Assembly: GCA_964423835.1 (NCBI GenBank)
Contig: CAYRGJ010000002.1
Span: 104,608 to 168,607 of the forward strand
Reading direction: 5' to 3'
Origin: an uncultured Dehalococcoidia bacterium
GTDB lineage: Bacteria; Chloroflexota; Dehalococcoidia; UBA2247; RBG-13-53-26
DNA: 64,000 nucleotides
Under the pieces are notes generated by a model. It was not told the DNA's origin. It was given only the letters and a program-made list of their open reading frames with translations, and made no database searches. Below, piece after piece: positions 1 through 64,000 of the stretch (position 1 is the first letter of the stretch; the number at the start of each line of letters is the position of its first letter). The translations under genes were made by a program, and so were the position numbers.

Positions 1-601
1 CGGCCCGGGAGGGAAGGTCCTCACCATATGCGTCCACGATCTGGCCCAGGAGGACTACTTCCCGGGCACCGCGGTCCGCCAGGGCCCCCGCCTCTGCGCA
101 AATCTCGTCCGGCGGCCGGCTGTGGGCCCGGCCGCGCCGGAAGGGCACAATACAGTACGAGCAGAAGCTGTCGCAGCCCTGCATTACCGGGACGTACGCG
201 CTGACCGGGACCTCCCGGGGAAGCAGGGGGCCGGCCACAGCCAGGCCCGGCAGGCCGTGCTCCTCGCCCCACCGGGACAGAGTGCCCCAGTGCTGGGGGC
301 GGAAGAAGAGGTCCACCCATGGGAAGCGGTCTCGGAGGATGTCCGTCCGGGAATCCACCAGGCACCCGGTCAGGGCGATGCGGACACCAGGGCGGGACCG
401 CTTGAGGCTCTGGAGCGACCTCAGCTTGTTCACCACCCGCATCTCGGCGTGCTCCCGGACCACGCAGCTGTTCAGCACGATCAGGTCGGCCTCAGCGGCG
501 GCCGCAGCGGTGAGCCCGGCCTGCTGGAGGCAGGCGGCGATGAAGCCGGAATCGGCCTTGTTCATCTGACAGCCGACGGTCCAGATGTGAAAGCGCTTCA
601 T
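1..601 (-). CDS. miaB: MiaB-like tRNA methylthiotransferase (radical SAM), N-terminal part; the 3' end runs off the window
   Basis: Manual minus-strand translation from ATG at 601-599 gives MKRFHIWTVGCQMNKADSGF..., then the radical-SAM motif MQGCDSFCSYC. The frame is open to position 1. It is absent from the ORF track because it is truncated. Confidence 0.8.
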   Translation of the reverse strand, partial: MKRFHIWTVGCQMNKADSGFIAACLQQAGLTAAAAAEADLIVLNSCVVREHAEMRVVNKLRSLQSLKRSRPGVRIALTGCLVDSRTDILRDRFPWVDLFFRPQHWGTLSRWGEEHGLPGLAVAGPLLPREVPVSAYVPVMQGCDSFCSYCIVPFRRGRAHSRPPDEICAEAGALADRGAREVVLLGQIVDAYGEDLPSRA

Positions 602-661
602 GGCTGTTCCGGCCGGTGGCGCGTGCGGCCAACCGGGACTCGAGGCGGGTAGAGACGGTGC

Positions 662-755
662 TGGCGGAGGGAGTGGGATTCGAACCCACGACGGAGGTTG
701 AAGCCCCCGTAAGCGCTTAGCAGGCGCCCGCACTAGACCACTATGCGATCCCTCC
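662..755 (-). tRNA. tRNA-Ser (anticodon GCU), CCA encoded
   Basis: The reverse complement folds as a cloverleaf: acceptor GGAGGGA/TCCCTCC, anticodon stem GGCGC/GCGCT with loop CUGCUAA, a long variable arm ACGGGGG..CCTCCGT, T-arm GTGGG-TTCGAAT-CCCAC, and 3' GCCA. Confidence 0.93.
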
Positions 756-760
756 CATGA

Positions 761-1153
761 TCAGCCCGCGGCCGGCCCCGGGCAGACCGGCGACTCGCCC
801 TCCTGGGCGTAGTGGGCATCCCATATCTCGACCTGGGTGCCCGGGTGCTTCTCCAACAGGGCCTGCCGTATCTGGGCCCGGTCGCCCTGGTCCTCAATGA
901 TCTCTACCTCCGACGCCGGCGTGGCGCTGCCCCGGCCCCATTTATGCTTGCAGACCAGGAACCCCGGGACCTGTATGTAGCCGAACGAAGCGGTCCCGCC
1001 GCAGCACGGCCTCTCCAGCCGGCCCATCCCCATCACGTAGAGGACCTTCCGGCCGCGGTAGGGCAGGGTCAGCTCCTCGATGGCGGTGTAGAACCCGGCC
1101 CGTCCCGCCACATCTTCGCCCAGCTGGGAATGCGTGTACCTGATGACGATCAT
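761..1153 (-). CDS. hypothetical protein (130 aa)
   Basis: ATG preceded by GAGGA. Codirectional and tightly spaced with the upstream HDAC-like gene. No motif recognised. Confidence 0.6.
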   Translation of the reverse strand: MIVIRYTHSQLGEDVAGRAGFYTAIEELTLPYRGRKVLYVMGMGRLERPCCGGTASFGYIQVPGFLVCKHKWGRGSATPASEVEIIEDQGDRAQIRQALLEKHPGTQVEIWDAHYAQEGESPVCPGPAAG

Positions 1154-1205
1154 GAGGATTCCTCTGCACGTCCGGGCTTCATTATAGCATAAGCGCCCTG
1201 CACCT

Positions 1206-2054
1206 CTACTCGCACAGGGCGCCGATCACGCCCGGGATGAGCCGGCGGGCCAGGTCGCGCCGGCTGCCGCCGCAGAGCACCACGATCAGCCTGCCCGAGC
1301 ACACCGTGCCGGCCAATCGTACCAGCTCCCTGGCCACCCTCACGTGGCAGTCAGGCGTCAGGCCCATGTCCCCATACTCCCCCTGCGTCCCATCGTAGCC
1401 CCAGTTCCAGAAGATGCACTCCGGGCGGAAGTCGATGGCACGGGGAACGAACTCCTCCGTGACCAGCCCCAGGTAGCCGTCATCGGCAGCGCCCCGGGGG
1501 ACATGGATGTTCACCTTCCGGCGGCGCTCCTCCGATGCGCCCGGGCAGAGGCAGGCATACAGCAAATCCGGGTCTTCCTCGAATATGTCCCAGGTGCCGT
1601 CACCGTGGTGGGCATCGGTATCAATAATGGCCAGCCTCCTCGCCCCGAACCGGCGCCGCAGTTCCCGGATAGCGATGGCCGCTCCGTTGAGCAGGCAGCC
1701 GCCGCCGAAGAAGCTGCGGCCGGCGTGATGATCGCCGTAGCCGGTGAAGGCAAAGGCGTTGTCTATCTCGCCCAGCCAGATCCGGGCCGCCGCCGCCACG
1801 GTGCCGGCGGCGGAGTACAGGGCCCCGGCGTAGGCCCCGGTCTCCTTCACCTGCCGGACCATCAGAGGGGTGTGCACCTGCAAGAGGGCCTCCTCGGCAA
1901 TAGGCTCCAGCTCGAACGAAGACGGCGGCTTGAGCGGGCAGAAGGCATCGAAGAGGAAGACGTTGTCCCTCTCCAGGATGCCGGCCAGGGCGGCGGGGAA
2001 GTCACGCAGCCTCTCCCCGTCCTGGTAGTGAAAGAAGATGCCGGTCCGCCTCAT
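1206..2054 (-). CDS. histone deacetylase/acetoin-utilisation family (Zn-dependent deacylase), short form
   Basis: Motifs GDHHAG and IIDTDAHHGDGT, typical of the arginase/HDAC fold. Confidence 0.85.
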   Translation of the reverse strand: MRRTGIFFHYQDGERLRDFPAALAGILERDNVFLFDAFCPLKPPSSFELEPIAEEALLQVHTPLMVRQVKETGAYAGALYSAAGTVAAAARIWLGEIDNAFAFTGYGDHHAGRSFFGGGCLLNGAAIAIRELRRRFGARRLAIIDTDAHHGDGTWDIFEEDPDLLYACLCPGASEERRRKVNIHVPRGAADDGYLGLVTEEFVPRAIDFRPECIFWNWGYDGTQGEYGDMGLTPDCHVRVARELVRLAGTVCSGRLIVVLCGGSRRDLARRLIPGVIGALCE

Positions 2055-2076
2055 CGCCCGCCCGGGACGCAGGCGC

Positions 2077-2640
2077 TCATCGCTGCCCGTCCCGGGGCAG
2101 CAGGCGCTCCAGCTCCTCTATATAGACTTCGCAAGTCCGGTGGTCGAAGAGGACGAAGACCACCTCTTCGAGGGAGGTCTTCTTCTGCTGCAGGAACGCG
2201 ATGACGGTCCGTAGCGCCACCTCCGCCGCGGCGTCGATCGGGTAGCCGTAGGCGCCGGTGCTGATGGATGGGAAGGAGATGCTGGAGAGGCCCGCGGCCG
2301 CCGCCAGCGCCAGGCTTTCCCGGTAGGCGCTGGCCAGGAGCTCGGGTTCGCTGCTGTGGCCGCCGCGCCAGATCGGGCCGACGGTGTGGATGACGTGCGC
2401 CGCGCTGAGGTTGCCCCCGGTGGTCATGACCGCCTTGCCGGTGGGCAGGCGTCCCTGCTTCCTGACGATCTCCCTGCACTCCTCCAGGATGGCCGGGCCC
2501 CCGGCGCGGTGAATGGCGCCGTCCACGCCGCCACCGCCCATGAGGCCGGAGTTGGCCGCGTTGACTATGGCATCGGTCTCCTGCCGGGTAATGTCGCCCT
2601 GAATCAGAGATAGCCTCGTCTGGTTAATGATCACCTGCAT
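2077..2640 (-). CDS. macro domain protein (O-acetyl-ADP-ribose deacetylase-like)
   Basis: [38 protein letters not shown]. Start chosen at ATG 2640, which has GGAGG 6 nt upstream. The ORF-track start at 2676 lacks an RBS. Confidence 0.85.
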
Positions 2641-2724
2641 CCGCAGCCTCCGTCGCCCCATTATAGTCAACCGCACCGGCGGATGCCACAGGCCCCCGAG
2701 GGGGTTTTGGCCCCGGGCTTCGCC

Positions 2725-2753
2725 TTGACAGGCAGGCCGATTTGGCTCACAAT
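2725..2753 (+). promoter_or_regulatory. sigma70-like promoter TTGACA-17-CACAAT
   Basis: TTGACA at 2725-2730 and CACAAT at 2748-2753, about 40 nt upstream of the radical SAM gene. Confidence 0.5.
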
Positions 2754-2793
2754 CTCAACTCAATAGACCGACCACGCGCGATTGGGGGGGTGG

Positions 2794-4359
2794 ATGTCAA
2801 AACGCGTTCTCCTGATAAACACGCCTTATCCGTACGAGGAGTGCCCGGTGCCCCCTCTGGGGCTGGCTTACCTGGCCGGCATTCTGCGCCGCGAGGGGGC
2901 CGAGGTCCGCATACTGGACCTGCTGATGTCCCGCTACTCGCCTGACCTGTTGAGGAGGGAGCTGGCCGGCTTTCAGCCCCAGGTCGTCGGCGCCACCTGC
3001 TCCACGGTCAATTTCAAGGCGGCGTCGCGGGTCTTGCGCCTCTGCAAGGGCTTCAACCCCGGGCTGGTCACCGTCATCGGAGGGCCGCATGCCAGCTTCG
3101 TGGCCGCCGGCCTGATCGAGAAGGCTCCCTGGATCGATGTGGTGGTCATGGGCGAAGGCGACCAGACCGTGGTGGAGCTGGTGGAGGCCCTGAGCCGGGG
3201 CAGCGGGCTGGCCGGCGTGGCCGGCGTGGCCTTCCGAAAGGATGGCCGGGCCGTGATCAACAGCCCGAGGCCGCTGATAAGGGACCTGGATAGCCTGCCC
3301 CTGCCGGCCAGGGACCTGTTGCCCATATCGAAGTACCGGGCCCTGAAGGTGCCCTGCACCGTCATCACCAGCCGTGGCTGTCCCTTCGGCTGCATCTTCT
3401 GCTCCGCTCCCAAGATGTTCGGCCGGGGCGTCCGCTACCGCGATCCCAAGCTGGTGGTGGACGAGATCGAAATGATCAACCGGGAGCTGGGGTTCCACGA
3501 GATCAATATCGTGGATGACACCTTCACCGTGAAGGAGCCCCATGTCCAGGCCATCTGCCAGGGAATACGCGACCGGGGGCTGGACATCACCTGGTCGGTC
3601 TACTCCCGGGTGGACACCATAAACCCCCGGGTGCTGAGCACCATGAAGGAGGCCGGTTGCACCTGGGTCTGCTTCGGGCTGGAGTCCGGCTCACAGAAGA
3701 TACTGGACACCATCAAGAAGCGGATCACCACCGCCAAGTCCCGGGAGGGCATCAAGATGGCCACCGAGTCCGGCCTGAACGTGCTGGCGTCCTTCATACT
3801 GGGGCTGCCCGGAGAGAACCCGGAGACCGCCGGTCAGACAGTGGGCCTGGCCAGAGAGCTCTTCGACACCTACAAGGTGAGCTATGGCTTCCACCTGCTG
3901 GCGCCCATGCCGGGCACGGAGGTCCGGGAGCGGGCCGGCGAGTACGGCATACGGATACTGACGCACGACTGGTCCCGGTACAACGCCAACCGTCCGGTGG
4001 CGGAGACGACCACCTTCAGCGCGGGCCAGATGATGGACATAGTCCACGCCTACGAGCACGAGGTTAACGAGGCCTGGGACGAGATGCAGAAGCAGGCCCG
4101 GCGCGGCGACCCCGTCCTCCGGGAACGGGTGGCCAAGGCGAACACCCAGGGGTTCGTGTGGAAGCTCCTCTCCAGCGGGGGGATAGAGCGGCTGGGCAAT
4201 ACGGGCCGCTCACAGGATGAGCTGGCCCTGGCGCTGTCCCGCGATCTGGATGTCAGCGCTGCCCTGGCTCGAGGAGAGATCAAGCGCCTGGTGGCCGACC
4301 GCAACCTGGTACGTGGGACCCTCCCAGGCAAGAAGCACCCCGTCTGGAAATGGGCCTGA
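2794..4359 (+). CDS. B12-binding-domain radical SAM protein
   Basis: N-terminal Rossmann-like MSKRVLLINTPYP..LGLAYLAGILRREGAEVRILD. Radical-SAM cluster motif SRGCPFGCIFCS. ATG at 2794 preferred over TTG at 2782. Confidence 0.85.
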   Translation: MSKRVLLINTPYPYEECPVPPLGLAYLAGILRREGAEVRILDLLMSRYSPDLLRRELAGFQPQVVGATCSTVNFKAASRVLRLCKGFNPGLVTVIGGPHASFVAAGLIEKAPWIDVVVMGEGDQTVVELVEALSRGSGLAGVAGVAFRKDGRAVINSPRPLIRDLDSLPLPARDLLPISKYRALKVPCTVITSRGCPFGCIFCSAPKMFGRGVRYRDPKLVVDEIEMINRELGFHEINIVDDTFTVKEPHVQAICQGIRDRGLDITWSVYSRVDTINPRVLSTMKEAGCTWVCFGLESGSQKILDTIKKRITTAKSREGIKMATESGLNVLASFILGLPGENPETAGQTVGLARELFDTYKVSYGFHLLAPMPGTEVRERAGEYGIRILTHDWSRYNANRPVAETTTFSAGQMMDIVHAYEHEVNEAWDEMQKQARRGDPVLRERVAKANTQGFVWKLLSSGGIERLGNTGRSQDELALALSRDLDVSAALARGEIKRLVADRNLVRGTLPGKKHPVWKWA

Positions 4360-4398
4360 CGCGGACCGGCCGCCGGCAACGCGGCTGAAAAGACCCCC

Positions 4399-4875
4399 TC
4401 AGTGCGTTTCTGCCACGGCCGCCGGTTGGAGCGAAGCGCCGGCGAAGAAGTCACCGGCCTCCATCATGAGCCTGGCCGCCTTGCTGGCCATGAACCCAAT
4501 GGCATTCAGGTGCGCGGTCAGGAGCAGCTCTCCTGACGCGCTGTGCGACGCCACCATCTGGCGCAGGCCCCGGGCCGACAGGTCGAACAGGTCGTCCAAC
4601 TCCCTGGCCCCGGACACGTAGGCCCGCAGAGACCGCCTGAGGGTCCGGCCGGCCACGCGGGCCGCCCTCGACCTCGGGTTGGGCAGCCGTCCCAGCTGGT
4701 CCACCAGGGTAGGCAACTCCTCCAGCACCTTCCCCACGGCGCCGTTAAGCTCCTCACGACAGCCCCCGGCAAAGGCATCGCTGAAAGCAGTCATGATGGG
4801 CCTGGCAGACTCGTAGAGAGGCAAGGCGCTGACCAACCAATCCTGGTCATTGATGGTCTTCTTGAAGAGGCCCAC
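4399..4875 (-). CDS. hypothetical helical protein
   Basis: GTG at 4875 is preceded by GGAGGAGGTGA. No recognisable domain. Confidence 0.55.
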   Translation of the reverse strand: MGLFKKTINDQDWLVSALPLYESARPIMTAFSDAFAGGCREELNGAVGKVLEELPTLVDQLGRLPNPRSRAARVAGRTLRRSLRAYVSGARELDDLFDLSARGLRQMVASHSASGELLLTAHLNAIGFMASKAARLMMEAGDFFAGASLQPAAVAETH

Positions 4876-5050
4876 AGTATCACCTCCTCCCCCGAAAGCG
4901 ACGCTGGTCAAGATCTCTTCATCAGGGCCCGATGCCGCCCATTATAGCACCGGCCGCGCGCCGCAATGCAAGTCGTGGCCGATTCAGGCGTTGAGACCCG
5001 GTTGGACGGGCCGAGCGCGGGATGGCCGGGCGCTGCTTGCCGCTGAAGGG

Positions 5051-6463
5051 CTACTCGCCCCGCGGCGCCCGGCAGGAGGCCGCCACGGCCAGGGCCCGGG
5101 CCGCCCGGTCGAAGGTCGGGAAGCTGGGGAGCCCCTTTTCCGCCAGCTTGCCCCGGACCGCTATGGCCTGCTCCTCCAGCTGCCCCGCCGAGACCACCAG
5201 AAGGAAGGCCTTCGAGCACCGCTCCTTGAAGCCGGCCAGGGCGGCCACCAGGTCATCGAGGTAGGACGGATGGTAGTCCCATATCTGGGACAGGAAGGGC
5301 AGCGACAGCTCCGCCACCACCGAGTCTATGTTGTCGTCGCTCCGCAGGATGTCCAGGATCCTGATGGAGTCCGTGATGGACGGCGCATGCCAGGAGGTGT
5401 CCAGCGGGTTCACGTAGGTGCCGCCGATGGTATTGAAGAAGGAAGCGAACTGGTCATACGAGGCCTGGGTGAGTAGCGGCGCGGAGAGACCGGCCCGGGT
5501 GAAGGCATCGGCTATGACCACGGACTGGCCGCCGCTCTGGGCGGCGAGGGCCACCCTGGTGCCGCGGGGCGGCCGCACGTGGAGGATGACCTTCAGGCAA
5601 TCGACCATCTCGTCCAGGCTGTCGACCCGGATGCCGCCGCACTGCTTCACCAGACTGTCCCACACCAGGGGGGCGGTGGCCATCGACCCCGTGTGAGAGG
5701 ATATGGCCCGGTAGCCCTCCTCCCCTCTGCCTCCCTTCCAGACCAGGACCGGCTTCCTGGCGGCGGCCCGGCGCAGAGAGGCGGTGAACCTGGCCCCGTC
5801 CTTCACCCCTTCCACGTAGAGGCCGATGATCTTGATGGCGTCATCGTCGGCCAGGTAGTCCAGGTAGTCCGGGCTGTCCAGGACCGCCCCGTTGCCGTAG
5901 CTGACGGACTTGCCGATGACGAGCCCGTGGCGGGCCCCGACCTGGCTGAAGAAGATGGCGTGGGTGCCGCTCTGAGAGATGAAGCCCACCGGCCCGCTCC
6001 GGCCGTGATACTGGTTGATGTCCTGCCGCACCCCCAGCGCGGGGTTGAAGATGCCCATGCAGTTGGGCCCGACGAGGTTGAAGTCCGCCTCCCGGGCCGC
6101 CTTCACCAGGGCTTGCTCCAGCGCTGCGCCATCCTGGCTGTGCGTCTCCGAGAAGCCGGAGGTGAAGAGCGATGCCGCGCCCACGCCCTTCCGGATGCAA
6201 TCCCCGATGATGCGGGGGGCCACCCCACGGGGCACTGCCACCACGACGTAGTCGATGGGGCCCGGGATATCCAGCAGGCTGGCGTAGTTCTCCACGCCGA
6301 GCTCCCGGATGCCGGGTAGCTCATGGGGATCGATCTGCACCGAGTAGAGCTTCCCGGCGAAGGTGCTCATGTTGCGCAGCCAGACGTAGCCATTGGCCGC
6401 CTTGTCCCCCACCACGGCCAGAGAGCGGGGGTTGAAGGCTCTGTGCAGCGCTTCTTTGTTCAA
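5051..6463 (-). CDS. CoA-binding / ADP-forming acetyl(acyl)-CoA synthetase alpha-like protein
   Basis: FNPRSLAVVGDKAANGYV (CoA-binding Rossmann) followed by a succinyl-CoA-synthetase-like region (GPNCMGI, SQSGT). The track ORF extends to 6760 but overlaps the upstream gene. TTG at 6463 is proposed as the start and is uncertain. Confidence 0.7.
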   Translation of the reverse strand: MNKEALHRAFNPRSLAVVGDKAANGYVWLRNMSTFAGKLYSVQIDPHELPGIRELGVENYASLLDIPGPIDYVVVAVPRGVAPRIIGDCIRKGVGAASLFTSGFSETHSQDGAALEQALVKAAREADFNLVGPNCMGIFNPALGVRQDINQYHGRSGPVGFISQSGTHAIFFSQVGARHGLVIGKSVSYGNGAVLDSPDYLDYLADDDAIKIIGLYVEGVKDGARFTASLRRAAARKPVLVWKGGRGEEGYRAISSHTGSMATAPLVWDSLVKQCGGIRVDSLDEMVDCLKVILHVRPPRGTRVALAAQSGGQSVVIADAFTRAGLSAPLLTQASYDQFASFFNTIGGTYVNPLDTSWHAPSITDSIRILDILRSDDNIDSVVAELSLPFLSQIWDYHPSYLDDLVAALAGFKERCSKAFLLVVSAGQLEEQAIAVRGKLAEKGLPSFPTFDRAARALAVAASCRAPRGE

Positions 6464-6477
6464 TGTCGCACGGGCCG

Positions 6478-7632
6478 CTACCGCGGCAGCTCGAGTCCCC
6501 TGGTGGCGATGATGTTCCGCATCACCTCCGAGGTGCCTCCGGCGATGGTGTTGAGCAGGGTCTCGCGGCTGAGGTGCTCCATGATGCCATCCATGGGCGC
6601 GCCCTTGCTGCCGTGCTGCAGCTGGCCGGACAGCCCCAGTATCTCCATTCCCCAGCCGGCGACCCGCTGCGACAGCTCGCTGGTGAAGAGCTTGGAGGCG
6701 GAGGCCTCGTAGGTGGTGACGATGCGCCTGGTCTGCATGGACGCCAGGCGATAGCTCCACAGGCGGGCTATCTCTATCTCGGCGGCGATCTCGCCTAGCT
6801 TCTGGCGGACCAGGCTGTCCTGGCGCAGCGAAGGTTGAGACTTGACATAATCAACGAGGTGCCGGAAGTTCCGGGTAAGCGTCCCCACTGTCAGGACCCG
6901 TTCGAACTCCAGGGCGCTGACAGTGTAGATGAAGCCCTTGTTCTGCTCCCCCACCAGGCACTCCCGGGGCACTACCACGTTGTCGTAGTAGACCTCATTG
7001 GTCCGTATGCCATCAAGGCCATAGAGAGGACGGACGGTGATGCCCGGGGTCTTCATGTCCACGATGAAGAGCGAAATGCCCCGGTGCTTGGGGGCGGCGG
7101 GGTCGGTCCTGGCCACTATCCAGTGGTACTGGGCGAAGTGGCACCGGGTGTTGAAGACCTTCTGGCCATTGAAGATGAAATGGTCACCCTTGTCCTCAGC
7201 CCTCATCTGCAGGCTGGCCAGGTCGGAGCCGGCCTGCGGCTCGGTGTACCCGATGGCGAGCTCGATCTCGCCCCGGGCAATCCGCGGAAGGAACTCCTTC
7301 TTCTGCTTCTCTGAGCCGTAGGCGATGATCGTTGGGCCGGCGATGTTGGCCCCCACCATGAGGGCCTCGGGCTTCAGCGCGCCGGTGAAATCGATCTCCT
7401 CGTGTATGATGAAGCGGTAGATGGGGGGCAGAGCCAGCCCGCCGTATTCCTTCGGCCAGGTGGGCGTCAGCCACTGGCGGCTGCCCAGCGCCTGCACGAA
7501 CTTCCACGTGTGCGGGCCCCAGCCCTGGCCGGAATCCGCCTCCGCGATCACCTGCGGAGTAGCCACTTCCGCGAGGAAGGCCCGGACCTCCTGTCGGAAT
7601 GCCTCCTCTTCCCTGGAAAAGCCAAACTCCAT
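6478..7632 (-). CDS. acyl-CoA dehydrogenase
   Basis: 384 aa with the typical ACAD layout (..GYTEPQAGSDLASL.., ..IAGGTSEVMRNIIA..). GAGGAGA RBS. Confidence 0.9.
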   Translation of the reverse strand: MEFGFSREEEAFRQEVRAFLAEVATPQVIAEADSGQGWGPHTWKFVQALGSRQWLTPTWPKEYGGLALPPIYRFIIHEEIDFTGALKPEALMVGANIAGPTIIAYGSEKQKKEFLPRIARGEIELAIGYTEPQAGSDLASLQMRAEDKGDHFIFNGQKVFNTRCHFAQYHWIVARTDPAAPKHRGISLFIVDMKTPGITVRPLYGLDGIRTNEVYYDNVVVPRECLVGEQNKGFIYTVSALEFERVLTVGTLTRNFRHLVDYVKSQPSLRQDSLVRQKLGEIAAEIEIARLWSYRLASMQTRRIVTTYEASASKLFTSELSQRVAGWGMEILGLSGQLQHGSKGAPMDGIMEHLSRETLLNTIAGGTSEVMRNIIATRGLELPR

Positions 7633-7803
7633 GGCGGGTGTCTCCTCTCAACAAAAACGGGCCCAAAACCCGTATCGATTCTAACGAATTCGCCGAACGC
7701 GCGCAAATGCCCGGGCCGCGCCGGTTTGGGTTCCACGGGGCCGCTGCCCCACGCGGCCAGGGACCCGCGCCAGGGCCACACGGCGGCCAGAGCGGCGCGC
7801 GCG

Positions 7804-7833
7804 TTGACAACCCCCGGCCGCCGACCCTAGAAT
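7804..7833 (+). promoter_or_regulatory. sigma70-like promoter TTGACA-18-TAGAAT
   Basis: TTGACA at 7804-7809 and TAGAAT at 7828-7833, about 30 nt upstream of birA. Confidence 0.5.
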
Positions 7834-7864
7834 CGGTTCACGCCTCCACCAGAGATCGAACGCC

Positions 7865-8611
7865 ATGGAGATCACCCTCAAAGACCTGAACACTGGCATC
7901 GTCGGCCGCAGGCTGCTGCACTACCCCTCCCTCTCCTCCAGCATGGACCTGGCCCGCGATCTGGCCGCCCAGGGCCTGGAGGAAGGCACGGTGGTCCTCT
8001 GCGATGAGCAGACCGACGGGCGCGGACGGCAGGGCCGCCGCTGGTTCGACTCGCCGTCGAGCAGCCTTCTCATGTCCGTCATCCTCCGGCCCGATTTGGA
8101 GCAGCTGCCCCAGGTCAACATGCTGGCCTCACTGGCCATCGTGCTCACCATAGAGCGCGCGGTGGGGCTGAGATCGGCGGTGAAGTGGCCCAACGACGTC
8201 CTGATCAGGGGCCGAAAGGTGGCCGGCATACTGGTGGAGAACCACTTCGCCGGCCAGGAGCTTCAGGCCTCCATCGTGGGCATCGGCCTGAACACGAGCC
8301 TGGACGTGGGCCGCCATCCCGAGATCGCCGCCATAGCCACCAGCCTCTCGGCGGAAGCCGGGCGCGACGTGCGCCGGGACGATGTCCTGCGCCTCCTGCT
8401 ACAGGAGATGGACTCCCTCTACCGGGCCGTCAGGCTGGGGGAGGACATCCACGGGCGCTGGCTGCCGTACGTGGAGACGGTGGGCCGGACGGTGCGCATC
8501 AGGTCCGGCGCGGCTACTGAGGAGGGCCTGGCCCAGTCGGTCAACGCCGACGGCAGTATCACGCTGCGCCGGGCCGACGGCAGCCTGGTCACCATGATTA
8601 CCGGAGAGTAG
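7865..8611 (+). CDS. birA: biotin--[acetyl-CoA-carboxylase] ligase
   Basis: QTDGRGRQGRRW signature and KWPNDV motif. No N-terminal HTH, so group I type. Confidence 0.85.
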   Translation: MEITLKDLNTGIVGRRLLHYPSLSSSMDLARDLAAQGLEEGTVVLCDEQTDGRGRQGRRWFDSPSSSLLMSVILRPDLEQLPQVNMLASLAIVLTIERAVGLRSAVKWPNDVLIRGRKVAGILVENHFAGQELQASIVGIGLNTSLDVGRHPEIAAIATSLSAEAGRDVRRDDVLRLLLQEMDSLYRAVRLGEDIHGRWLPYVETVGRTVRIRSGAATEEGLAQSVNADGSITLRRADGSLVTMITGE

Positions 8612-8658
8612 AAGGGAGCCCGGCCGGCCCCCTGAGAGGAAGGAGCACCAGCAAGAGC

Positions 8659-9207
8659 ATGGACGTGATGCAAGCCATCAGGGAGAGAAGAAGCGTCCGG
8701 CGCTACCGGCCGGACCCGGTGAAGCCGGAGGACCTGCAGGCGGTGCTGGAAGCGGCCCGCCTGGCGCCGTCATGGGCCAATACCCAGTGCTGGAGGTTCG
8801 TGGTGGTGCGCGACCCGGAGACCAAGGCCAGGCTGGCCGGCGCCCTGAATCCGGGCAACCCGGCCACCGCGGCCATCACCGGGGCCCCCGTGGTCATCGC
8901 GGCCTGCGCCGCGACCGGCCAGTCCGGGTACAAGCGCGGACAGGTGCAGACCGACAAGGGTGACTGGTTCATGTTCGATGTCGGCATCGCCATGCAGAAC
9001 CTGGCGCTGGCCGCGTATTCGCTCGGCCTGGGCACCGTCCATGTCGGCCTGTTGGACGCCGCCAAAGCGGCTGAGGCCCTGGGCCTGCCGCCCGGGGTCG
9101 TTTTCGTGGAGATGACGCCCCTGGGCTATCCGGATGAGCCGCCCCGCGTCATACCCCGGAAGGACATCTCCGAGATCGTCTTCTACGAAAAGTACGGCCA
9201 GAGCTAG
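8659..9207 (+). CDS. nitroreductase family protein
   Basis: IRERRSVRRY...APSWANTQCWRFVVV, the typical nitroreductase N-terminus. Confidence 0.85.
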   Translation: MDVMQAIRERRSVRRYRPDPVKPEDLQAVLEAARLAPSWANTQCWRFVVVRDPETKARLAGALNPGNPATAAITGAPVVIAACAATGQSGYKRGQVQTDKGDWFMFDVGIAMQNLALAAYSLGLGTVHVGLLDAAKAAEALGLPPGVVFVEMTPLGYPDEPPRVIPRKDISEIVFYEKYGQS

Positions 9208-9272
9208 CAGCCAGGGGCGCCTGCGGAACGCCGGGTAGCAGGGCCATGCGAAGGGCACCGGGCGCGCCACCG

Positions 9273-10619
9273 TCAGCCCCGGGCCTGCCCCGCCTGGTCC
9301 GCGGGACCCCGGCTCCCGGGCCCGGCCGCGCAGACTGGCCGCAGGAAGAAGGACCCCAGGGCCCCGAGCAGGGCCACGGCGGCGGCCAGCAGCAGCGCCG
9401 GGGAGAAGGAGCCACTGGCGTCAGCCATGGCGCCGGCGACGGTGGGGGCCACTGCCTGCCCGATGCCGAACAGAAGGGTGATCAGCCCCAGAGCCGCCGG
9501 GGCCAGCCTCGGCCCCAGCACGTCCCCGCAGGCGGCGGCCATGATGGCCGGGATGCTCCACGCCGAGAGGCCGAACAGCACTGCCGACAGGGTGAACCCG
9601 ATGGGCTCGGTCCACAGCGCGAAAAGGCTGAAGGCCGCCGCGTGAATAAGGTACACGATGATGAGGGCCCGCCGCCGGCCGATTACATCGGACACGGTCC
9701 CCCAGAGCAGGCCGCATACCAGGCTGACCCAGCCCATCAGCATGAAGAGGTCGCCGGCCGAGCCTTTGGTGTAGCCGCCCTTGTCCAGCAGGTGCCTGGT
9801 GAAGAAGGTCATGTAGATGATGTAGGAGAACCCGAAGGCCACGTAGACGGCCCCCAGGTGCCATACGGCCCTGGAGCGGTATACCTGGGACCAGCGTATG
9901 CCGCCCGTCAGATGCGGTCGGGCCTCATCCGCGGCGGCGCCCGTCAGCTGCGGTCGGGCCTCATCCGCGGCGGCGCCCGCCGGCTGCGGTCGGGCCTCAT
10001 CCGCGGCGGCGCCTATCGGCTGCAGCCCCAGCTCGGCCGGCCGGTTGCGCAGGAAGGCAAAGCTGCCCGCCGCCAGCAGCAGGGTGATGCCGCCGAAGAT
10101 GAACCAGCAGGCCCGCCAGCCGCTGTCCTCCCAGGCGGCCAGAACACGGGGCACCACGGCCCCGGCGAAGATGAGAGCGATGGAGGAGCCGGCCACGGCG
10201 ATGCCCGACGCCAGCCCCCGGCGCCGGCTGGCGAACCAGGCCGGCAGCAGCGCCATCACCGGCACGTTGCTGGCCCCGCTGCCGATGCCGGCGAGCACCC
10301 GCCAGGCCGCCGCGTCCGGGAAGCCCGCGGCCGCACCGGTGAGCAGCATGCCGGCGGCAGCGACCGCCAGCCCCAGGGCCACGATCACTCGGGGGCCAAA
10401 GCGGGCCGCCAGGGCCCCCCCGATGAGCGCCAGGGCCAGGTAGCCCACCAGGTTGGCCGTGGCCAGGGCGCCGGTACGCGAGTTGTCTATGTCCAGGCCG
10501 GCCTGCATGTCCGGCAGCACCATGGTATAGCCGAAGCGGGCCAGCCCCAGTGATCCGAAGACGACCAGTGTCGCCATCGCCAGGATGGCCCAGCCATAGT
10601 GAAGACGTGGCAGTTTCAT
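9273..10619 (-). CDS. MFS transporter
   Basis: 448 aa, about 12 hydrophobic segments, with a central loop carrying a tandem 12-aa repeat. Confidence 0.85.
   Translation of the reverse strand: MKLPRLHYGWAILAMATLVVFGSLGLARFGYTMVLPDMQAGLDIDNSRTGALATANLVGYLALALIGGALAARFGPRVIVALGLAVAAAGMLLTGAAAGFPDAAAWRVLAGIGSGASNVPVMALLPAWFASRRRGLASGIAVAGSSIALIFAGAVVPRVLAAWEDSGWRACWFIFGGITLLLAAGSFAFLRNRPAELGLQPIGAAADEARPQPAGAAADEARPQLTGAAADEARPHLTGGIRWSQVYRSRAVWHLGAVYVAFGFSYIIYMTFFTRHLLDKGGYTKGSAGDLFMLMGWVSLVCGLLWGTVSDVIGRRRALIIVYLIHAAAFSLFALWTEPIGFTLSAVLFGLSAWSIPAIMAAACGDVLGPRLAPAALGLITLLFGIGQAVAPTVAGAMADASGSFSPALLLAAAVALLGALGSFFLRPVCAAGPGSRGPADQAGQARG
9904..10011. repeat. 3 x 36-bp in-frame tandem repeat inside the MFS gene
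   Basis: cccgtcag(a/c)tgcggtcgggcctcatccgcggcggcg occurs three times (9904, 9940, 9976). It encodes (AAADEARPxLTG)x3 on the minus strand. Confidence 0.9.
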
Positions 10620-10679
10620 GACGGCAACAAAAGAGCGGCGCCGTCTCCGGCGCCGCTCGCGGGTTCCGACACGCCGGCC

Positions 10680-11630
10680 CTACGCCTTGGGGGCCTGGGG
10701 CGGGGCGGGGGGAGCCGGGTTCACCCAGTTGACCAGCAGGAACTTGGGCACCAGCTCCTCCAGCTCTTCAATGGTCCACTTCTCGCCCTTGCGATGGTCC
10801 TTGTGGATGGTCTTGACCAGCTCGTTGGCGGAGTAGATGCCCACCGTGCCGCCGGCAGCCCTGAAGGACAGGAAGTTGATGTTGGCCGCGGCATCAGTGC
10901 AGAGGTAGACCACGATCGGAGCGGTGAACTCCGGGCCGGGCATGGACAGGCGGTCCTCCAGCACCTGCTTGGTGATCTTGCCCTCTTCGTATTGTCTCTG
11001 GAAGTTGGCCTTGACCTTGTCATTCATGGTCATCCTGGTCGCAGCCATGGGCACCAGGCAGTTGCAGGTAATGCCAAAGCGGCCGTTCTCCATGGCTATC
11101 ACCCGGGAGAGGCTGGTTATGGCGCCCTTGGCCGCGGCGTAGTTGGCCTGGCCCGGGGCGAAGCCCAGCCAGGCGGCCGAGCTGGGGTTGATGATCCGGC
11201 CCCAGTTCTGCTTCCTCATGTACGGGAGGGCGTGGCGGCAGGTGTTGAAGGTGCCCTTGAGGTGCACCTTGATCACCTCGTCCCAGTCCTCCTCCGACAT
11301 GTTGTGCAGCATCTTGTCCCGCAGAACGCCCTGCGAGTTGACCAGTATGTCGATCTTGCCGAAGGTATCCACGCAGGCCTTGATCAGCCTCTCGGCCGCG
11401 GCGAAATCCCCCGCGTTCTCGAAGCTGGCGATGGCGGTGCCGCCGGCCTTCTTGATATCCTCAGCGGTCTCTTCCGCCGGAGGCAGGCTGTGGCCCTCCT
11501 CGGCCTTCCGGGTGACCCCATTGACCACTACCTTGGCGCCCTCAGCCGCCAGCCCCAGCGCTATCTCGCGGCCAATGCCCCTGCCTCCGCCGGTGACCAC
11601 CGCGCACTTGCCTTCTAGCCTTTTCCCCAT
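10680..11630 (-). CDS. short-chain dehydrogenase/reductase (SDR)
   Basis: KCAVVTGGGRGIGREIAL cofactor motif. YAAAK catalytic motif (NYAAAKGA). Confidence 0.85.
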   Translation of the reverse strand: MGKRLEGKCAVVTGGGRGIGREIALGLAAEGAKVVVNGVTRKAEEGHSLPPAEETAEDIKKAGGTAIASFENAGDFAAAERLIKACVDTFGKIDILVNSQGVLRDKMLHNMSEEDWDEVIKVHLKGTFNTCRHALPYMRKQNWGRIINPSSAAWLGFAPGQANYAAAKGAITSLSRVIAMENGRFGITCNCLVPMAATRMTMNDKVKANFQRQYEEGKITKQVLEDRLSMPGPEFTAPIVVYLCTDAAANINFLSFRAAGGTVGIYSANELVKTIHKDHRKGEKWTIEELEELVPKFLLVNWVNPAPPAPPQAPKA

Positions 11631-11736
11631 GTCCTAACTACCTCCTTACAAATACTGGGATAAGGACAGGGCGCCGATCCGAGACACGACAGCATCATGT
11701 CGAAATCGACGCCCCATAGCTCATTTCCCCTGGAGC

Positions 11737-12954
11737 CTAAACGTCAGGCGCTCCGGTGATGGTGATGCCACAGATGAACTGCCCCGGGAAGCCGCCCTGG
11801 TTGTGGGCCAGGCCGAACTTCACGTCCTTGAGCTGCCGGGACGGATCCTGGACCCTCTTCTGGAACTGCAGGTAGAACTCCATGACTTCGCGGCAGCCGC
11901 TGGCCCCAATGGGATGGCCGAACGACTTCAAGCCGCCGCTGATGCCGATGGGTATCTCGCCTTCCTGCTCCCAGGCCCCGGACTCGACGTCCTCCTTGCC
12001 CTTGCCGTAGGGGCAGATGCCCATGGACTCAACGCCCACCAGCTCGGCGATGGAGAAGCAGTCGTGAACCTCAGCCAGGCTCAGCTCCTTCCGAGGGTTC
12101 TTGATGCCCGCCTGGGCAAAGGCCTGCTTGGCCGCCGCCTCGGTGGCATCCCAGTAGGTGAAGTCGAACCGGGGGTCTTCTTTGCCCCACCCAGGGCTGG
12201 CGGCGACGCCGAAGCCCTTGATGGTGATGTAGTCATGCTTGTGGTTGACCGCGTACTTGGGCACGTCCTCCGTGCGGCACATCACCGCCGCGCCGGCGCC
12301 ATCGGTGACGCCGCAGCAGTCGAAGAGGCCCAGAGGCCAGGCGATTATGGGAGCGTTCATGGCCTGCTCCACGGTGATCTCCCGGCGCAGCATGGCCCGG
12401 GGGTTGCGGGCGCCATTGTGATGGCTCTTCACCGAGATCTTGGCCAGGGTCCTCTTGCCCTCCTCCTTGGAGAGGCCCCACTTCCGGAAGTAGGCGGTGG
12501 CCGCCAGGGCATAGCGGCCGGGGGCGGCGCCGAACTCCTGGGCATACATGGGATAGACCATGCCCGGAGCGCCGGCCGTGGCCATGCCGCCAAAGCCGAC
12601 ATCCTTCAGCTTCTCAAAGCCCACCGCCAGGACCAGGTCGTACTGCTTGGAGGCCAGGCCGAGGGCCGCCCCGCGGATAACCTCCGCACCCGACGCGCAG
12701 CCGTTCTCCACCCTGGTTATGGGGATCTGCTGCAGCTGCAGCGTCTGGGAGATCACCACGCCGGTGGTGGCCGTCTCGTTCTGGTAGTAGCCCGTCCAGC
12801 AGGCGTCGATCTGCTTCTTGTCTATGCCAGCGTCGGTGAAGGCCTCGTTGCAGGCCTCGCTGATGAGGTCAAAGAGGCCGTAGTTCCAAAGCTCGCCCCA
12901 CTTGGACAGCCCCATGCCGATGATCGCTACTTTATCTCGAATACTCTCTGCCAT
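11737..12954 (-). CDS. thiolase-family protein (SCPx / nonspecific lipid-transfer type)
   Basis: Nucleophile motif VENGCASGAE and C-terminal GHPIGASGCREV. Confidence 0.85.
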   Translation of the reverse strand: MAESIRDKVAIIGMGLSKWGELWNYGLFDLISEACNEAFTDAGIDKKQIDACWTGYYQNETATTGVVISQTLQLQQIPITRVENGCASGAEVIRGAALGLASKQYDLVLAVGFEKLKDVGFGGMATAGAPGMVYPMYAQEFGAAPGRYALAATAYFRKWGLSKEEGKRTLAKISVKSHHNGARNPRAMLRREITVEQAMNAPIIAWPLGLFDCCGVTDGAGAAVMCRTEDVPKYAVNHKHDYITIKGFGVAASPGWGKEDPRFDFTYWDATEAAAKQAFAQAGIKNPRKELSLAEVHDCFSIAELVGVESMGICPYGKGKEDVESGAWEQEGEIPIGISGGLKSFGHPIGASGCREVMEFYLQFQKRVQDPSRQLKDVKFGLAHNQGGFPGQFICGITITGAPDV

Positions 12955-12988
12955 CTTTTCTATACTCCTACATCAAAGATCCGGCGAC

Positions 12989-14419
12989 CTAGCACCGTAT
13001 GGGGCGGGCCTTCCACATGTAGTTGCGGAAGCCTGTCCCCTCCCGGCCACCATCGAAGAACAATCTGAAGGTAAGCTCCATGGGCATGCCCACCTCGACC
13101 TTGGCCGGATCGCGGTCCGTCAGCTGGGAGTAATACCGGCCGCCACCGTCCAGGTCGATGACGCCCCTGATCAAGGGCAGTATGATCTCGTTGGCGCGCT
13201 CGTCGATGCTGTAGGTGAAGAGCTTTCCGGTCTTGTCAGACAGGCGGACCGGCTCGAACTGGCCCTCGACCAGGCAGTACATGCAGGCCGTCTGCCGGGG
13301 ATACTGGATGCCGCCGCACTTCTTGCACTTCTGCCCATAGGCGGCGTAGAAGGCCTTCCGCTCCCTCCAGACAAACGACACGGCGGTGCGCCGCACCGGG
13401 CGCACGCTGGGGGCCCACTCCATCATGTCCCGCATCCGCAGGTAGACGCCATAGTTAGCCAGCATGGCCTTGGAGGCCAGGTGCTTCTTTATGCCGCGCC
13501 TGTCGCGCACCTTCTCGATCTGGGGCTGCACCTGCAGCACGTAGGCATCGGCCCCATCTCCGTAGTTGGCGAAGAGGATCTTGTCCCCCGGCTTGGCATC
13601 CTCCAGGGCCCGCACCAGGGTCATGGGGGCCGTGGCGGAGCCGGTGTCGCCCACCACGTCAAACAGCGGCGCCACCACCTGGGTCTTGGCATCCAGGCCA
13701 ACCTTCTGGGCCACCGCGCCATGGCTCCGGGCGTCGGCGCCGTTGAAGACCGCCTTGGCGAAGTCCTTGGGGCCCACGCCGCACTTCTTCATCACGCCCT
13801 TGATGGCCTCAGGCAGGATCCTCTCCCACCCTTCGTCCTTGACGAAGCGGTCCTCCCAGGTCCAGTGGAACTTGTCCTTGGCCTTCAGCCAGGTGTCGAG
13901 GAACTCGCTGGACACGCTGTAGCTGCCTTCCACGCTCACCGCCACATCCGAGTCGCCGATGATGAACGCGGCCGCGCCATCGCCCAGATTGGGCTCCATG
14001 TCAGAGGCGGGCGCCGGCAGGCGGGTGTCGGAGGCCACCACCGCCACCCTCTTGGCCGCCCCGGCCTTGACCGCATTAACCGCAGCGTTGAGGGCATTGG
14101 TCCCCGACCGGATGGAATTGCCGAAGTCCGCGCTGTCGATGTCATCGCGAAGGTCCGCGGCCGCCTTGACGATGCTGGCGGACTGCTTCTCCCTGTAGGG
14201 CGCGGTCACCGAGGCGAAATAGATGCCATCGACCTTCTGGCGGTCCATGCCCGTCAGGGCGTCGACGACCGCCTCCACCGCCATGGTGATGCTGTCCTCG
14301 TCCACATTGGCGATGGCCTTCTCGCCTTTGCCCGCTGACTTGCCCCAGACCTGGCCGAGCACGTCCCGGCTCATTCTGAACATGGGAATGTAGGCACCAT
14401 AAGAGACAATTCCTACCAT
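12989..14419 (-). CDS. HMG-CoA-synthase-like domain fused to a DUF35 Zn-ribbon/OB-fold domain; catalytic Cys and His are absent
   Basis: N-terminus IVSYGAYIP..GEKAIANVDEDSITMAVEA resembles archaeal HMGCS. C-terminus has CKKCGG..(x9)..CMYC followed by an OB-like tail (DUF35). There is no Cys in the first ~210 residues. Confidence 0.8.
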   Translation of the reverse strand: MVGIVSYGAYIPMFRMSRDVLGQVWGKSAGKGEKAIANVDEDSITMAVEAVVDALTGMDRQKVDGIYFASVTAPYREKQSASIVKAAADLRDDIDSADFGNSIRSGTNALNAAVNAVKAGAAKRVAVVASDTRLPAPASDMEPNLGDGAAAFIIGDSDVAVSVEGSYSVSSEFLDTWLKAKDKFHWTWEDRFVKDEGWERILPEAIKGVMKKCGVGPKDFAKAVFNGADARSHGAVAQKVGLDAKTQVVAPLFDVVGDTGSATAPMTLVRALEDAKPGDKILFANYGDGADAYVLQVQPQIEKVRDRRGIKKHLASKAMLANYGVYLRMRDMMEWAPSVRPVRRTAVSFVWRERKAFYAAYGQKCKKCGGIQYPRQTACMYCLVEGQFEPVRLSDKTGKLFTYSIDERANEIILPLIRGVIDLDGGGRYYSQLTDRDPAKVEVGMPMELTFRLFFDGGREGTGFRNYMWKARPIRC

Positions 14420-14649
14420 ACTACTGCTCCTTTGCTCCTTTCCGGGGTTTCGTAATCCAGACTGCGGAAGATGTGCCTAGGGGTCTTAAGACTGATGAGA
14501 AACTGCTGGGCTGCCGTTTCACTGGAGATCTGCTCGGCGCGGGTACAAAGTCCAGTCTCATGCCAGTCTCTTTTATGATAAGGTAGCGCGTGATCGCGTG
14601 TCAATTTGACGTGTAGTTGGCCGGGGGCCCGCATGCTACAATATGTCCC

Positions 14650-15183
14650 ATGGGGAACAACGCGGTGAAAAGAGCCGCGGCCGCGCGCTACACTCCCGAG
14701 GAAGTCTGGGAAGCCGACGCCGGCATCATGACGCTCGGCGAGAACGAGCTGCGCGCGCTGGTATCAGAGGCGCTCTCCAGGGTGCCGAGGCGGGTGGCCG
14801 ACAGGGTGTTCGCCGGGTGCATCTTTATCATGGCCAAGTTCGAGTGGGGAGCGGGGACCTACATCCCGAAGGAGCTGCTCCAGGGCAAGTGCGTCATCGC
14901 CCTGTCCGAGAAGCTCATGGACGAAGACCGGGAGAGCGCCATACGCACCATCCTGCACGAGGTGGCCCACTTCTACCTGGAGCACGTGCCTCCGGGGCTG
15001 GCCACTGACCTGGGGGAGAGCTGCGACTGCCGGCAGGAGGAGGAGGCGGAACGCCAGGCCGGCCGCTGGCTTCGGGCGGCCGCCGGGGCCCGGCCGGAGC
15101 GGGGCAGGGCGCGGCGGAGAAGCAGCGCCGGGCGGATGGAACCAGAGAGCAGGCCCGAAGCAGAGGTATCGCGGAGACGTTGA
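14650..15183 (+). CDS. hypothetical protein with an HExxH metallopeptidase-like motif and an Arg-rich tail
   Basis: ILHEVAHFYLEH. ATG at 14650 preferred over TTG at 14617. Confidence 0.5.
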   Translation: MGNNAVKRAAAARYTPEEVWEADAGIMTLGENELRALVSEALSRVPRRVADRVFAGCIFIMAKFEWGAGTYIPKELLQGKCVIALSEKLMDEDRESAIRTILHEVAHFYLEHVPPGLATDLGESCDCRQEEEAERQAGRWLRAAAGARPERGRARRRSSAGRMEPESRPEAEVSRRR

Positions 15184-15212
15184 TCAGGCAGGAGCCTGTC
15201 TGAGAGGAGAGC

Positions 15213-17624
15213 ATGTACACAGACGCATCGAAACCCATCCCGGCACGGGTGGAGGATCTCATCTCCCGCATGACGCTGGAGGAGAAGGTGGCGCAGCTGT
15301 GCGGCTGCTGGCATTTTGATCTGCTGGGCCCGTCCGGATACGAGCCCGGGCGGATGGAGTCCAGACTGGCTCAGGGGATCGGCCAGGTCTCCCGCCTGGC
15401 CGGCATGAGCCCGGAGCCGCCGGCCCAGACCGCGGCGGCGGTCAACACCATTCAGCACTACCTCCTGGAGAGCACCCGCCTGGGGATCCCGGCCATATTC
15501 CACGAGGAGTGCCTCTGCGGATACCAGGCCAGCCAGGGCACCGTGTTCCCGCAGGCCATCGGCCTGGCGGCCACCTGGGACCCGGAGCTGGTCCGCCGGA
15601 TGACTGACGCCATCCGGCTGGAGATGTTGGCGGCGGGCGCCAGGCAGGGCCTGGCTCCGGTGCTGGACATCACCCGCGATCCCCGCTGGGGGCGCACCGA
15701 GGAGACCTTTGGCGAAGACCCCTACCTGGCCTCCGCCATGGGGAAGGCCTACGTGCAGGGGCTGCAGGGCGAACGCCTGTCCGAGGGCGTTATGGCCACG
15801 GCCAAGCACTTTATCGGCTACGGGTGCTCCGAGGGAGGTCTGAACTGGGCCCCGGCGCACGTTCAGCCGCGGGAGCGGCGCGAGGTCTTTGCCCGGCCGT
15901 TCGAGACGGCGATACGGGAGGCCGGGCTGGCCTCCGTGATGAACGCCTACAACGAGATCGACGGCATCCCCTGTACGGTATCGCGGGAGCTGCTGACGGA
16001 CTTCCTGCGCGGGCAGCTGGGCTTCCAGGGCCTGCTGGTCTCGGACTACATGGCCATCGAGAGCGCCTGCCACTATCACCGGGTGGCCCGGGACTTCAAG
16101 GAGGCCGGGATCCAGGCCCTCCGGGCCGGCATGGATGTGGAGCTGCCTTCCGCCACCGCATACAGCTTCCTGACGGCCGCGGTCCGGGACGGTCTGGTAG
16201 ATGAGGCCACCGTCGATGCCTCGGTGCGCCGGATGCTGGAGGCCAAGTTCCGGCTGGGCCTTTTCGAGAAGCCCTACGTGGACACGGGCCGCACTGCGGA
16301 GGCCTTTGGCCGGCCGGAGGCCGCGGACATATCGCACCGCCTGGCCCTGGAGTCCATGACCCTGCTGAAGAACCAGGACAGCCTCCTTCCCCTGGGCTCC
16401 CACCTGAAGAAGATCGCCGTCATCGGGCCGCTGTCCGACAGCATCCGCTGCCTGCTGGGGGACTACAACTACGTCAGCTTCACCGAGGGCGTGGTCGGCA
16501 CGTTCCAGTCCATGGCCAGGGAGGCCGGCATCGACCCCGCTGAACTGGGAGGGTTCGTCGGTCACCATGCCACCGCCTTCAGCGATTTCATGGAGCCGTC
16601 GGATGAGGAGGGCATCGCCCGCCAGAACTACGGGGAGCCCACCATCCTCGAGGCGGTGAGGTCACTGGCCGGAGATAGCGTCACCATCAGGCACGCCCGG
16701 GGCTGCGGCCTGAACTGCAATGACCGCACCCAGATCCAGGGGGCCATTGACGCCGCCAGGGCCTCCGACATCGCCGTCCTGGTGCTGGGAGGCAAGTCCG
16801 GGCTGGACGGCTCCTGCACCTGCGGGGAGACGCGGGACAGCGCCACCCTGGACCTGCCCGGGGTGCAGCAGGAGCTCCTGGAGGCGGTCCATGCCACCGG
16901 TACGCCGGTGGTCCTGGTCGTGGTCAGCGGCCGTCCCCTGGCCCTCGCCTGGGCCGCCGAGAACATCGGGGCCATACTGCTGGCCTGGGTGCCCGGCCAG
17001 GAAGGGGGCCGGGCCGTCGCCGACATCCTCTTCGGCCGGGCCGCGCCGGGGGGCCGCCTGCCCATGTCCGTGCCACGGAGCGTGGGACAGGTCCCGGTGT
17101 ACCACGGCCACAAGCCATCCGGCTGTCGCTCTCAGTTCACCGGCCACTATGCCGACCTGCCTGCCAGCCCGCTCTATCCCTTCGGCTACGGCCTGGGCTA
17201 CACCTCCTTCGAGTACGGCCAACTTCGCATCAGCCCAGAGGACGTCGAGAGCGGGGGAACGGTACACGTCTCCTGCAACGTGAGGAACACCGGCCAGGCG
17301 CCCGGCGACGAGGTGGTCCAGCTGTACGTCCACGATCGGGAGGCCGAAGTCACCCGCCCGATGGCAGAGCTGGCCGGCTTCTGCCGGCTGCATCTGCGCC
17401 CGGGGGAGACCCGGACGGTGTCCTTTGCCTTGAAGACCGGGCAGCTGGCCTTCTGCAACACCGCCATGGAGCTGGTGGTGGAGCCGGGGAACATCGATGT
17501 CATGGTGGGCGCTTCGAGCGAGGACATCCGACTCATGGGCGAGTTCCGGATCATCGGCCGGGCGCTCCGGATAGAGGGAGCCCGCCCGCTCACATCCGAG
17601 GCCAGGCACCACCAGGCGAAGTGA
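15213..17624 (+). CDS. glycoside hydrolase family 3 beta-glucosidase-like
   Basis: MTLEEKVAQL.., KHFIGYG, GLLVSDY, and a C-terminal Fn3-like region. 803 aa. Confidence 0.9.
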   Translation: MYTDASKPIPARVEDLISRMTLEEKVAQLCGCWHFDLLGPSGYEPGRMESRLAQGIGQVSRLAGMSPEPPAQTAAAVNTIQHYLLESTRLGIPAIFHEECLCGYQASQGTVFPQAIGLAATWDPELVRRMTDAIRLEMLAAGARQGLAPVLDITRDPRWGRTEETFGEDPYLASAMGKAYVQGLQGERLSEGVMATAKHFIGYGCSEGGLNWAPAHVQPRERREVFARPFETAIREAGLASVMNAYNEIDGIPCTVSRELLTDFLRGQLGFQGLLVSDYMAIESACHYHRVARDFKEAGIQALRAGMDVELPSATAYSFLTAAVRDGLVDEATVDASVRRMLEAKFRLGLFEKPYVDTGRTAEAFGRPEAADISHRLALESMTLLKNQDSLLPLGSHLKKIAVIGPLSDSIRCLLGDYNYVSFTEGVVGTFQSMAREAGIDPAELGGFVGHHATAFSDFMEPSDEEGIARQNYGEPTILEAVRSLAGDSVTIRHARGCGLNCNDRTQIQGAIDAARASDIAVLVLGGKSGLDGSCTCGETRDSATLDLPGVQQELLEAVHATGTPVVLVVVSGRPLALAWAAENIGAILLAWVPGQEGGRAVADILFGRAAPGGRLPMSVPRSVGQVPVYHGHKPSGCRSQFTGHYADLPASPLYPFGYGLGYTSFEYGQLRISPEDVESGGTVHVSCNVRNTGQAPGDEVVQLYVHDREAEVTRPMAELAGFCRLHLRPGETRTVSFALKTGQLAFCNTAMELVVEPGNIDVMVGASSEDIRLMGEFRIIGRALRIEGARPLTSEARHHQAK

Positions 17625-17728
17625 AGGCCGGCAGGCGCCCCACGGCGCCTCTCCGAACCACAGCCGGCCCGGCGACCCCGCCGGCGTGAGCATCTTGTGA
17701 CGGCCCCTCACCCGGCCGAGATACCCCG

Positions 17729-19228
17729 GTGAGCGATGCCAAATATACTCTTGCCAAACGCACCGGGGAGCGGAGGCCGGTGGGGCCTGGTGCTCCTCCA
17801 AGGAGACACCGCTTGTCCAGAGAGCGCGACTTCACCGCGCCAGGCGGCGAGGTCCTGGCTGAAGTGGACGGCTGCCTGAAGGCGGTCCTCAACACCGCCC
17901 GGGACGGCATGGCCCTGATCGACGCCGCCGGCTCGGTCATCGCCGTAAACAGGGCCGCGGTCCAGCTCTCCGGCTACGCCGAGGAGGAGATGTTAGGACG
18001 CCCCTTCGAGGTGCTGCGCCTGTTCCCCCTCAGCGCCCTGGCCAACCTGGAGACCAATTTCAAGGGCGCGCTTTCGGGCCTCGAGCTGCCGCCCTTCGAG
18101 GCGGAGATCTGCACCCGCTGGGGCGACCGCACCCGGGCCGAGATCCAGCTCAGCCCGTGGAAGACGGACGGCCGGGTAGCCGGGGTCATTGCCGTGATGA
18201 GGGAAATTGAGAGCGGTCGGGGCCTGCTGAGCATCACCGCCTCCGGCGGCAGGGAAGACCGCTTCCGGGCTCTGGTGGAAACCACCAGCGACATTATCTG
18301 GGAGTTTGACTGCAAGGCCGTCTACACCTATGTCAGCCCGCAGGTGCTGGACACGCTGGGATACAGCCCTGAGGAGGTCCTGGGCAAGACCCCTTTTGAC
18401 TTTGTCCCGCTGTCGGAGGCCCGCCGCCTGACCAGGATCATCGCGGAGGCCGTTTCCTCGCTGCAGCCCCTCAGCGGAGTGGAGATGGCCAGCCGCCACA
18501 AGAGCGGCCAGACAGTCTACCTGGAGACCAGCGGCCTGCCCTTCAGGGACGCCAGCGGAACATTCTCCGGGTATCGTGGCGTCCATCGCGACGTGAGCCG
18601 GCGCCGGGAGGCGGACGAGCAGGTCCACCAGACCATCAGGAAGCTGGAGTCCACCGTGGAGAGCGTCATCGAGGCCATCTCGCTGACCGTGGAGATGAGG
18701 GACCAGTACACGGCGGGACATCAGAAGAGGGTGAACCAGCTGGCCTGCGCCATCGCCCGGGAGATGCACCTGCCCATCGACCGGGTCCAGGTCATCCGCG
18801 TCGCCGGACTGCTCCACGACTTCGGCAAGATATTCATTCCCCAGGAGATACTGATCAAGCCAGGCCGGCTCAACGAGCTGGAGTTCTCCCTCATCAGGTC
18901 GCATCCGCAGTCGGGCTACAACGTGCTGAAGAGCATCGAGTTCCCCTGGCCGATCGCCGATATCGTGGTTCAGCACCACGAGAGGCTGGACGGGTCGGGC
19001 TACCCGGCGCGCCTGCAGGGGGACCAGATCGGGCTCGAAGCCCGGATCCTGGCCGTGGCCGACGTGGTAGAGGCCATGACCTTTCACCGCTCATATCGGC
19101 CAGCCCTGGGGCTGGACACCGCGCTGCGGGAAATCCGCCGGAACTCGTCCACGCTCTACGACGGCGCGGTGGTCGAGGCCTGCCTGGACACCTTCCTGGA
19201 CCGCAGCTTCGAGTGGCAGAACGTCTGA
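17729..19228 (+). CDS. PAS-PAS-HD-GYP domain protein (putative c-di-GMP phosphodiesterase)
   Basis: Two PAS-like segments, then HD..HDFGK..HHERLDGSGYP. The GTG start is uncertain. Confidence 0.8.
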   Translation: MSDAKYTLAKRTGERRPVGPGAPPRRHRLSRERDFTAPGGEVLAEVDGCLKAVLNTARDGMALIDAAGSVIAVNRAAVQLSGYAEEEMLGRPFEVLRLFPLSALANLETNFKGALSGLELPPFEAEICTRWGDRTRAEIQLSPWKTDGRVAGVIAVMREIESGRGLLSITASGGREDRFRALVETTSDIIWEFDCKAVYTYVSPQVLDTLGYSPEEVLGKTPFDFVPLSEARRLTRIIAEAVSSLQPLSGVEMASRHKSGQTVYLETSGLPFRDASGTFSGYRGVHRDVSRRREADEQVHQTIRKLESTVESVIEAISLTVEMRDQYTAGHQKRVNQLACAIAREMHLPIDRVQVIRVAGLLHDFGKIFIPQEILIKPGRLNELEFSLIRSHPQSGYNVLKSIEFPWPIADIVVQHHERLDGSGYPARLQGDQIGLEARILAVADVVEAMTFHRSYRPALGLDTALREIRRNSSTLYDGAVVEACLDTFLDRSFEWQNV

Positions 19229-19262
19229 GGGTGCGCCCCGGGCCCCGGCGCCTCCGAGTGCG

Positions 19263-22028
19263 CTACTGCTGTGGGGCCGCCGGCTCGTCCTTGAAGGAGA
19301 ACTTCCCGTCCCGGAAGACGCTCATGCAGGCATCGGTCACCTCCGGGTCATAGAGGGTTTCCCGATTCTGCACTATCTCGTCCAGGGCCTTGTCCAGGCC
19401 CAGGGCCGGGCGGTAGGGCCGGTGTGAAGACATGGCCTCCACCACATCGGCTACCGCTATGATCTTGGCTTCGGTCAGGATATCCTTGGCCTTGAGCCCG
19501 CCGGGGTAGCCGCTGCCATTCTGCCGCTCGTGGTGCTGCAGCACCATCTTGGCAATGGGCCAGGGGAAATCGATCGATTCCAGGATGTCGAACCCCGCCT
19601 TGGGGTGGGTCCGGATCATGGCGAACTCGATCTCGTTCAGCCGTCCCGGCTTGGTCAGGATCTCGGTCGGCAGCGTTATCTTGCCCACATCATGCAGCTC
19701 GCCCGCCACATGGACCGCCTGTATCTGCTCCTTGGTCAGCCCCATCGCCTCGGCTATGGCGCAGGCCAGCTCCGTCACCCGCTGCTGATGCCCGGACGTG
19801 TAGCGGTCCCTGGTATCCACCATGGCCCTGATGGCCTGTATGGTCCCGGCCAGCGTCCTCTCCAGCTTGTCGAAGCTCTCCTGCAGCCTCTCCTCAGCCT
19901 GCTTCCTGCGGGTGATATTGCGCAGCACTCCCAGGAGCTCCACCGGGCGCCCCGCCTCATCGCGGATGACGGAGGCCGTCGTGTCCGCCCAGACGGTGCT
20001 GCCGTCGCTGCGAAGTATCTCCAACTGCACCGGGCGCCCCGCCTCCAGGTGGTCCTTTCCGCTGGCCAGAAGCTCCGCCAGCAGGTCCCGGACCGTCCGG
20101 GCCGAAGCCGGCGTGAGGGCATCTTCCATTCGGGCAAACTGCGGGTCCCTGGCGCCCCCCACCAGCCCTTTGATGGAAGGGCTGATGTACGTCGGATGAA
20201 GGTCGAGATCCGTCACCCAGATGACGTCGCTGACGTTTTCGGCCAGAAGACGGTAGCGCTTCTCGCTCTCGATCAGGGCCCTCTCCGAATCCTTCCGGCT
20301 GGTGACATCGTCCAGGAAGACCAGGGCAGCGGGCCTCCCATCCCACTCGAGGCGCACTGCATTGATCTCGATCCAGCGGATCTGGCCGTTCTTGGCTATG
20401 CCCCGGAACTGGTGCAGGCCGCCGATATTGTCATCGCCTTTGGCCCACCTCTCGCTCGCCTCCCGGAACAGCTGGCGGTCCTCGGGGTGTATGTATTGCT
20501 CCAGCGGCACCCCTCTGAAGTCATCCATGGTGTAGCCCAGGCGCTCCATGATCTCCAGTGTCCGCCGGTTGGCGAAGGCCACGCCATCGTCCTGCACCAC
20601 CACGATGCCCTCGTTGGCGTTCTCCACCAGCAGCCGGCTTCTCTGCTCCGAGACCCGCAGCCCGTCTTCGGCCCGACGCCGCTCGGTGATATCCCTGAGA
20701 ACGGCAATGATGCCGATGACCTCTTCGTCCCTCTTGAGCGGGGAGACGCGGATCTCCAGGTCGAGCTTGGCGCCGGCCTTGGTGGCGCACTGCACCTCCA
20801 TGACCGGCGAGGCCTTGCCCGAGATCACCGGCACGAAGACATTCACCATCTTCTCGATGTCCTCGGGCCGGAACATGGCCATCTCGTCGAAGGGCTTGCC
20901 CATGATGTCCTCGAGGGTCCAGCCACCGACGTCCCTGATCCGGCGATTGGCGGCTGTCACCCGCCCCACCGAGTCCAGCACCACTATGCCGTCCCCGGTG
21001 CTGTCGAAGATGGATTGCATCCGCCTCTGCGATTCCCGCAGGGCGATCTCAGCCTGGCGCTGCTGCGTTATATCCCGGATGGACACCAGCCCGGCCAGCC
21101 GGCCCTGGTACTCGGTCCTCACCCCCGCGGCGCTGACCCACACCTCGCTGCCGTCCAGTCTGATGGCCTTGAACTCCACGGCCTCGTTGAGGTCCCTGCC
21201 CAGCAGGCCTTCCATCAGCAGCTGCTCGACGCGCTCCCGGTCCTCGATGATGAGCTCCAGGGGGTTGACGCCCACCACATCGTCGGGCGAGTCGAAACCG
21301 AAGATCCGGGCCAGGGCCGCATTAGCCACCATTACCTTCTTGGTTTCGGCATCGATCACCACCACGCCGTTGAGGGCGCTGTCGAAGAGGTTCTTGTAGC
21401 TCCTCTCGCTGTCCCGGAGGGCCTCCTCGGCGATGGTCTGGCCCAGGCTTTCGGCGATCTGCCATTGCCCCTTTCGCCTGACCAGCACCGACCGGTGTAT
21501 CCGGAACACGTCCAGAGCCTCCGGTATGCCCATCGCCCGCGTGGGGTAGGTGCAGAGGCCGACCGTTGGCACGTCCGCCATCAGATTCGACAGCGTTTCT
21601 TCGTAGCCGACCATCACTGGCCAGTCCTTCTTGTCCAGCCAGCCGGTGTCCCCCGCCGCCCAGATGCCCTTGAAGCCCAGCTGCCTGGCCTGGTTCAGGG
21701 CGCCGGCGGCGCTGCTAATGGCCGTGGGCACGTTGAAGGCACCGTCGAGGAGATACCAGTCCGAGTGGGGTATGGCCTGCAGCTGGCCTTTTCGCTGGCG
21801 CTCTTCCAGGTGAGGGATACCTTCCCGCAGCGCGTCCATGACCTGCTGCCGCAGCGGCATGGGCGCCAGCCACAGGCAGAGGGCGTTTTCTTCCAGGCCC
21901 TTGCGGAAAAACGGCACCAGCACATCGATGACATCCTGACTTGACTCATAGAGCTGGCACATGTGCGCCCCCCAGTGAATCTGGTCGAAGACGCCGATGG
22001 CCGGCTTCACCGCAGTACCCGTTTCCAT
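19263..22028 (-). CDS. MEDS-domain, multi-PAS, HD-GYP protein
   Basis: N-terminus HMCQLYESSQDVIDVLVPFFRKGLEENALCLWL (MEDS-like), about four PAS repeats, and C-terminal HDVGK..HHERQNGSGYP. Confidence 0.85.
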   Translation of the reverse strand: METGTAVKPAIGVFDQIHWGAHMCQLYESSQDVIDVLVPFFRKGLEENALCLWLAPMPLRQQVMDALREGIPHLEERQRKGQLQAIPHSDWYLLDGAFNVPTAISSAAGALNQARQLGFKGIWAAGDTGWLDKKDWPVMVGYEETLSNLMADVPTVGLCTYPTRAMGIPEALDVFRIHRSVLVRRKGQWQIAESLGQTIAEEALRDSERSYKNLFDSALNGVVVIDAETKKVMVANAALARIFGFDSPDDVVGVNPLELIIEDRERVEQLLMEGLLGRDLNEAVEFKAIRLDGSEVWVSAAGVRTEYQGRLAGLVSIRDITQQRQAEIALRESQRRMQSIFDSTGDGIVVLDSVGRVTAANRRIRDVGGWTLEDIMGKPFDEMAMFRPEDIEKMVNVFVPVISGKASPVMEVQCATKAGAKLDLEIRVSPLKRDEEVIGIIAVLRDITERRRAEDGLRVSEQRSRLLVENANEGIVVVQDDGVAFANRRTLEIMERLGYTMDDFRGVPLEQYIHPEDRQLFREASERWAKGDDNIGGLHQFRGIAKNGQIRWIEINAVRLEWDGRPAALVFLDDVTSRKDSERALIESEKRYRLLAENVSDVIWVTDLDLHPTYISPSIKGLVGGARDPQFARMEDALTPASARTVRDLLAELLASGKDHLEAGRPVQLEILRSDGSTVWADTTASVIRDEAGRPVELLGVLRNITRRKQAEERLQESFDKLERTLAGTIQAIRAMVDTRDRYTSGHQQRVTELACAIAEAMGLTKEQIQAVHVAGELHDVGKITLPTEILTKPGRLNEIEFAMIRTHPKAGFDILESIDFPWPIAKMVLQHHERQNGSGYPGGLKAKDILTEAKIIAVADVVEAMSSHRPYRPALGLDKALDEIVQNRETLYDPEVTDACMSVFRDGKFSFKDEPAAPQQ

Positions 22029-22546
22029 CTCCTTCTCGATGGGGCCCGAAGCCCGGACCGCCGCAGCCCGGTGCAGCAGGCGAGATCAGCCGTGATGGCC
22101 GTCTGCCGGCCGAGCTGCATCTACCCCCTCCCTCATGCTCACAATAGCCCACCGCGCGCGTAGCGGCGCCAAACGAAACCGCCCGCCCCTCTCCGGCAGG
22201 TCTTCACATTCTCCGACAAATGCAGCCCGATAGTAAGGTGCAAGAGGTCCGTTTTTGTGACCCAAGTGACCAGGTAGAGAGCAGACAGCCGATGCCCGCG
22301 AGCGCCGAGCGGCGCCGGGCGCACTGGTCAGGCGGCCGCCGGCGGGCTACAATGAAGTGATGGTTGGCGCGCGCAGTTGGGCCGCTTCTGCCCTCTCCGG
22401 CTGCCGTTGAGGCGATACGGCCCGGTCGCCATACCGGACTCCGTTGGACCGTCACGGGAGGAGGCCGCTCTGCCCTCGCGGTGAGCGACGGCCCTCAGCC
22501 ATCTGAGGATGAGCGCTTTGGGTCGCCACATCTGACCAGTTGGCAC

Positions 22547-22575
22547 TTGTCAGGGCCCCCGTCGGCGGGCACAAT
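22547..22575 (+). promoter_or_regulatory. candidate promoter TTGTCA-17-CACAAT
   Basis: TTGTCA at 22547-22552 and CACAAT at 22570-22575, about 165 nt upstream of ATG 22744. A second candidate, TGGTCA-17-TACAAT, lies at 22325-22353. Confidence 0.35.
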
Positions 22576-22743
22576 CTAGCCGGCAGACGGAGGCAGCGGC
22601 AGGGGGCATCGGTCCGAAGCCGCGCGCGCTGCAGGCCCCCCCGGCTCGTGCGGAACGGCGCCGGCGGACGCCGGGACGCCAGGGAACATGCAGTCAAGGA
22701 ATCGGGCCAGGAATCGAGCGCACCGGACAGGAAGGAATACGGC

Positions 22744-23919
22744 ATGAAATACGCCACCTCGTCGCACCACGCCATGACCATCAACCTCAACTGCTACACC
22801 TACATGCTCCTCAGGCTGGGGTACGAGAGGCTGGCGGACACCGCCCCGTTCTTCAGGATCGCGGACAAGCGCTTCAACAGCCTGGCCATGCGCATGACCA
22901 GGACCCCGTACAATCCGGAGCTGGTGGGGCCGCATCTGTTCGACGCCGTGGAGTTCCATCTGACCGATCCACGGCTGTTCTACAATCGCTTCGAGTGGAA
23001 GATAAACGAAACCATGGTGAAGAGCGTCGGCATGCCCATCTCGTCCTTTCACGCCCATATAGAGAAGAGCCCCCTGCTGGGCCGGTACATATTCAACCTG
23101 TGCGAGGCAACGCCGCGCACCAGGAAAGCCATCCGGGGCCAGCTGGAGGCGGCCTACAGGATAGCGGACGCGCACCCCAAGACGGTGATGACCGATCGGC
23201 CGGTGATGGTCTTCCATGCGGGCCTGGCCCGCGATGAGTGGGACCGTGAGGCCGCGCTGCTGCGACTGCGGCAGAACGTGGAGTTCCTGGCCGCCACCAA
23301 CAAGCAGCTCTATGAGAAGTATGGTCACGATCGGAAGATCCTGCCGACCATCGAGAACAGCCCGAATGAGAACCGCTGGATCTGCCAGACCCTGGAAGAC
23401 TGCCGGCGGGCCATCGAGGGGTGCTCGGATGAGGTCAAGCTGACCCTGGACTACGGGCATGCCATGACGACCAGGGGAGGGCGCGCCGCCCTGCTGGCTG
23501 AGCTGAAGAACACGGAGATCGGCGATAACGTGGTCAGCCTGCACATGCACCACTCACCGGTGGTTGACCATGAGGCGAGGCATGTCCACGCCCCGCTCTC
23601 GACCATACCCAAGGGCAACCTGGGGGCCCTCGCCAGGGACCTGCGGGACATCCTGAACCACACAGCCATCAAGGCACAAGGCTATGTCACCATGGAGGTC
23701 CCCTCCGGGGATCCATTTGACTACATGCCCTGGCTGCGGCGGCGGCGGGCCCTGACCGCGCTGGTGAACCGCTTCCTGAACCGCACCCGCCTCTTTGAGG
23801 ACAGCGGCTACAGGGGCACCCTGAAGGACCAGCTGGCCAGCCTGGTCCTGCTCAAGGACATGCTGGATGACGTCTCACAGGAGAGCAGCGAGCCCTGGGT
23901 GTACCGCAGCAGCAACTAG
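22744..23919 (+). CDS. xylose-isomerase-like TIM-barrel (sugar phosphate isomerase/epimerase family) protein
   Basis: Spaced FHAH, VFHAG, IENSP, LDYGHA, HMHH and MEV motifs, typical of the AP-endonuclease-2/isomerase barrel. ATG at 22744 has a GGAAGGA RBS. The track's upstream extension is Arg-rich junk. Confidence 0.65.
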   Translation: MKYATSSHHAMTINLNCYTYMLLRLGYERLADTAPFFRIADKRFNSLAMRMTRTPYNPELVGPHLFDAVEFHLTDPRLFYNRFEWKINETMVKSVGMPISSFHAHIEKSPLLGRYIFNLCEATPRTRKAIRGQLEAAYRIADAHPKTVMTDRPVMVFHAGLARDEWDREAALLRLRQNVEFLAATNKQLYEKYGHDRKILPTIENSPNENRWICQTLEDCRRAIEGCSDEVKLTLDYGHAMTTRGGRAALLAELKNTEIGDNVVSLHMHHSPVVDHEARHVHAPLSTIPKGNLGALARDLRDILNHTAIKAQGYVTMEVPSGDPFDYMPWLRRRRALTALVNRFLNRTRLFEDSGYRGTLKDQLASLVLLKDMLDDVSQESSEPWVYRSSN

Positions 23920-23938
23920 CGCCACCTGACGGCGGCCC

Positions 23939-24934
23939 CTACCACCTTATGACGCTGGCTCCCCAGGTAAACCCGGCGCCGAAGGCCACGAGCATGATCA
24001 GGCTGCCTTCCTTGACCAGGCCCTCCTCCAGCGCTTCGCTCAACGCAATGGGCAGCGACGCTGCTGTGGTGTTGCCGTACCGCTGGATATTGCTGTAGAA
24101 CTTCTCCTCCGGCACCCCCAGCTTGGCCGCGGCGAACTGATTGATGCGGAGGTTGGCCTGGTGCGGTATGAACAGGTCGATGTCCTGGACCTTGAGGTCG
24201 ACGGCCTTGAGGGCTTCCTCGATCACCTCGGGTATCTTGGTGACCGCCACCCGGAAGACCTCCTTCCCCTTCATCTTGGGCCACAGAGACCCCCTGTCCA
24301 GCATCTCATGTGTCAGGCAGGGCTTGCAGCTGATGTCGAACATCTCCAGTCTGAGGATATCGGCGAAGGCCCCATCGGCATGAAGGTGATTGGTGAGTAT
24401 GCCCCTTTCAGGGTCATCCGACGGCCCTACGATGACCGCGCCGGCGCCGTCGCCGAAGATCACCGATACGTCCCGCCCCTCGTCGGTGAAGCTCAGCCCG
24501 CTGGACTGGACCTCGGCGCCCACCACCAGTATCCGCCGGTACATGCCGGTCCTGATGAAGGCGTCCGCGGTGGCCAGGCTGTACACAAAGCCGGAGCACT
24601 GGTTGCGAATGTCCATGCAGCCGATGCCGGACAGGCCCAGTTTGGGCTGCAGGTAACAGCCGTTTCCGGGAAAATGGTGGTCCGGGCTCAGGGTGGCGAA
24701 GATAATGAAGTCCAGGTCCTGCGGCTGCAGGCCGGCGCTCTTTAGCGCTGCGCGGGAGGCCTCCAGCCCCAGGTCCGAGCAGTAGACCCCCTCATCGGCG
24801 AAATGCCTTTCCACTATGCCCGTGCGCTGCCGGATCCACTCGTCACTGGTGTTGAACATCCCGGCCAGGTCGGAGTTGGTGACACGCCGCTCCGGAAGGT
24901 ATCGGCCCACTCCGAGTATCCTCGATCTGATCAT
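23939..24934 (-). CDS. fabH: 3-oxoacyl-ACP synthase III
   Basis: MIRSRILGVGRYLPERRVTN.., nucleophile motif NQCSGFVY, and C-terminal AFGAGFTWGA. Confidence 0.85.
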   Translation of the reverse strand: MIRSRILGVGRYLPERRVTNSDLAGMFNTSDEWIRQRTGIVERHFADEGVYCSDLGLEASRAALKSAGLQPQDLDFIIFATLSPDHHFPGNGCYLQPKLGLSGIGCMDIRNQCSGFVYSLATADAFIRTGMYRRILVVGAEVQSSGLSFTDEGRDVSVIFGDGAGAVIVGPSDDPERGILTNHLHADGAFADILRLEMFDISCKPCLTHEMLDRGSLWPKMKGKEVFRVAVTKIPEVIEEALKAVDLKVQDIDLFIPHQANLRINQFAAAKLGVPEEKFYSNIQRYGNTTAASLPIALSEALEEGLVKEGSLIMLVAFGAGFTWGASVIRW

Positions 24935-25111
24935 GCCCACAGCCCTCCATTTACGGGATCGAGCCTGAGTCTACCAACGAGCCGGCCAATTATCAAGGCC
25001 AGCCGCGGCCAGGCGTTCCGGCCGCAATGTGAGACTTCCGTGACACACAGGCGTCGACGTGAGACCGCGAGGTAAGCCCGGGGGCGGATAATCTGGACCG
25101 GAGGAGACGAC

Positions 25112-27217
25112 ATGACACTCCGCCGCCGCACGGCTTTTGCAGTACTGGCCACCTGCGCTGTGGCCGCCATCATCCTCTACTTCGCCCTCCAGGGCATCAT
25201 GGCCGCCAAATTCACCAGCATAGAGAGGGACAAGGCGGACCAGGACCTCGTCCGGGCATCGGCCGCCCTGGACCAGGACATCGCCGGCCTGGAGGCGTCC
25301 CTGGGGAGCTGGGCTTCGCGGGACGACACCTATCAGTTCATGCAGGACGGCGATGCGGACTACATCGCCCGGAACCTGGGAGACTCGGCATACGGCAGAC
25401 TGGGCATCGATTTCGTGGTCTTCGTCACCAACGGCGGGCAGATCGCCTACTCCGCGGCCATCGATCCCGCGGACGGCGCGCGGACCCCGATCCTCCCCAG
25501 CCTGGAGCCTCACGTGTCGGGCAGCGCTCCCCTGGCCAGGCATGCGACCAGCGACAGCAGCGTGGCCGGGATACTGGTCCTGCCGGAGCACGCCGCACTG
25601 GTGGCCTCTGGGCCGGTTCTGCCCACCAGCGGCACCGGCCCCATCGCCGGCTCCCTGATCATGGGCCGCTATCTATCTGATGCCGAGGCGCAGATCCTCT
25701 CCCTGGCCACCGGCCTGTCCCTGGAGCTGGGCCGGATCGACCAGCCGGAGCCCAGCGCCGAATACCAGGGAGCGATATCGGTCCTGTCGGCCGGGCAGTC
25801 CTCGCTGGTCAGAGACCTGGATGGCAGCCGGATTGCCGCCTATGGCCTGGTCCCCGACATCTACGGCAACCCGGCCCTGGTGATAAGGGTGGACGGGCCC
25901 AAAGACATCTCAGCCCAGGGTGCGCAGGCCGTGCGCTACATGCTGTACCTGCTCCTGGGCTTCGTTCTGGTGGCCAGCGTCATCATCATCGCCGGCATCG
26001 ACCGGCTGGTGCTGAAGAGGGTGCGGCGCCTCAGCGCCAGCGTGGAAGAGCTGGCAGCCAGCCGCAGCTTCTCGGAGCGCGTCGCCATCGGCGGCCGGGA
26101 TGAGCTCGCCGCGATGGCCAACAGCATCAACGGCCTGCTGGCCTCCCTGGAGCAGACCCACCGGGACCTGGCGGAGACCGAGGCCAGGAACCGGGCCCTC
26201 ATAGAGGCCATACCGGACTTGATGTTCCGCGTTGACCAGCGTGGAGAAATCATCGAAGGCAGCTGGCCGCTCAAGGCCAGGTCCCTGACGGGCGGCGATG
26301 GCGCTGACGGCGGCTGCCCGGCGGGGAGCCTCATGGAGCAGATCCCGGCCCACATCCAGCAGCTGGGCCTGCCCCATATCCGGAAGGCCCTCGAATCGCG
26401 AGAGACGCAGGTGTTCGAGTTCCAGACCTCGCCCGAGGCCAGCGCGCCTCACTACGAGGCCAGGGTAGTGCCCAGCAGCGGCACGGACGTCCTCATCATG
26501 ATGCGTGACGTGACCGAGCGCAAGCACGAGGAGGAGGCCCGGCAGAAGAGCCTGCTTCTCAAGGAGATACACCACCGCGTGAAGAACAACCTGCAGGTCA
26601 TATCCGGCCTGCTCTACCTCCAGGCCCGGCGGACGCGGGACCAGAGGCTGGTGGAGGTCCTCAACGAAAGCAGCAACCGGGTCAAGTCCGTGGCCCTCAT
26701 CCACCAGAGGCTGCAGCAGTCCAAGGACACGGTTTCGGTGGAGCTGGGCGAGTACATCCGGGACCTGACGACTGTGCTGCTGCACTCCCGCGGGCGGGAG
26801 AACCCCGTGGTGAAGCTCAACCTGGATCTGGAAAAGAATGTCCTGATCGGCATAGACACGGCCGTCCCCTGCGGCCTCATCGTCAACGAGCTGGTATCCA
26901 ACTCCCTCAAACACGGGTTCCCTGAAGGCCGGAGCGGCAAGATCAGCATCTCGCTGCACACGGATGAGTCCGACACCATAACCCTGGCTATCAGGGACAA
27001 CGGCGTCGGCCTGCCGGCCGGCCTGGACATCCGCAAGGCCGACACGCTCGGCCTGCAGCTGGCGATGAGCTTGATCAACCAGCTCGGCGCCACCGTGGAG
27101 GCGGGCGGCAGCGACGGCACGCATTTCGTAATCCGCTTCCGGGACAGCGCGGCCGACAGCAGCAAGCCCTCCAGGGAGCCGCTGCCCGCCGGAGCCGGGC
27201 CTGGCGATCGGAGGTGA
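25112..27217 (+). CDS. sensor histidine kinase (periplasmic sensor, HAMP, PAS, HisKA_2, HATPase)
   Basis: N-terminal TM segment, about 250 aa extracytoplasmic region, second TM segment, then EIHHRVKNNLQVISGLL (HisKA_2 H-box) and NELVSNSLKHGF..D.G.G. Confidence 0.85.
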   Translation: MTLRRRTAFAVLATCAVAAIILYFALQGIMAAKFTSIERDKADQDLVRASAALDQDIAGLEASLGSWASRDDTYQFMQDGDADYIARNLGDSAYGRLGIDFVVFVTNGGQIAYSAAIDPADGARTPILPSLEPHVSGSAPLARHATSDSSVAGILVLPEHAALVASGPVLPTSGTGPIAGSLIMGRYLSDAEAQILSLATGLSLELGRIDQPEPSAEYQGAISVLSAGQSSLVRDLDGSRIAAYGLVPDIYGNPALVIRVDGPKDISAQGAQAVRYMLYLLLGFVLVASVIIIAGIDRLVLKRVRRLSASVEELAASRSFSERVAIGGRDELAAMANSINGLLASLEQTHRDLAETEARNRALIEAIPDLMFRVDQRGEIIEGSWPLKARSLTGGDGADGGCPAGSLMEQIPAHIQQLGLPHIRKALESRETQVFEFQTSPEASAPHYEARVVPSSGTDVLIMMRDVTERKHEEEARQKSLLLKEIHHRVKNNLQVISGLLYLQARRTRDQRLVEVLNESSNRVKSVALIHQRLQQSKDTVSVELGEYIRDLTTVLLHSRGRENPVVKLNLDLEKNVLIGIDTAVPCGLIVNELVSNSLKHGFPEGRSGKISISLHTDESDTITLAIRDNGVGLPAGLDIRKADTLGLQLAMSLINQLGATVEAGGSDGTHFVIRFRDSAADSSKPSREPLPAGAGPGDRR

Positions 27218-27221
27218 TGTC

Positions 27222-27629
27222 ATGGCCAGAATACTGCTGGTGGAAGACGAGAACGTGATCAACATGGTCACGCAGGACAGGGTCGAGGGCATGGGCCACG
27301 CCGTGTGCGGCGCGGTCACCAGCGGTCAGGAAGCCATCGACCAGGCCGGGGCCCTGCAGCCGGACGTGATCATCATGGACATCACCTTGAGAGGCAGAAT
27401 GGACGGGATCGAGGCCGCCAGGCAGATCCGGGAGAAGTTCGGCATACCGGTGATCTACCTGACCGCCTACGACGATGATGAGACCCGGCAGCGGGCCGCC
27501 ACTACCGGGCCCGCGGCCTACCTGGTGAAGATCTTCGAGGATATTGACCTGCAGTCCGCCATCGATGAGGCCCTGCGCCGGGGCCGGACGCAGGCCGGCC
27601 GGCATAGCCCGGCAGACGCCTCCCGGTAG
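27222..27629 (+). CDS. stand-alone response-regulator receiver protein
   Basis: ILLVEDE..., DVIIMDITL, YLTAY, LVKIF. Starts 5 nt after the kinase stop codon. Confidence 0.9.
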   Translation: MARILLVEDENVINMVTQDRVEGMGHAVCGAVTSGQEAIDQAGALQPDVIIMDITLRGRMDGIEAARQIREKFGIPVIYLTAYDDDETRQRAATTGPAAYLVKIFEDIDLQSAIDEALRRGRTQAGRHSPADASR

Positions 27630-27797
27630 ACCTCCCGCCTCGAGCCCCTCAAGCCGGCGGTCGGTGAAGATACCGTGAGGGAGGCCACTTCCCCTGAGAC
27701 ACAGACGTAATCCGGATGGCGTACTCTGATAGGAGCAGCAGCCGGCGCTGCCGGGACGGGCGTCCGGGGCGCCGAGAGAGTAGAGCGGGGGAGAAAG

Positions 27798-28067
27798 ATG
27801 CCAGCGAAACGCAGAGAGGCTACAGCCAGGGTAGCGGTCCTGTCCAACTGCCGCCACTACTGGATCATCGACTGCTCTCAGCAGGTGGAAAGCAAGGGTC
27901 GTTGCCGGTTGTGCGGCGAGGAGAGGGTCTTCCAGAACAAGCTGTCTTCGGCCAACAAGAAGCCTGAGGTGGTCATCGAGGCGGTGCCGCTGGAAGCGGC
28001 GCCGTTTGGGGCGGCGCCCTTCGAGGACCAGGCGGTGCCCCAGCCACCCGACGACCCGTTGCCCTGA
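27798..28067 (+). CDS. small Cys/His zinc-ribbon-like hypothetical protein
   Basis: GGGGGAGAAAG RBS. CRHYW..C...(x10)..CRLCG pattern. Confidence 0.45.
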   Translation: MPAKRREATARVAVLSNCRHYWIIDCSQQVESKGRCRLCGEERVFQNKLSSANKKPEVVIEAVPLEAAPFGAAPFEDQAVPQPPDDPLP

Positions 28068-28124
28068 AGACCCCCGGGCGGGTTGCCCACCAGCACGCTC
28101 CATGCGGGCCCCCGTCGGGCCAGG

Positions 28125-28562
28125 CTAGGACCTGCGCCACAGCCGCCACGGCAGGCGCGGCCGCTGCCGCGAGGAAGGCCGCCGGTCTTCCCGGAGGCCA
28201 CGGCCGTCGCCGGCCTCTTCGTCGGGCGCCACCACCACCGTCACCGTGTCGTTGCTGGTCTTGAAGGTCCCCTCCGCGTCACCCCTGACCGTGTAGAAGT
28301 AGCTGCCTGCCGGCGCGCCGGCGGGCACGGTCACATGGAGCGTGGCCGCCCCCCCGGAGGGCACCGTGGACGGGATGATGTTGGCCCGCAGCCCGGCCGA
28401 CCGGCTCCAGTCGCTGGCGGTCAGCACAATGGGGCGGGGATCCCCCTTCACCGCCTGTACGGCGATGGGGACGGCCACGGTCTGGCCCGCCTTGACCGTC
28501 ACGGTACGCGTGGATGCATAGACCCTGAAGTCGAAGTCGGGCTGCGAAACGAATGGCACCAT
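28125..28562 (-). CDS. hypothetical beta-sandwich (Ig-like) protein
   Basis: ATG at 28562 preceded by GGAGGTGA. A beta-rich sequence (VTVKAGQTVAVPIAVQAV..., ATLHVTVPAGAPAGSYFYTV) followed by a basic tail. Confidence 0.5.
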   Translation of the reverse strand: MVPFVSQPDFDFRVYASTRTVTVKAGQTVAVPIAVQAVKGDPRPIVLTASDWSRSAGLRANIIPSTVPSGGAATLHVTVPAGAPAGSYFYTVRGDAEGTFKTSNDTVTVVVAPDEEAGDGRGLREDRRPSSRQRPRLPWRLWRRS

Positions 28563-28946
28563 GGTCCTCACCTCCGTCGACCGCTATGGGGCAGTGCCTG
28601 GGCCCCAATCTACCAGCACCGTGCCTCGGGCGGGTTTCAGCAGGCGCCTCTGGCATCACATTTTCTTCTCAAGCCCGCCGGGGCGGAGCCCCCACGCTCG
28701 GGAGGGGCTTGCCACCCCGGATTACTGTGATATAATACGGCTGACAACTTAATACATACGACAAACAGAGTCCACGGGTTTCGCTCAACGGTTACATTAA
28801 CGAGATTGAAAGAAACGGGCCGAATTGAGCGCTCAGTCGGACTCTTTTTGTTTGGGCTGAACCGTTTGGCGTATCATGGAGGGCAGGACCGGGCGGGTCA
28901 CGGCGGCCACACCGGCCACCGCGCGTGTTCCGGGCGGCGCGGGGGG

Positions 28947-30116
28947 ATGTATCTGAGGAACGACCAGGAGAAGCTGCGGCGGCTGGCCGAGCTGATGAAC
29001 GGCCAGTCGGCCACGCCCATTCTGGCCATCACCGACGATCTGCTCTACGTGTTCGACGCTGCACTGGAGCCGGAGGAGGTCGATTTCCTCTTGAGCATGG
29101 GGGGAGGCAACCTCAGTCGCAGCCAGGTTCAGTCCCGCGCCGGCCTGCCGGCGCATGAGTTCGACCGTGTGCTGGGCGCCCTCCTGGACAAGGGGCACGT
29201 TACCCTGATCAGGGCAGAGGCCGGGCAGAGCCAGCCGGCGCTCCACATCATGTGCATATTCCCGGGCTGGTTCGAGCACTACCTCATGAGCGGGAAGGAG
29301 ACCCCTGACCGCAGGGAGTTCTCGCGGAGGATGAGCGCCTTCTTCGCCCAGGCCCGTGATATTCCCCCGGATGACCTGAACGCCATCCTGGAGGCGGTTG
29401 GCCCGCACCGTTCAGTCGCCGTCGCGGCGGCGCCGGCGCCGGGGCTGATCAGGGTGGACCGGGCATTGCCGCCACCGGATGGCGGCATCTACCCGCCGCA
29501 CAGCGTCCTGGCCATCCTGGAAGGGCTGCCGGCGGATGAGGTCATATCCGCCGGCCACTGCTTCTGCCGGCAACAGCGGAAGATGGACGGGGACCCTTGC
29601 CGGATGGACCTGCCCCGGGAGGCTTGTCTGGGGATCGGGCTGGCCGCTGAACACGTGATCGAGATGGGCTTCGGCAGGAGGATCAGCCGTCGGGAGGCCA
29701 TCGATCTGGTGCGGGAAGCGGCGCAGAAGGGCGCCGTACACCAGGTAGGCCGGATGGTGCCGCTCACGGACTTCCCGGCCCGGTACGAAGTAGACATCAT
29801 CTGCAACTGCTGCTGGGACTGCTGCGGCGCCCTGGGCAACTACAGCCGCGGGAATCTCCCCTTCATGCTCAAGTCCTACTACATTGCCCGGCTGCCGGAC
29901 CCCGGCAAGTGCAGCGGGTGCGGCGCCTGCGAGGAGTCCTGCCCCATCAGGGCCATAGCGGTGGACGAGTCGGGCATGGCCAGGGTGGACGCCGGCATGT
30001 GCTGCGGGTGCGGGCAGTGCGTCCTGCACTGCGCCGAAGAGGCCCTCAGGCTCGAGCCTGAGGAGCGGAACGTATTCCTGCCGGTGCTCACCGGCAGCAG
30101 GCGGCGCATCGCCTGA
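28947..30116 (+). CDS. Cys-rich 4Fe-4S dicluster protein (paralog of 44014-44925)
   Basis: CFCRQQ..C, ICNCCWDCCG, then CSGCGACEESCP and CCGCGQCVLHC. ATG at 28947 preferred over the track start. Confidence 0.7.
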   Translation: MYLRNDQEKLRRLAELMNGQSATPILAITDDLLYVFDAALEPEEVDFLLSMGGGNLSRSQVQSRAGLPAHEFDRVLGALLDKGHVTLIRAEAGQSQPALHIMCIFPGWFEHYLMSGKETPDRREFSRRMSAFFAQARDIPPDDLNAILEAVGPHRSVAVAAAPAPGLIRVDRALPPPDGGIYPPHSVLAILEGLPADEVISAGHCFCRQQRKMDGDPCRMDLPREACLGIGLAAEHVIEMGFGRRISRREAIDLVREAAQKGAVHQVGRMVPLTDFPARYEVDIICNCCWDCCGALGNYSRGNLPFMLKSYYIARLPDPGKCSGCGACEESCPIRAIAVDESGMARVDAGMCCGCGQCVLHCAEEALRLEPEERNVFLPVLTGSRRRIA

Positions 30117-30152
30117 CGCGGAGCCGGCCGGGCCCGACTTCACCGCCGGCGC

Positions 30153-31154
30153 TCAGTGGAACTTGAACGCGCTCAGTTTGTCCAGGCGCTCGAAGTTGTG
30201 CCAGGATTCCACGTAGCGCACGGTGCCGGAGCGGGACCGCATGGCCATCGACTGGGTGTGGGCTCCTCCGGCGAAGTAGCGCACCCCCTTCAGCATCTCG
30301 CCGCTGCTGACGCCCGTAGCGGCGAAGAAGACGTCCTCGCCGGCCACCAGGTCCTCGGTACTGTAGACCTTGTCCAGGTTCAGCCCGGCGGCGATGGCTG
30401 CCTTCTTTTCCTTATCGTCCCGGGGCCAGGCCTTGCACTGGATTACCCCTCCGATGCAGCGGATGGCCGCCGCGGTGAGCACCCCTTCCGGGGTCCCCCC
30501 GACCCCCATCAGCACGTCCACCCCGGTGTCCGGCAGGGCCGCCTGGATGCCGGCGGCGACATCGCCATCGGAGATGAGCTTGATCCGGGCGCCGGCTCTC
30601 CGGATATCCGATATCAGGCCCTCGTGCCTCGGCCGGTCCAGCACCACCACGGTGAGCTCGGCCACCTTTCTCTTCTTGGCTTTGGCGATGTTCTTCAGGT
30701 TCTCGGCCACCGGCGCGTCTATGTTCAGGACATCCCTGGCCTCACGCCCGGCTACGATCTTGTTGACGTACACCAATTGCCTGGGGCAGTTCATGGTCCC
30801 CCTGGCCGAGAGCGCCACGGCGGAGATGGCCCCGGGCAGCCCCTTGGCCGTGAGGGTGGTCCCGTCGACGGGGTCCACCGCGATATCAAGCTTCAGGCCG
30901 GAGCCGTCCCCGATCTTCTCGCCGATGTAGAGCATCGGGGCTTCATCCTTTTCGCCCTCTCCGATGATCACCACGCCATCCATGTGGACGCTGCCCAGTA
31001 CGAACCGCATGGCGGTGACAGCGGCCTCATCCACCAGGTTCTTGTCGCCCATGCCCAGGAAGCGGGCGGCGGAAAGGGCAGCGGCTTCGGTTACGCGGAC
31101 CAGCTCCATGGCCACGTTTCGCTCAATTGGTCGGCGCGAGCGCTTGGCTTCCAT
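30153..31154 (-). CDS. glpX: class II fructose-1,6-bisphosphatase
   Basis: ELVRVTEAAALSAARFLGMGDKN.., VDPVDGT, GVGGTPEGV. ATG at 31154 has GGAGGGTGA upstream. Confidence 0.9.
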   Translation of the reverse strand: MEAKRSRRPIERNVAMELVRVTEAAALSAARFLGMGDKNLVDEAAVTAMRFVLGSVHMDGVVIIGEGEKDEAPMLYIGEKIGDGSGLKLDIAVDPVDGTTLTAKGLPGAISAVALSARGTMNCPRQLVYVNKIVAGREARDVLNIDAPVAENLKNIAKAKKRKVAELTVVVLDRPRHEGLISDIRRAGARIKLISDGDVAAGIQAALPDTGVDVLMGVGGTPEGVLTAAAIRCIGGVIQCKAWPRDDKEKKAAIAAGLNLDKVYSTEDLVAGEDVFFAATGVSSGEMLKGVRYFAGGAHTQSMAMRSRSGTVRYVESWHNFERLDKLSAFKFH

Positions 31155-31319
31155 CGTTATCACCCTCCAAATACCTGATTGTGACAAACCCAAGGCCAGG
31201 GGTATTCCGGCATAGCGGGAACCGCTGAGCGTAGTATACCCAGCCGGGGGCACATCTTCAACCAGGCCCCACGGCAGACGCTGCGGCCCGGCGCGGCCGG
31301 TCTGGCCGGTGCCAGGCCC

Positions 31320-32165
31320 CTAGCCCTCCGGTATGCCGGCCAGCACTCTCACCAGGCCGGGAAGGACCTCCGCCGCCGCCCGCGCGGGGGCATTGCACCC
31401 CACCCTCACCACCAGCCGCCCCCCGCAGACTCTCCCGGCAGTCTCTTTCAGGACCTGGCAGAGACGCGGATAGCAGCCGGAGGTCAGGGCCCTGGTGCCA
31501 TAGCTTTCCTGGTGGGTGTCCAGGCCGCAGAACCACAGGATGAGATCGGGGCGGAACTCGCGCAGTAGCGGCGGGACCTCCTGCCGGAAGCGGCGCACGA
31601 ACTCATCGTCTCCCGAAGCGTGGGGAAAACACACGCCGTTCCTCCCCTCGCCATGGCCATAGCCGCAGTAGCAGATGTGGAGGGCATCGCTGTCACCCGA
31701 CAGCAGCTGGCGCGTGCCGTCTCCGTGATGGGTGTCGGTATCCACTATGGCGAATCTGCTTCCCCGCGCGCTCTCCCGGGCCCAGGTGACTGCGATGGCC
31801 TCGTGATTGATGCAGCAACCGCCATAGGCATCATCCCGGCCGGCGTGGTGGCCGCCGATGCCGACCAGGGCCAGCGCATTGCGCAGCTGGCCCGACAGCA
31901 CCCGGTCGAAGGCCATCACCACTGCCCCGGCCGAGTGCCGGCTCACATCCCAGTAGCCATCCCGCCTGACGTCTTCCACCAGCCTCCCGGTGTGCACCCT
32001 CAGCACCAGGTCCTCCGCTACCGGCTCAGCCTCGAACAGCCTGATGCCCTCCGTCCCGAGAAGCCCCTCCCGCACGATGCCATCGAAGGCCTTCCCGATG
32101 TTCATGTCGGACGGGGCATGCTCGTTCCTCATGACCTCGCTGTAGAAGATGCCTGTAGTGTCCAT
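31320..32165 (-). CDS. histone deacetylase-family protein (second copy)
   Basis: GGHHAG and IVDTDTHHGDGT. ATG at 32165 chosen because the track extension is Gly/Arg-rich. Confidence 0.8.
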   Translation of the reverse strand: MDTTGIFYSEVMRNEHAPSDMNIGKAFDGIVREGLLGTEGIRLFEAEPVAEDLVLRVHTGRLVEDVRRDGYWDVSRHSAGAVVMAFDRVLSGQLRNALALVGIGGHHAGRDDAYGGCCINHEAIAVTWARESARGSRFAIVDTDTHHGDGTRQLLSGDSDALHICYCGYGHGEGRNGVCFPHASGDDEFVRRFRQEVPPLLREFRPDLILWFCGLDTHQESYGTRALTSGCYPRLCQVLKETAGRVCGGRLVVRVGCNAPARAAAEVLPGLVRVLAGIPEG

Positions 32166-32263
32166 AGGAATATTGACCTCCGGCAAGCCGTGACTGGAGC
32201 CGGGCGCCGCCCGAAGCCGCCTTCTCCGCGGGGGCCGCGGGCCACGGGACAGCGGACCTGCCC

Positions 32264-34525
32264 TCAGCGGTTCTTGACGACCAGCACGCCCACCACAAGG
32301 ACCCCCGCCACCCCTACCAGGGCCCAGGCCCAAACTGGCAGCGAAGGCAGCGGCGCCCGGCCCATCGGGGTATTGAAGGTCCCGTCCTCGGACGTGCTGC
32401 GATTGCCGGCGGCGTCCGTGCAGATCACACGGTAGTGATAGGTCACGCCGGACTTGAGGCCAGTCAACTGCACCACGTGCGATGTCTTGAAGTCGGTGGT
32501 GGGCGCAGTAGAGGTGCCATACTTGTCCGTCGGCCCATACTCGATCTGGCTGATCGCCAGCTCATCGGTGCTCCAGGATATGGTGGCCCCGGAGCTGGTG
32601 GGCTCGCCGGGTGTCAGGTAAAGGATCTTGGGCGGGTCGGTGCCCATGTCGATGCCCGTGGTGAACGCATAGTCGGGGGTCTGCGACCACAGGCCGGAGG
32701 CATCGCGGGACTTCACCTTGTAGTGGTAGGTGGTCTGGGCCGCCAGGTCCGCGAGGGCCACGCTGTGGCTGGTCACCATGGTGTTGTCGTAGGCTGACAC
32801 CATGCCGTAATTGGTGCTGATGCCATACTCCACGCTGCTCTCTGAGGCCGCATCGGTGAACCAGACGATGACGGCGGAGGTATCGGTGATGGCGGTGGCC
32901 GCCACGCCGGAGATGACAGGGGCGTCCACGTCCGTAGTGGTTGCGGTGGCGTCCAGCGACCGGCCGGAGTTCCCCCAGTAGTCCGTCGATATCACCCGGA
33001 AGTGATAGGTCGTCTGGGTCGCCAGCCCGGTCACTACCACGCTGTGATCGAACACCAGCGCGGAGTCTACGGTGGTGATCGATCCGTAGTTGGCCGTGAG
33101 TCCGTACTCCACCTGGCTGTCCGACCTGCCGTCAGTGGCCCACTTGACGGTCATGCTGGAGGCGGAGATATCGGTCACGATCACGCTGGAGATCACCGGC
33201 GGGGCGTCTTTCCCGGTGAGAAAGTCGAGCCGCCCGGACTGCATGGGGTTGCCGGCCAGGTCCCTCGATGTCACCCGGTAGTAGTACCAGGTCCCCGGAC
33301 TGAGGCCGGTGATGGTCACCTTGTGGCTGGTGACCAGGGCGCTGTTCACCGGCGTTATAAAGCCAAAGGCTGGGCCCAGGCCGTACTCCACCTGGCTGTC
33401 CGAATTCTCGTTGGTGGTCCAGACGATGGTAACACTGGTGGGGGTGACCTCGGTCACCGCCACCCCCGATATGGCCGGCGGGATGGTGTCGACGTAGGTG
33501 CCGGCAAAGGAGATCACGCCGCCAGCCGTGAGGGTCGCCGTCTGTGAAACGGGTGTCGTCATCCCGGACAGGCCACGCCAGGTGATGGTGTAGGCGCCGG
33601 CCGGCGCATCCGCATAGGTTGCCGGCGCTGTGCCGCTGTACCGCGCGGGCCCCTCTATGGTGAAGGCCGCGCCGGGCATGTTGGCCGTCACCGAGATCGT
33701 GCCGATCTGGGGGACAGACGAGTAGTTGCCCGTGAAGGAGATGCCACTGCCCGCCACGAGGTCCCTGGTCTCAGCGGGCGGCGTGTCAAATCCCGGCATG
33801 GCGCCCCAGGTTATGGTGTAGCTGCCCGGTGGCGCTCCGGGCAAGGAAGCCGGCGCCGTCCCACTGTAGGACGCGGCGCCGCTGATGGTGAAGGTGGCCC
33901 CCGATGGGTTGCTGTTGACGGTGATGGTGCCGTCCTGGGGCGGGATGGCGGTGTAGACACCGTCGAAGGTAATGGTGCTGCCGGCGGTCAGGGTCCGAGG
34001 TCCGGCCGGCGCCGGCGTGTTGTAACCAGCGACGGAGTTCCAGGTGATACTGTAGTCGCCGGCCTGCGCATTGCTGATGGTTCGCGGTCCCCCATTGTAC
34101 GTGCCAGCGCCGGTGATGTTGAACGTCGCTCCCGGCACGTTGGCCGTCACGACTATCGTGCCGGTCTGAGGTGTGCTTGTGTATGTGCCAACGAACCTGA
34201 TGCTGCCGCCACCGGGTTGGTCGGATAGGGTCTTCGTCTCGGGACTCGGCGTTTCATACCCTGTCACTGGCTGCCAGGTTATCGTGTAGTCACCTGGCAA
34301 GACATCACTGAAATCGTCCGGCGCCTCTCCGCTGTAACCGCCTGGGCTGATGCTGAACCGGGCATTGGGGAGGTTGCTGTCCACATGGATCGTCCCGTTC
34401 TCCGACACCGAGAACGCGGCCTCGGCCGCCGCGGGAAATGCCAGCGGTGTGCCGACGGCGCCACAGATGCAGGAGAGAATTATGACCGCAAGAGTCAGGA
34501 CCCTCGCCAGATTCCTCGTTCCCAT
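32264..34525 (-). CDS. cell-surface protein: signal peptide, 4 PEGA-like modules, 4 Fn3-like modules, C-terminal TM anchor
   Basis: MGTRNLARVLTLAVIILSCICGAV signal. Four ~72-aa repeats (GTIxVxxNxPGAxFxI...YTITW...FxGxY). Four repeats with SDSQVEYGL..YG...H.V.L.GL...T.Y.YRV. Ends in VWAWALVGVAGVLVVGVLVVKNR. Confidence 0.8.
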   Translation of the reverse strand: MGTRNLARVLTLAVIILSCICGAVGTPLAFPAAAEAAFSVSENGTIHVDSNLPNARFSISPGGYSGEAPDDFSDVLPGDYTITWQPVTGYETPSPETKTLSDQPGGGSIRFVGTYTSTPQTGTIVVTANVPGATFNITGAGTYNGGPRTISNAQAGDYSITWNSVAGYNTPAPAGPRTLTAGSTITFDGVYTAIPPQDGTITVNSNPSGATFTISGAASYSGTAPASLPGAPPGSYTITWGAMPGFDTPPAETRDLVAGSGISFTGNYSSVPQIGTISVTANMPGAAFTIEGPARYSGTAPATYADAPAGAYTITWRGLSGMTTPVSQTATLTAGGVISFAGTYVDTIPPAISGVAVTEVTPTSVTIVWTTNENSDSQVEYGLGPAFGFITPVNSALVTSHKVTITGLSPGTWYYYRVTSRDLAGNPMQSGRLDFLTGKDAPPVISSVIVTDISASSMTVKWATDGRSDSQVEYGLTANYGSITTVDSALVFDHSVVVTGLATQTTYHFRVISTDYWGNSGRSLDATATTTDVDAPVISGVAATAITDTSAVIVWFTDAASESSVEYGISTNYGMVSAYDNTMVTSHSVALADLAAQTTYHYKVKSRDASGLWSQTPDYAFTTGIDMGTDPPKILYLTPGEPTSSGATISWSTDELAISQIEYGPTDKYGTSTAPTTDFKTSHVVQLTGLKSGVTYHYRVICTDAAGNRSTSEDGTFNTPMGRAPLPSLPVWAWALVGVAGVLVVGVLVVKNR

Positions 34526-34738
34526 GTTCAACCCCCTGAGACCGGCCCCCGCTGGAGAAACACACAGCGACCGCATGGTCGCTGCGCCCCTCAGCTATTT
34601 GACCAGGAGACTATTGCTGCTGCATGACATAATGTGACATTATCCAGTATACCATTACCCAGGCCAGAGGCAAGCGGAATGTCCGGCGGCCGCGATCAGG
34701 AGGTGAACGATTTGTGATGCCGGCCAGCGTCATCCATC

Positions 34739-34768
34739 TTGACAGTCGGAGGGGAAAAAGCGTATCAT
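34739..34768 (+). promoter_or_regulatory. sigma70-like promoter TTGACA-18-TATCAT
   Basis: TTGACA at 34739-34744 and TATCAT at 34763-34768. It points into a segment with no plausible plus-strand ORF. Confidence 0.55.
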
Positions 34769-34775
34769 TAAATAC

Positions 34776-34936
34776 GTTCTCGGGTGGTCGAACCAGTCGA
34801 AGAGGCAAAGTCCGCCAGAGCAAAACGGGTAGGGTTGTCACCTACATGGCTCACTCGGAAACGAGCTGAAGCTGATCAAGGCTCAAAGGCGGAAAATGAC
34901 CGGGGAAGCTGGAAAGGTCACCCGAGATTTCTTTAT
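34776..34936 (+). ncRNA. candidate small structured RNA (unclassified; a rod-like 6S-type fold is possible)
   Basis: A closing helix TCTCGGGTG (34778-86) / CACCCGAGA (34919-27) starts a few nt after the predicted TSS and is followed by TTTCTTTAT. Internal helices include a CUCG-GAAA-CGAG tetraloop hairpin. Confidence 0.4.
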
Positions 34937-35505
34937 GTGCTTCGGGCCCTTATGGACCGGACCAGGCTGGTGGTGTCGCTCTGGACCACGGCCAGGTCCT
35001 CCTCGTTGGGGCGGCCCCTGATATCACCCAGGCGGCCCATGGTGTTGATCTCCCGTCCTTCGTGAAACTCCCCCACCACGTACCACTCGTCAGCCACATC
35101 GAACCCCAGGTGCTCGAAGAGCTGCGCCATGTACTTGCCAGAGGTCAGCACCTCGTTGCGCCCCGTGTGCGGGCCGGAGTAGGTGCAGAATACCACCGCC
35201 GTCTTGCCGGGAACCTTGGGGGCCCCCAGCTTGATGTCACCCCTGGCCCGGTGAAGGTTGAGCTTGTCCTTTATGAACTGCATCATCGGCGCGGCGGGCA
35301 GAAAATCGATGGACGGCGAGCCCAGGAATACCAGGTCGTACTCATAGAACTCCTTGTCCCCCGCATCGCCCACGCTGCAGAGAGTGCATTCCACATTCTC
35401 GCCGACAAGCCCGCGGCATATGGCGTCAGCCACCTTCCGGGTGTTCCCGGTAGCTGAGAAGTACACGATCAGCGCCTTCAGGTCTTTCTCGTCTCTGGAA
35501 TTCAC
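34933..35505 (-). CDS. flavodoxin-family protein
   Basis: KALIVYFSATGNTRKVA.. and a flavodoxin-like layout. GTG start preceded by GGGAGGGAG. Confidence 0.8.
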   Translation of the reverse strand: MNSRDEKDLKALIVYFSATGNTRKVADAICRGLVGENVECTLCSVGDAGDKEFYEYDLVFLGSPSIDFLPAAPMMQFIKDKLNLHRARGDIKLGAPKVPGKTAVVFCTYSGPHTGRNEVLTSGKYMAQLFEHLGFDVADEWYVVGEFHEGREINTMGRLGDIRGRPNEEDLAVVQSDTTSLVRSIRARST

Positions 35506-35515
35506 GGCTCCCTCC

Positions 35516-36568
35516 CTAGAACAGGTCCCTCTCCGCTTTGCCGTACCGGGCGGGAAAGGTCCCCTCCAAATCTACCCTGTTCGCCCTGATTCTGTCCAAC
35601 CTCCGGGTCATCTCCTGCAGCTTGCGGTTCAGGAACCTGAGGGCCTGGCCCCGGGAGCCCTGGGGCAAAGCTCTGAGCGTCAGCTCGACCGCGCCGAAGC
35701 TGCGGGCCTCGATCTCCAGGCTTTTCACCTGCGGGGCGCCGCCGATGAAGCTGCAGATGGAGTCCACGAAGCTGTTGTGGTAGGCGGCCGCCGAGTGGTA
35801 CTTGACCAGTATGGCCAGGTCGTCCCTGGTGGCCTTCAACCTGGCCTCATGCTCCAGGGCCTTCTTGTGCTGGAGCACGTAGTGCTCCGCCTGGAGCTCC
35901 AGCGGGAGGTAACGGGTACGGGCTGGCGGCCGCCCCCGCAGGTATTCCCGGCGCCAGTTGATGGCCAGGTCCAGGCCGTAGATGGCCCCCAGGTAATCCA
36001 CGAAGGGCAGCCCGTCATTCTCGGTGGCGCACAGGTTGCGCTCGATGTAGCTCCGGCGCGAGCGTCCGATCGGGCCCCGCAGCACATCCGGATGGACCAG
36101 CACCCGGGGCCACACGGCCAGGCTCTCGGCGATCTCGTAGGCCCCGGTGAAGGCCGGTCCGAACATCACATTGAGCCTGGGCTCCTGCGCCTGGTAGTGC
36201 TTGCCCACCGTGACCGCGCCTCTAAGGAACGTGCCCCGGATCGTCAGCCGGGCCTGGATGAGAGCGATGGCGTAGAGCATGTAGAGCAGGGACGTGGCAT
36301 CTACCCGGTCGGCGCAGAGCACGACCGTGTCCGAGAACATCTGGCTGGTGACCTCCGGCGCCTTCTCCGGCGCCGTGACCGGCTGCAGCTCCCGGAGGAG
36401 CCTCTGCGCCTCATCCACTGACTGGCTCAGCATCTCCAGCGTGGCCCGGATGCGCGGCGCCTCCCTGGGGTCCCTCTCAGAGGCCTTTATGCGGTTCTTG
36501 AGGCCCAGGATATCCAGGTAGCATATCAGCCGATCACCGTATACCGTATTGATCATCGTATTTCGCAC
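35516..36568 (-). CDS. hypothetical protein with a class III nucleotidyl-cyclase/GGDEF-like palm motif pattern and a helical C-terminal half
   Basis: ICYLDILGL ... QMFSDTVVLCA ... LRGAVTVGKHY ... MFGPAFTGAYEIAE, in the order and spacing of cyclase-homology domains. The start is ambiguous (GTG 36568 or ATG 36556). Confidence 0.6.
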   Translation of the reverse strand: MRNTMINTVYGDRLICYLDILGLKNRIKASERDPREAPRIRATLEMLSQSVDEAQRLLRELQPVTAPEKAPEVTSQMFSDTVVLCADRVDATSLLYMLYAIALIQARLTIRGTFLRGAVTVGKHYQAQEPRLNVMFGPAFTGAYEIAESLAVWPRVLVHPDVLRGPIGRSRRSYIERNLCATENDGLPFVDYLGAIYGLDLAINWRREYLRGRPPARTRYLPLELQAEHYVLQHKKALEHEARLKATRDDLAILVKYHSAAAYHNSFVDSICSFIGGAPQVKSLEIEARSFGAVELTLRALPQGSRGQALRFLNRKLQEMTRRLDRIRANRVDLEGTFPARYGKAERDLF

Positions 36569-36608
36569 CCTGTCTCGGGTAGACCGGCCAGATTATACCA
36601 GCACCGGG

Positions 36609-37241
36609 TCACGATGAGTATCCAGGCTGCCTGGTTCTGCGCAACCAATCATTCATCAGCCTGAAGAACTCCAGGGAGACCCCATCGTATGAGGCCGCGT
36701 AGCCGGTGACCTCGGCCGGATGGAACAGCGCCTCTTCACCCACGGGACTGACCGGCAGCTGGGTGTTGTGGAATCCGTCCCAACCCTCATTCACGGGCAG
36801 GCCCAACTGCTTCAGCGGCAGGTCCACGGTCGCGTCAACCAGGACCAGGTCCCCCTCGATCTCCACTCTGCAGGCCAGATGGTGGGCGACGGGCATGGCG
36901 GCAGCCAGCTCCCGCAGGTGCGGCGGGTAGTCAACCTCAAGGTCGCTCCAGCGGAAGGGGTAGACGGCATACAGGGTCGGCAGGTCCAGCTTCTGGTACA
37001 TATCCCGGAGCAGGAAGTGCTTTGGCGTGCAGGACCCCTGGCCCAGGGCGAGCATGTCGAGGTAGCGCGCCGCGCTGTTTATGGAGGGGACCACGGCATA
37101 GGGGATGTCCCTTATCTTCTCAAAGACGGCCACTCTGGCGGCGGCCCCGGTCCTGCCCCGGACCCATTCGCGGAACTTCTCGTCGACGAGAGTGCTCACG
37201 CGCCGTCCCGGCCCAGCGGGGCGCGGCCATCTCCGAGCCAT
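36609..37241 (-). CDS. transglutaminase-like cysteine peptidase superfamily protein
   Basis: GQGSCTPKHFLL (Cys), AHHLACRVEI (His), LVLVDATVD (Asp). Start taken at ATG 37241 to avoid overlap with the upstream gene. Confidence 0.7.
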   Translation of the reverse strand: MARRWPRPAGPGRRVSTLVDEKFREWVRGRTGAAARVAVFEKIRDIPYAVVPSINSAARYLDMLALGQGSCTPKHFLLRDMYQKLDLPTLYAVYPFRWSDLEVDYPPHLRELAAAMPVAHHLACRVEIEGDLVLVDATVDLPLKQLGLPVNEGWDGFHNTQLPVSPVGEEALFHPAEVTGYAASYDGVSLEFFRLMNDWLRRTRQPGYSS

Positions 37242-37263
37242 CGCCGCAGGGGAAGGCGGCCGG

Positions 37264-37689
37264 TCAGACCCGCTCCCATACCAGGTGCCCCGTGTGAGGA
37301 TCACCGAAAAGAAGGAAGGCCGGCATGGTCAGGGACAGCCGGTTGCCCTCGAGCCGCATGAGCCGCTCCACGGACTCGCCCGTAACGTTGGGGTCCAGGC
37401 TGGCCTCCACGTGATGCACCACCCTGTCCCCTCTGATCTCGTACCGGCCGCAGTAGGATACGAAGGCAGCCGCGGCCATCGCCTTCTCTTGCGTGCTGGC
37501 CAGGCTGAGCATGTCGACGCTGAGCCGGGGGCGATTGGCCTTCATCATGGCCACGTGCATGTAGCCGTCCTCTCCGTACCCGAGGTACCCGGCCGGGTCC
37601 TTGCCCAGCGGGTAGTGCACCCGGCCGTCCGGGCCTATGACCTCAAAAGAGACCAGCTTCCAGGTTCCCACCAGGGGGCTCTTGGCCAT
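37264..37689 (-). CDS. lipocalin-like domain protein
   Basis: SPLVGTWKLVSFEV...GYLGYGEDGYM..YCGRYEI, the pattern of bacterial lipocalin-like beta-barrels. Confidence 0.7.
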   Translation of the reverse strand: MAKSPLVGTWKLVSFEVIGPDGRVHYPLGKDPAGYLGYGEDGYMHVAMMKANRPRLSVDMLSLASTQEKAMAAAAFVSYCGRYEIRGDRVVHHVEASLDPNVTGESVERLMRLEGNRLSLTMPAFLLFGDPHTGHLVWERV

Positions 37690-38044
37690 GTGCCGCCTCC
37701 TTCGTGCCGGGCCGGGGCCCGTTCGTTCCGCGGCGCCCCGCCGGGATGTCCACAGCCTAGCGATGGCCGCGGCCGCCTGTCAACCGGCTGCCGCATCCGT
37801 TCGGCTTCAAGGTGGCCTGCTCTCCGGTGAGGCTGGCCGGCGGCAGCGCCGGCTGGAGCCGCGTCGTGGCCCTGCTCGAGGATTGACGCCATAGACTTGA
37901 CATAATCCCAGAGCGCCGCGCTCTGTTTGAGCACCGGCGGGCGGCCTGGCTGGCGGGTCGAGGACTTTTGGGATACTATTGCATGAGCGGCCCCGGATCA
38001 CAGGCCACGGGCCACGGGGCAGCGGAACGGGGGGGGTAACCGTC

Positions 38045-39034
38045 ATGATTGTCATCACAGGCGCAACAGGACACCTGGGAAACGTGCTCGTACGTGAGCT
38101 TCTTTCCCGCAGAGAGACCGTGAAGGTGGTCATACCGCCCGGCGAAGACACCACTTCCCTGGACGGGCTGGCCGTGGAGAAGGTGACCGGCAACGTCCGG
38201 GACATGGACTCGCTGCTCCGGGCGTTTGCCGGGGCCGAGTACGTGTACCACCTGGCCGGAGTCCTCTTCACCTCGCCCCGCAAGACCAGGCGGTTCTACG
38301 AGATTAACCTGGAGGGGACGCGCAACGTGGCGGAGGCCTGTTTGAAGTGCGGGGTCAAGAGGATGGTCCACACCAGCTCCATACAGGCGCTGGCAGAGCC
38401 TCCCAAGGGAATGGTTATCGACGAGAGCAGCCCCTTCGATCCGGCCAGGGTCGTCGGTGACTATGCCAAGTCGAAGGCCAGGGCCAGCCTCGAAGTGCTG
38501 TCAGCGGTCAAGAGGGGCCTGGACGCCGTCATCCTCTGCCCCACGGGGGCCATAGGCCCATACGACTATAAGCCCTCCAAGATGGGGCAGTGGTTCCTGG
38601 ACGTGGCCACGGACAAGTTCGACGGCAGGGTCTACACCATCAACGGCATCTATGACTTCGTCGACGTCCGGGACATCGCGGCGGCCCAGATTGCCGCGGT
38701 GCAGAAGGGGAGAAGGGGCGAGACCTACATCCTTTCCGGCCAGCCCATCGACCAGCTGAAGCAGTCGCAGATCATCCAGGAGGCTTCGGGGGCCAGCGGC
38801 CGCCTGTATGGCATCCACGTCTGGCAGCTCAAGACGATAGCGGCCACGGCCTGGGCCTACAACTGGGTCCGCAACACCGTGCCGGGCGTGACCCTGGACG
38901 AAGCCCGCATCGTGGCCAGCAACTCCACCATCAGCCACGAGAAGGCCGCCCGGGAGCTGGGGTTCCAGCCGCGGCCCATGAGGGACACCATGTTCGACGC
39001 CATAGCCTGGTTCCGGCAGAACGGCAAGCTCTAA
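38045..39034 (+). CDS. NAD-dependent epimerase/dehydratase (dihydroflavonol-reductase/HpnA-like)
   Basis: MIVITGATGHLGNVL.., YAKSK catalytic motif. Confidence 0.85.
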   Translation: MIVITGATGHLGNVLVRELLSRRETVKVVIPPGEDTTSLDGLAVEKVTGNVRDMDSLLRAFAGAEYVYHLAGVLFTSPRKTRRFYEINLEGTRNVAEACLKCGVKRMVHTSSIQALAEPPKGMVIDESSPFDPARVVGDYAKSKARASLEVLSAVKRGLDAVILCPTGAIGPYDYKPSKMGQWFLDVATDKFDGRVYTINGIYDFVDVRDIAAAQIAAVQKGRRGETYILSGQPIDQLKQSQIIQEASGASGRLYGIHVWQLKTIAATAWAYNWVRNTVPGVTLDEARIVASNSTISHEKAARELGFQPRPMRDTMFDAIAWFRQNGKL

Positions 39035-39053
39035 CGGGGGCCGCAGCGGGATA

Positions 39054-39401
39054 TCACTCGTAGGCCACGGGCACCGCGCAGATCATGACCAGGGGGCTGC
39101 CCGTGGAGCTGCGGTACTGGTGCTTCTCTTCGGGCATGATGAGGACGAAGTCCCCTTTCTTGATCTGGCGCTCTTCTCCGCTGGCGGTCACCACGGTGCC
39201 GCTGCCCTCGATGACGTAGTTGATGTGCTCGTTGGGGTGGGTGTGGAAGGGGGTGTGGCCGCCGGGATCGAAGGTGAACACGCGGAAGCTGAACAGCGGG
39301 GAGCCATCGCGCTTCGAGATGGGCACCTGCTTGCGGATGCCGGAGGCTCCCTCCATCCGCACCGCCTCCCCGGGAGTATCATTCAGCGACGTTATCTTCA
39401 T
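39054..39401 (-). CDS. cupin domain protein
   Basis: GGHTPFHTHPNEHINYVIEGSG...GDFVLIMPEEKH. Confidence 0.85.
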   Translation of the reverse strand: MKITSLNDTPGEAVRMEGASGIRKQVPISKRDGSPLFSFRVFTFDPGGHTPFHTHPNEHINYVIEGSGTVVTASGEERQIKKGDFVLIMPEEKHQYRSSTGSPLVMICAVPVAYE

Positions 39402-39615
39402 GGCGTGAAGCTCCTCTCCGGCCGAATCGCTTCTTGGCCGCGCTCGTAGGGAAGAGGCGCGCGTAGTTCCTCTGCTGCCACTTCAGGAACCTGTCGATGC
39501 ATTCCTGGCAGATGTCCACGGCGCGACCCTCATCCAGCTCAAGGCGGTTGAAAGCGGGGTCGTAGCGGCGGATCGGCTTTCGGCACAAGGCGCAGCTGGC
39601 TTCGCTTCCCATCAC
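39379..39615 (-). CDS. small CxxC...CxxC zinc-ribbon-like protein
   Basis: SCALCRK ... ICQECIDRF. Overlaps the cupin gene start by 23 nt, suggesting coupled translation. Confidence 0.45.
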   Translation of the reverse strand: MMGSEASCALCRKPIRRYDPAFNRLELDEGRAVDICQECIDRFLKWQQRNYARLFPTSAAKKRFGRRGASRHEDNVAE

Positions 39616-39782
39616 GTCGCACCCGGATCAGTCTACCACCTTTCTCCCGGGAGGAGTAAGGGCTGGCAGGACTGGCTGACTGGCCAGTCTGTGGCCGGGA
39701 TGATAGAATATCGGATGTCAGAACAAGAGCCCGGGGCCGACGGCACGGGTCCGGCCCGCGGGGCCTCAAAGGGGGGGGCAGA

Positions 39783-39956
39783 ATGGGCAGAATCATGATC
39801 AAGTGCCCCAATACGGGAAAGCTGGTCTTCACCGGCGTCCTCAGCGCCAAGAGCATGTTCGAGAAATCGACCATCAAGGAGACCAAGCTGCCCAGGTGCT
39901 CCGCTTGCGGTAAGGACCACACCTGGAGCAAAGAACAGGCTGTCCTGCAGGAATAG
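39783..39956 (+). CDS. 57-aa zinc-ribbon-like protein (below the ORF-track cutoff)
   Basis: Manual translation: MGRIMIKCPNTGKLVFTGVLSAKSMFEKSTIKETKLPRCSACGKDHTWSKEQAVLQE. G-rich RBS upstream. Confidence 0.45.
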   Translation: MGRIMIKCPNTGKLVFTGVLSAKSMFEKSTIKETKLPRCSACGKDHTWSKEQAVLQE

Positions 39957-40099
39957 CAGGCCCACTAGGGGTCTCCCACCGCGATAATACGTACAGGTCA
40001 GCGCCAGTCTCCGTAGTTCACCCGATAGCCGCCGGCGCCATCTCGTGCCATGATTGTGTCGTTGGCAATGGACGGCGGGACAATCGAAGGAGGGTTGAA

Positions 40100-40288
40100 A
40101 TGACAACCTGGAACGCAACTAGGACGACCGGTTATCGTGTGAATCTGGAGGACGTCAAGAACGTCTGGTATGCGTTTGTGAGCTGGGTGGCGAACGCCAG
40201 GGCCAATTACAGGAACGCCAGGCTCGAGAGGTGGAACAGCGAGCGCCGGGCCATGCTTGAGTCACGTGGCATGTCCTCGTACAAGTAA
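40100..40288 (+). CDS. hypothetical small protein (62 aa)
   Basis: Strong RBS GAAGGAGGG 5 nt upstream of the ATG. Confidence 0.45.
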   Translation: MTTWNATRTTGYRVNLEDVKNVWYAFVSWVANARANYRNARLERWNSERRAMLESRGMSSYK

Positions 40289-40353
40289 CGCTGCGCTGAT
40301 TCTTCGCTGAGATCGTGTTCGCCCTGTACCGGTCTGGTCCGGTACGGGGCGTT

Positions 40354-40734
40354 CTAGTTCTTCTGAGGCCTGTCGTCCTCCGCCACCAGCCACTCCTTGC
40401 CCGCCTCGACGGTGTCGACGAACCCCATCTTCTTGCTGCCGAAGAGTTGCACCACGGCCTTCTGCAACCCGGTCAGGCCCACTACGGCATTGGGCTTGTC
40501 CTTGATGCCTACGGCCTTTGTGGCGTCGACCGTCTCCCTGGCCTTGTCAATCACGGCCTTCGTCATCTTGACGTGAGTCACATCGGCCAGCACCAGGACG
40601 CCCTTGCCTTCCAGGAGCAGGGCCTGCTTCATTTCCTCGAAGGCCTTCACGCATTCCGCCTCGCTCAGCCCGGCACAGTTGATGTAGAGTATCCGCTTCC
40701 CCTTGTGTGTTATGAACTGCGTGTGTTCTCCCAT
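40354..40734 (-). CDS. SpoIIAA/STAS-like (DUF3478-type) small protein, paralog 1
   Basis: HKGKRILYINCAG..., VLVLADVT..., AVVGLTG..., VEAGKEWL. Shares a pattern with four other ORFs in the window. Confidence 0.7.
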   Translation of the reverse strand: MGEHTQFITHKGKRILYINCAGLSEAECVKAFEEMKQALLLEGKGVLVLADVTHVKMTKAVIDKARETVDATKAVGIKDKPNAVVGLTGLQKAVVQLFGSKKMGFVDTVEAGKEWLVAEDDRPQKN

Positions 40735-40880
40735 CAGTTCCCCCCCTTGATTATCTGAATTGACGGTTACCTGGAACCATTCCTTCGCGATATTATATCA
40801 GCCCGCGCAAGACCACGGGGCACAAGGGGTGAGCGAGGAGGGCGGCATTGCCGCCCGGGCGGAGATGAAGTAAGGGCTTC

Positions 40881-41258
40881 TCAAGGAGACGGGCGCTTCA
40901 CCAGCCATTCCAGCGCTTCTGTCTGGGTCTTGAACGTCTTCAGATTGCGGCCGGTGAACTTCTCATACGATTCCAGGAGGATTAGCTTTATGCCGCTGAC
41001 CCCAAGGGCGCCTGCCCTCTCCACCTTGGCGTCGAAGAGCTCCCTGCCCAGCTGCTTCACCCGGCTCATCCAGGCGCGGTTGGCGGCGGCCCCCTCGAAG
41101 TTGTAGAGGATCAGCACCTTGCCCGGCGAGGCTGCGACCTTCTTGGCCACCAGCTCCAGGACATCCATGCCCGGTTGGCCCTGGAGATCGCTGAAGTCCG
41201 CGTAGAGCACTCTCTGGCCCTGGTGCTCGATCCACCTGACTCTGCCGTCTACGCTCAT
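40881..41258 (-). CDS. SpoIIAA/STAS-like small protein, paralog 2 (most divergent)
   Basis: HQGQRVLYADFSD.., VLILYNFEG.., GALGVSG.., TEALEWL. ATG at 41258 preceded by GGAGGGAGGG. Confidence 0.7.
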   Translation of the reverse strand: MSVDGRVRWIEHQGQRVLYADFSDLQGQPGMDVLELVAKKVAASPGKVLILYNFEGAAANRAWMSRVKQLGRELFDAKVERAGALGVSGIKLILLESYEKFTGRNLKTFKTQTEALEWLVKRPSP

Positions 41259-41353
41259 GGCCCTCCCTCCGGCCCAATGGGACTGCGAGCAAGAGTATAC
41301 AACCACCGGGCAACAGGGACCTGGTGAGAGTCAAGGTGGAAAATACGCCAGGC

Positions 41354-41725
41354 CTAGGCCTTCCCGGCCCGCAGCTGCTCTTCTTTGACCCGGAACCTGA
41401 CGATCTTCTTCACCAGATCGTACGGGATCGGCCGGTCCAGCGGGAACTGGATGGAGCCCTTGGCTCCCTTGTAATCCGCCAGCTCCTTCCGGAAGGCCAT
41501 GGTGCCCGACGGCGTCGGATAGAAACCGATGTGGTCTTTCCAGGCGCCGAAATGCACCAGGTTGCGGCCCTTGAGCCGGAATGTCGGCATCTGGTAACTG
41601 ATGACCTCCGTGGCCCCGGGGGCCGATTCCCGAATCACCTCTCTGATCCGGCGCAGGATCGCCCGGATCTCATGCGGGAAGCGGTCTATGTACTCATCCA
41701 TCGTCCGGTATTCGGTCTTTTCCAT
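41354..41725 (-). CDS. DUF1801 (YdhG-like) domain protein
   Basis: MDEYIDRFPHEIRAILRRIREVIRESAPGATEVISYQMPTF..HFGAWKDHIGFYP. Confidence 0.8.
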   Translation of the reverse strand: MEKTEYRTMDEYIDRFPHEIRAILRRIREVIRESAPGATEVISYQMPTFRLKGRNLVHFGAWKDHIGFYPTPSGTMAFRKELADYKGAKGSIQFPLDRPIPYDLVKKIVRFRVKEEQLRAGKA

Positions 41726-41824
41726 CCTGCGGGTCCTCCTGTGACCCTATGTTCCGGCTCTGGCCGGAGGGAGGGCATTGTTGGCTGTACGTATTGGCCC
41801 ATCGTGGGCAGTACTTAGAGGCGG

Positions 41825-42406
41825 CTATGCCTTCCACTGGCCGAAGTACTTGCAGGCCTTGCCGCCGTCCATGACGCACTCCTGCTCCTCGAGTCCGAGG
41901 ACCTCGGCCTTGGTCATCTCACCCACGCCCCAGATGTATCCCCGCATCATGTGGCAGAACTCCTTGCAGGGGAACGGGTAGTTGACGATGTACACGTTGA
42001 CGCCGTTCTTGCCTACCGGCTCGACCTTGACGGTCCCGTGGGAATGGACCAGCCCCCAGATGCGGGGGCTCTGGGTCAGCATGAACTTGATATCGAACAG
42101 GCTTATCAGCGATTTGTAGTACTTGCTTATCATGTCTTTGGCCAGGAAACGGCCCATCTCAAAGAAGTACTCCCCCGGCTTGCGGGAGCCGGGGGTAGCC
42201 GCCAGGGCCTTGCCGGCCCCGACCAGGAGATCATGATAGATCCGCTCCGGGACCCGGTCTGAAGGCAGCAGGCCCCGTCGGGCAGCGAGGTCTTTGTTGT
42301 CGATGGTGGCCAGAATGGCCTGGAGCACAGGCTCGCCGAGGGTCTTCCCGATGAATGCCATGGTCGAATTGACCAGTGTGACCTTGACCCTGGGTTCATC
42401 CGCCAA
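41825..42406 (-). CDS. V4R-like (4-vinyl-reductase-type small-molecule-binding) domain protein
   Basis: C-terminal PCKEFCHMMRGYIWGVG...EEQECVMDGGKACKYF matches the V4R Cys pattern. TTG start preceded by GGGAGGTGG. Confidence 0.55.
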   Translation of the reverse strand: MADEPRVKVTLVNSTMAFIGKTLGEPVLQAILATIDNKDLAARRGLLPSDRVPERIYHDLLVGAGKALAATPGSRKPGEYFFEMGRFLAKDMISKYYKSLISLFDIKFMLTQSPRIWGLVHSHGTVKVEPVGKNGVNVYIVNYPFPCKEFCHMMRGYIWGVGEMTKAEVLGLEEQECVMDGGKACKYFGQWKA

Positions 42407-42864
42407 CTGCCACCTCCCTTCTGCGCCGGACAGAGATCAGGGCCGGGAGCGGCGGGCCCTCCGCGGTGTCCGGGATATCCGGCCCATCACTGGCCCGAAT
42501 CATAAGTTCAGGCGCAGGGGATGTCAACACTCAGGCTTCGGCCGGTGGAGGCAACGCGTGTATCTGGACGACCTGAAGGGCTGAGGCGGTGAGCACGGGC
42601 AAACGTAGAGGAACCCCTTCGGACAGCGAAGGTACCCAAAAGAAGGATTCGGGGGCATCTTAGTCCGGACCCGCAGACCTATCAGTTACCTCATCATCAG
42701 CCGCCTCCGCACTCCCCCCGTTCCCAACCTGCGTTGAGCCTTTCAGGGCAATGCATCTCCCGAGACGCCGACGCTTCGATATCTCTAGCTATCCCCGAGT
42801 CTAACTACGCTCCCGAATCCTCTCTTGCGACCTCTCCCAGACTGCCTTGGCCTGGGTCTCTGCA

Positions 42865-43275
42865 CTATTTGTCGCCGGGCCCCCCGCCCAACCCTTTGCT
42901 GTGAGGATTTTGAGAGGCCGCCACCAGCCATTCCCTGGCCTCGTCCACTGTGGATGCGTAGTGGGCGTTCAGGTGTATGGCTGTCGCATGGACCTGCGCC
43001 GCCGATTTCTGCAGCGAGGTCATCCCCACAAAAGCCACCCGGGTGCCGGGGATGCTCTTCAGTGTTCCGGCAACGTCCCTGGCCTTGTTGAGTATCGCCA
43101 GCGACATCTGGGTGTTCCGGGCATCGATCAGGACCAGGACACCGCCCGTTTCCTTCAGCAGCGCCTGTTTCAAATCGTCCCAGACCGCCAGGCTGGATTC
43201 CTCGTCCCGGTTGGCGAAGTCCGCCACCAGTATCTCCCGGCCCTTGTGGACGGTCCGCTGCACGTTCTTCCTCAT
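42865..43275 (-). CDS. SpoIIAA/STAS-like small protein, paralog 3
   Basis: HKGREILVADFAN.., VLVLIDARN.., VAFVGMTS.., VDEAREWL. ATG at 43275; the track ORF to 43674 is an unsupported extension. Confidence 0.7.
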   Translation of the reverse strand: MRKNVQRTVHKGREILVADFANRDEESSLAVWDDLKQALLKETGGVLVLIDARNTQMSLAILNKARDVAGTLKSIPGTRVAFVGMTSLQKSAAQVHATAIHLNAHYASTVDEAREWLVAASQNPHSKGLGGGPGDK

Positions 43276-43506
43276 TCCGACCAGAATTATATCAGGCCAC
43301 ACAACCCCAACCGCAGGCGATCGAAGGCCGGTTCGGCAGTCACCGCTCCAGGGGCATATTGAGCCGGCTGGTATACTGTTCGCCAGTGGACATCGCCGGT
43401 TCCTCTTAAGCATGGGCATGCGGGCCCACTTCTGCTCCTCCCTGGAGGAGGGCCAGGACTGGCTGGTGAAGGAAGATGACAGATAGGTAATCAGAGGGAG
43501 AGGGAT

Positions 43507-44001
43507 ATGCTGCTGTTTCTTTCGCCGGAATGGTTGGATGCCGTAGGCCGGAACTACACCGCCAACCCCAATAACCGGAACAAGATCTTCAAGGGCCTGG
43601 ATCTGGTTCTGACGTTCCGGGTTGAAGCTGACCCTAAGTTCGCCCTGGACCAGGACCTCTACCACTGCATCCACTGGATCGACGGGGTCCGTCAGCCCGA
43701 CAGCGGTCTCCTCAGCCGGGAAAACGCCGAGAAGAAGTCCGACTTCATCCTGGCGGCCGGACCGGCCACATGGAAAAGAGTGATCAAGAAGGAAGCCGGA
43801 TTCGTGTCGGCCGTAATGACGGGAAAGATCAAGGTCCAGAAAGGCTCTGGAGCCGACATCATGACGCTGGCATCAAAGAGCCCGGTGCTGGCTGACACCT
43901 TCAACGAGGTGGACACGGAATGGCCGGACGAGATGTCGCCACAGCGGCTGCGGGAGTACCAGGCGACGGTGGCGCAGTTCAGGCAGAGGTTGAGAGTCTA
44001 G
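43507..44001 (+). CDS. SCP2 sterol/lipid-binding domain protein
   Basis: FLSPEWLDAV.., FILAAGPATWKRVIKKEAGFVSAVMTGKIKVQKGSGADIM. Confidence 0.75.
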   Translation: MLLFLSPEWLDAVGRNYTANPNNRNKIFKGLDLVLTFRVEADPKFALDQDLYHCIHWIDGVRQPDSGLLSRENAEKKSDFILAAGPATWKRVIKKEAGFVSAVMTGKIKVQKGSGADIMTLASKSPVLADTFNEVDTEWPDEMSPQRLREYQATVAQFRQRLRV

Positions 44002-44013
44002 AAGAGCTGGCGC

Positions 44014-44925
44014 GTGAAGAGATCGACCAGGAATATCGCCAGGATACACGGATGGCGCCTGGACCGCACCGTCCACAACTACATCTACTTCGCCTACTAT
44101 CACCTCTACGTCTCCGCCCTCATCAAGAGCTCCCGCGCCCTTTCCAGGGCCGGGCTGAAGCCAGTGCTGCGCTACTCCCTGGCGTTCCTTTTCGAGCGGT
44201 ACCACTCCAAGGTGTTGGGTCCGGAAGACGTGCGGAAGATCATCACCCTGAAGGAAGACGTGGTGTTCGGGCCCGATGAGAGCAAGCGCATCATCCCTTT
44301 CGACCACGCCAACAAGCTCATCCTGAAGGAGCCGGGCTTCATAGCAGTCATGGATTGCCCCTGCCGCCTGGCCCGCGGGAGGACCTGCCAGGCCCCGGGG
44401 GTATGCATGGCGGTGGGCCGGACGTACGCCGAGTTCTGGCTGGAGCACTGTGACAAGTACCACGTCCGGAAGGTAGATCAGGCTGAGGCGCTGGTCATCA
44501 TCAGGGAGGCCCGCGAACGAGGCTGCATCACCACGGCCTGGTTCAAGGTGGCCACCGGCGGCACTACAGGGGTGATTTGCTCGTGCTGCTCCTGCTGCTG
44601 TGTGGCCATGGAAGGAATGCATCTGGGGAAGATGTTCGACCAGGGCCTCTCGAACATCATTCCCTCGGGATACGCCGTGGTTCTCGACCGCGACAAATGC
44701 ACTTCGTGCCGGCAGTGCAGCCGGGTGTGCATGTTCAAGGCCATCACCTTCGATGAGGATGACTTGTTCACCTACGGCAGCGCTGCCTGCATGGGCTGCG
44801 GCCTGTGCACGGAGGCCTGCGGGCCGGGAGCCCTGAGCCTGGTGCGGAACAGGGCGAATAGCGACCCCCTGGACGTTGATGAGCTCCGGGAGAAGCTCGG
44901 CCATGAGGCCGGCCACGGCGGATAA
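44014..44925 (+). CDS. Cys-rich 4Fe-4S dicluster protein (paralog of 28947-30116)
   Basis: MDCPCRLARGRTC, ICSCCSCCCVA, CTSCRQCSRVC and CMGCGLCTEAC. GTG start 12 nt after the SCP2 stop codon. Confidence 0.7.
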   Translation: MKRSTRNIARIHGWRLDRTVHNYIYFAYYHLYVSALIKSSRALSRAGLKPVLRYSLAFLFERYHSKVLGPEDVRKIITLKEDVVFGPDESKRIIPFDHANKLILKEPGFIAVMDCPCRLARGRTCQAPGVCMAVGRTYAEFWLEHCDKYHVRKVDQAEALVIIREARERGCITTAWFKVATGGTTGVICSCCSCCCVAMEGMHLGKMFDQGLSNIIPSGYAVVLDRDKCTSCRQCSRVCMFKAITFDEDDLFTYGSAACMGCGLCTEACGPGALSLVRNRANSDPLDVDELREKLGHEAGHGG

Positions 44926-45040
44926 CGAGATCGCCCCGGAGGGCCAATTCGCCCGGTCCCGGCTGTTGCGCCCGCTGGTATACTATCGCCGGAGATAATC
45001 CTGGGCAGACTTCGCGGAACGAACCCGAGGAGGTGCCGGT

Positions 45041-45415
45041 GTGAAATACGCGCGGCAGATAACCTACAAGGGACGGCGCATCTGGTTTCTGGATGCGGCC
45101 AACAGGAATGAGCAAGAGGTGCCGGCGGCCTTCGAAGAGGCCAGACAGGTGCTGGTCAAGGAGAGGGAAGGCGGCCTGTTCCTGATTGATGGCCGGAATA
45201 TGCCCGTGTCAATGGCGATACTGAACAAGGCCAAAGAGGCGGCGGAAATGGCGAAAGATGACCCGCGCTATCGCGTGGCCTTCGTGGGGCTGGCCGGCAT
45301 GACCAAGTCAATGGCGGAGATCCATGCCAAGACCAGGCGTGTGAACGCGCGTTTCTTCAACACGGTTGAAGAGGCTGAAGAGTGGCTGATCCAGGAGGCC
45401 GACAAGCCTCAATAA
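45041..45415 (+). CDS. SpoIIAA/STAS-like small protein, paralog 4
   Basis: YKGRRIWFLDAAN.., LFLIDGRN.., VAFVGLAG.., VEEAEEWL. GTG start preceded by GAGGAGGTG. Confidence 0.7.
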   Translation: MKYARQITYKGRRIWFLDAANRNEQEVPAAFEEARQVLVKEREGGLFLIDGRNMPVSMAILNKAKEAAEMAKDDPRYRVAFVGLAGMTKSMAEIHAKTRRVNARFFNTVEEAEEWLIQEADKPQ

Positions 45416-45615
45416 GGCTTGTGGCAAACGCGTGTCTCGAGGCTCACATGGAGGAAAGATGGCGGAGAAGAAGACCAAGGGCGTATGTGCCTTCTGCGGC
45501 AGACCAATCTATCTAAGTCGTTATGATGAGGAGACCCACCGGGGAACGGTGGCTTCACTACGCGGCCCCTGATGGCAAGCAGGCCGGCCATATCGCCAAG
45601 CTGAAGCAGAGCTAG

Positions 45616-45705
45616 GACCTGACCCGCAAGGGCAGGCAGATCTGGATCATGGACGCTGCCATGCCGCTCTCACCCGCAGTATTGAAGAAGATGGGGCTGG
45701 CGCCT
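45616..45705 (+). pseudogene. decayed fragment of a sixth STAS-like paralog
   Basis: DLTRKGRQIWIMDAA (45616-45660) matches the family N-terminal motif. It is preceded by an in-frame TAG (45613-15) and followed directly by MPLSPAVLKKMG, which resembles the mid-protein NMPVSMAILNKAK segment. About 35 codons appear to have been deleted. Confidence 0.3.
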
Positions 45706-45742
45706 TTGCCTGTCTTCCGCTCGGCATCGATCAGGGCGTTGG

Positions 45743-46123
45743 TTAGCGCTTCTGAAGCTTGTCAGCCTCTTTCACCAGCCACTCCTTGGCATCTTCAGGC
45801 TTATCGAAGAAACCGGCGTGCACGCGCCTGGTAGTGGCGTAGACCTGGGCTGTTGACTGGGAGATACCGGAAAGCCCTATGAACGCCACGCAGAAGCGAG
45901 GATCGCCCTTCACCAAGTCGGCAACCTCCACCGCCTTCTTCACCGTCGCCGGGGTCATCGCCGCGTTGGTGCAATCGACCAGGGCCAGCAATCCGTCCCG
46001 TTCCCTGGCCAACACCTGTTTGGCATCCTCCCAGGCCTCAAGGCACGCCCTTTCGTCTTTGTTGGCTGCATCCATGATCCAGATCGGCTTGCCTTTGTAG
46101 GTTGTCAGCTGGCCGTGTTTCAC
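45743..46123 (-). CDS. SpoIIAA/STAS-like small protein, paralog 5
   Basis: YKGKPIWIMDAAN.., LLALVDCTN.., VAFIGLSG.., PEDAKEWL. GTG at 46123 preceded by GAGGAGGG. Confidence 0.7.
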   Translation of the reverse strand: MKHGQLTTYKGKPIWIMDAANKDERACLEAWEDAKQVLARERDGLLALVDCTNAAMTPATVKKAVEVADLVKGDPRFCVAFIGLSGISQSTAQVYATTRRVHAGFFDKPEDAKEWLVKEADKLQKR

Positions 46124-46197
46124 GTGTGCCCTCCTCGAACCTGCCGAGTATCCCGCCGGCATTATACCAGCCGGCGCAATATCAGTCAGGAGAGAGG

Positions 46198-49100
46198 TCA
46201 GGCATACACTATATGCAACCTGGGCACAGCGCCGCCTTCATACGGCAGGCTGACAAAGCTGGCTCCTGACGAACCGCCCTCGTCCTCCACAAAGATGAGG
46301 ACAGTCCCGTCGGAGTAGGTGTTGGAGTCGACCAACTCCTGTATTAGGGCGGCCAGGTCGGGAGAGTCGCGATAGGCCCAATCGCCGGATTCGCTGGTCC
46401 AGACGCCGGCGGCGGTAGTCCTGGTCCTGCTCCCGTAGTCGGCCGGGCTGGATGGAGCCATTGGATCACCTGAGTCCTCGGCCCGCACCATGAGGGCGGT
46501 GGCATTGTCCCACCGGGCGTTGACCATCTCCAGGCGTGCTTCCAGGATGACCGCATTCTGGGGCAGAGTGATACCGGTGAAACGGAACCAGGCGCCGTAG
46601 AGCTGGCTGTTGTCGGTTCGGGAAAGCTCATCGAAGTACCCCCACGTCGTGGAGAAGTTGTCGGTACCCTCCTCCAGGCTCACCAGGATTTCGCCGCCAG
46701 TTGCCGGCTCCTCGACGGTGATGGTGACGGCCTCGGAGTCGGTCAGCAGGCCATCGGAGACCTCGAACCGGATGTCGGGGAAGACGCCGGCCGAGCCGGG
46801 CGTCCAGGAGAAGGAACCGGTCAGGTCATCAAACGAGGCCCCGTCGGGCAGGTTGGAGGCGGAGAAGGTGAGGTTGTCGCCGTCGGGGTCGCTGGCCGCA
46901 ACGTCGATGGTCAGAAGCTGGTCGACAACCGCCGTCTGGTCGCCGACCGGGTCCAGCACGGGAGGCTGGTTGGCCGGCACCGGCTCCTCGACGGTGATGG
47001 TGATGGCCTCGGAGTCGATCAGCAGGCCGTCCGAGACCTCGAACTGGATGTCGGGGAAGACGCCGGCGGAACCGGGCGTCCAGGAGAACGAGCGTGTGGC
47101 GGGATCAAAGGCAGCCCCGTCAGGCAGGTTGGACGCGGAGAAGGTGAGGTTGTCGCTGTCGGGGTCAGTGGCCGCAACGTCGAAGGTCAGCAGCTGGTCA
47201 ACAATCGCCGTCTGGTCGCCGATCGGGTCCAGCGCGGGGGGCTGGTTGGGAGGCGGAGGCGCTTCATTGACGGTGATGGTAATGACCTCGGAGTCGGTCA
47301 GCAGGCCGTCGGAGACCTCGAACTGGATGTCGGGGAAGACGCCGGCCGAACCGGGCGTCCAGGAGAAGGAACCGGTCAGGGCATCAAACAAGGCCCCGTC
47401 GGGCAGGTTGGAGGCGGAGAAGGTGAGGTTGTCGCCGTCGAGGTCGCTGGCCGCAACGTCGAAGGTCAGAAGCTGGCCCACGACGGCTGTCCTGTCGCCG
47501 ACCGGTTCCAGCACCGGAGGCTGATCGGCGGGCGCTGGCTCCTCGATGGCGTCCAGCACGGGAGGCTGGCTGGCCGGCGTTCCGCTGCCGCCGTACTTGA
47601 TATACAGCCGGGGAATGGAGCCGCTCTCATATGTGAGCGGCACGAACTCCGCCCCGGACGCACTGCCGTTGTTGTCCAGCAGGATCAGGATGGTCCCGCC
47701 GGAGTAGCTGTACGAGTTGACCAGCTCCTGGATGACCGGCGCCAGGTTCGGTGAGTCGTGGTAGGCCCAGTCGCCGAAACCGCTGGTCCAGGCTACGCCG
47801 GCCGATGTGCGCGCCCTGGAGGTGTGATCGGCGGTGCTGGAAGGCGCAGAGGGGTTGGCCGATTTCTCGGCCCGTATATTGAGGATGGTGCCACTGCCCC
47901 AGCTGGCGTGCGCCATCTCCAGGTGCGCCTCCTCGATTACCGCTCCCGGCGGTATGGTAACGTCCGTGAATCGCAGCCAGGCATTGTAGGGCTGGCCGGC
48001 CTCGGACCAGTTGAGCGTGCTGTAGTATCCCCAGGCGCCGGAGAACCCGTCATCGGCGCCCGATGCCAGGCTGACCAGCAGGTCACCGCCGGAAGAGGGC
48101 TCAAAGACGTTGATGGTGATGGCCTCGGAATCGGTCAGCAGGCCGTCGGAGACCTCGAACACGATGTTGGGATAGACGCCGGTAGCAGCCGGCGTCCAGG
48201 AGAAGGAACCGGTCACGGTATCAAACGAGGCCCCGCCGGGCAGGTTGGATGCGGAGAAGGTCAGGCTATCGCCGTCGGGGTCGCTGGCGGCGACATTGAA
48301 GGACAGCTGCTGGCCGACCAGAACCGTCCTGCCACCGATGGCATCCAGCACCGGAGGGCGGTTGGCGGGCGTTCCGCTGCCGCCGTACTTGATGAACAGC
48401 CTGGGGACGGAGCCGCTCTCAAAGGAGCTGCTGACGAAATCCGCCCCGGCCGCGCTGCCGTTGTTGTCCAGCAGGATCAGCATGGTCCCGCCCGAGTAGC
48501 TGTACGTATCTACCAGCTCCTGGATGACCGGCGCCAGGTTCGGAGAATTGTGGTAGGCCCAGTCGCCGAAACCGCTGGTCCAGGCCACGCCGGCCGAGGT
48601 GCGCGCCCTGGAGTTGTGATCGGCGGTGCTGGAAGGCGCAGAGGGGTTGGCCGATTTCTCGGCCCGTATATTGAGGCTGGTACCACTGCCCCAGCTGGTG
48701 TGCACCATCTCCAGGTGCGCCTCCTCGATTACGGCCCCCGGCGGTATGTTCACGTCCGTGAAGCGCAGCCAGGCATTGTAGGGCTGGCCCGCCTGGGACC
48801 AGACAAGCGTGCTGTAGTATCCCCAGGCGCCGGAGAACCCGTCATCCGCGCCCGATGCCAGGCTGACCAGCAGGTCACCGCCGGAGGAGGGCTCAAAGAC
48901 GCTTACGGTGATGGCCTCGGAATCGGTCAGCAGGCCGTCGGAGACCTGGAATACGATGTTGGGATAGACGCCCGTGGCGGCCGGCGTCCAGGAGAAGGAA
49001 CCGGTCACGGTGTCAAACGAGGCCCCTCCCGGCAGGTTGGATGCGGAGAAGGTCAGGCTATCGCCGTCGGGGTCGCTGGCGGTGACATTGAAGGACAGCT

Positions 49101-52100
49101 GCTGGCCGACCAGAACCGTCCTGTCACCGATGGCATCCAGCACCGGAGCCCGGTTGGCCGGCGTTCCGCTGCCGCCGTACTTGATGAACAACCTGGGGAC
49201 GGAGCCGCTCTCAAAGGAGGTGCTGACAAAATCCGCCCCGGCCGCGCTGCCGTTGTTGTCCAGCAGGATCAGGATGGTCCCCCCGGAATAGCTATACGTA
49301 TTCACCAGCTCCTGGATGACCGGCGCCAGGTCCGGCGAGTTGTGGTAGGCCCAGTCGCCGAAACCGCTGGTCCAGGCAGCAGCCGCGGAGGTGCGCACCC
49401 TGGAGGTGTGGTCCGCAGCGCTGGAAGGCGCCGAGGGGCTGGCCGATTTCTCGGCCCGTATATTGAGGCTGGTGCCACTGCCCCAGCTGGTGTGCACCAT
49501 CTCCAGGTGCGCCTCCTCGATTACGGCCCCCGGCGGTATGTTCACGTCCGTGAAGCGCAGCCAGACATTGTAGGGCTGGCCGGCCTGGGACCAGGCGAGC
49601 GTGCTGTAGTACCCCCAGGCGCCGGAGAACCCGTCATCCGCGCCCGATGCCAGGCTGACCAGCATCTCACCGCCGGCTGAAGGCTCATAGACACTGATGG
49701 TGATGGCCTCGGAATCGGTCAGCAGGCCATCGGAGACCTCGAACCGGATGTCGGGATAGACGCCGGTGGCAGCCGGCGTCCAGGAGAAGGAACCAGTCAC
49801 GTTATCCAGCGAGGCCCCTTCCGGCAGGTTCGACGCCGAGAAGGTCAGGTCGTCACCGTTGGGGTCCGTGGCCGCGATATCGAAGGAGAGCTGCTGGCCG
49901 GCTATCGCCGTCTTGTCGCCGATCGGCTGCAGCACCGGAGGCTGATTCGTGGTCGGGTTTGTGCTATACCTGATGTACAGCTGGGGCGGCGAATTCCCTT
50001 CAAACGTGAAGCCGACATGCTCAGCGCTGCTTGAGCTCCCGTTGTTGTCAACAAGAATCTGGATGGATCCTCCCGAGCTGTAGTCAAAGCTGTTGACCAG
50101 CTCCTGAATGACCGCACTGATATCGGGCGACGCATGCCATCCCGAGTCGGAGTAGCCTGAGGGCCAGTCGACCGCCGTCACAGTCCTCACCCTGGACGCG
50201 TGGTCGCTGGTGCTGGCGGGCGCAGACGGGTCCGCCGCCTTCTCCGCCTGTATCTTCAGATGGGCGCCACTGTCCCACCGGTACTGCTGCAGGTTCAAGT
50301 GCGCTTCCAGCACCACGGAACCCTGGGGTACGGTGACATCATTGAAGCGAAACCAGCCGTTATACCACTGGCCGATCTCGTACCAGGCCTGGTCCCGGTA
50401 GTATCCCCAGGCTCCGGAGAAACCGTCGTCCGCTCCGGCTGCTACGGACAGGGTGAGCTCATACTCCTGCCCCGGCTGGGGACTGACCGAAATGGAGACG
50501 TCCTCCCAGTCGGTCATCATGCCATCGGACACCTCAAAGTGGACCACGTAGACGCCTCTGGTGTCCGGCGTCCAGGAAAATGACCGGGATCCGGCATCGA
50601 AGGAAGCCCCTTCAGGCAGGTTCGAAGCTGAGAACAGGAGGCTGTCACCGTCAGGATCGCTGCCCGAGACGGTGAAGCTGATGGGATTGCCGATCGTTGC
50701 GTCCTGGCTGCCGATGGGATCGAGCACCGGGGCCTGATTGGGGCTGACCGGCTGGAACTCGAATGGGGTGCTGGGCACCTCCGCCAGCGAGCCGGCGGAG
50801 CCCGGCGGATACAGGAAGTAGTTGCCGCCCGATTGCACGATGTCATGATTCGCCGAGCTGAATGACCCCGGCGTCTCCGAGAAGGCCAGCCGAAGCGTGT
50901 CTCCTACTGTGGTCTCATTGACCAGGTAGAGGCTGGTTTTGGCCTGAAGGGCCTCATTCTGGCCGGCATTGTCGATCTCCAGGATCATCTGGTCGGGCAG
51001 CCAGCGGGCATCCAGATAGCCGGACCTCGACTCCAGCACCTGCCCCAGCCCGCCGGTGGTCAGCCAGCGATAGAACGGATAGTGTGTGGCCACGTAGTCA
51101 GCCCAGATCACGTAGGCGTCAAAGACCTGGGCCATGGTGACGTCGGTGTACCCGGATGCGGCCAGCATGTCGCTCTCGTCCGGATGTGTGAAGATAACGT
51201 AGGGCGCCCCGCTTTCCATCATGCACCTCAGCATGGCCCAGCAATGGTAGTACTCGTCCGAATCCGGACGGCTGAAAAGGAAGAAGTCTCCCTGCACCCG
51301 GGGGAGGTTGTACATATCTGTGCCCGGCTCCAGGCCGTAGTCTCTGTAGGTCACGGGGTAGGTGATGTCTTCGGCCGGATACGGGTCACCGTCAGCATCA
51401 CGGGCGTTCTCGCTTTCAGTGGATGAATTGTCCGAGCCCTCCTGGCTGGTGCCCGCTTCCGAGACGGCCAGTGCGGCGGCTGAACCGCCGGAGGCCTCCT
51501 CTTCCTTGAAGTGGACGCCAACGTACCTGACGTCCGTCCTGGCATCAAGCGACTGGTACCCATAGGCGCCGATGCACTCCATGGGGGCCACATACGAGAC
51601 GATCTGAGGGAGCTGCATGCCGTAGCTGCTCTGGAGGCGGTCCCGGAGCTGCTGAGTCGCCGCTATCATGGCATCAACCTCGGCGTCTACCCCCGCTGCG
51701 TCATCCCAGTAGGCCTGGTCCAGCGGGTAGTGCGTTTGGCCGCAGTGCCAGCCGATCTCGTGCCCATCCTTGAGGAACTGGTAGACCCCATTCACGGATT
51801 CCGGATACCACCAGAAGTCGCTGGTGGAGCCTGAATACGAGAAGGCCACAAAGATCGAAGACTTGAGGTTGTACTCTCTGAGCAGCCTGGAGAAGTTCCC
51901 GATGAAGTCATAATGCAGTTGCTGCAATTGCTCCGGGGTGTAGTAGCTCCTGGTGCAATCATCGACTTCCACCACTCCGGCATTGACCGGAGAGCTCAGG
52001 CCGACCGGCATTGAGTAGAGAATGGCCTGCATGAGGATGCCCTGGAGATAGAGGGTGCCCGGCAGGTTGGTGTTGAAGAAAACCGTCTTGCCATTGCCAT

Positions 52101-52722
52101 ACCGGCTTACCCATATGGCGGGATTCCCGTAGGCCGTGTCGTGGGCAACCACGACCGCGCTTTCGGATACGGCATGGTCGAACAGCAGCATGCCGGCATC
52201 GGGTATGGTCTCCCCGGCATAGGCAAAGGTAAACTCGTCTCTCTCTATGAAGATCCCTTCCGAGGTCACATACTGCGTTCCCAGGGTAGTTATGCCGAAC
52301 ATGGCTGCCAGGTGGGTGTTCACGTAATCGGGCTGAAGAGCCACGGCCCCGGCGCCCATGCTGACCACATTGACGATGGCATCGGAGTTTGAGGCGTCAA
52401 GGGCCTCGCCAGGCACGTTGATCAGTATGGTGGAGTACAGCGGGCTGCCGGCATCATCCAGGAATGAGTAGTGCTGGCCGGCGGAGATGTCCAGCGCTTC
52501 CCATGGTATCCGGTTCGTGTCGAGCAGCCGCCGCACGCCCTGAAAAGGCGGGGACTCTGTGTCATACAGGGGATTCGACTCATCGACAATTATGCCGGCC
52601 TTGATGGGTATGCTGATGCCATCAGCTCCTTCTGATGGACGATCTACAAGGAGAGCCGTCGACAGTGCGAGCGTGATCCACAGGATAGCCATCATCATCC
52701 GGAGCCACTTCATCTGACACAT
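46198..52722 (-). CDS. giant secreted protein: signal peptide, ~620-aa polysaccharide-deacetylase-like region, 7 He_PIG/cadherin-like Ig domains, 5 copies of an unclassified ~170-aa module
   Basis: 2174-aa uninterrupted ORF. MKWLRMMMAILWITLALSTALLV signal. VEVDDC ... GWHCGQTHYP in the N-terminal region. Repeats of PVLDxIGD...DPDGDxLTFSASNLPxGAxFD...FSWTP alternate with GADDGFSGAWGYY...LRFTDV.IPPGAVIEEAHLEM... The true start may be ATG at 52713. Confidence 0.9.
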   Translation of the reverse strand: MCQMKWLRMMMAILWITLALSTALLVDRPSEGADGISIPIKAGIIVDESNPLYDTESPPFQGVRRLLDTNRIPWEALDISAGQHYSFLDDAGSPLYSTILINVPGEALDASNSDAIVNVVSMGAGAVALQPDYVNTHLAAMFGITTLGTQYVTSEGIFIERDEFTFAYAGETIPDAGMLLFDHAVSESAVVVAHDTAYGNPAIWVSRYGNGKTVFFNTNLPGTLYLQGILMQAILYSMPVGLSSPVNAGVVEVDDCTRSYYTPEQLQQLHYDFIGNFSRLLREYNLKSSIFVAFSYSGSTSDFWWYPESVNGVYQFLKDGHEIGWHCGQTHYPLDQAYWDDAAGVDAEVDAMIAATQQLRDRLQSSYGMQLPQIVSYVAPMECIGAYGYQSLDARTDVRYVGVHFKEEEASGGSAAALAVSEAGTSQEGSDNSSTESENARDADGDPYPAEDITYPVTYRDYGLEPGTDMYNLPRVQGDFFLFSRPDSDEYYHCWAMLRCMMESGAPYVIFTHPDESDMLAASGYTDVTMAQVFDAYVIWADYVATHYPFYRWLTTGGLGQVLESRSGYLDARWLPDQMILEIDNAGQNEALQAKTSLYLVNETTVGDTLRLAFSETPGSFSSANHDIVQSGGNYFLYPPGSAGSLAEVPSTPFEFQPVSPNQAPVLDPIGSQDATIGNPISFTVSGSDPDGDSLLFSASNLPEGASFDAGSRSFSWTPDTRGVYVVHFEVSDGMMTDWEDVSISVSPQPGQEYELTLSVAAGADDGFSGAWGYYRDQAWYEIGQWYNGWFRFNDVTVPQGSVVLEAHLNLQQYRWDSGAHLKIQAEKAADPSAPASTSDHASRVRTVTAVDWPSGYSDSGWHASPDISAVIQELVNSFDYSSGGSIQILVDNNGSSSSAEHVGFTFEGNSPPQLYIRYSTNPTTNQPPVLQPIGDKTAIAGQQLSFDIAATDPNGDDLTFSASNLPEGASLDNVTGSFSWTPAATGVYPDIRFEVSDGLLTDSEAITISVYEPSAGGEMLVSLASGADDGFSGAWGYYSTLAWSQAGQPYNVWLRFTDVNIPPGAVIEEAHLEMVHTSWGSGTSLNIRAEKSASPSAPSSAADHTSRVRTSAAAAWTSGFGDWAYHNSPDLAPVIQELVNTYSYSGGTILILLDNNGSAAGADFVSTSFESGSVPRLFIKYGGSGTPANRAPVLDAIGDRTVLVGQQLSFNVTASDPDGDSLTFSASNLPGGASFDTVTGSFSWTPAATGVYPNIVFQVSDGLLTDSEAITVSVFEPSSGGDLLVSLASGADDGFSGAWGYYSTLVWSQAGQPYNAWLRFTDVNIPPGAVIEEAHLEMVHTSWGSGTSLNIRAEKSANPSAPSSTADHNSRARTSAGVAWTSGFGDWAYHNSPNLAPVIQELVDTYSYSGGTMLILLDNNGSAAGADFVSSSFESGSVPRLFIKYGGSGTPANRPPVLDAIGGRTVLVGQQLSFNVAASDPDGDSLTFSASNLPGGASFDTVTGSFSWTPAATGVYPNIVFEVSDGLLTDSEAITINVFEPSSGGDLLVSLASGADDGFSGAWGYYSTLNWSEAGQPYNAWLRFTDVTIPPGAVIEEAHLEMAHASWGSGTILNIRAEKSANPSAPSSTADHTSRARTSAGVAWTSGFGDWAYHDSPNLAPVIQELVNSYSYSGGTILILLDNNGSASGAEFVPLTYESGSIPRLYIKYGGSGTPASQPPVLDAIEEPAPADQPPVLEPVGDRTAVVGQLLTFDVAASDLDGDNLTFSASNLPDGALFDALTGSFSWTPGSAGVFPDIQFEVSDGLLTDSEVITITVNEAPPPPNQPPALDPIGDQTAIVDQLLTFDVAATDPDSDNLTFSASNLPDGAAFDPATRSFSWTPGSAGVFPDIQFEVSDGLLIDSEAITITVEEPVPANQPPVLDPVGDQTAVVDQLLTIDVAASDPDGDNLTFSASNLPDGASFDDLTGSFSWTPGSAGVFPDIRFEVSDGLLTDSEAVTITVEEPATGGEILVSLEEGTDNFSTTWGYFDELSRTDNSQLYGAWFRFTGITLPQNAVILEARLEMVNARWDNATALMVRAEDSGDPMAPSSPADYGSRTRTTAAGVWTSESGDWAYRDSPDLAALIQELVDSNTYSDGTVLIFVEDEGGSSGASFVSLPYEGGAVPRLHIVYA
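46693..47571. repeat. three consecutive Ig-like (He_PIG-type) domain repeats of ~276-324 bp
   Basis: Protein repeats NQPPxLDPxGDQTAxVDQLLTxDVAAxDPDxDNLTFSASNLPDGAxFD..FSWTPGSAGVFPDIxFEVSDGLL occur three times. Confidence 0.8.
47572..49947. repeat. 3 x 792-bp near-identical tandem repeat (one Ig-like domain plus one ~170-aa module per unit) inside the giant gene
   Basis: Unit boundaries at 47572, 48364 and 49156 were derived from the protein repeats. Long stretches at a 792-nt offset are almost identical by eye (for example 47749, 48541 and 49333). Confidence 0.9.
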
Positions 52723-53103
52723 CCTTCCTTTGCTGGTGCCGCATCCAGCGCCGCTGCCGGCAAACGAGACCCGCCGGCGGGCCGCATATTCAAACTATGG
52801 ACTGGCATGGGGCAACAGGGGTACTAGTGTGGCACACAGTTCGGCCGGGCAGACTTACGTATTTCCGGCTAGTCACTACCTAGGCCGGGGCGGTCCATCG
52901 CCAATGCCACTGTGACTGATTTGTGAGATACGGGTTGGTACTGGACCTGCAGACCAGCCGGGAGCGGGCTTTGTGAGGGATCTGTGAGGAAAACTAAGTA
53001 TTCTACCAATTGAACTGGACGGGCCTTTTTTGGGACAATTTAGGCTGGTGTGCGTACGTAGTACATATTCCCGGCACGCCGAAATCAAGTGTGGAGGTAA
53101 AGT

Positions 53104-54786
53104 ATGATGAGACGTTTTTGTAACTTTTTTCGGATTGGCCCGGCGCTCCTGGTAATCCTTGTCCTCGCCGTCCTCAGCCCGCTCCTCCTCCCGGCCAGTC
53201 AGTCATTGGCCGCTCCGGTGCCGGTCAAAGGGATGTGCATGTTCTCTTACGGGGGGCACAACTCCGCCTATGATTCGCGTCTCCTGGCCATTGTGCCAGA
53301 GTACTTGATAGACAACACAGCGCACGGGTTCTGGGGAGAGTACACCGGCAGCTATGGCAGCACGTCCCTTCTGCAGAACGTGTCCCGCATGCAGGCGGCC
53401 GGCATGAAGGTCATCGGTTACACCAGCTGCGGCTATGAGGGAAGGGGAAGCGGGGGAGGCCAGCCCCTCTCCATGTTCACCCTGGCTTCCGTGAAGAAGC
53501 AGATCACGAACATGGCCCAGCTTGACGGCGTCAACGGCGTGTTCATTGACGAGGTTGATGCCTACCCCAGCGCCACTCAGAAGCAGTACCTGAAGGAGCT
53601 GTCGACGCTGGCTCACAGCCTGGGCATAGTCATCTGGGGGAATACCGGAGTTAACAGCTTCGACGCCTGGTTCTTTGGCGATGGCGGATTCGACTTCGTG
53701 CACTCCACTGAGCAGTGGACGGGGCAGGCGTTGACCGCGACACAGAAGACCTACGGGTCGAGGATCAGCGTCGCCGGCTTCAAGTCCACCTACGCGGCGG
53801 CTGACGCGGTGAGACTTACGCAGGACGCCTGGAGCAAGGGGATCCGCTTCTGCTACGTGAACAACGCCGAGTATCAGACGATCGCCCCCTGGTTCGAGCA
53901 GTATGCCAACAGCGTGAGAGGCGCGGCCGCTCCACCGGCCCCCGCCCCCGTCAACGGGGCGCCCGTTCTCGGCGCCATCGGCTCGAAGACGGTCACCCAG
54001 GGGCAGCTCCTCCAGTTCCGCCTGACCGCCACCGATCCCGACGGCAACTCGCTGACCTATTCGGCATCGAACCTGCCCGCCGGCGCCACCTTCACCGCCT
54101 CCACGGCCACTTTTTCGTGGCGTCCGGCCTCGGCTGGAACCCACAGCGGGATCACCTTCAGGGTCAGTGATGGAAGCCTGAGCGACTCTGAGACCATGAC
54201 CATAACCGTGGTCCCGGCAGATACGGGGAATCCGGCTCCCACTCCCACTCCCACCACCGGCACCACGTTCGAGATAACCGCCAGGGTCACCACCGGCGCC
54301 GATGACGGCTTTGCCGGGAGTTGGGGCTTCTACAGGAGCCTCAGCTGGTATGAGACCGGCAATCCCGGCCAGCCGTACGGCTCCTGGTATCGCTTCGCCG
54401 GCGTCAAAATCCCTGCCGGCGCCAAGATCGTGCAGGCCCATCTGGTGACCACCCAATCGAAGTGGACCAGCGGCACCCACCTCAAGATACGCGCCGAGAG
54501 GTCGGCGTCTCCGCTGGCGCCGACCAGCACTGCCGGTCTGGCCTCGAAGACCAGGACCCTGGCCGGAGCAGACTGGGACTCGGGGTACAGCGATCGACGG
54601 GCGCATCAGTCTCCGGATATCACTGCCGTCATCCAGGAGCTGGTGGGCAGTTACAGCTACTCGAGCGGCGGGACCATCCAGATACTGGTCGATAACGATG
54701 GCAGCGTTTCTGGCAGCGAGCATGTTGGAGCCACCTTCGAAGGCAGTTCAGCCCCTGTGCTCTACATTAAGTACCAGCTGCCCTGA
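53104..54786 (+). CDS. secreted Spherulin-4/GH135-GH114-like TIM-barrel domain, one Ig-like domain and one copy of the ~170-aa module
   Basis: Signal peptide FRIGPALLVILVLAVLSPLLLPASQSLA. VIGYTSCGYEG, VNGVFIDEVDAYP, VIWGNTGV, FDFVHSTEQW. Then APVLGAIGSKTV..DPDGNSLTYSASNLPAGATF, then GADDGFAGSWGFY..YRFAGVKIPAGAKIVQAHL. Confidence 0.8.
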   Translation: MMRRFCNFFRIGPALLVILVLAVLSPLLLPASQSLAAPVPVKGMCMFSYGGHNSAYDSRLLAIVPEYLIDNTAHGFWGEYTGSYGSTSLLQNVSRMQAAGMKVIGYTSCGYEGRGSGGGQPLSMFTLASVKKQITNMAQLDGVNGVFIDEVDAYPSATQKQYLKELSTLAHSLGIVIWGNTGVNSFDAWFFGDGGFDFVHSTEQWTGQALTATQKTYGSRISVAGFKSTYAAADAVRLTQDAWSKGIRFCYVNNAEYQTIAPWFEQYANSVRGAAAPPAPAPVNGAPVLGAIGSKTVTQGQLLQFRLTATDPDGNSLTYSASNLPAGATFTASTATFSWRPASAGTHSGITFRVSDGSLSDSETMTITVVPADTGNPAPTPTPTTGTTFEITARVTTGADDGFAGSWGFYRSLSWYETGNPGQPYGSWYRFAGVKIPAGAKIVQAHLVTTQSKWTSGTHLKIRAERSASPLAPTSTAGLASKTRTLAGADWDSGYSDRRAHQSPDITAVIQELVGSYSYSSGGTIQILVDNDGSVSGSEHVGATFEGSSAPVLYIKYQLP

Positions 54787-54813
54787 GACCCGCGCCAAAG
54801 CCCACTTAAAGGA

Positions 54814-54850
54814 AGAGGAGATCCCCCCGGGGATCTCCTTTCCTGTTTCT
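54814..54850 (+). terminator. intrinsic terminator
   Basis: GGAGATCC(54817-24)-cccc gg-GGATCTCC(54831-38), extended by A-U/G-U pairs and followed by TTTCCTGTTTCT. Confidence 0.6.
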
Positions 54851-55004
54851 CCGCCGGGGCGGGCGCCAATAGGTACTACCAGGTGGCCCGGATACGTGTA
54901 TATTTCGCCGAATAGGTAATCGGGCAGTCCACTTTTCGTAGCCACCCGAATTCCACCGGCCACCTCGCTCAAATAGACTCAAATAGAATTGGGCGAGGTG
55001 GAGC

Positions 55005-56774
55005 ATGTGTGGCATCGTGGGGTACGTGGGTCATCGTCCGGCACAGCCGATCCTGTTCGATTGCCTGGCCAAACTCGAATACCGCGGCTATGACTCGTCA
55101 GGCATCGCCATTCGGGGTAGCGGCATCAGAGTGTCGAAAGACAAGCTCCGGGTGGGAGTCCTTCAGGAGAGCACCCCCCAGCTCAGCGGCCAGATGGGGA
55201 TCGGGCACACCCGGTGGGCCACGCACGGAGCGCCTTCCCGGATGAACGCCCACCCGCACCTCGATTGCACCGGCAGGATAGCAGTGGCGCACAACGGAGT
55301 CATCACCAACTACCTGCAGCTGAAACAGATGCTGATGGCCGACGGGCACGTCTTCACGTCCGAGACGGACACTGAGGTCATACCTCATCTCATAGAGAAG
55401 TACTGGGATGGACAGGGTGACATGACGGCTGCGGTAGAGGCCGCCGTGGGGAGGCTGGAGGGATCGTACGCGTTCGTGGTCCTCTCCGAGCCCGAGGACA
55501 GGCTGCTCGTGGCACGCAAGGACAGCCCTCTCGTGATCGGCGTTGGCGACGGGGAGAACCTGATCGCGTCGGATGTCCCGGCCATAATGGGGTATACCGA
55601 CCGCATGATCTGTCTTGAGAACGGGGATGTGGGCGTCATCAGCGACAGCGGAGTCAGGGTGATGCAGAACGGCCGGGACGTGGACCGGCGCATGGAAGTG
55701 GTCAGCTGGAACAAGGGCAGCAACGGCAAGTGCGGCTGCGAGCACTACATGCTAAAGGAGATCCGGGAGCAGCCGGGGGTAATCTCGAGCACGCTGTCTC
55801 AGGGGTTGCCGTCGCCGGTAGCCTCGATTTTCAGTCAGGGCAAGCCCGACGTGCTCATCCTGGCCTGCGGCACGTCATATCATGCTGGCCTGGTGGGCAA
55901 GTACATCATGGAGGAGCTGCTGGGGACCCGGGTCAACACGGAGCTGGCCTCCGAGTTCAACTACCGCAGAGAAGTCCCGCCAGCGGATGTGGCCATTGTC
56001 ATCAGCCAGTCCGGCGAGACGGCTGATGCCCTGGCCTGCATGAAGAGGCTCACCTCCGCCGGCATCAACACGCTGGTCATCACCAACGTCGCCCACAGCT
56101 CGGCGCGCCGGGCAGCCTCGTGCTCGGTCTGCACCTCCGCCGGTCCGGAAGTGAGCGTGGCCGCCACGAAGAGCTTCATGGCCCAGCTGATCACCTTCTA
56201 TCAGATCGCCCTGGCTTCAACCAGCGTGGATGCCTCTACCCGGAACCGTCTGTACCGGGAACTCGAGAGCCTCCCTTCGGTGGTGCAGGGAATGCTGGAC
56301 AACGAGGACCTCATGATCGGGTGCGCCCGGCAGCTTTCCCAGTGCAGCAACGTCTTCTTCATCGGGAGAGGCATAAACCTGCCCATAGCCTACGAGGGGG
56401 CCCTCAAGCTCAAGGAGATCTCCTACATCCATGCTGAGGGTTGCGCGGCCGGCGAGTTGAAGCACGGCCCCCTGGCGCTCATGGGCGAATCGACCCCGAT
56501 CGTGGCCCTGCTCACCAGGGACAGGACCTATGATGTCATGAAGGCCAATATCAAGGAAGCGAAGACCCGGGGGTCCACCACGTTTGTCATAACGGACGAG
56601 AACGTGGACCGGGACGAAGGCGACCAGGCCATAAGGATAGAGAAGGTCGATCCCCTGCTCAGCCCCGTCCTCAATACCGTGGCGCTTCAGCTTCTGGCGT
56701 ATCACGCCGCCAGAGTGAGAGGATGCCCAATAGATTTCCCGAGGAACCTGGCCAAGAGCGTGACGGTAGAGTAG
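55005..56774 (+). CDS. glmS: glutamine--fructose-6-phosphate aminotransferase
   Basis: MCGIVGYVG.. (N-terminal Cys nucleophile), two SIS domains, and C-terminal ..LAKSVTVE. Confidence 0.95.
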   Translation: MCGIVGYVGHRPAQPILFDCLAKLEYRGYDSSGIAIRGSGIRVSKDKLRVGVLQESTPQLSGQMGIGHTRWATHGAPSRMNAHPHLDCTGRIAVAHNGVITNYLQLKQMLMADGHVFTSETDTEVIPHLIEKYWDGQGDMTAAVEAAVGRLEGSYAFVVLSEPEDRLLVARKDSPLVIGVGDGENLIASDVPAIMGYTDRMICLENGDVGVISDSGVRVMQNGRDVDRRMEVVSWNKGSNGKCGCEHYMLKEIREQPGVISSTLSQGLPSPVASIFSQGKPDVLILACGTSYHAGLVGKYIMEELLGTRVNTELASEFNYRREVPPADVAIVISQSGETADALACMKRLTSAGINTLVITNVAHSSARRAASCSVCTSAGPEVSVAATKSFMAQLITFYQIALASTSVDASTRNRLYRELESLPSVVQGMLDNEDLMIGCARQLSQCSNVFFIGRGINLPIAYEGALKLKEISYIHAEGCAAGELKHGPLALMGESTPIVALLTRDRTYDVMKANIKEAKTRGSTTFVITDENVDRDEGDQAIRIEKVDPLLSPVLNTVALQLLAYHAARVRGCPIDFPRNLAKSVTVE

Positions 56775-56827
56775 GTTGCGATCGGGCTCCGGCGGGCAGC
56801 GCGTCGGGCGCGGGCAAGTTGGCTCAT

Positions 56828-57493
56828 ATGCCGATATCAATTCTGCTGGTCGAAGAGCATGCCATGGTCAGGAAGGGGGCCAGGTGCCTTCTCGAAGCCT
56901 TCCCCGAGTACGAGGTGGTGGGCGAGGCCAGCCATGGGTTGGATGCCGTCAGACTGATAACCGAGCTGCAGCCCGACCTGGTGGTGACGGAGCTGCAGCT
57001 GAAGGACCTGGGCGGGTCTGAGCTGGTGCGGCGGATGGGAGAGCTCTCACCTCAGACCAGGATTATTGCGCTCACCCAGTACGACAGCGAGGAGCATGTG
57101 CTCGATGCCCTGCGCGCCGGCGTGAGAGGCTACATTCTCAAGGGAGACAGCCTGGATGAGATAACCAAGGCCATAGAGCAGGTAATGGCCGGCCACTGCT
57201 ATCTCAGCCCCTCCATCCTCTGCCTGGCCATCAATGCGCTGCTGCAGAGGAAGACTGATGGCGTTCAAGACAGCTACGCCACCCTCACCACCAGGGAACG
57301 TGAGGTGCTCATGCTCTCGGCCCAGGGTCTCAGCAACGCCGAGATCGCCGAGAAGCTCTACATCAGCAAGCGCACGGTGGACGTGCACCGCGCCCATCTG
57401 CTGCGCAAGCTGGGATTGAGGACTCAACGCAACCAGCTGCAGGACTACGCCATCAAGGCGGGCATCCTGCCGCCAGAGTGGGAAGAGGAGTGA
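56828..57493 (+). CDS. NarL/FixJ (LuxR-HTH) response regulator with Glu at the phospho-acceptor position
   Basis: ILLVEEH.., PDLVVTELQLKDLGG (canonical NarL has ..LLDLNMPG..), ALTQY, ILKGD. C-terminal LTTREREVLMLSAQGLSNAEIAEKLYISKRTVDVHR. Confidence 0.85.
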   Translation: MPISILLVEEHAMVRKGARCLLEAFPEYEVVGEASHGLDAVRLITELQPDLVVTELQLKDLGGSELVRRMGELSPQTRIIALTQYDSEEHVLDALRAGVRGYILKGDSLDEITKAIEQVMAGHCYLSPSILCLAINALLQRKTDGVQDSYATLTTREREVLMLSAQGLSNAEIAEKLYISKRTVDVHRAHLLRKLGLRTQRNQLQDYAIKAGILPPEWEEE

Positions 57494-57507
57494 TGGCGCC
57501 GGTGATA

Positions 57508-58443
57508 TCAGGGCCTTCCGCCGGGCACAGCCGCTGACCTGTAGTAGCTGGCGGCCAGGCGTATCCCCTGAGCAAAGCTCACCCTGGATGACCATCCCAG
57601 CTCCCCGGAGGCCTTCCGGCAATCCAGCGACATGTGAGTGATCTCGCCGGGGCGCATCAGCTCGTATCTGGGAAGACCCCGGAAGTCCAGCTCGGCGCCC
57701 AGGGCATCGAACACAGCCTGGTCGGGAGTCTGTTCCGGGGTGCCGATGTTGAAGACCCCCTGGCAGGCGCTCTCGATGGCGGTCAGATTGGCTCTGGCCA
57801 CGTCCTCCACATAGACATAGGACCTGGTCTTGTCCCCCGCGCCGAAGATGGTCGGCTGCCGGCCACAGAGCATCTCGTGGGCGAACAGCGGCACCACGCC
57901 AGCCTCGCCATTCGACCTCTGCCGTGGCCCGAAGACATTCGAATAGCGCAGCGCCACGAACGCCAGCCCGTACAGGGACTGGTACACCTGCAGGTAGAGC
58001 TCCACGGCGTACTTGGATACGCCATAGGGTGACAGCGGGCATATCGGGTGCTTCTCGGCCACCGGCAACTGCTGCGGGTTGCCGTAGATGGCGCACGAGG
58101 AGGCGTAGACCACCTTCCTGATGCCCGCCTTCACGCCGCAGCCCAGGACATTGAGGCTGCCCCTGGTGTTCACCTCCGCGTCATACTGGGGGTCCTCTAT
58201 GGACCTGGTCACGCTGGTTTGGGCCGCCTGGTGACAGATGACCTCGGGCCTTTCCGCCGCCAGCACCCGCCCCAGCTCGGCATCGCCGATACTCAGTTGA
58301 TGGAACGCGGCGGCCGGGTGGATGTTGTCCCTGGAGCCGCCCGAGAGATCGTCCACCACGACCACCTCGTGCCCCCGCAGCAGGGCCAGATCCACTATGT
58401 GAGAGCCAATGAAGCCTGCGCCGCCAGTCACCAGTATCTTCAA
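57508..58443 (-). CDS. NAD-dependent sugar-nucleotide epimerase (GalE family)
   Basis: (M)KILVTGGAGFIGSH.., SPYGVSK (YxxxK). TTG at 58443 sits 7 nt after AAGGAG. Confidence 0.85.
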   Translation of the reverse strand: MKILVTGGAGFIGSHIVDLALLRGHEVVVVDDLSGGSRDNIHPAAAFHQLSIGDAELGRVLAAERPEVICHQAAQTSVTRSIEDPQYDAEVNTRGSLNVLGCGVKAGIRKVVYASSCAIYGNPQQLPVAEKHPICPLSPYGVSKYAVELYLQVYQSLYGLAFVALRYSNVFGPRQRSNGEAGVVPLFAHEMLCGRQPTIFGAGDKTRSYVYVEDVARANLTAIESACQGVFNIGTPEQTPDQAVFDALGAELDFRGLPRYELMRPGEITHMSLDCRKASGELGWSSRVSFAQGIRLAASYYRSAAVPGGRP

Positions 58444-58476
58444 GTTCAATCTCCTTCACTCAGGCCCGGAGGCCCT

Positions 58477-59202
58477 TCACGCTCCAGGAACGCTGTGCGC
58501 GGCGGCGCCCCGGCCGATGGCGGAGACGTAGGCCTCGAACCAGAGGGGCAGGGACAGATAGGAGTTGGTGACGTAGCAGTAGCGCAACCCTTCCTCCCAG
58601 GCTCTGAGGGTGAGCCTCACCGCATCCTCCAGAGTATGCCTGGCCCCCAGGCCGGTGACGCTGATCCGCCGGCCGAACTTCCTCTGCGTCTCTGTGAGAG
58701 GCTGCCCGCGCCATTGCTCCGTCGAGTGCATGAAGTCGAAACCGCCGCCGGTGAAAAACCAGGCGTCGAAGTCATCTTGTCCCACGTTTCCCCAGGCCAC
58801 CAGCTGGTGCTCATGGGCCACACGGGTGAGCTCCTTCAGGTAGGCCTTTGCCCCAGGGTCCGGAAAGGCGCTGCATTCGTCGATGAAGACGCCGCTGACC
58901 CCGTCGTTCTTCGCCATGGAGACCACCAGCCGGCGGTTGGTTTCCAGGGAATACCACTGGGGGCCTATGCTGCCGCCGCTTCTGGTCCCTTCATAGCCCG
59001 AAGTGATGTACCCCACGGGTTGCACCCCCTCGCCCTTGAAAGCATCCAGCTCCCGGCTGGACCATCCGGCGCTGCGCCCGTTGACGTTCCCCCAGAGCCC
59101 GTGGGCCGTGTTGCAGACCAGGTATTCAGGAAGGCACGCCAGTATGCGCGCCGAGGCGCGCGCGCTTGTCTCTCCGTAGTAGACGAGGCTGAGCTTCACC
59201 AC
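58477..59202 (-). CDS. Spherulin-4/GH135-GH114-like TIM-barrel protein without a signal peptide (paralog of residues ~40-280 of 53104-54786)
   Basis: LPEYLVCNTAHGLWG, VGYITSGYEG, VSGVFIDECSAFP, VAWGNVG, FDFMHSTEQW, colinear with the secreted paralog. Confidence 0.6.
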   Translation of the reverse strand: MVKLSLVYYGETSARASARILACLPEYLVCNTAHGLWGNVNGRSAGWSSRELDAFKGEGVQPVGYITSGYEGTRSGGSIGPQWYSLETNRRLVVSMAKNDGVSGVFIDECSAFPDPGAKAYLKELTRVAHEHQLVAWGNVGQDDFDAWFFTGGGFDFMHSTEQWRGQPLTETQRKFGRRISVTGLGARHTLEDAVRLTLRAWEEGLRYCYVTNSYLSLPLWFEAYVSAIGRGAAAHSVPGA

Positions 59203-59238
59203 GTCCCTGCCCTCACTTTCTCCATGGCGGATGACATG

Positions 59239-60084
59239 CTACCGGGCCACCACCGGCTCGTCCAGTATGTGCTCGAATCCGGCTATCACATCGGGTTCAT
59301 CCATGGACCTCATCTTCTCCTCCATCCTCTCCCCCATCCGGAGACCGATGAGGCGGACCCTGGTGCTGCCATTCCCGTATTTCTGCAGCGCCTCTCCGAT
59401 CAGGTCCTTCAGCAGGACGGCATCACCGTGAGGAGTGAAGTAGACCTTGCCGTTTTCACCGCGCTCCAGCACGGCCATATAGAGCTTCACCACTCCATCG
59501 ACAGAGGTGTAGAACCGCCTCATGTCCGGGTGGGTGACAGTGATCTCGTTGAATTCCCGGATCTGGTTTACCCAGATATCCATCACGCTGCCGGTAGATC
59601 CCAGGATGTTGCCGGACCGGATGACCATGAATCGGGGGCCCTTGGACTTGGAAGCGCGTTGCTTCACCAGTCTCTCGCAGACCAGCTTGGTGGCGCCGTA
59701 GCAGTTGCAGGGCTCCACCGCCTTATCCGTGGACATCAGGATGAAGGTTTCCCCCTCGAAGGCCCGGAGCATGTTGAGCGTGCCCAGGACGTTAATGGTG
59801 GCGCCCTCCTCGCATTCCTCCTCGCACAGGTCCACCCGCTTCATCGCGGCCAGGTGAATCACGGTGTCCTTGCCCTTGAGGGCGCCCCTGACAAAGGTCT
59901 CATCCCGGATGTCGCCTACACTGAGCCTGAGCGCCGGACTGGAAACCTCGCACTGCAGCTTCGATATGCCGCCCTCGCTGCGAGAGAGAGACGTCACCTC
60001 CACATGGGGGTACCGCCTCAGTAGCTCCTTCAACAGATGCCTTCCCACAAAACCGCTGCCGCCCGTAACCAGAATCCTCTTCAT
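59239..60084 (-). CDS. PseB/FlaA1/CapD-type UDP-sugar 4,6-dehydratase-like SDR (short form)
   Basis: ILVTGGSGFVG.., MSTDKAVEPCNCYGATK, IRSGNILGSTGSV, THPDMRRFY, IGLRMGERMEEKM. The ATG overlaps the upstream stop codon (ATGA). Confidence 0.8.
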   Translation of the reverse strand: MKRILVTGGSGFVGRHLLKELLRRYPHVEVTSLSRSEGGISKLQCEVSSPALRLSVGDIRDETFVRGALKGKDTVIHLAAMKRVDLCEEECEEGATINVLGTLNMLRAFEGETFILMSTDKAVEPCNCYGATKLVCERLVKQRASKSKGPRFMVIRSGNILGSTGSVMDIWVNQIREFNEITVTHPDMRRFYTSVDGVVKLYMAVLERGENGKVYFTPHGDAVLLKDLIGEALQKYGNGSTRVRLIGLRMGERMEEKMRSMDEPDVIAGFEHILDEPVVAR

Positions 60085-61484
60085 TTCTGCTTCTCCTCCT
60101 CCTCTACCTCAGGACTCTTAACCCTCTCCTCCCTGGCCAGCTTGAGAGAGCTCATCGTTGCATAGTGGAAGATGTGATACTCAAAGGAGTGCAGAGTCCG
60201 CAGGGTGACCAGCAGACTCAGCAGGCCCGCGGCAAGGCTTCCAGCGAGGAAGCCAAGCGCGGCAAACCACGTGCTGAACCTCAGGAGCGGGATGGCCCCC
60301 ACTTCAGCCACGCAAACCATCAGCACGGAAAGGGTCGGAATCCGCATGTTGCCGAAAAGGGACAGAACCATGTAGTTGAAGATGATGGTGCTGAAGATGA
60401 TGCTCCCCGCGCCGACCGTCAGCAGGACCTTCATCACGGTGCCCGTGTCGCCGGGGAACAGCAGCCTGGCCAGGCCAACTGCGCCGGCCAGAAATGCCAG
60501 GCCGAACAGAAGCGTCATAGCCAGGTCTCTCCAGTACAGCTTCTTGTATTCATTGGCTGTTCGCCGGATATCGGAGAACCTCCCCTGGTACATCGCCTTG
60601 ACCAGGGGGGCGGCCCTCGCTTCGAAGTGGATCGTCGTTCCCAGACTGAACAGGGGGACAAGGCCCAGGAAGGCTCCGAAGGTATAGGGGCTGCTTATGA
60701 CCAGGCCGCCGCCTGACCGGCTGCCCATCCACAGCCAGACGATCAGCTTGTCTGCGAACACCGCGATAGCGTACAGGATGGGGAACACCGAGGCCCATGG
60801 GTTTCGGCGCAGCAGACTGATTATCGACGACTGCAGGCCCGCCGCCGGCTCCGTCCGGTCGAAGGCTTCCCGCAGGGTGAAAACGGCGCTGGCCAGCAGG
60901 GTCAGGGCACCCGCGGTGTAGCCCAGGAGGGTCAGCGAAGGGTCCAGGCGGTGCAAGGCGTAGGTCAGCAGGAACTGGACCGAGTAGCCCGAGACGAAGA
61001 CCACAGCGAAGCTCACGTGCTGCCTGGTCGCGGCGTAAGCGCCGGCGACCACCCAGACAAGGGATAGAATGAAGAGCAGCGCGGCAAAGAACCCGAAATC
61101 GATGGCCGAGAGACCGACCATGCCCACCAGGAAGTGATACAGCGCGGCGCTGACGGCAATGGCATAGCCGGCGGAGTACGCGGCGCCGACCCTGAACACC
61201 CTGTCCAGGGCGTCCCGGCCGGATGAGCCGTCGCCGATGATGCCCAGGGTGACCGGAGAGATGCCGGCCGTGCCCAGCAGGCTGAGAATCACAGCGGCCA
61301 TCACCGTTATGGTGAAGAGGTTCAGCGCCTGCGAGTCAAAGCGCGTCAGCGTGATGAAAAGCAGCACCGTTATGGCGAAAGTCAGAATGGCCGGCGCTGT
61401 GGCCACGATGGCCCGGGCCGCAGGTGACAGGGCGCGCTGGGGCCGCGGGGCCGGGAGGCTGTTAGTTATTAGCGGAGCGCTCAT
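60081..61484 (-). CDS. PelG-like polytopic membrane protein
   Basis: 467 aa with about 12 hydrophobic segments. VFADKLIVWLW and a C-terminal LHSFEYHIF resemble my recollection of PelG (..WADKFIFW.., ..LEFETF..). It is overlapped by the 3' end of the PelF-like gene. Confidence 0.6.
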   Translation of the reverse strand: MSAPLITNSLPAPRPQRALSPAARAIVATAPAILTFAITVLLFITLTRFDSQALNLFTITVMAAVILSLLGTAGISPVTLGIIGDGSSGRDALDRVFRVGAAYSAGYAIAVSAALYHFLVGMVGLSAIDFGFFAALLFILSLVWVVAGAYAATRQHVSFAVVFVSGYSVQFLLTYALHRLDPSLTLLGYTAGALTLLASAVFTLREAFDRTEPAAGLQSSIISLLRRNPWASVFPILYAIAVFADKLIVWLWMGSRSGGGLVISSPYTFGAFLGLVPLFSLGTTIHFEARAAPLVKAMYQGRFSDIRRTANEYKKLYWRDLAMTLLFGLAFLAGAVGLARLLFPGDTGTVMKVLLTVGAGSIIFSTIIFNYMVLSLFGNMRIPTLSVLMVCVAEVGAIPLLRFSTWFAALGFLAGSLAAGLLSLLVTLRTLHSFEYHIFHYATMSSLKLAREERVKSPEVEEEEKQK

Positions 61485-62859
61485 CGATTACCGCCTGATA
61501 AAGCTCGGCGAACCGGCTGGCCATGACGCGCACATCGTACTTCTCATTAGCCTCCCGGTTGGCCTTCCGGCCCATTTGGAGCCTCAACTCCCGGTCGCCG
61601 ATCAGAACCCCCAGCTTCTCGGCGAGTTGAGCGGGCTGATCGGGAGGAACCACGTAGCCTGTGCCTTCGACTACGATCTCGGGGACCCCACCCACCGCAG
61701 TGCACACCGATGGCAGGCCGCAGCTCATCGCCTCCAGGAGAGCGTAGGGAACTCCTTCGGAGTGGGAGCTGAGGGCAAAGATGTCCACGTTGTGATACCA
61801 GTACATGGGGTCTACGTGGCCCATGAACTTGAAGCTGTCGCCGATGCCCATCTGGTTGACCAGCCTCAAGCACTCCTGGTAGTAGTCCTCTTCCTGCACC
61901 TCCCCCAGGACCAGGAAGTCCGCCTTTTGCTTGTCCAGGACAATCCTGGCGGCCCTGATCAGCACCTCGATCCCCTTGATGGCCACCACCCTGGCGAAGC
62001 AGGCCACCACCGGGGTGCCTCCGTTTCGAGGTGGCCCGGGCAGGAACCGGTCGACCTCAATGCCGTTTTGGATAATCTCGATCTTTTCGATAGGGAGCCC
62101 CAGCCCGGTCTCAATGGCCACATGTTTCTGGCTGGGCGGCACCACCCGGTCCGAGTACCGGTAGACCGTCTTCACGACGGATTCGGCGAAGAGCATGTTC
62201 TGCTTCCGGAAAAACTCGGTGACGTCGTGCCTGGAGAGCTCCTTCTGTCTTTCAACGAGATAGAGGCCCTGCTCGGTCAGCACCAGGGAGCCACCGTAGA
62301 GCAGCTTACCCATGGCGCTGATGATGCCGGCGTGGCCGGCGCTGAGGGCATGATAGACATCGGCCTTGGGCACCTTCGGCAGCACCGAGAGTATGTCGAA
62401 AACCAGGGAATACAGGTTGAAGATGTTCCAGTAGGACTCCACGAACGGTTCATCGGGAGCGCTGGCCTGGCAGTAGTCAACGATGGAGTCCCAGCAGGAG
62501 CGTGAAACCAGCCAGCTCTTGTCCAGTCCATGATCTCTATAGGCGTCAACGATTACCTCGAGGTCCAGCGGCGCCCCGTGGAGGATGCTCTGCATCGAGT
62601 TCGCCACCGCATCCGAGATCCTGCGGGGCAGCCTGGGCGTCTTCTCGGGAAACGGCGTATTCAGAGGCGCAATGATTATGGAGTCCACGTTGGGCAACCG
62701 GGGGTAAGCCAGCTTGGTGAACTCCGGTGTGGTCACAGCATACACATCAAACCGGGTGGTCTCCATGGCCCTTATAAGGAAATGGGCCAGTGTGCTCAGC
62801 CCGCCAAACCTTATAGGGTAGCTGCCTTCAGTCACCATGCACACCCTCATTGGTTTCAT
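61462..62859 (-). CDS. PelF-like glycosyltransferase (DUF3492-type N-terminal region plus GT4)
   Basis: VCMVTEGSYPIRFGGLS, VYHALSAGHAGI...LVLTEQGLYLVERQKEL, IIQNGIEVDRF, ARVVAIKGIEVLIRA, EGVPYALLEAMSCGLP. ATG at 62859 preferred; TTG at 62898 is possible. Confidence 0.8.
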   Translation of the reverse strand: MKPMRVCMVTEGSYPIRFGGLSTLAHFLIRAMETTRFDVYAVTTPEFTKLAYPRLPNVDSIIIAPLNTPFPEKTPRLPRRISDAVANSMQSILHGAPLDLEVIVDAYRDHGLDKSWLVSRSCWDSIVDYCQASAPDEPFVESYWNIFNLYSLVFDILSVLPKVPKADVYHALSAGHAGIISAMGKLLYGGSLVLTEQGLYLVERQKELSRHDVTEFFRKQNMLFAESVVKTVYRYSDRVVPPSQKHVAIETGLGLPIEKIEIIQNGIEVDRFLPGPPRNGGTPVVACFARVVAIKGIEVLIRAARIVLDKQKADFLVLGEVQEEDYYQECLRLVNQMGIGDSFKFMGHVDPMYWYHNVDIFALSSHSEGVPYALLEAMSCGLPSVCTAVGGVPEIVVEGTGYVVPPDQPAQLAEKLGVLIGDRELRLQMGRKANREANEKYDVRVMASRFAELYQAVIDERSANN

Positions 62860-63005
62860 CTCATCCCCTGATGCAGCGCCCGAGATGGGGCGCATCAATC
62901 GGCTGACTCCATTCTAGGTCGAGGGGAATTCCGGGGAATACGTGCACAATCCACAATGGGCCGGCGCGGAATGCGTAATTGCCGGTAGTTAGTACCTAGG
63001 TGTGA

Positions 63006-63086
63006 GGGCCGCCGCGGGGGTCCGGGCGGAGCGGGGCTGCCGCTGTGGATCCGAGCGGAATGGGGCCGCCGCGGGGATCCGGGCGG
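63006..63086. repeat. two 24-nt direct repeats 57 nt apart, in the region upstream of the PelF-like gene
   Basis: gggccgccgcgggggtccgggcgg (63006-63029) and gggccgccgcggggatccgggcgg (63063-63086), with one mismatch. Confidence 0.6.
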
Positions 63087-63109
63087 CCCCGGGTCTTGGG
63101 CGGCCGCGC

Positions 63110-63811
63110 TCAAAGCGCCAGATTGCCCGGCAGGCCGGGGACCAGGCTGGCCCCATCCCCGGTCAAGTCCGGAATGAGCCCGCGTTCGACGGCGAAGCGG
63201 CCCAGCCTGATGTGAGGCGTACGCAGCCCCAGCTTCCGTATCATGTTGGTACGATGGAGCTCGACGGTGCGCCGGCTTATGCCCAGGCGCGCTGCGATGT
63301 CCTTGTTTGTATAGCCCTCGGCAGCCAGCCTCAGGATCTCGATCTCCCGCGGCGTGAGGCTGTCATAAGGATCCTTCTTCTTCACAGGCCCGTTCTGAAC
63401 GTAGATATCCACGGCCAGGTCCGCCAGCGGGCCTGACAGGTAGTGGTGCCCGGCCAGCACCGCCCTGGCTGCGGCAATGAGGTCCTGGGCCTCGCCGCCC
63501 TTGAGCACAAAGGCCATGGCCCCGGCCGACATGGCCTCGTGTACATACTGCTCATGATCATACATGGAGAAGACAATCACCTTGCTGCAGACGGGCGGGC
63601 GCGTCACCTGCCTGGTTACCTCGAAGCCGCTGATGTTGCTCAGCATCAGGTCGACCACCATGATATCCGGATGCAGGCTCTCCGCCATCCGAATGCCCTC
63701 CAGGCCTTCTCCGGTCTCACCCACCACCTTGAAATCGCTCTGCGTCTCCAGCAGCTTCCTCACTCCATGTCTGACAATGGCATGATCATCGATCACCATA
63801 ATGGAAATCAC
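63110..63811 (-). CDS. NarL/FixJ (LuxR-HTH) response regulator, canonical receiver
   Basis: IMVIDDH.., DIMVVDLMLSNISG, VFSMY, VLKG. C-terminal LTPREIEILRLAAEGYTNKDIAARLGISRRTVELHR. GTG at 63811 is 7 nt after GGAGGAGG. Confidence 0.85.
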   Translation of the reverse strand: MISIMVIDDHAIVRHGVRKLLETQSDFKVVGETGEGLEGIRMAESLHPDIMVVDLMLSNISGFEVTRQVTRPPVCSKVIVFSMYDHEQYVHEAMSAGAMAFVLKGGEAQDLIAAARAVLAGHHYLSGPLADLAVDIYVQNGPVKKKDPYDSLTPREIEILRLAAEGYTNKDIAARLGISRRTVELHRTNMIRKLGLRTPHIRLGRFAVERGLIPDLTGDGASLVPGLPGNLAL

Positions 63812-64000
63812 GGCCGATCCTCCTCCCCCTTGGCAAACCACCCCCAAGAGGCTGCTGACCCAGTCCCTTACTCGGTACGAAGGGCTGCAGTACTTATGGT
63901 AGCCGCTTTGTCAGGCTACAGTAATACGTAAGAGGACTAGGTTGCTCCCTGCGCGAGCTACTTACCGTCAGATCAGTATGTTTGCTTAGTGGAAATTACT

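Follow-up and report, generated by a model that had tools for sequence, protein, structure and literature searches.

Dehalococcoidia are organohalide respirers that are abundant in sediment and anaerobic digesters, and we know of almost no catalogued regulatory RNAs and of no recognisable 6S RNA from this class. A genome normally carries one or two copies of 6S RNA. In sibling families of small RNAs, such as Qrr1-5, LhrC1-5 and the csRNAs, the conserved part is a single-stranded seed. A recent RNA-seq study of Dehalococcoides mccartyi CBDB1 described three abundant sRNAs, none of which matched Rfam (PMC12961961, 2026). One of these, sRNA1, is a 188-nt RNA of the core genome and the third most abundant transcript; it is predicted to form a hairpin with a central asymmetric loop, is accompanied by small antisense transcripts and was proposed by the authors to be a 6S RNA (PMC12961961). 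The DUF3800-I, drum and skipping-rope RNAs end in terminators, rarely lie in 5' UTRs and are encoded, in either orientation, close to genes of a single protein family (Weinberg et al. 2017, PMC5737381).

Here, we analysed an element in a 64,000-nt stretch of DNA from an uncultured Dehalococcoidia bacterium (GCA_964423835.1, contig CAYRGJ010000002.1, positions 104,608-168,607), which we refer to as the window. An initial annotation had described this element as an independent sRNA, and this is strongly supported: it is a real small-RNA gene from promoter to terminator, and a dedicated promoter and U-tract accompany 19/19 close copies and all distant orthologues inspected. The RNA family to which it belongs is missing from Rfam and is spread through the class Dehalococcoidia, and the window copy is a genus-specific paralogue. 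The overall interpretation in the initial annotation stood in part; it had overlooked the multi-copy state, the class-wide spread and the linkage to a fusion gene. The features of the locus are:

34709..34721, plus strand: upstream box GATTTGTGATGCC, about 55-65 nt ahead of the start site
34739-34768, plus strand: sigma-70-type promoter, with -35 TTGACA at 34739-44, an 18-nt spacer and -10 TATCAT at 34763-68
34776-34936, plus strand: small RNA of about 157-161 nt, with a predicted start at 34775-34777 and a predicted 3' end in the U-tract
34778-89, plus strand: 5' strand of P1, UCUCGGGUGGUC, which pairs with 34916-27 and is 99.7% paired in 65 sequences
34790-97, plus strand: 5' half of the conserved base, comprising loop GAA (34790-92) and P2 CCAGU (34793-97)
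34798-34816, plus strand: 5' side of the internal loop, P3 and P4, comprising purine-rich CGAAGA, P3 GGC (34804-06), AAAG and P4 UCCGCC (34811-16)
34817-34887, plus strand: apical domain, with GAGC (34818-21), P6, P7 and two GCUC words
34829-33 / 34841-45, plus strand: P6, GUAGG/CCUAC, with loop GUUGUCA
34848-51 and 34881-84, plus strand: GCUC words, either of which is able to pair with GAGC at 34818-21
34854-65, plus strand: P7, CUCG-GAAA-CGAG
34888-34915, plus strand: 3' halves, comprising P4 GGCGGA (34888-93), P3 G.CC (34898, 34900-01), GGGGAA (34902-07), P2 GCUGG (34908-12) and AAA (34913-15)
34916-27, plus strand: 3' strand of P1, GGUCACCCGAGA, from the fold and the alignment
34928-36, plus strand: U-tract UUUCUUUAU, directly 3' of P1; all copies have a T-rich tail past P1
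34933-35505, minus strand: convergent flavodoxin-like gene (Pfam Flavodoxin_1, E 5e-7), a neighbour outside the RNA

The promoter had been annotated as near-consensus, and TTGACA-18-TATCAT indeed matches 11/12 consensus positions and is the top promoter-like site of a 2-kb scan. As a sigma-70-type promoter of the RNA's own, it places the start 1-3 nt ahead of the closing helix. The upstream box GATTTGTGATGCC is retained in five of the seven orthologues of the window paralogue group despite their differing upstream genes, and is possibly a regulator or UP-type site. A divergent gene for a PEGA/Fn3 surface protein lies upstream. No same-strand gene follows the element, as the initial annotation had noted, and the next gene is the convergent flavodoxin-like ORF, the stop codon of which (34933-35) sits within the U-tract of the RNA. 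This gene is syntenic with the window paralogue in five congeneric genomes.

The plus strand of the element folds with a predicted energy of -64 kcal/mol (z = -4.38), which none of 200 shuffles equalled, while the minus-strand fold is poorer (z = -2.85). Together, the G.U pairs and the U-tract show that the plus strand is the RNA strand. The five nested helices that had been proposed were all recovered, position for position, in the minimum-free-energy fold. The closing helix UCUCGGGUG / CACCCGAGA is also present, but the 9 bp assigned to it were too few, as P1 extends through G.U, U.G and C-G pairs to 12 bp. P1 and the U-tract UUUCUUUAU would together make a 3' end resembling an intrinsic terminator. 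The overall shape is a rod that has a central multiloop, internal loops no larger than 6x6 and 3x3, and no evident large open-promoter-like bubble. Within the apical domain, GAGC at 34818-21 has two alternative pairings that are 89% and 95% compatible and are indistinguishable.

BLASTN identified three copies of the element in the source genome, while each of seven congeneric genomes had one to five, and covariance models identified 5-6 copies in the source genome and 2-9 in congeners. Paralogues in the source genome (G000) include those at C26:11598-11758, C18:8533-8689, C6:10614-10769 and C21:44394-44517. With both methods combined, members were found in 14/22 genomes of the taxonomic family. 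The window RNA scored 166 bits with covariance model R1, and model R3 gave a single match across the 64-kb window (34777-34936, 69 bits, E 2e-17). In 19/19 aligned copies, a -35/-10 promoter (TTGACA-17/18-TAnnAT) lies 6-8 nt ahead of the helix and a T-rich tail follows; the promoter and U-tract are likewise conserved in the distant orthologues inspected. Outside the promoter and tail signals, flanking sequence is unrelated between paralogue groups. Single-base indels among the copies exclude a coding function. The downstream gene is nearly always convergent, ending 0-95 nt past the RNA, which indicates that the element is an independent gene and not a leader. A same-strand gene or a tRNA follows the RNA in some copies. 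The genes that adjoin the window paralogues are unrelated (flavodoxin, RelA/SpoT and an ORF of unknown kind), and the three close paralogue groups keep syntenic positions across the genus, which marks them as stable genes rather than active mobile elements.

All members share a common base that consists of a 13-bp P1, a 3x3 loop (RAA/RRA), P2 (CCAGC/GCUGG) and a purine run before GCUGG. RAA and CCAGY are almost invariant among about 110 family members, and the purine run (RGGGARG/AAGGAGG) is kept family-wide. The inner base of the window copy, GGUGGUC-GAA-CCAGU ... GCUGG-AAA-GGUCACC, fits the family pattern GGUGRUY-RAA-CCAGC ... GCUGG-RRA-GGUYACC, and this copy likewise has the end-joining helix of 12-13 bp, the U-tract after it and covariation. 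The tops are wholly variable: apical domains across the family span 20 to 180 nt, and the RNAs fall into length groups of 73, 80, 100-130 and 150-170 nt within an overall range of 73-237 nt. A pattern scan of metagenomes revealed at least 120 further stretches, and a covariance model confirmed 81 matches on 80 listed loci. In a separate pattern scan of genome contigs, matches in Verrucomicrobia, Akkermansia, Marinobacter, Acidobacteriota and 'GS5' were coding repeats or chance and were rejected by the covariance model.

Covariation in homologous regions, which the initial annotation had named as a check on the structure, was found in P1, P3, P4 and P6. Among the 65 distinct sequences of the ~155-nt class, 93.8% of cells were paired versus 30-45% with slid partners; the P3 pair 41-202 is GC in 36 sequences and AU in 16, and compensatory changes occur at three pairs of P4 and two pairs of P6. 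In the class-wide alignment, 96.6% of cells were paired and 8/13 P1 pairs changed on both sides. P1 variants between classes include UCUCGGG/CCCGAGA, CCCUAGG/CCUAGGG, CCCUGGG/CCCAGGG and GUCCCAAG/CUUGGGGC. Changes in the inner P1, the loop and P2 are limited to G-C/G.U/A-U steps. Such constraint on the sequence of the inner base, beyond pairing, suggests that the inner P1, loop and P2 form a putative recognition site.

Members of the 100-130-nt class occur once per genome and always lie tail-to-tail with a gene of about 480 aa, as does the source-genome copy (G000:C21:44397-44517). This gene encodes a fusion of an N-terminal GAF domain, a conserved middle domain (the X domain) and a C-terminal HGPRTase equivalog (TIGR01203, 188.7 bits). 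The predicted structure of the X domain (pLDDT 81.5) resembles only PD-(D/E)XK nucleases, with weak matches (best E 2e-3) that comprise R2 endonuclease, T7 endonuclease I, Bax1, PspGI and Vsr. Upstream of this founding copy, the source genome carries a large divergent gene for a MEDS-PAS sensor, and a homologous large upstream gene (342-1,485 aa as read) is present in 8/14 loci compared. The founding-locus copies in the taxonomic family of the source are just 73-123 nt, which falls short of a classical 6S RNA. The tail-to-tail arrangement is absent from the window copy, which faces the flavodoxin-like gene and not the fusion gene, and the window copy is therefore a paralogue.

The fusion gene recurs widely across Dehalococcoidia, and the RNA is convergent to it in 23/29 loci, with 3' ends 0-70 nt apart and protein identity of just 47-57%. 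In seven genomes that were blank with the first models, the same spot carries a promoter, GUCCYRRGURRUC ... GGUYACYYRGGAC and a U-tract, which define RNAs of 118-237 nt. A third model (R3), built with founding-locus orthologues, found the family in 28/151 genomes of the class sample, with 1-3 copies each. Orthologues were checked by hand in 11 genomes that were negative with the covariance models, and four of these (G047 and three Dehalococcoides) also scored with R3 in a filter-free locus search, with E values of about 1e-6 to 2e-7. A filtered R3 search of the three whole Dehalococcoides genomes was blank, as the filter missed the loci that were matched in the filter-free search. The X domain is present in 27/28 RNA-positive genomes versus 66/151 overall, although these genomes are related and the comparison is therefore not an independent statistic. 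A single weak case, G036, is RNA-positive and has no X-domain gene.

In CP000027.1 (G155), which we take to be D. mccartyi (ethenogenes) strain 195, the gene order is thrS-infC-rpmI-rplT, the fusion gene and then the convergent RNA. This RNA, at about 689,380-689,570, spans about 188-190 nt from its predicted start to the U-tract, has a sigma-70-type promoter, forms a long irregular hairpin and belongs to the core genome; a 189-nt stretch at the RNA is annotated as a 62-aa ORF without a family. Its size, promoter, shape and location, rather than coordinates, indicate that the D. mccartyi orthologue is probably sRNA1, and one family member has thus probably already been seen experimentally (2026).

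A search of the whole window with Rfam 15 at gathering scores returned just one tRNA elsewhere, and the 700 nt around the element gave zero matches at E <= 10. When the window locus, 11 paralogue loci and 11 orthologue loci were searched at E up to 10, 1 or 5, only tRNAs and chance rows were obtained. Comparison with the Rfam models for 6S, SRP and riboswitches, which the initial annotation had proposed, accordingly yielded zero family matches. The 6S model RF00013 had zero matches in the source genome and none for the D. mccartyi orthologue, and it was blank in 40 of the 41 Dehalococcoidia searched. No rival 6S candidate is therefore detectable in the class, and this class-wide absence of the Rfam 6S is uninformative on replacement. 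RNase P RNA and SRP RNA are both located elsewhere in the source genome, and an RNase P-like word in the element, GAGGCAAAGUCC, is not conserved among copies. Searches of the 97.7%-complete source genome for CsrA (PF02599), Hfq and Ro60/TROVE (PF05731) found none of these proteins. A CsrB/RsmZ-type CsrA sponge was dropped as an explanation because CsrA was not found, and a bacterial Y RNA was dropped because Ro60/TROVE was not found and there were zero Rfam matches.

Anaerobic-digester, bioreactor and sludge metagenomes contain the window DNA. Short Logan contigs from three metatranscriptome libraries, each from a different study, cover 34794-35060, 34803-34955 and 34798-34967, staying within the sRNA and its 3' side; none of the contigs from these libraries reach flanks further out, and the uncovered parts prove nothing. 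These contigs carry neither strand, ends nor level and therefore hint only weakly at an abundant short transcript from the window locus.

We consider there to be an even chance that the window RNA, as a paralogue of this Dehalococcoidia family, is a stable protein-binding (6S-like) RNA whose likeliest partner is RNA polymerase holoenzyme. In such a mechanism, the sigma-70 promoter would fire 1-3 nt ahead of the 12-bp helix, which would lock the 5' and 3' ends together and, with the U-tract, terminate the transcript. The resulting stable, abundant RNA would work via a bound protein and not via one pairing seed. Its protein handle would comprise the inner P1 with tandem G.U pairs, the 3x3 purine loop, P2 (CCAGC/GCUGG) and the purine-rich internal loops, and the variable top would be a modulator. 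The partner would most likely be RNA polymerase holoenzyme, as for 6S RNA, and the genus-specific paralogues would be diverged, sub-functional copies. Two points place this enzyme first among the candidates, namely the D. mccartyi report and the failure to detect any other 6S in 40/41 relatives. A 6S-like identity had already been suggested in the initial annotation; the D. mccartyi orthologue/sRNA1 fits this and the 157-nt rod-like form may agree with it, but an Rfam match, a clear large bubble and a low copy number are lacking. Instead of one or two copies there are 5-6 here, 2-9 in congeners and 1-3 elsewhere in the class, and this multi-copy state, along with the 73-120-nt relatives, argues against a classical 6S RNA.

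Several paralogues per genome, each with a promoter and terminator, in syntenic positions in the genus and with variable apical parts, could also describe sibling base-pairing sRNAs that pair with mRNAs via loops such as GUUGUCA or via purine runs, where the paired ends would provide stability only. This is unlikely, as no single-stranded seed stands out as conserved: the invariant positions are scattered and the helix-loop-helix base is the most conserved part. Moreover, Hfq was not found in the 97.7%-complete genome, and the exposed runs are purine-rich and Shine-Dalgarno-like, the opposite of the usual anti-SD seeds. Alternatively, the conserved base may bind the GAF / PD-(D/E)XK-like / HGPRT protein, with the extra copies serving as alternative RNAs for the same protein. 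The class-wide synteny (23/29 loci, 3' ends 0-70 nt apart, 47-57% protein identity), the X domain in 27/28 RNA-positive genomes, the predicted nuclease-like fold of this domain and the precedent of structured RNAs with terminators that accompany a single protein family in either orientation, as in the DUF3800 gene pairs (PMC5737381), are all consistent with such a partner. We nevertheless find it distinctly unlikely: the co-occurrence perhaps reflects shared ancestry within one subclade, the window paralogues adjoin unrelated genes (flavodoxin, RelA/SpoT and the unknown ORF), and the X domain matches known structures weakly (best E 2e-3). Because its C-terminus is a full HGPRT equivalog, the fusion protein is perhaps a mere regulated salvage enzyme. 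A slightly longer shot still is that the helix-loop-helix base docks the fusion protein to create a class-wide RNA-protein module joining a sensor, a nuclease-like domain and purine salvage, supplied in this genus by 5-9 interchangeable RNAs that differ in their tops.

Two further readings are less probable still. A local antisense or bidirectional-terminator element, serving mainly to stop or disturb transcription of its convergent neighbour, here flavodoxin, would agree with the place of the convergent stop codon, which in most copies is 0-95 nt from the 3' end of the RNA and in the window falls within the U-tract. It is very improbable given that the RNA is conserved across the class and across paralogues beside unrelated genes, that every copy has a strong dedicated promoter, that G.U pairs favour the plus strand and that there are exceptions with a same-strand gene or tRNA downstream. 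Of the antisense regulator of the flavodoxin 3' end that had been put forward, only an incidental overlap is possible, since the same conserved RNA stands beside unrelated genes. We give hardly any credence to an orphan riboswitch-like sensor that uses P1 as its own terminator to control read-through antisense transcription. The purine-rich internal loops are highly conserved, the U-tract directly follows P1, and the neighbours HGPRT and RelA/SpoT are linked to guanine nucleotide metabolism, but the GC-rich P1 of 12-13 bp forms without a ligand, no alternative anti-terminator fold was seen, and there were zero Rfam riboswitch matches. A same-strand downstream gene under control, as a riboswitch or leader would have, is missing in the window and in most copies. 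With no regulated gene downstream, a very stable closing helix and apical domains that vary from 20 to 180 nt, the orphan riboswitch suggested by the initial annotation found no support.

The novelty lies in the family, which extends across the class, is modular in build, keeps a fixed gene neighbour and has been amplified in one genus; the window copy is one product of that amplification. The alignments and covariance models that we supply tie one window element to a class-spanning family outside Rfam, and probably also to the non-ribosomal transcript that is most abundant in D. mccartyi. Should the family be the 6S RNA of this lineage, it would be a structurally divergent form that has been amplified and miniaturised in one clade, and would probe the limits of size and modularity for an RNA-polymerase decoy. 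Otherwise, it would represent a new protein-handle RNA for which the GAF-nuclease-HGPRT fusion, as the class-conserved neighbour, is a concrete candidate partner.

Comparable features are found in several described systems. Like 6S RNA/SsrS (RF00013), the family is independently transcribed and apparently abundant, with RNAs of ~150-190 nt, a long closing stem and a rod with internal loops. It differs in having neither covariance-model similarity nor a clear central bubble, in its multi-copy state and in its 73-120-nt relatives, and its invariant helix-loop-helix base has no known counterpart in 6S RNA. Qrr1-5, LhrC1-5 and the csRNAs also comprise several paralogues with their own promoters and terminators, but their seed is single-stranded, whereas here a paired base is conserved and Hfq was not found. 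The bacterial Y RNA YrlA shares an end-paired conserved protein-binding stem, for which binding is putative here, and a variable top, while CsrB/RsmZ sponges share unpaired purine-rich, GGA-rich runs; unlike in those systems, Ro60/TROVE and CsrA were not found in the genome, and there were zero Rfam matches. The DUF3800-I, drum and skipping-rope RNAs are likewise structured RNAs with intrinsic terminators that are consistently near one protein family, although the neighbour here is the GAF / PD-(D/E)XK-like / HGPRT protein rather than DUF3800, Rfam gave no match to any such motif, and the RNA has been amplified away from its partner gene. The D. mccartyi sRNA1 and the strain 195 orthologue are alike in their ~188-nt length, irregular hairpin, lack of an Rfam match and core-genome place. 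In contrast to sRNA1, the window RNA (~157 nt) is a paralogue that occupies a different locus and differs in its apical domain; genomes of its genus carry 2-9 copies.

The founding copy of the RNA family lies tail-to-tail with a fusion gene that joins a GAF domain to a complete HGPRTase through a conserved PD-(D/E)XK-like middle domain, and which occurs once per genome with a class-wide distribution in Dehalococcoidia. The middle domain, with the conserved sequence FAHPSEEEF...TPDFYLP...YIELTT, is present in 66 of the 151 sampled Dehalococcoidia genomes and corresponds to no Pfam family. The loci of this gene and of the RNA copies are as follows.

Fusion gene and RNA loci in the genome of the window (G000) and in other genomes
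G000:C21:42913-44367 (L074:17-1474), outside the window: GAF + PD-(D/E)XK-like + HGPRTase fusion gene
G000:C18:8533-8689 (L020:1501-1654): RNA paralogue, ~155 nt
G000:C6:10614-10769: RNA paralogue
L050:58-130 (G000:C6): tRNA gene, same strand as the C6 RNA
L068:301-373 and 1008-1080 (G013:C186): two identical minimal RNA copies, 73 nt
L068:2663-2826 (G013:C186): RNA version of 164 nt
L268:3012-3200 (CP000027.1): RNA locus of D. mccartyi 195

The C18 paralogue is tail-to-tail with a RelA/SpoT-family gene (domains RelA_SpoT, TGS and ACT), an arrangement with conserved synteny in several congeners. Two of the convergent partners, RelA/SpoT and HGPRT, are guanine-nucleotide enzymes, although this may be coincidental. 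The C6 paralogue departs from the convergent-gene rule: the same-strand tRNA gene follows it ~170 nt downstream. Elsewhere in the window, at 665-755 on the minus strand, lies a tRNA gene of 91 nt whose variable arm is long (Rfam tRNA, 56 bits).

The G013 genome carries the 73-nt copies as a tandem duplication, ~700 nt apart and with a promoter on each, the innermost facing the HGPRT fusion gene; the 164-nt version lies 1.6 kb beyond the pair. In D. mccartyi 195, where the fusion gene follows infC-rpmI-rplT, the annotation places a hypothetical protein of 62 aa and of no family at the RNA locus; this ORF was probably called spuriously on top of the RNA gene.

A conserved box, GATTTGTGATGCC (window 34709-34721), lies ~60 nt upstream of the inferred start site of the window copy. 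Within this paralogue group, orthologues retain it even when the upstream gene differs, and it may be a regulator binding site.

The window copy does not feature the motif (C)UGAGUAGG ... CGAAAGGG, which is found in one to three copies in many orthologues from other families of the class (L222, L223, L225 and L259). The AGUA and GAA strands of this motif, which flank a short helix, resemble the bulged-G (loop E / sarcin-ricin-like) motif.

Follow-up and report, generated by a model that had tools for sequence, protein, structure and literature searches.

A predicted gene cluster for a Pel-type amino-sugar polymer, without the usual proteins of c-di-GMP control, from an uncultured Dehalococcoidia-like bacterium

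The 64,000-nucleotide stretch of DNA analysed here (the window), from an uncultured Dehalococcoidia bacterium, carries between positions 46198 and 63811 a set of genes that a first-pass annotation had read as an exopolysaccharide locus with a PelF/PelG-like core and a non-canonical accessory set. The locus raises the question of whether these genes specify a Pel-type polymer and, if they do, how synthesis is run and controlled where PelD and PelE are missing. The predicted proteins of the window, nearly all of which were scanned against Pfam, were assigned to families using Pfam and NCBIfam profiles; the DNA covered was the 64 kb window and ~7 kb past its end (L001), out of a contig of 186 kb belonging to an incomplete MAG. 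As judged from its predicted proteins, the locus is a Pel-type amino-sugar polymer gene cluster of a Dehalococcoidia-like bacterium, with the core and deacetylase kept and the usual c-di-GMP control proteins missing. On balance, we think it probable that it directs synthesis of a hexosamine exopolysaccharide that is synthase-dependent and partially de-N-acetylated, and that it does so in the absence of PelD and PelE.

The PelF–PelG core and its neighbours

Positions 57508-62850 (minus strand) form a single tightly packed operon encoding PelF, PelG, a 281-amino-acid (aa) short-chain dehydrogenase/reductase-type protein (SDR), a GH135-like barrel without a leader and an epimerase resembling GalE/PelX. 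Around the operon lie genes for two NarL-type regulators, glmS, and genes for a GH135-like enzyme and a 2174-aa protein, both secreted. All the genes described previously were found, and a third-position GC content of 0.78-0.84 supports their being coding.

The pelF gene (61462..62850, minus strand) encodes a predicted cytoplasmic GT4 glycosyltransferase whose N-terminal domain is a DUF3492 of the PelF type. Its longest open reading frame (ORF) extends to 62898, but alignment with three orthologous loci (L003, L004 and L009) places the conserved start at the ATG at 62850 (MRVCM...), giving a protein of 462 aa; of the span 61462-62859 proposed earlier, the stop was retained and the start was not. 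The protein matched the NCBIfam PelF equivalog NF038011 with 156.4 bits (cutoff 100) over profile positions 2-489 of 489, and the Pfam domains DUF3492 and Glycos_transf_1 with 137.5 and 106.9 bits respectively. The PelF motifs quoted in the first-pass annotation were present in the translation, as was an EX7E motif (residues 365-373). With the equivalog cutoff passed and a full DUF3492 domain, the protein is not a generic GT4 enzyme only. Its best matches beyond the Chloroflexota clade were the PelF proteins of Paenibacillus, Bacillus and Cohnella, at ~30% identity.

The adjoining gene, pelG (60081..61484, minus strand), encodes a polytopic membrane protein and putative exporter with ~12 hydrophobic segments in a hydropathy scan. 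It matched Pfam PelG (PF16933) with 77.9 bits (cutoff 29) over profile positions 28-452 of 452 and no other Pfam family; matches to Wzx, MurJ or a polymerase were absent, consistent with its original designation. The two overlaps reported for the operon were also confirmed: 23 nt between pelF (stop at 61462) and pelG (start at 61484), and an ATGA start/stop overlap between pelG and the SDR gene at 60081-60084.

The PelF–PelG–SDR triad was present in 9/11 distinct related loci, with pelF, pelG and the SDR gene syntenic in L003, L004, L006, L007/L015, L008, L009, L010, L012 and L016; L013 and L014 carried pelFG without the SDR. Hosts of the triad were all Chloroflexota/Dehalococcoidia MAGs except for one 2-kb contig binned as Pirellulales. 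Companions of the triad varied among GalE, GH135, DUF2194, glmS and NarL regulators.

Deacetylase and hydrolases

The N-terminal ~650 aa of the giant secreted protein (50773..52722, minus strand) comprise a signal peptide and a predicted polysaccharide de-N-acetylase of the PelA_DA type (DUF2194; CE26/CBM114-like). This region matched DUF2194 with 38.1 bits (cutoff 30.4), and a profile of 9 homologs of the N-terminus matched B. cereus PelA_DA (9ZAU) with E 3.7e-15. Residues D254/D255, H326/H331 and P380 aligned to PelA_DA D262/D263, H350/H354 and P405, and R475 and H513/E516 to R458 and H488/D491. By these alignments the region is homologous to PelA_DA, the deacetylase of monoderm Pel systems, and keeps every catalytic and metal-binding motif. 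Foldseek searches with a structural model of moderate confidence (pLDDT 71.7) returned the NDST1 N-deacetylase and PelA (9CGY) as top matches, and Agd3 (CE18, 6NWZ) was absent from the top 50. Shorter homologs of the deacetylase end in a C-terminal membrane anchor. PelA_DA has been shown experimentally to deacetylate alpha-1,4-GalNAc oligosaccharides (PMC13254593), and Gram-positive PelA has DUF2194 (PMC7890745). The earlier description of a deacetylase-like N-terminus was thus right as to enzyme type but not in counting it as non-canonical; because the deacetylase is of the monoderm Pel type, the accessory set is less exotic than first thought.

The C-terminal ~1520 aa of the same protein (46198..50772, minus strand) consist of seven He_PIG/Big_9 Ig-like domains (He_PIG, 257 bits in 7 stretches) alternating with five copies of an unannotated 168-aa domain, an array that is putatively polymer- or surface-binding. 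Copies of the 168-aa domain are 53-92% identical among themselves and had no sequence match in Pfam or the PDB. The gene also contains a DNA tandem repeat at 46704-47546.

Two barrel proteins are encoded in the window. The first, a 241-aa GH135/Spherulin4-like (beta/alpha)8 barrel (58477..59202, minus strand), begins 36 nt from the upstream stop, has no hydrophobic N-terminus and is presumably cytoplasmic. Its AF2 model (pLDDT 95.6) gave Sph3 as the top Foldseek match (5D6T and 5C5G, E 1.9e-9, TM 0.67), with the PelA hydrolase domain PelA_H (5TCB) at rank 6. Residues D108, E109 and E162 were invariant across 33 homologs, and the 54-residue spacing of D108 and E162, a candidate catalytic pair, is near the 56 residues of the Sph3 Asp-Glu pair. 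We take the Sph3 catalytic pair to be Asp166 and Glu222. The Asp is printed as Asp196 in PMC12054363.

The second, a predicted secreted hydrolase of 560 aa (53104..54786, plus strand), has a hydrophobic N-terminal segment (residues 4-37) and a GH135 domain 45% identical to the 241-aa barrel, followed by one He_PIG Ig domain (43.4 bits) and one 168-aa domain with 53% identity to the giant-protein repeats. It scored 34.6 bits against Pfam Spherulin4 (cutoff 30.2), and the 241-aa barrel a sub-cutoff 20.2 bits. A sub-threshold GH114 signal was also seen in the window (18.4 bits, cutoff 27). The Spherulin4 match and the structural matches to Sph3 and PelA bear out the proposed relationship of these barrels to the GH135 clan. 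Immediately beyond the window, at about 64039-64857 (L001), is the gene for a third GH135-like paralog, which carries a membrane anchor at its N-terminus. A terminator-like hairpin at 54814-54841 follows the 3' end of the secreted hydrolase gene.

Precursor enzymes and the identity of the polymer

The last gene of the operon (57508..58449, minus strand) encodes a predicted GalE/PelX-like UDP-hexose/HexNAc 4-epimerase, with Y142xxxK present and an Epimerase match of 205 bits in Pfam. The nearest solved structures were T. maritima UDP-glucose 4-epimerase (4ZRM, E 8.7e-77), 2P5U and 6WJB/6WJ9 (E 7e-52), the last of which we take to be P. protegens PelX. A candidate 4-epimerase of the GalE/PelX type for UDP-GalNAc supply is therefore among the components present. 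Hexosamine supply is represented by glmS, encoding glutamine-fructose-6-phosphate aminotransferase (55005..56774, plus strand; TIGR01135, 690.6 bits, cutoff 418), which is syntenic with the Pel-like locus in L003, L006, L008, L009, L010 and L016; L008 additionally has GlmM-like and GlmU-like genes.

Each of the families GH114, GH135, GH166 and GH191 consists of endo-alpha-1,4-galactosaminidases (PMC12054363). One relative, L016, carries a GH114 protein at this position in place of GH135, which favours a GalNAc/GalN polymer. What the comparisons establish is the family to which each protein belongs, the order of the genes, how that order is conserved and that catalytic motifs are retained. The polymer is probably GalNAc/GalN-rich, although its sugar identity, like the topology and regulation described here, is what we infer from gene content. 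In the favoured reading, GlmS would feed the hexosamine pool and the GalE/PelX-like epimerase would convert UDP-GlcNAc to UDP-GalNAc. Soluble PelF would polymerise the sugar at the cytoplasmic face, and PelG, translationally coupled to it, would move the chain across a single membrane. Outside the cell, the PelA_DA-type domain would strip some N-acetyl groups to give a cationic polymer, the array of Ig-like and 168-aa domains would keep the deacetylase on the polymer or cell surface, and the secreted and membrane-anchored GH135-like endo-galactosaminidases would trim the product. The GH135-like enzyme without a signal peptide may work on the growing chain from the cytoplasmic side, in chain release or length control. 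To our knowledge there is no precedent for a cytoplasmic glycoside hydrolase in synthase-dependent systems.

The protein that fits least readily into this scheme is the 281-aa SDR (59239..60084, minus strand), a PseB/PglF/CapD-like protein and putative UDP-GlcNAc 4,6-dehydratase. We know of no role for a dehydratase in the Pel pathway, nor of a counterpart in known Pel systems for either the SDR step or the signal-less GH135-like step. The SDR matched Polysacc_synt_2 with 209.5 bits in Pfam but fell below equivalog level in NCBIfam (PseB, 173.8 bits, cutoff 407.75; FnlA, 121.8 bits, cutoff 730). Its match to PseB ends at profile position 269 of 324, with ~50 C-terminal residues missing. The nearest solved structures were Pen (6BWC), the FnlA-like 4J2O and PseB (2GN4), with E 1e-35 to 1e-37, and the catalytic residues T119-D120-K121 and Y129xxxK133 were kept, with GxxGxxG also present. 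Among 1.84 billion representatives, only two full-length clusters (defined at 50% identity) exceeded 55% identity to it; by these comparisons it forms a distinct short subfamily that is small and clade-restricted. The embedded 4,6-dehydratase-type SDR noted previously is thus real, and conserved in relatives. Most likely it would produce UDP-4-keto-6-deoxy-HexNAc, the source of a second, minor or terminal sugar.

Because the SDR is better conserved across relatives (52-87% identity) than PelF or PelG (PelG, 31-68%), its product may instead be central. Carried further, this becomes a different glycan: a PelF/PelG polymer mainly of the dehydratase product (a 6-deoxy-HexNAc, for example QuiNAc or FucNAc, or a derivative), with the GalE-like protein as a 4-ketoreductase and an end product that might serve in the envelope as a structural or S-layer-associated polysaccharide rather than as a Pel-like biofilm matrix. 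Besides being more strongly conserved than any other protein of the locus, the SDR retains the TDK and YxxxK of UDP-GlcNAc 4,6-dehydratases, is translationally coupled to pelG, belongs to a small, clade-restricted subfamily and is present in three copies in L016, while the Dehalogenimonas locus (L007/L015) keeps it and has no close GalE ortholog. Placement of glmS, and of the GlmM-like and GlmU-like genes in L008, is also as for a major housekeeping UDP-GlcNAc sink. Nevertheless, we consider this glycan unlikely: the GalE-like protein is far nearer true 4-epimerases (E 8.7e-77) than a 4-reductase should be, no sugar aminotransferase or acetyltransferase was found in the operon, L013 and L014 do without the SDR, and alpha-1,4-GalNAc/GalN polymers are what the PelA_DA-type deacetylase and the GH135/GH114 enzymes are all associated with.

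Control of the locus and comparison with described systems

Both NarL-type regulators reported at the locus were confirmed and are conserved in relatives. Regulator 1 (56828..57493, plus strand; Response_reg and GerE) probably starts at 56828 (221 aa) and not at 56723. It is atypical, with Glu replacing the phospho-acceptor Asp: in a NarL-guided alignment, the L-D-L of NarL corresponds to T-E-L in both the window and L009 and to T-E-M in L003, and the acidic pair is degenerate. Regulator 2 (63110..63811, minus strand; Response_reg 83.6 bits, GerE 68.4 bits) has a canonical DD...D receiver and lies upstream of pelF on the same strand, an arrangement kept in L003, L004 and L006. Two conserved non-coding blocks (62934..62999, minus strand), TAGGTAsTAaCT...CAaTTACGCA and GTGCACGTATT, lie 85-150 nt upstream of the pelF start. 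When the window was aligned with L003, L004 and L009, the columns of these blocks did not vary, while the intergenic sequence around them had diverged; no match to the sigma-70 consensus was found, and the blocks are candidate promoter or regulator sites.

No PelD was detected as a PF16963, GGDEF or GAF protein among the predicted genes of the window or in L001, nor in the Pfam-annotated +/-10 kb of L003, L004, L006, L007 and L008, and nothing PelD-like was seen among ORFs spot-checked in L010, L013, L014 and L016; for L009 and L012, the comparison of the flanks was limited to proteins encoded in the window. For PelE, sequence methods, which a very divergent PelE could escape, gave no TPR match and no unannotated transmembrane ORF near the operon, and no unannotated membrane protein was conserved in the locus. 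The first-pass observation that PelD, PelE, PelB and PelC are missing from the locus therefore stands, and extends to the relatives. The organism probably uses c-di-GMP, because the window encodes two PAS-HD-GYP proteins. We infer that control is probably exerted on transcription by the pair of conserved NarL-type regulators rather than by binding of c-di-GMP to PelD.

The locus could instead encode an ordinary monoderm pelDEA(DA)FG-type Pel whose synthesis is still c-di-GMP-gated, with pelD and pelE elsewhere in the genome, since only 64 kb (and the ~7 kb beyond) of a 186-kb contig from an incomplete MAG was seen. The PAS-HD-GYP proteins would suit this arrangement, as would a GAF-GGDEF-HD-GYP protein adjoining the GalE-like gene in L010, although its architecture is not PelD-like; furthermore, 'pel-like' pelFG-only clusters may hold very divergent homologs of other pel genes, according to epsSMASH (10.64898/2025.12.21.693542). 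We think it rather improbable, however, given that everything else is clustered and yet neither gene was recognised in the 10 kb around pelF in five relatives with Pfam-annotated flanks or among the flanking ORFs spot-checked in four more, that no unannotated membrane protein is conserved in the locus, and that described Gram-positive systems have pelD and pelE inside the operon (PMC7112168).

If the PelD- and PelE-free form that we favour is pressed to its strongest version, PelF and PelG would be a minimal c-di-GMP-independent synthase, with the 4,6-dehydratase and cytoplasmic GH135 as integral parts, making a novel cationic polymer that contains a 6-deoxy amino sugar; if true, this would be a major component of the envelope or matrix of Dehalococcoidia-type Chloroflexota. 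All of this together seems unlikely. Against the PelD- and PelE-free form in general, work on the P. aeruginosa PelDEFG complex is reported to show that PelD and PelE are required for Pel synthesis and for PelF membrane association, and we know of no demonstration of a PelF/PelG pair working alone. In B. cereus, deleting single pel-operon genes abolishes EPS production (PMC7112194). A catabolic locus, in which secreted enzymes degrade foreign Pel/GAG-type polymers beside unrelated glycosylation genes, is highly improbable: three GH135-like hydrolases and a secreted deacetylase with binding-module arrays do resemble a polysaccharide-foraging toolkit, but throughout the clade the genes for the hydrolases and the deacetylase keep their synteny with pelF-pelG, glmS and the epimerase gene, one GH135 gene lies within the synthase operon, and no sugar transporter or GalN/GalNAc catabolic genes were found in the window.

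Since its deacetylase is a PelA_DA homolog, the locus is closest to Gram-positive pelDEA(DA)FG minus pelDE, and not to the fungal galactosaminogalactan (GAG) cluster. Shared with the Gram-positive reference, Bacillus cereus ATCC 10987 (PMC7112168, PMC7890745, PMC13254593), are the PelF (DUF3492 and GT4)/PelG core, a GalE-type epimerase, an extracellular PelA_DA/DUF2194 deacetylase with the same catalytic motifs, an endo-galactosaminidase gene unfused to the deacetylase, and the absence of PelB/PelC, which fits a single-membrane organism. The separate hydrolase of the B. cereus system is PelA_H-like. The present locus differs in lacking PelD/PelE, in having GH135-like rather than GH166-like hydrolases, with three paralogs of which one has no signal peptide, in the PseB/PglF-like SDR coupled translationally to pelG, in fusion of the deacetylase to a ~1500-aa array of Ig and unknown domains, and in the conserved neighbourhood of glmS and two NarL-type regulators.

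Reported 'pel-like' pelFG-only clusters (PMC7112194 S3 Fig iii; epsSMASH, 10.64898/2025.12.21.693542) likewise have pelF and pelG with the remaining canonical genes undetected, but the Chloroflexota configuration is not described there, and a literature search found no report joining pelF with a Chloroflexota taxon name. With P. aeruginosa pelABCDEFG the locus shares homologous PelF and PelG, at low sequence identity, and the overall order of polymerisation, export, then deacetylation and hydrolysis; it has neither PelB/PelC (outer-membrane export) nor PelD/PelE, and where P. aeruginosa has a fused PelA it has a hydrolase and a deacetylase that are distinct proteins from different families. 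The epimerase also resembles 6WJB, which we take to be P. protegens PelX. With the fungal GAG cluster (uge3, gtb3, agd3, sph3, ega3) it shares a probably cationic GalNAc/GalN product and Sph3 (GH135) as the nearest structural match of the barrels, whereas the synthase here is PelF/PelG and not Gtb3, and the deacetylase is nearer PelA_DA (CE26) than Agd3 (CE18).

A compact operon with a PelF–PelG core

Strong third-position GC (0.78–0.84) backs the coding of all ten genes in 46198-63811, for which the first-pass annotation had claimed a Pel-like exopolysaccharide locus, and every peptide motif quoted there was recovered in the translations. Five of the genes form a compact operon on the minus strand (57508-62850): pelF, pelG, the gene for a 281-aa SDR (a PseB/PglF-like putative dehydratase, 59239-60084), a GH135-like barrel gene (241 aa, 58477-59202) and a GalE-like gene (313 aa, 57508-58449). 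The pelF and pelG reading frames share 23 nt, an ATGA overlap joins pelG to the SDR gene, and the other gaps within the operon are 27–36 nt. A sigma-70 consensus scan gave no promoter match in the locus, and an Rfam scan returned a single tRNA, with neither a riboswitch nor a glmS ribozyme near the locus.

The glycosyltransferase was matched over its full length by the NCBIfam PelF equivalog NF038011 (156.4 bits, cutoff 100), and carries DUF3492 (137.5 bits) and a GT4 C-terminal domain bearing the EX7E motif. Since it passes the equivalog cutoff and contains DUF3492, it is a PelF-type enzyme and not merely a generic GT4; NCBI already names proteins of this group PelF. The adjoining membrane protein, with about 12 hydrophobic segments, matched PelG (PF16933, 77.9 bits, cutoff 29) as its sole family, and a Wzx/MurJ identity was therefore rejected. 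The Pel-type interpretation is thus supported, none of the three contrary outcomes (a generic glycosyltransferase, another kind of membrane protein, or barrels unrelated to the GH135/GH114/GH166 clan) having been observed. One refinement concerns the deacetylase-like protein, which proves to be a homolog of the monoderm Pel deacetylase PelA_DA.

Pel is among the most widespread bacterial biofilm polymers, and to our knowledge its synthase has been characterised solely as a c-di-GMP-gated PelD/E/F/G complex. Nearly all predicted genes of the window were scanned against Pfam, precomputed Pfam annotation covered L001 (sequence reaching about 7 kb past the window end) and the ±10-kb flanks of five relatives, and larger flanking ORFs were spot-checked in four further relatives. 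No PelD_GGDEF, PelD-like GAF/GGDEF or TPR protein was found among these, bearing out, for the stretches scanned, the earlier remark that neither PelD nor PelE is visible in the window; unannotated small ORFs near the operon encode no transmembrane segments. Compared with the monoderm Pel system, the locus works alike and has three defining proteins in common, but two membership features, PelD and PelE, were not found in it and the hydrolase is of another family. Surveys have noted 'pel-like' clusters with pelFG only (PMC7112194; epsSMASH preprint 10.64898/2025.12.21.693542). With neither Gtb3 nor a CE18 deacetylase, the locus does not qualify as a GAG cluster. A conserved PelF+PelG system without PelD/PelE would, if true, reveal the components that polymerisation and export really require, and offer a compact construct for reconstitution.

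GH135-like barrels and a PelA_DA-like deacetylase

The barrel proteins, one of which had been called Spherulin-4-like and the other its paralog, both resemble GH135. The 560-aa secreted protein (53104-54786) matched Spherulin4 (34.6 bits, cutoff 30.2) and He_PIG, while the 241-aa protein scored 20.2 bits, under the same cutoff. A single-sequence search of solved structures with the latter gave spurious matches only, and its likeness to Sph3 emerged from structure prediction and fold search: the AlphaFold model was very confident (pLDDT 95.6), and its best PDB matches were to Sph3 (GH135; E 1.9e-9, TM 0.67), with the PelA hydrolase domain at rank 6. D108, E109 and E162 are invariant across 33 sequences. 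The spacing of the invariant acidic pair, 54 residues, is close to the 56 of Sph3 if the nucleophile of the latter is Asp166, as we assume in counting to Glu222. The catalytic residues of Sph3 are printed as Asp196 and Glu222 (PMC12054363). The 37 homologs of the 241-aa protein are mostly 232–240 aa long and open directly at the first beta-strand (MVRLNLVYYG...); signal or lipoprotein leaders are present in other members of the family. In the window the gene lies just 36 nt from the upstream stop, leaving no space for a leader, and the protein is therefore presumably cytoplasmic. The locus ties bacterial Pel machinery to GH135, which is known chiefly from the fungal GAG pathway, and would put a glycoside hydrolase at the cytoplasmic side of the membrane. 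Immediately outside the window (L001:6050-6868, approximately window 64039-64857) is a third GH135-like paralog, whose N-terminus carries a membrane anchor, and beyond it is a gene for a 180-aa protein without a Pfam match.

The minus-strand gene at 46198-52722 encodes a 2174-aa secreted protein that matched DUF2194 (38.1 bits, cutoff 30.4) and gave seven He_PIG and seven Big_9 matches; residues 1–650 comprise the signal peptide and the DUF2194 domain. A single-sequence search of solved structures with this domain gave a marginal match (E 0.0099), and its assignment needed a profile search: a nine-homolog profile matched PDB 9ZAU (E 3.7e-15), which is B. cereus PelA_DA, the enzyme on which CE26/CBM114 was founded and a deacetylase of alpha-1,4-GalNAc oligomers (PMC13254593). 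DUF2194 is carried by Gram-positive PelA, according to a review (PMC7890745). Residue counting along the profile–9ZAU alignment places D254/D255 opposite PelA_DA D262/D263, H326/H331 opposite H350/H354 (with a one-residue insertion), P380 opposite P405, R475 opposite R458 and H513/E516 opposite H488/D491. An AF2 model of the domain was of moderate confidence (pLDDT 71.7). 9ZAU was absent from its Foldseek matches, probably because the fold library, with entries to 8 April 2026, is older than the release of 9ZAU; the NDST1 N-deacetylase and PelA 9CGY therefore rank top.

In the remaining approximately 1520 residues, Ig-like He_PIG domains alternate with five copies of a domain of about 168 aa that begins GADDGFSGAWGYY (aa 755-919, 1018-1185, 1282-1449, 1546-1713 and 2010-2173; window 46198-50772). 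One further copy forms the C-terminus of the 560-aa GH135-like protein (aa 390-557, window 54271-54774), and the domain was also found in three related loci (L003, L009 and L010). Neither Pfam nor the PDB sequences yielded a match to it, and it may represent a new carbohydrate-binding module. In shorter deacetylase homologs, a C-terminal membrane anchor takes the place of the repeat array. At the DNA level the gene contains a tandem repeat at 46704-47546 (276-nt period, 83% matches) and 792-nt repeat units at approximately 47580-49670, whose 264-aa protein units are 85–92% identical; the sequence being a metagenome assembly, the repeat copy number may be unreliable.

Sugar enzymes and the proposed polymer

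GlmS was matched by TIGR01135 (690 bits). The 313-aa SDR (Epimerase, 205 bits) is nearest to true 4-epimerases (T. maritima 4ZRM, E 8.7e-77) and also matches 6WJB, which we take to be PelX (E 7e-52). The 281-aa SDR (Polysacc_synt_2, 209.5 bits) has Pen, FnlA, PseB, CapE and PglF as its nearest solved relatives (E 1e-28 to 1e-37) and retains Thr-Asp-Lys and YxxxK, the catalytic residues of UDP-GlcNAc 4,6-dehydratases; it is without about 50 C-terminal residues and scores far under the PseB and FnlA equivalog cutoffs. When 1.84 billion cluster representatives were scanned, just two full-length clusters lay above 55% identity, with the next at 44% and the bulk near 37%, and by this measure the protein forms a small, distinct subfamily. 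Within the set it is also the best conserved, as L006 illustrates (SDR 62%, PelF 46% and PelG 36% identity). In the main rival to a Pel-type product, the chain would be built chiefly from what the dehydratase makes, and would be a polymer other than Pel.

For the Pel-type reading, family identities, motifs, gene coupling and synteny are established here; sugar identity, topology and control we infer. GlmS would supply hexosamine, the epimerase would make UDP-GalNAc, PelF would polymerise it and PelG would export the chain across the single membrane. Outside the cell, the PelA_DA-type domain, held in place by the repeat array, would partially de-N-acetylate the polymer, and the secreted and anchored GH135-like enzymes would trim it. 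Two parts are left unexplained by this model, the roles of the dehydratase and of the signal-less hydrolase. The former probably adds a 6-deoxy-HexNAc-derived sugar, and may thereby alter the sugar chemistry of the polymer; the latter may act on the growing chain at the cytoplasmic face, cutting or releasing it.

Distribution, synteny and control

PelF homologs at 40–85% identity are all metagenomic, the named ones being from Dehalococcoidia, Dehalococcoidales, Dehalogenimonas or Chloroflexota. PelF of Paenibacillus, Bacillus and Cohnella follows at about 30%. Among 185,579 GTDB species representatives this PelF clade was found in only eight loci (L009-L016), seven named Dehalococcoidia or Chloroflexota and one on a 2-kb contig binned as Pirellulales. 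Other matches from the contig scan were discarded, being mostly generic actinobacterial GT4 genes that align to the C-terminal half alone. In the literature searched, no paper links pelF to Chloroflexota or describes a Chloroflexota pel locus; the locus offers a first, concrete candidate for how uncultured Dehalococcoidia-like Chloroflexota may make a matrix or envelope polysaccharide.

Synteny, which the first-pass annotation had proposed surveying, was assessed over 11 distinct related loci. pelF-pelG-SDR recurs in nine (L003, L004, L006, L007/L015, L008, L009, L010, L012 and L016), and L013 and L014 have pelFG only, without the SDR. A GalE-like gene is adjacent in 7 of the 11, GH135-like genes occur in seven (one to four copies each), glmS in six, with additional GlmM-like and GlmU-like genes in L008, DUF2194 proteins in L003, L006 and L007, and NarL-type regulators in nearly all. 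In L016 (12777-19186), which comes from a Chloroflexota 'tar biofilm' MAG, pelG is followed by the short SDR in three tandem copies, and a DUF2341-GH114 protein stands in for the GH135-like enzymes. A XerC-type integrase gene lies beyond the window end (L001:3893-4882), and GC at 40001-64000 (0.59–0.65) is somewhat below that of the first 32 kb (0.65–0.70). These features raised the idea of a genomic-island origin, which was rejected as the chief explanation since synteny of the locus extends over relatives at 40–85% PelF identity.

Two NarL-type regulators (Response_reg plus GerE) flank the operon, at 56828-57493 on the plus strand and 63110-63811 on the minus strand. The receiver of the second is canonical. 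In the first, Glu occupies the phospho-acceptor position and the acidic pocket is degenerate (EE or EG versus DD); both traits are kept in its L003 and L009 orthologs, and this regulator may therefore act without phosphorylation. Four loci have in common two conserved sequence blocks upstream of pelF (62934-62999 in the window). Most simply, control of the locus would be transcriptional, through the two conserved regulators. The organism probably uses c-di-GMP, even though its pel-like locus is without PelD. Elsewhere in the window (among 17729-19228, 19263-22028 and 25112-27629) are genes for two PAS-HD-GYP (HD_5) proteins, one with a MEDS domain, and for a CHASE4-HAMP-HisKA_2 kinase accompanied by a single-domain response regulator. 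Within this clade, a c-di-GMP link to the locus is hinted at only in L010 (9706-12303; Dehalococcoidia), where the gene for an 865-aa GAF-GGDEF-HD-GYP protein directly adjoins the GalE-like gene.

Three small paralogs (126–141 aa; 40354-40734, 40881-41306 and 45743-46162) share a C-terminal EWLVKE-like motif and lack both a Pfam match and a transmembrane segment. A 770-aa protein (32264-34576) contains PEGA, fn3 and Pur_ac_phosph_N-like repeats; faint fn3 and Pur_ac_phosph_N signals also occur in proteins next to the pel-like loci L007 and L008.

Follow-up and report, generated by a model that had tools for sequence, protein, structure and literature searches.

A distant homologue of the Bacillus cereus PelA_DA deacetylase with a long modular tail at a Pel-like locus of an uncultured Dehalococcoidia bacterium

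The Dehalococcoidia are monoderm, S-layer-bearing bacteria known chiefly for dehalogenation and marine oligotrophy. In a 64,000-nt stretch of DNA from an uncultured member (CAYRGJ010000002.1:104608-168607, referred to below as the window), one uninterrupted reading frame encodes a giant protein at the end of a Pel-like locus. What kind of enzyme is it, and what is its very long tail for? A sequence-only reading had proposed a secreted, PelA/Agd3-like exopolysaccharide deacetylase tethered to an array of Ig-like and unknown modules. The frame is open throughout, as claimed, and gives 2174 aa from the first ATG. A Shine-Dalgarno-like AAGGAAGG abuts this ATG and sits 9 nt before Met4, and the database record of the identical protein (P0058) begins at Met4 (100% identity over 2171 residues); Met4 is therefore the likely start. 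The 2171-aa protein stands in the clustered protein collection as an NCBI singleton, and an exact look-up of this product in the gene-position index gave no match. There is one N-terminal hydrophobic segment, the sole one in the protein, which suits either a signal peptide or a signal anchor. Relatives have AxA-type sites directly ahead of the first strand. The protein is strongly acidic (net charge -193, pI about 4.05), and each of its modules is acidic.

The N-terminal head (aa ~34-661) matched Pfam DUF2194 (PF09960) with 38.1 bits (gathering cut-off 30.4), aa 189-409 falling on profile positions 193-427 of 582. In a single-sequence search the head alone found the structure of PelA_DA from B. 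cereus ATCC 10987 (9ZAU) at E=0.0099; a four-sequence profile of the head and three relatives found it at E=3.6e-9 over the alpha/beta/alpha and esterase domains. PelA_DA is a DUF2194 protein, the founding member of CE26 and CBM114, and was shown experimentally to be an alpha-1,4-GalNAc de-N-acetylase; its fold comprises an alpha/beta/alpha domain for binding, a distorted (beta/alpha)7 domain that is the metal-dependent esterase, and a beta-sandwich (PMC13254593). It was the sole match of the four-sequence profile among PDB sequences at E<=1, a search in which Agd3 (6NWZ) was not detected, and membership in the Agd3 family CE18 was ruled out on this ground. Likewise, PF01522 (Polysacc_deac_1, CE4) gave no match at E<=1 over the whole giant protein, which rules out a PgaB/CE4 assignment. 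Among the families suggested for a domain search, DUF2194 and He_PIG thus scored above their thresholds while CE4 and CE18 did not match. By sequence comparison, the head is a distant homologue of PelA_DA and does not belong to CE18, CE4 or the CE21 family of Pseudomonas PelA. An AF2 model of aa 33-661, built on an alignment of four sequences that was too shallow, was poor (pLDDT 50.9, pTM 0.38). This low-confidence model has alternating strands and helices at aa 34-245 and resembles alpha/beta/alpha domains of the GH42/ThuA type. Its Foldseek matches carry little weight; they include NDST1 deacetylase, GH42/ThuA-type domains and, at rank 26, Pseudomonas PelA (9CGY), and 9ZAU was absent among the PDB matches listed (PDB copy with releases up to 8 April 2026).

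The two motifs picked out by the sequence-only reading, VEVDDC and GWHCGQTHYP, are present and align with catalytic positions of PelA_DA, whose catalytic residues are D262/D263, H350/H354, P405, R458 and H488..D491 (PMC13254593). In the profile alignment D254/D255, H326/H331, P380 and H513-P-D-E516 fall on D262/D263, H350/H354, P405 and H488..D491, respectively. The Asp-Asp pair aligns with IDD of 9ZAU and is kept in seven of the eight subfamily sequences. Both MT2 histidines stand in the same EIG..H and H.PL context as in 9ZAU, with one extra residue that makes the spacing H-x4-H rather than HxxxH. At MT5, FTHPDE aligns with FVHPDD; neither H513 nor E516 varies in the four-sequence alignment, and HPDE is kept in seven of eight subfamily sequences (L003B reads HPPDE). 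An activating arginine late in the sequence and the lack of an MT4 aspartate have been reported for PelA_DA and Agd3. All eight sequences of the present subfamily have NLPR, with R475, between MT3 and MT5, in a stretch that HMMER left unaligned to 9ZAU. The acidic Ser/Glu-rich insert noticed earlier is also real (13 Asp/Glu against 2 Lys/Arg), and is variable or missing in relatives. If the head works as PelA_DA does, Asp254 would activate a water molecule bound to the metal, for which Asp255 and the two histidines, His326 and His331, would be the ligands. Arg475 would keep the catalytic base in place, and protonation of the leaving amine would fall to His513, with Glu516 as its activator.

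The differing MT2 spacing and the low similarity to PelA_DA (a pairwise E of only 0.0099) leave some room for a head that is not a Pel-type de-N-acetylase: a dead or altered, lectin-like domain, or an enzyme with a different substrate, for example an envelope glycan or material resembling chitin. Non-catalytic versions do exist in the subfamily, as one member (P0003) has neither the Asp-Asp pair nor the two MT2 histidines. The joint loss of these residues in P0003, however, fits what is expected of one functional unit, and the retention of HCGxxH together with DD, NLPR and HPDE in seven of eight members argues for selection on a working site. PgaB likewise has a histidine pair five residues apart, and the gene stands in a PelF/PelG locus with precursor-supply genes. 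We consider a head of this other kind to have little chance of being correct.

The locus (Table 1) holds PelF and PelG, two epimerase/dehydratase genes, GlmS and GH135-like hydrolases, and two LuxR-type response regulators flank the cluster. We infer from this gene content that the polymer is of a GalNAc-type, Pel-like nature. PelD, the c-di-GMP receptor, and PelE, which belong to the Gram-positive type of Pel locus (pelDEA_DAFG), had no Pfam match among 30 likely genes (all those in 37979-63847 and, from 19263 to 37689, ten of larger size). Only 1.1 kb of the window remains past pelF, so their genes could lie outside. As the sequence-only reading had it, the giant gene and the gene at 53104 are divergent, with a spacer of 381 bp. 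Unseen in that reading was the PIG-X tag at the end of this gene's product, a GH135-like hydrolase; the tag is the same as in the giant protein. Within the 64 kb, X copies were found in these two proteins and in no other.

Table 1. Coordinates of the giant protein, its domains and predicted catalytic residues, and the genes of the adjacent locus (window positions).
Feature	Residues (aa)	Position	Strand	Basis or remark
Giant-protein ORF		46198..52722	-	Uninterrupted; 2174 aa from first ATG; likely start Met4 at 52713 (2171 aa)
N-terminal hydrophobic segment	6-27	52642..52707	-	Sec signal peptide or uncleaved signal anchor
Predicted alpha/beta/alpha domain, counterpart of PelA_DA CBM114 domain	34-245	51988..52623	-	Boundaries inferred from 9ZAU alignment
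Carbohydrate-esterase domain (DUF2194 core, CE26-like)	246-565	51028..51987	-	Pfam and 9ZAU alignment
MT1 Asp254-Asp255 (VEVDDC is aa 251-256)	254-255	51958..51963	-	Predicted catalytic base and metal ligand
MT2 His326..His331 (HCGQTH; GWHCGQTHYP is aa 324-333)	326-331	51730..51747	-	Predicted metal ligands
MT3 Pro380 (YVAPM)	380	51583..51585	-	Aligns with YVPPS of 9ZAU
Acidic Ser/Glu-rich insert	404-452	51367..51513	-	Variable loop between MT3 and NLPR arginine
Arg475 of invariant NLPR	475	51298..51300	-	Candidate base-coordinating arginine, assigned by order and conservation
MT5 His513-Pro-Asp-Glu516	513-516	51175..51186	-	Predicted catalytic acid and activating carboxylate
Beta-rich domain, counterpart of PelA_DA C-terminal beta-sandwich	566-661	50740..51027	-	9ZAU comparison
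He_PIG 1	662-751	50470..50739	-	Pfam
X1, CBM96/DNRLRE-like beta-sandwich	752-920	49963..50469	-	Repeat comparison
He_PIG 2	926-1015	49678..49947	-	Pfam
X2, modelled copy	1016-1184	49171..49677	-	Repeat comparison and AF2
He_PIG 3	1190-1279	48886..49155	-	Pfam
X3	1280-1448	48379..48885	-	Repeat comparison
He_PIG 4	1454-1543	48094..48363	-	Pfam
X4	1544-1712	47587..48093	-	Repeat comparison
He_PIG 5, 6 and 7 in tandem	1733-2007	46702..47526	-	Pfam
X5, extreme C-terminus	2008-2174	46201..46701	-	Sole copy with weak DNRLRE_dom match
Divergent neighbour gene		53104..54786	+	Signal peptide; Spherulin4/GH135-like aa ~40-275; He_PIG aa 286-369; C-terminal X aa 388-559
glmS		55005..56774	+	Locus accessory gene
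LuxR-type response regulator		56723..57493	+	Locus accessory gene
NAD-dependent sugar epimerase/dehydratase-family gene		57508..58449	-	Closest to GalE, below cut-off
Short GH135-like ORF		58477..59202	-	Locus accessory gene
Polysacc_synt_2 dehydratase/epimerase		59239..60084	-	Locus accessory gene
pelG		60081..61484	-	PF16933, 77.9 bits; synthase/exporter core
pelF		61462..62898	-	NCBIfam equivalog NF038011, 156 bits (cut-off 100); also DUF3492 and Glycos_transf_1

The tail of ~1500 residues, as assembled, contains seven He_PIG domains and five X copies in the order PIG-X-PIG-X-PIG-X-PIG-X-PIG-PIG-PIG-X, exactly the string that had been read before. Its ~90-aa PIG domain is He_PIG (PF05345), found in seven stretches with a total of 257.3 bits (cut-off 24). 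The PIG-X unit is 264 aa long and recurs at aa 665, 929, 1193 and 1457, followed by three PIG domains and a terminal X. Assemblers struggle with such arrays: PIG-X units 2-4 share 87-93% DNA identity over 792 nt, and in two relatives from a single MAG (L001 and L002) runs of N lie inside the repeat arrays. The number or order of the units could thus be wrong by collapse or expansion or, less likely, the fusion of head and tail could be chimeric. On the other side, the reading frame is intact, the longest exact repeat is 90 nt (in a scan with 5-nt steps), and units 2-4 have a pairwise dS of 0.18-0.31 with dN/dS of 0.27-0.32. The units are under purifying selection, and their identity, exact-repeat length and dS mark them as diverged, constrained copies, not identical collapsible ones. 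GC3 along the ORF (0.73-0.86) is in the range of the neighbouring genes and does not change abruptly where head and tail meet, and the same 2171-aa protein is on a 186-kb NCBI contig. The DUF2194-to-He_PIG junction is kept in P0001, P0002, L001 and L002, and L002 (Dehalococcoidia MAG CAYYWI01) goes on as DUF2194-PIG-X-PIG; the occurrence of this arrangement in a second Dehalococcoidia MAG indicates that the head-tail fusion is real. An assembly artefact therefore seems quite improbable to us.

The L002 architecture also means that the giant protein is not without parallel. Word-index homologue searches with the head, as a single sequence or as the four-sequence profile, returned the same three relatives each time, and a metagenome scan for relatives found none. 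In tblastn the heads of the Dehalococcoidia relatives (L001, L002, P0001 and Dehalogenimonas L003) show 41-64% identity, and the motifs recur in them; L001 matched DUF2194 with 58.3 bits over profile positions 42-528. Relatives other than L002 have different tails of Ig type (Big_3_5, YDG/MBG, fn3-like), and in P0001, P0003 and L003B the Ig stalk is followed by a C-terminal TM anchor. None of the complete relatives matches the five X copies of the giant protein. The Dehalogenimonas L003 locus is syntenic, with pelG, Polysacc_synt_2, a response regulator, glmS, GH135-like genes and an epimerase. A literature search on Pel in Chloroflexi or Dehalococcoidia yielded no relevant work.

Module X, described earlier as an unknown ~170-aa module, indeed has no Pfam match but its fold is recognisable. 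The AF2 model of X2 (pLDDT 97.3, pTM 0.92) is a beta-sandwich. Among PDB entries it comes closest to a chondroitin-sulfate-binding CBM (8WAB, TM 0.70) and an alginate-binding CBM96 (7VBO, TM 0.56), and its best viral matches are phage pectate lyase and CBM96-domain proteins (TM 0.64-0.68), among them a CBM96-domain protein of phage SecTim467. Like X, the CBM96/DNRLRE domain of TM6-N4 (7VBO; PMC9971899) and the chondroitinase CBM 8WAB occur in tandem on large secreted enzymes; X stays below the curated thresholds of CBM96 and DNRLRE. Pfam, including CBM96 (PF24517), gave no match at E<=10 for X1, X2 and X5, and PHROGs gave none for X. The NCBIfam model DNRLRE_dom (NF033679) matched X5 only, over profile positions 10-161 of 164, with 16 bits against a cut-off of 34 (E=0.0095). 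Aligned by hhalign to one CBM96 sequence, X scored 2.6% probability, with only a local 'RF..IP.GA.I..AHL' stretch aligned. Matches of the X profile to PDB sequences of NHL-like designer propellers and antibody light chains were spurious, due to flanking segments in the alignment. Judged from the model, X is a CBM96/DNRLRE-like beta-sandwich that has no Pfam or NCBIfam model of its own, and it most likely binds glycan.

An exhaustive HMM search found X in 10,690 representative proteins at E<=1e-3. It is attached elsewhere to GH135-like, CE4 and CBM96-bearing proteins and also to S8 and M10 proteases, so the ligand of X need not be the Pel-like polymer. X also accompanies Flg_new_2 and Ig arrays of the sort typical of surface proteins, and stand-alone copies adjoin a phage beta-helix gene. 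This distribution, the acidity of every module of the giant protein and the plain Ig stalks with TM anchors of its relatives are consistent with a tail that serves chiefly as a surface fibre, structural or adhesive in function. X would then be a protein-protein or S-layer-type module and the whole protein a polyanionic scaffold or adhesin in which the enzyme head is secondary. DNRLRE-type domains are also found in S-layer proteins and in archaeal disaggregatase, where their function is unknown (PMC9971899). We regard such a fibre as unlikely, though worth keeping in mind: the structures nearest to X are those of two CBMs characterised by experiment and of phage proteins directed at glycans, GH135-like and CE4 enzymes are among the closest proteins that bear X, and the head has kept its catalytic residues. 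Nor is acidity a property of X as such, since the copy on the neighbouring hydrolase has a neutral charge.

We think it probable that the giant protein is an extracytoplasmic de-N-acetylase of the PelA_DA type that tailors the Pel-like polymer of the adjacent PelF/PelG and is held by a glycan-binding tail. The He_PIG domains would be Ig-like spacers and the X modules the glycan-binding units. Since the Ig stalk ends in a membrane anchor in relatives and in X here, the tail probably retains the enzyme, by multivalent contacts and away from the membrane, on the polymer, whether nascent or already deposited, or on a glycan of the envelope. The neighbouring GH135-like hydrolase, with the same PIG-X tag, may be addressed to the same place. 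A bolder version is possible but, on balance, doubtful: X would be an unrecognised, very large CBM family, a deep branch from CBM96/DNRLRE, recognising in this lineage the Pel-like GalNAc/GalN polymer of the cell itself or a glycan of the envelope, PIG-X a shared address tag for deacetylase and hydrolase, and the polyanionic giant also a scaffold of the matrix, cross-linking the cationic polymer that de-N-acetylation leaves.

Among known systems, PelA_DA shares with the giant protein the order predicted for the latter, alpha/beta/alpha, esterase and beta-rich domain, an N-terminal hydrophobic segment, the aligned Asp-Asp, two-His, Pro and His-Pro-Asp-acid positions, and the company of pelF and pelG. 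It differs in its very low sequence similarity, in its HxxxH spacing, in having no 49-aa acidic insert, and in its size, the 610-aa B. cereus enzyme having nothing of the ~1500-aa tail. PelD and PelE of the B. cereus system were not seen near the giant gene, and the separate hydrolase gene of B. cereus has been likened to the GH166-type hydrolase domain of PelA (PMC7890745), whereas the locus hydrolases here are GH135-like. Agd3 of Aspergillus fumigatus (CE18 and CBM87; PMC7229062) is a three-domain deacetylase of a GalNAc-containing exopolysaccharide, and a Spherulin4/Sph3-type hydrolase and a UDP-hexose epimerase are likewise encoded in its cluster. Agd3 is fungal, belongs to another CAZy family and has no Ig/CBM96-like tail. 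Pseudomonas PelA (GH166 and CE21; 9CGY) is alike in its pathway role, Pel de-N-acetylation. It is, however, a periplasmic, bifunctional protein with a fused hydrolase domain and no sequence match to the head, and the hydrolase is a separate gene here. The earlier proposal of an exopolysaccharide deacetylase on a long array is thus upheld by the DUF2194/PelA_DA match and the PelF/PelG locus, with PelA_DA and not Agd3 as the family.

The giant protein is an unusual form of a known enzyme; it extends a known system, overturns nothing and is not a new kind of system. The structural and biochemical definition of PelA_DA-type deacetylases dates only from 2026 and was drawn from a compact enzyme of Bacillus (PMC13254593). 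A head of this type is now found in Dehalococcoidia, in a conserved Pel/GAG-like locus and on a 1500-residue modular tail. X is an abundant module with a confident fold, probably glycan-binding, missing from Pfam and NCBIfam and present in phage tail modules too; thousands of proteins would gain an annotation from a curated model and a single binding experiment. In these bacteria, surface tailoring enzymes may be positioned by Ig stalks that end in a membrane anchor or in a glycan-binding module, and one address tag may be common to two enzymes of one pathway.

The giant gene is a single uninterrupted ORF (46198..52722, minus strand) of 2174 aa when counted from the first ATG. The window has a G+C content of about 65%, and real genes in it are marked by third-position G+C. 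A Shine-Dalgarno-like sequence, AAGGAAGG (within the stretch 52713..52745), directly adjoins the first ATG and is 9 nt upstream of Met4. In the database, the giant is recorded (P0058, an NCBI singleton from a contig of 186 kb) with 100% identity, a length of 2171 aa and a start at Met4. Translation therefore probably starts at 52713 (Met4; 2171 aa). One hydrophobic segment was found in the whole protein (aa 6-27). The layout proposed in the sequence-only reading was reproduced in detail: the motifs VEVDDC and GWHCGQTHYP are at aa 251-256 and 324-333, and the acidic Ser/Glu-rich insert is at aa 404-452 (variable or absent in relatives). Pfam assigns seven He_PIG Ig-like domains (PIG). The proposed domain string of the tail was recovered exactly by motif scanning combined with an HMM for the ~170-aa module X: four PIG-X units in a strict 264-aa period, followed by PIG-PIG-PIG-X. 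The last X runs up to the stop codon.

The joining of an enzyme-like head (aa ~34-661) to a repetitive tail could in principle be an assembly artifact. The DNA identity among PIG-X units 2-4 is 87-93%, and the longest exact repeat is 90 nt (5-nt-step scan). Pairwise dS values of 0.18-0.31 and a dN/dS ratio of ~0.3 indicate that these units are diverged copies under purifying selection. GC3 along the gene is 0.73-0.86, inside the range of the neighboring genes, and shows no sharp break at the head-tail junction. The junction between the head and He_PIG is kept in four independent sequences, and a related gene from an uncultured Dehalococcoidia MAG (L002) reads DUF2194-PIG-X-PIG before a run of N. 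Judging from the repeat divergence, the steady GC3, the conserved junction and the L002 gene, we consider the head-tail fusion genuine. Runs of N are found inside the repeat arrays of two genes of MAG CAYYWI01 (at ~12.7 kb of L001 and ~2.9 kb of L002); such arrays are thus hard to assemble, and assemblers break there. The number of PIG and X units in the giant is the count in the assembled sequence, and reads are needed for the exact number.

The head matches Pfam DUF2194 with 38.1 bits (threshold 30.4). Among solved structures, sequence searches detected PDB 9ZAU alone (a single query sequence gave E=0.0099, a profile of four sequences E=3.6e-9). The protein is PelA_DA of Bacillus cereus, which a 2026 paper (PMC13254593) shows to be metal-dependent and to de-N-acetylate alpha-1,4-GalNAc oligomers; it comprises three domains plus an N-terminal helix for which contact with PelG is predicted. 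In the profile alignment, D254 and D255 of the head correspond to PelA_DA D262 and D263 (catalytic base and zinc ligand), H326 and H331 to the zinc ligands H350 and H354, P380 to the MT3 proline P405, and H513-P-D-E516 to H488-P-D-D491 (catalytic acid and its activator). At the place expected for the late base-coordinating R458, in a stretch outside the 9ZAU alignment, the head has an invariant NLPR (R475). There is one clear departure from PelA_DA: motif MT2 of the head is H-C-G-x-x-H (H-x4-H) instead of HxxxH, a one-residue insertion. The H-x4-H form is kept in seven of the eight subfamily members. In the eighth, P0003 (a JGI protein of 808 aa), the Asp-Asp pair is replaced by NA and the MT2 histidines by N and Q, while NLPR and HPDE are retained. 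P0003 is probably a pseudo-deacetylase, and the joint loss of Asp-Asp and both histidines is as predicted for a co-dependent metal site.

The proposal of a PelA/Agd3-like deacetylase carrying a long array is supported, with a refined family: the head groups with PelA_DA/DUF2194 (CE26-like) and not with Agd3, PgaB or Pseudomonas PelA. Agd3 (CE18) was undetectable by sequence from the head, and CE4 (PF01522) gave no match in the giant. A structural model of the head, with only four sequences behind it, had low confidence (pLDDT 50.9); Foldseek hits of this model, compatible with the assignment but of little weight, include the NDST1 deacetylase and GH42/ThuA-type alpha/beta/alpha domains, with PelA at rank 26. 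DUF2194 was earlier likened to GH42 oligomerization domains in a review (PMC7890745).

Module X was called unknown in the sequence-only reading. It is indeed without a curated model, and it now appears as a CBM96-like beta-sandwich of a large uncatalogued family. X1, X2 and X5 gave nothing in Pfam even at E<=10; searches found no match in PHROGs and none meaningful among PDB sequences. Word-index searching yielded 54 relatives, most of them stand-alone proteins of 190-290 aa. In an exhaustive HMM search the family grew to 10,690 representative proteins at E<=1e-3 (3142 at E<=1e-10), many of which are giants with three to eight copies. The AlphaFold2 model built from a 55-sequence alignment (pLDDT 97.3, pTM 0.92) is a beta-sandwich with two short helices. 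Its best PDB neighbors are 8WAB, the chondroitin-sulfate-binding CBM of a chondroitinase (TM 0.70, E=6e-7), the pro-BMP9 arm domain, an alginate-binding CBM96 (7VBO) and CBM6. Among viral proteins, the best neighbors (TM 0.64-0.68) are a pectate lyase of a phage and proteins with a CBM96 domain. X5 alone matches NCBIfam DNRLRE_dom from end to end, below threshold (16 bits vs 34, E=0.0095). Given this weak match, and since DNRLRE-like domains were the basis for defining CBM96 (PMC9971899), the description that fits X best is a deep branch, so far uncatalogued, within the CBM96/DNRLRE fold group. Among the closest proteins with an X are an orthologue of the adjacent hydrolase (Spherulin4, Ig, two X), a CE4 deacetylase, a protein that carries a bona fide CBM96, and S8 and M10 proteases. 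Many small X proteins have no signal peptide and begin at domain residue 1. One stand-alone X protein (P0045) is encoded among phage structural genes (SU10-type capsid, Gp80) on an ENA metagenome contig (L005, 8001..8723), directly after a beta-helix gene and ahead of the gene for a 1091-aa protein.

The giant is the last gene of a Pel-like locus, the features of which are listed in the table. The short GH135-like ORF has two related genes in the Dehalogenimonas locus (below). PelF, the GalE-closest epimerase, GlmS, the Sph3-like hydrolase and the PelA_DA-like deacetylase together point to a polymer that would be GalNAc-rich and partly de-N-acetylated, like Pel or fungal GAG. Neither PelD nor PelE was seen among the 30 likely genes scanned with Pfam; the window ends 1.1 kb past pelF, beyond the second LuxR-type regulator, and the two genes may lie outside it. 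The locus may be regulated by two-component signaling and not by c-di-GMP. Genes below 46 kb are unrelated to the locus. A 139-aa ORF without family match (45743..46162, minus strand) begins 35 nt past the stop codon of the giant, and a sigma-70-like promoter match (46189..46161) is found in the gap. A large surface-type protein of 770 aa with fn3/Pur_ac_phosph_N-like repeats and PEGA is encoded outside the pel locus, 12 kb from the giant (32264..34576, minus strand).

Features of the Pel-like locus (window coordinates)
Feature	Position	Strand	Remark
second LuxR-type response regulator	63110..63847	-	flanks locus with 56723..57493 regulator
pelF	61462..62898	-	NCBIfam equivalog, 156 bits vs 100
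pelG	60081..61484	-	
Polysacc_synt_2 dehydratase/epimerase	59239..60084	-	
short GH135/Spherulin4-like ORF, 241 aa	58477..59202	-	within pel operon; no PIG-X tag
NAD-dependent sugar epimerase/dehydratase-family protein	57508..58449	-	closest to GalE, below cut-off
LuxR-type response regulator	56723..57493	+	
glmS	55005..56774	+	
secreted Spherulin4/GH135-like hydrolase	53104..54786	+	
giant gene	46198..52722	-	divergent from hydrolase

The adjacent hydrolase consists of a signal peptide, a GH135-like domain, He_PIG and an X at the extreme C-terminus. The window contains six X domains, all within the giant and this hydrolase. The giant has a net charge of -193 (pI about 4.05) and every module is acidic, whereas the hydrolase with the same PIG-X tag is neutral. 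An electrostatic partnership of the acidic giant with the cationic product is possible. The relatives P0001, P0003 and L003B (a Dehalogenimonas DUF2194 protein) carry a C-terminal transmembrane helix and a basic tail behind Ig-type stalks. The giant has no C-terminal transmembrane helix and terminates in X5. In the simplest reading, enzyme function would reside in the head, the Ig domains would serve as a stalk, and anchoring would fall to the C-terminal element, a membrane helix in the relatives and a set of putative glycan-binding modules in the giant. Cryo-tomography of Tepidiforma, a cultivated member of the Dehalococcoidia, showed a space of ~40 nm between membrane and S-layer (PMC10284905); by analogy, a long stalk is therefore plausible for the giant. 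The activity, substrate, ligand and localization that we infer for the giant are all putative.

The sequence-only reading knew of no parallel to this architecture among Pel or GAG deacetylases. It is found again in Dehalococcoidia, and the adjacent hydrolase shares the PIG-X unit. All organism-named relatives of the head (P0002, L001-L004) are from Dehalococcoidia, so the giant probably comes from a high-G+C representative of this class. On the Dehalogenimonas contig (L003), the gene set and its neighborhood match those of the window, and two DUF2194 genes stand in tandem. These genes (Dehalogenimonas sp. TCA1, 2536..6927 and 8810..12169), whose locus is syntenic with the window, differ in what is appended: one carries a CarbopepD_reg/I-set/MBG/YDG tail, and the other is extended at its N-terminus by an fn3-like region and bears a TM anchor at its C-terminus. 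What makes the giant interesting is above all the X family, which has no catalogue entry, the proposed address tag that it shares with the hydrolase, and a putative metal motif of the H-x4-H type.
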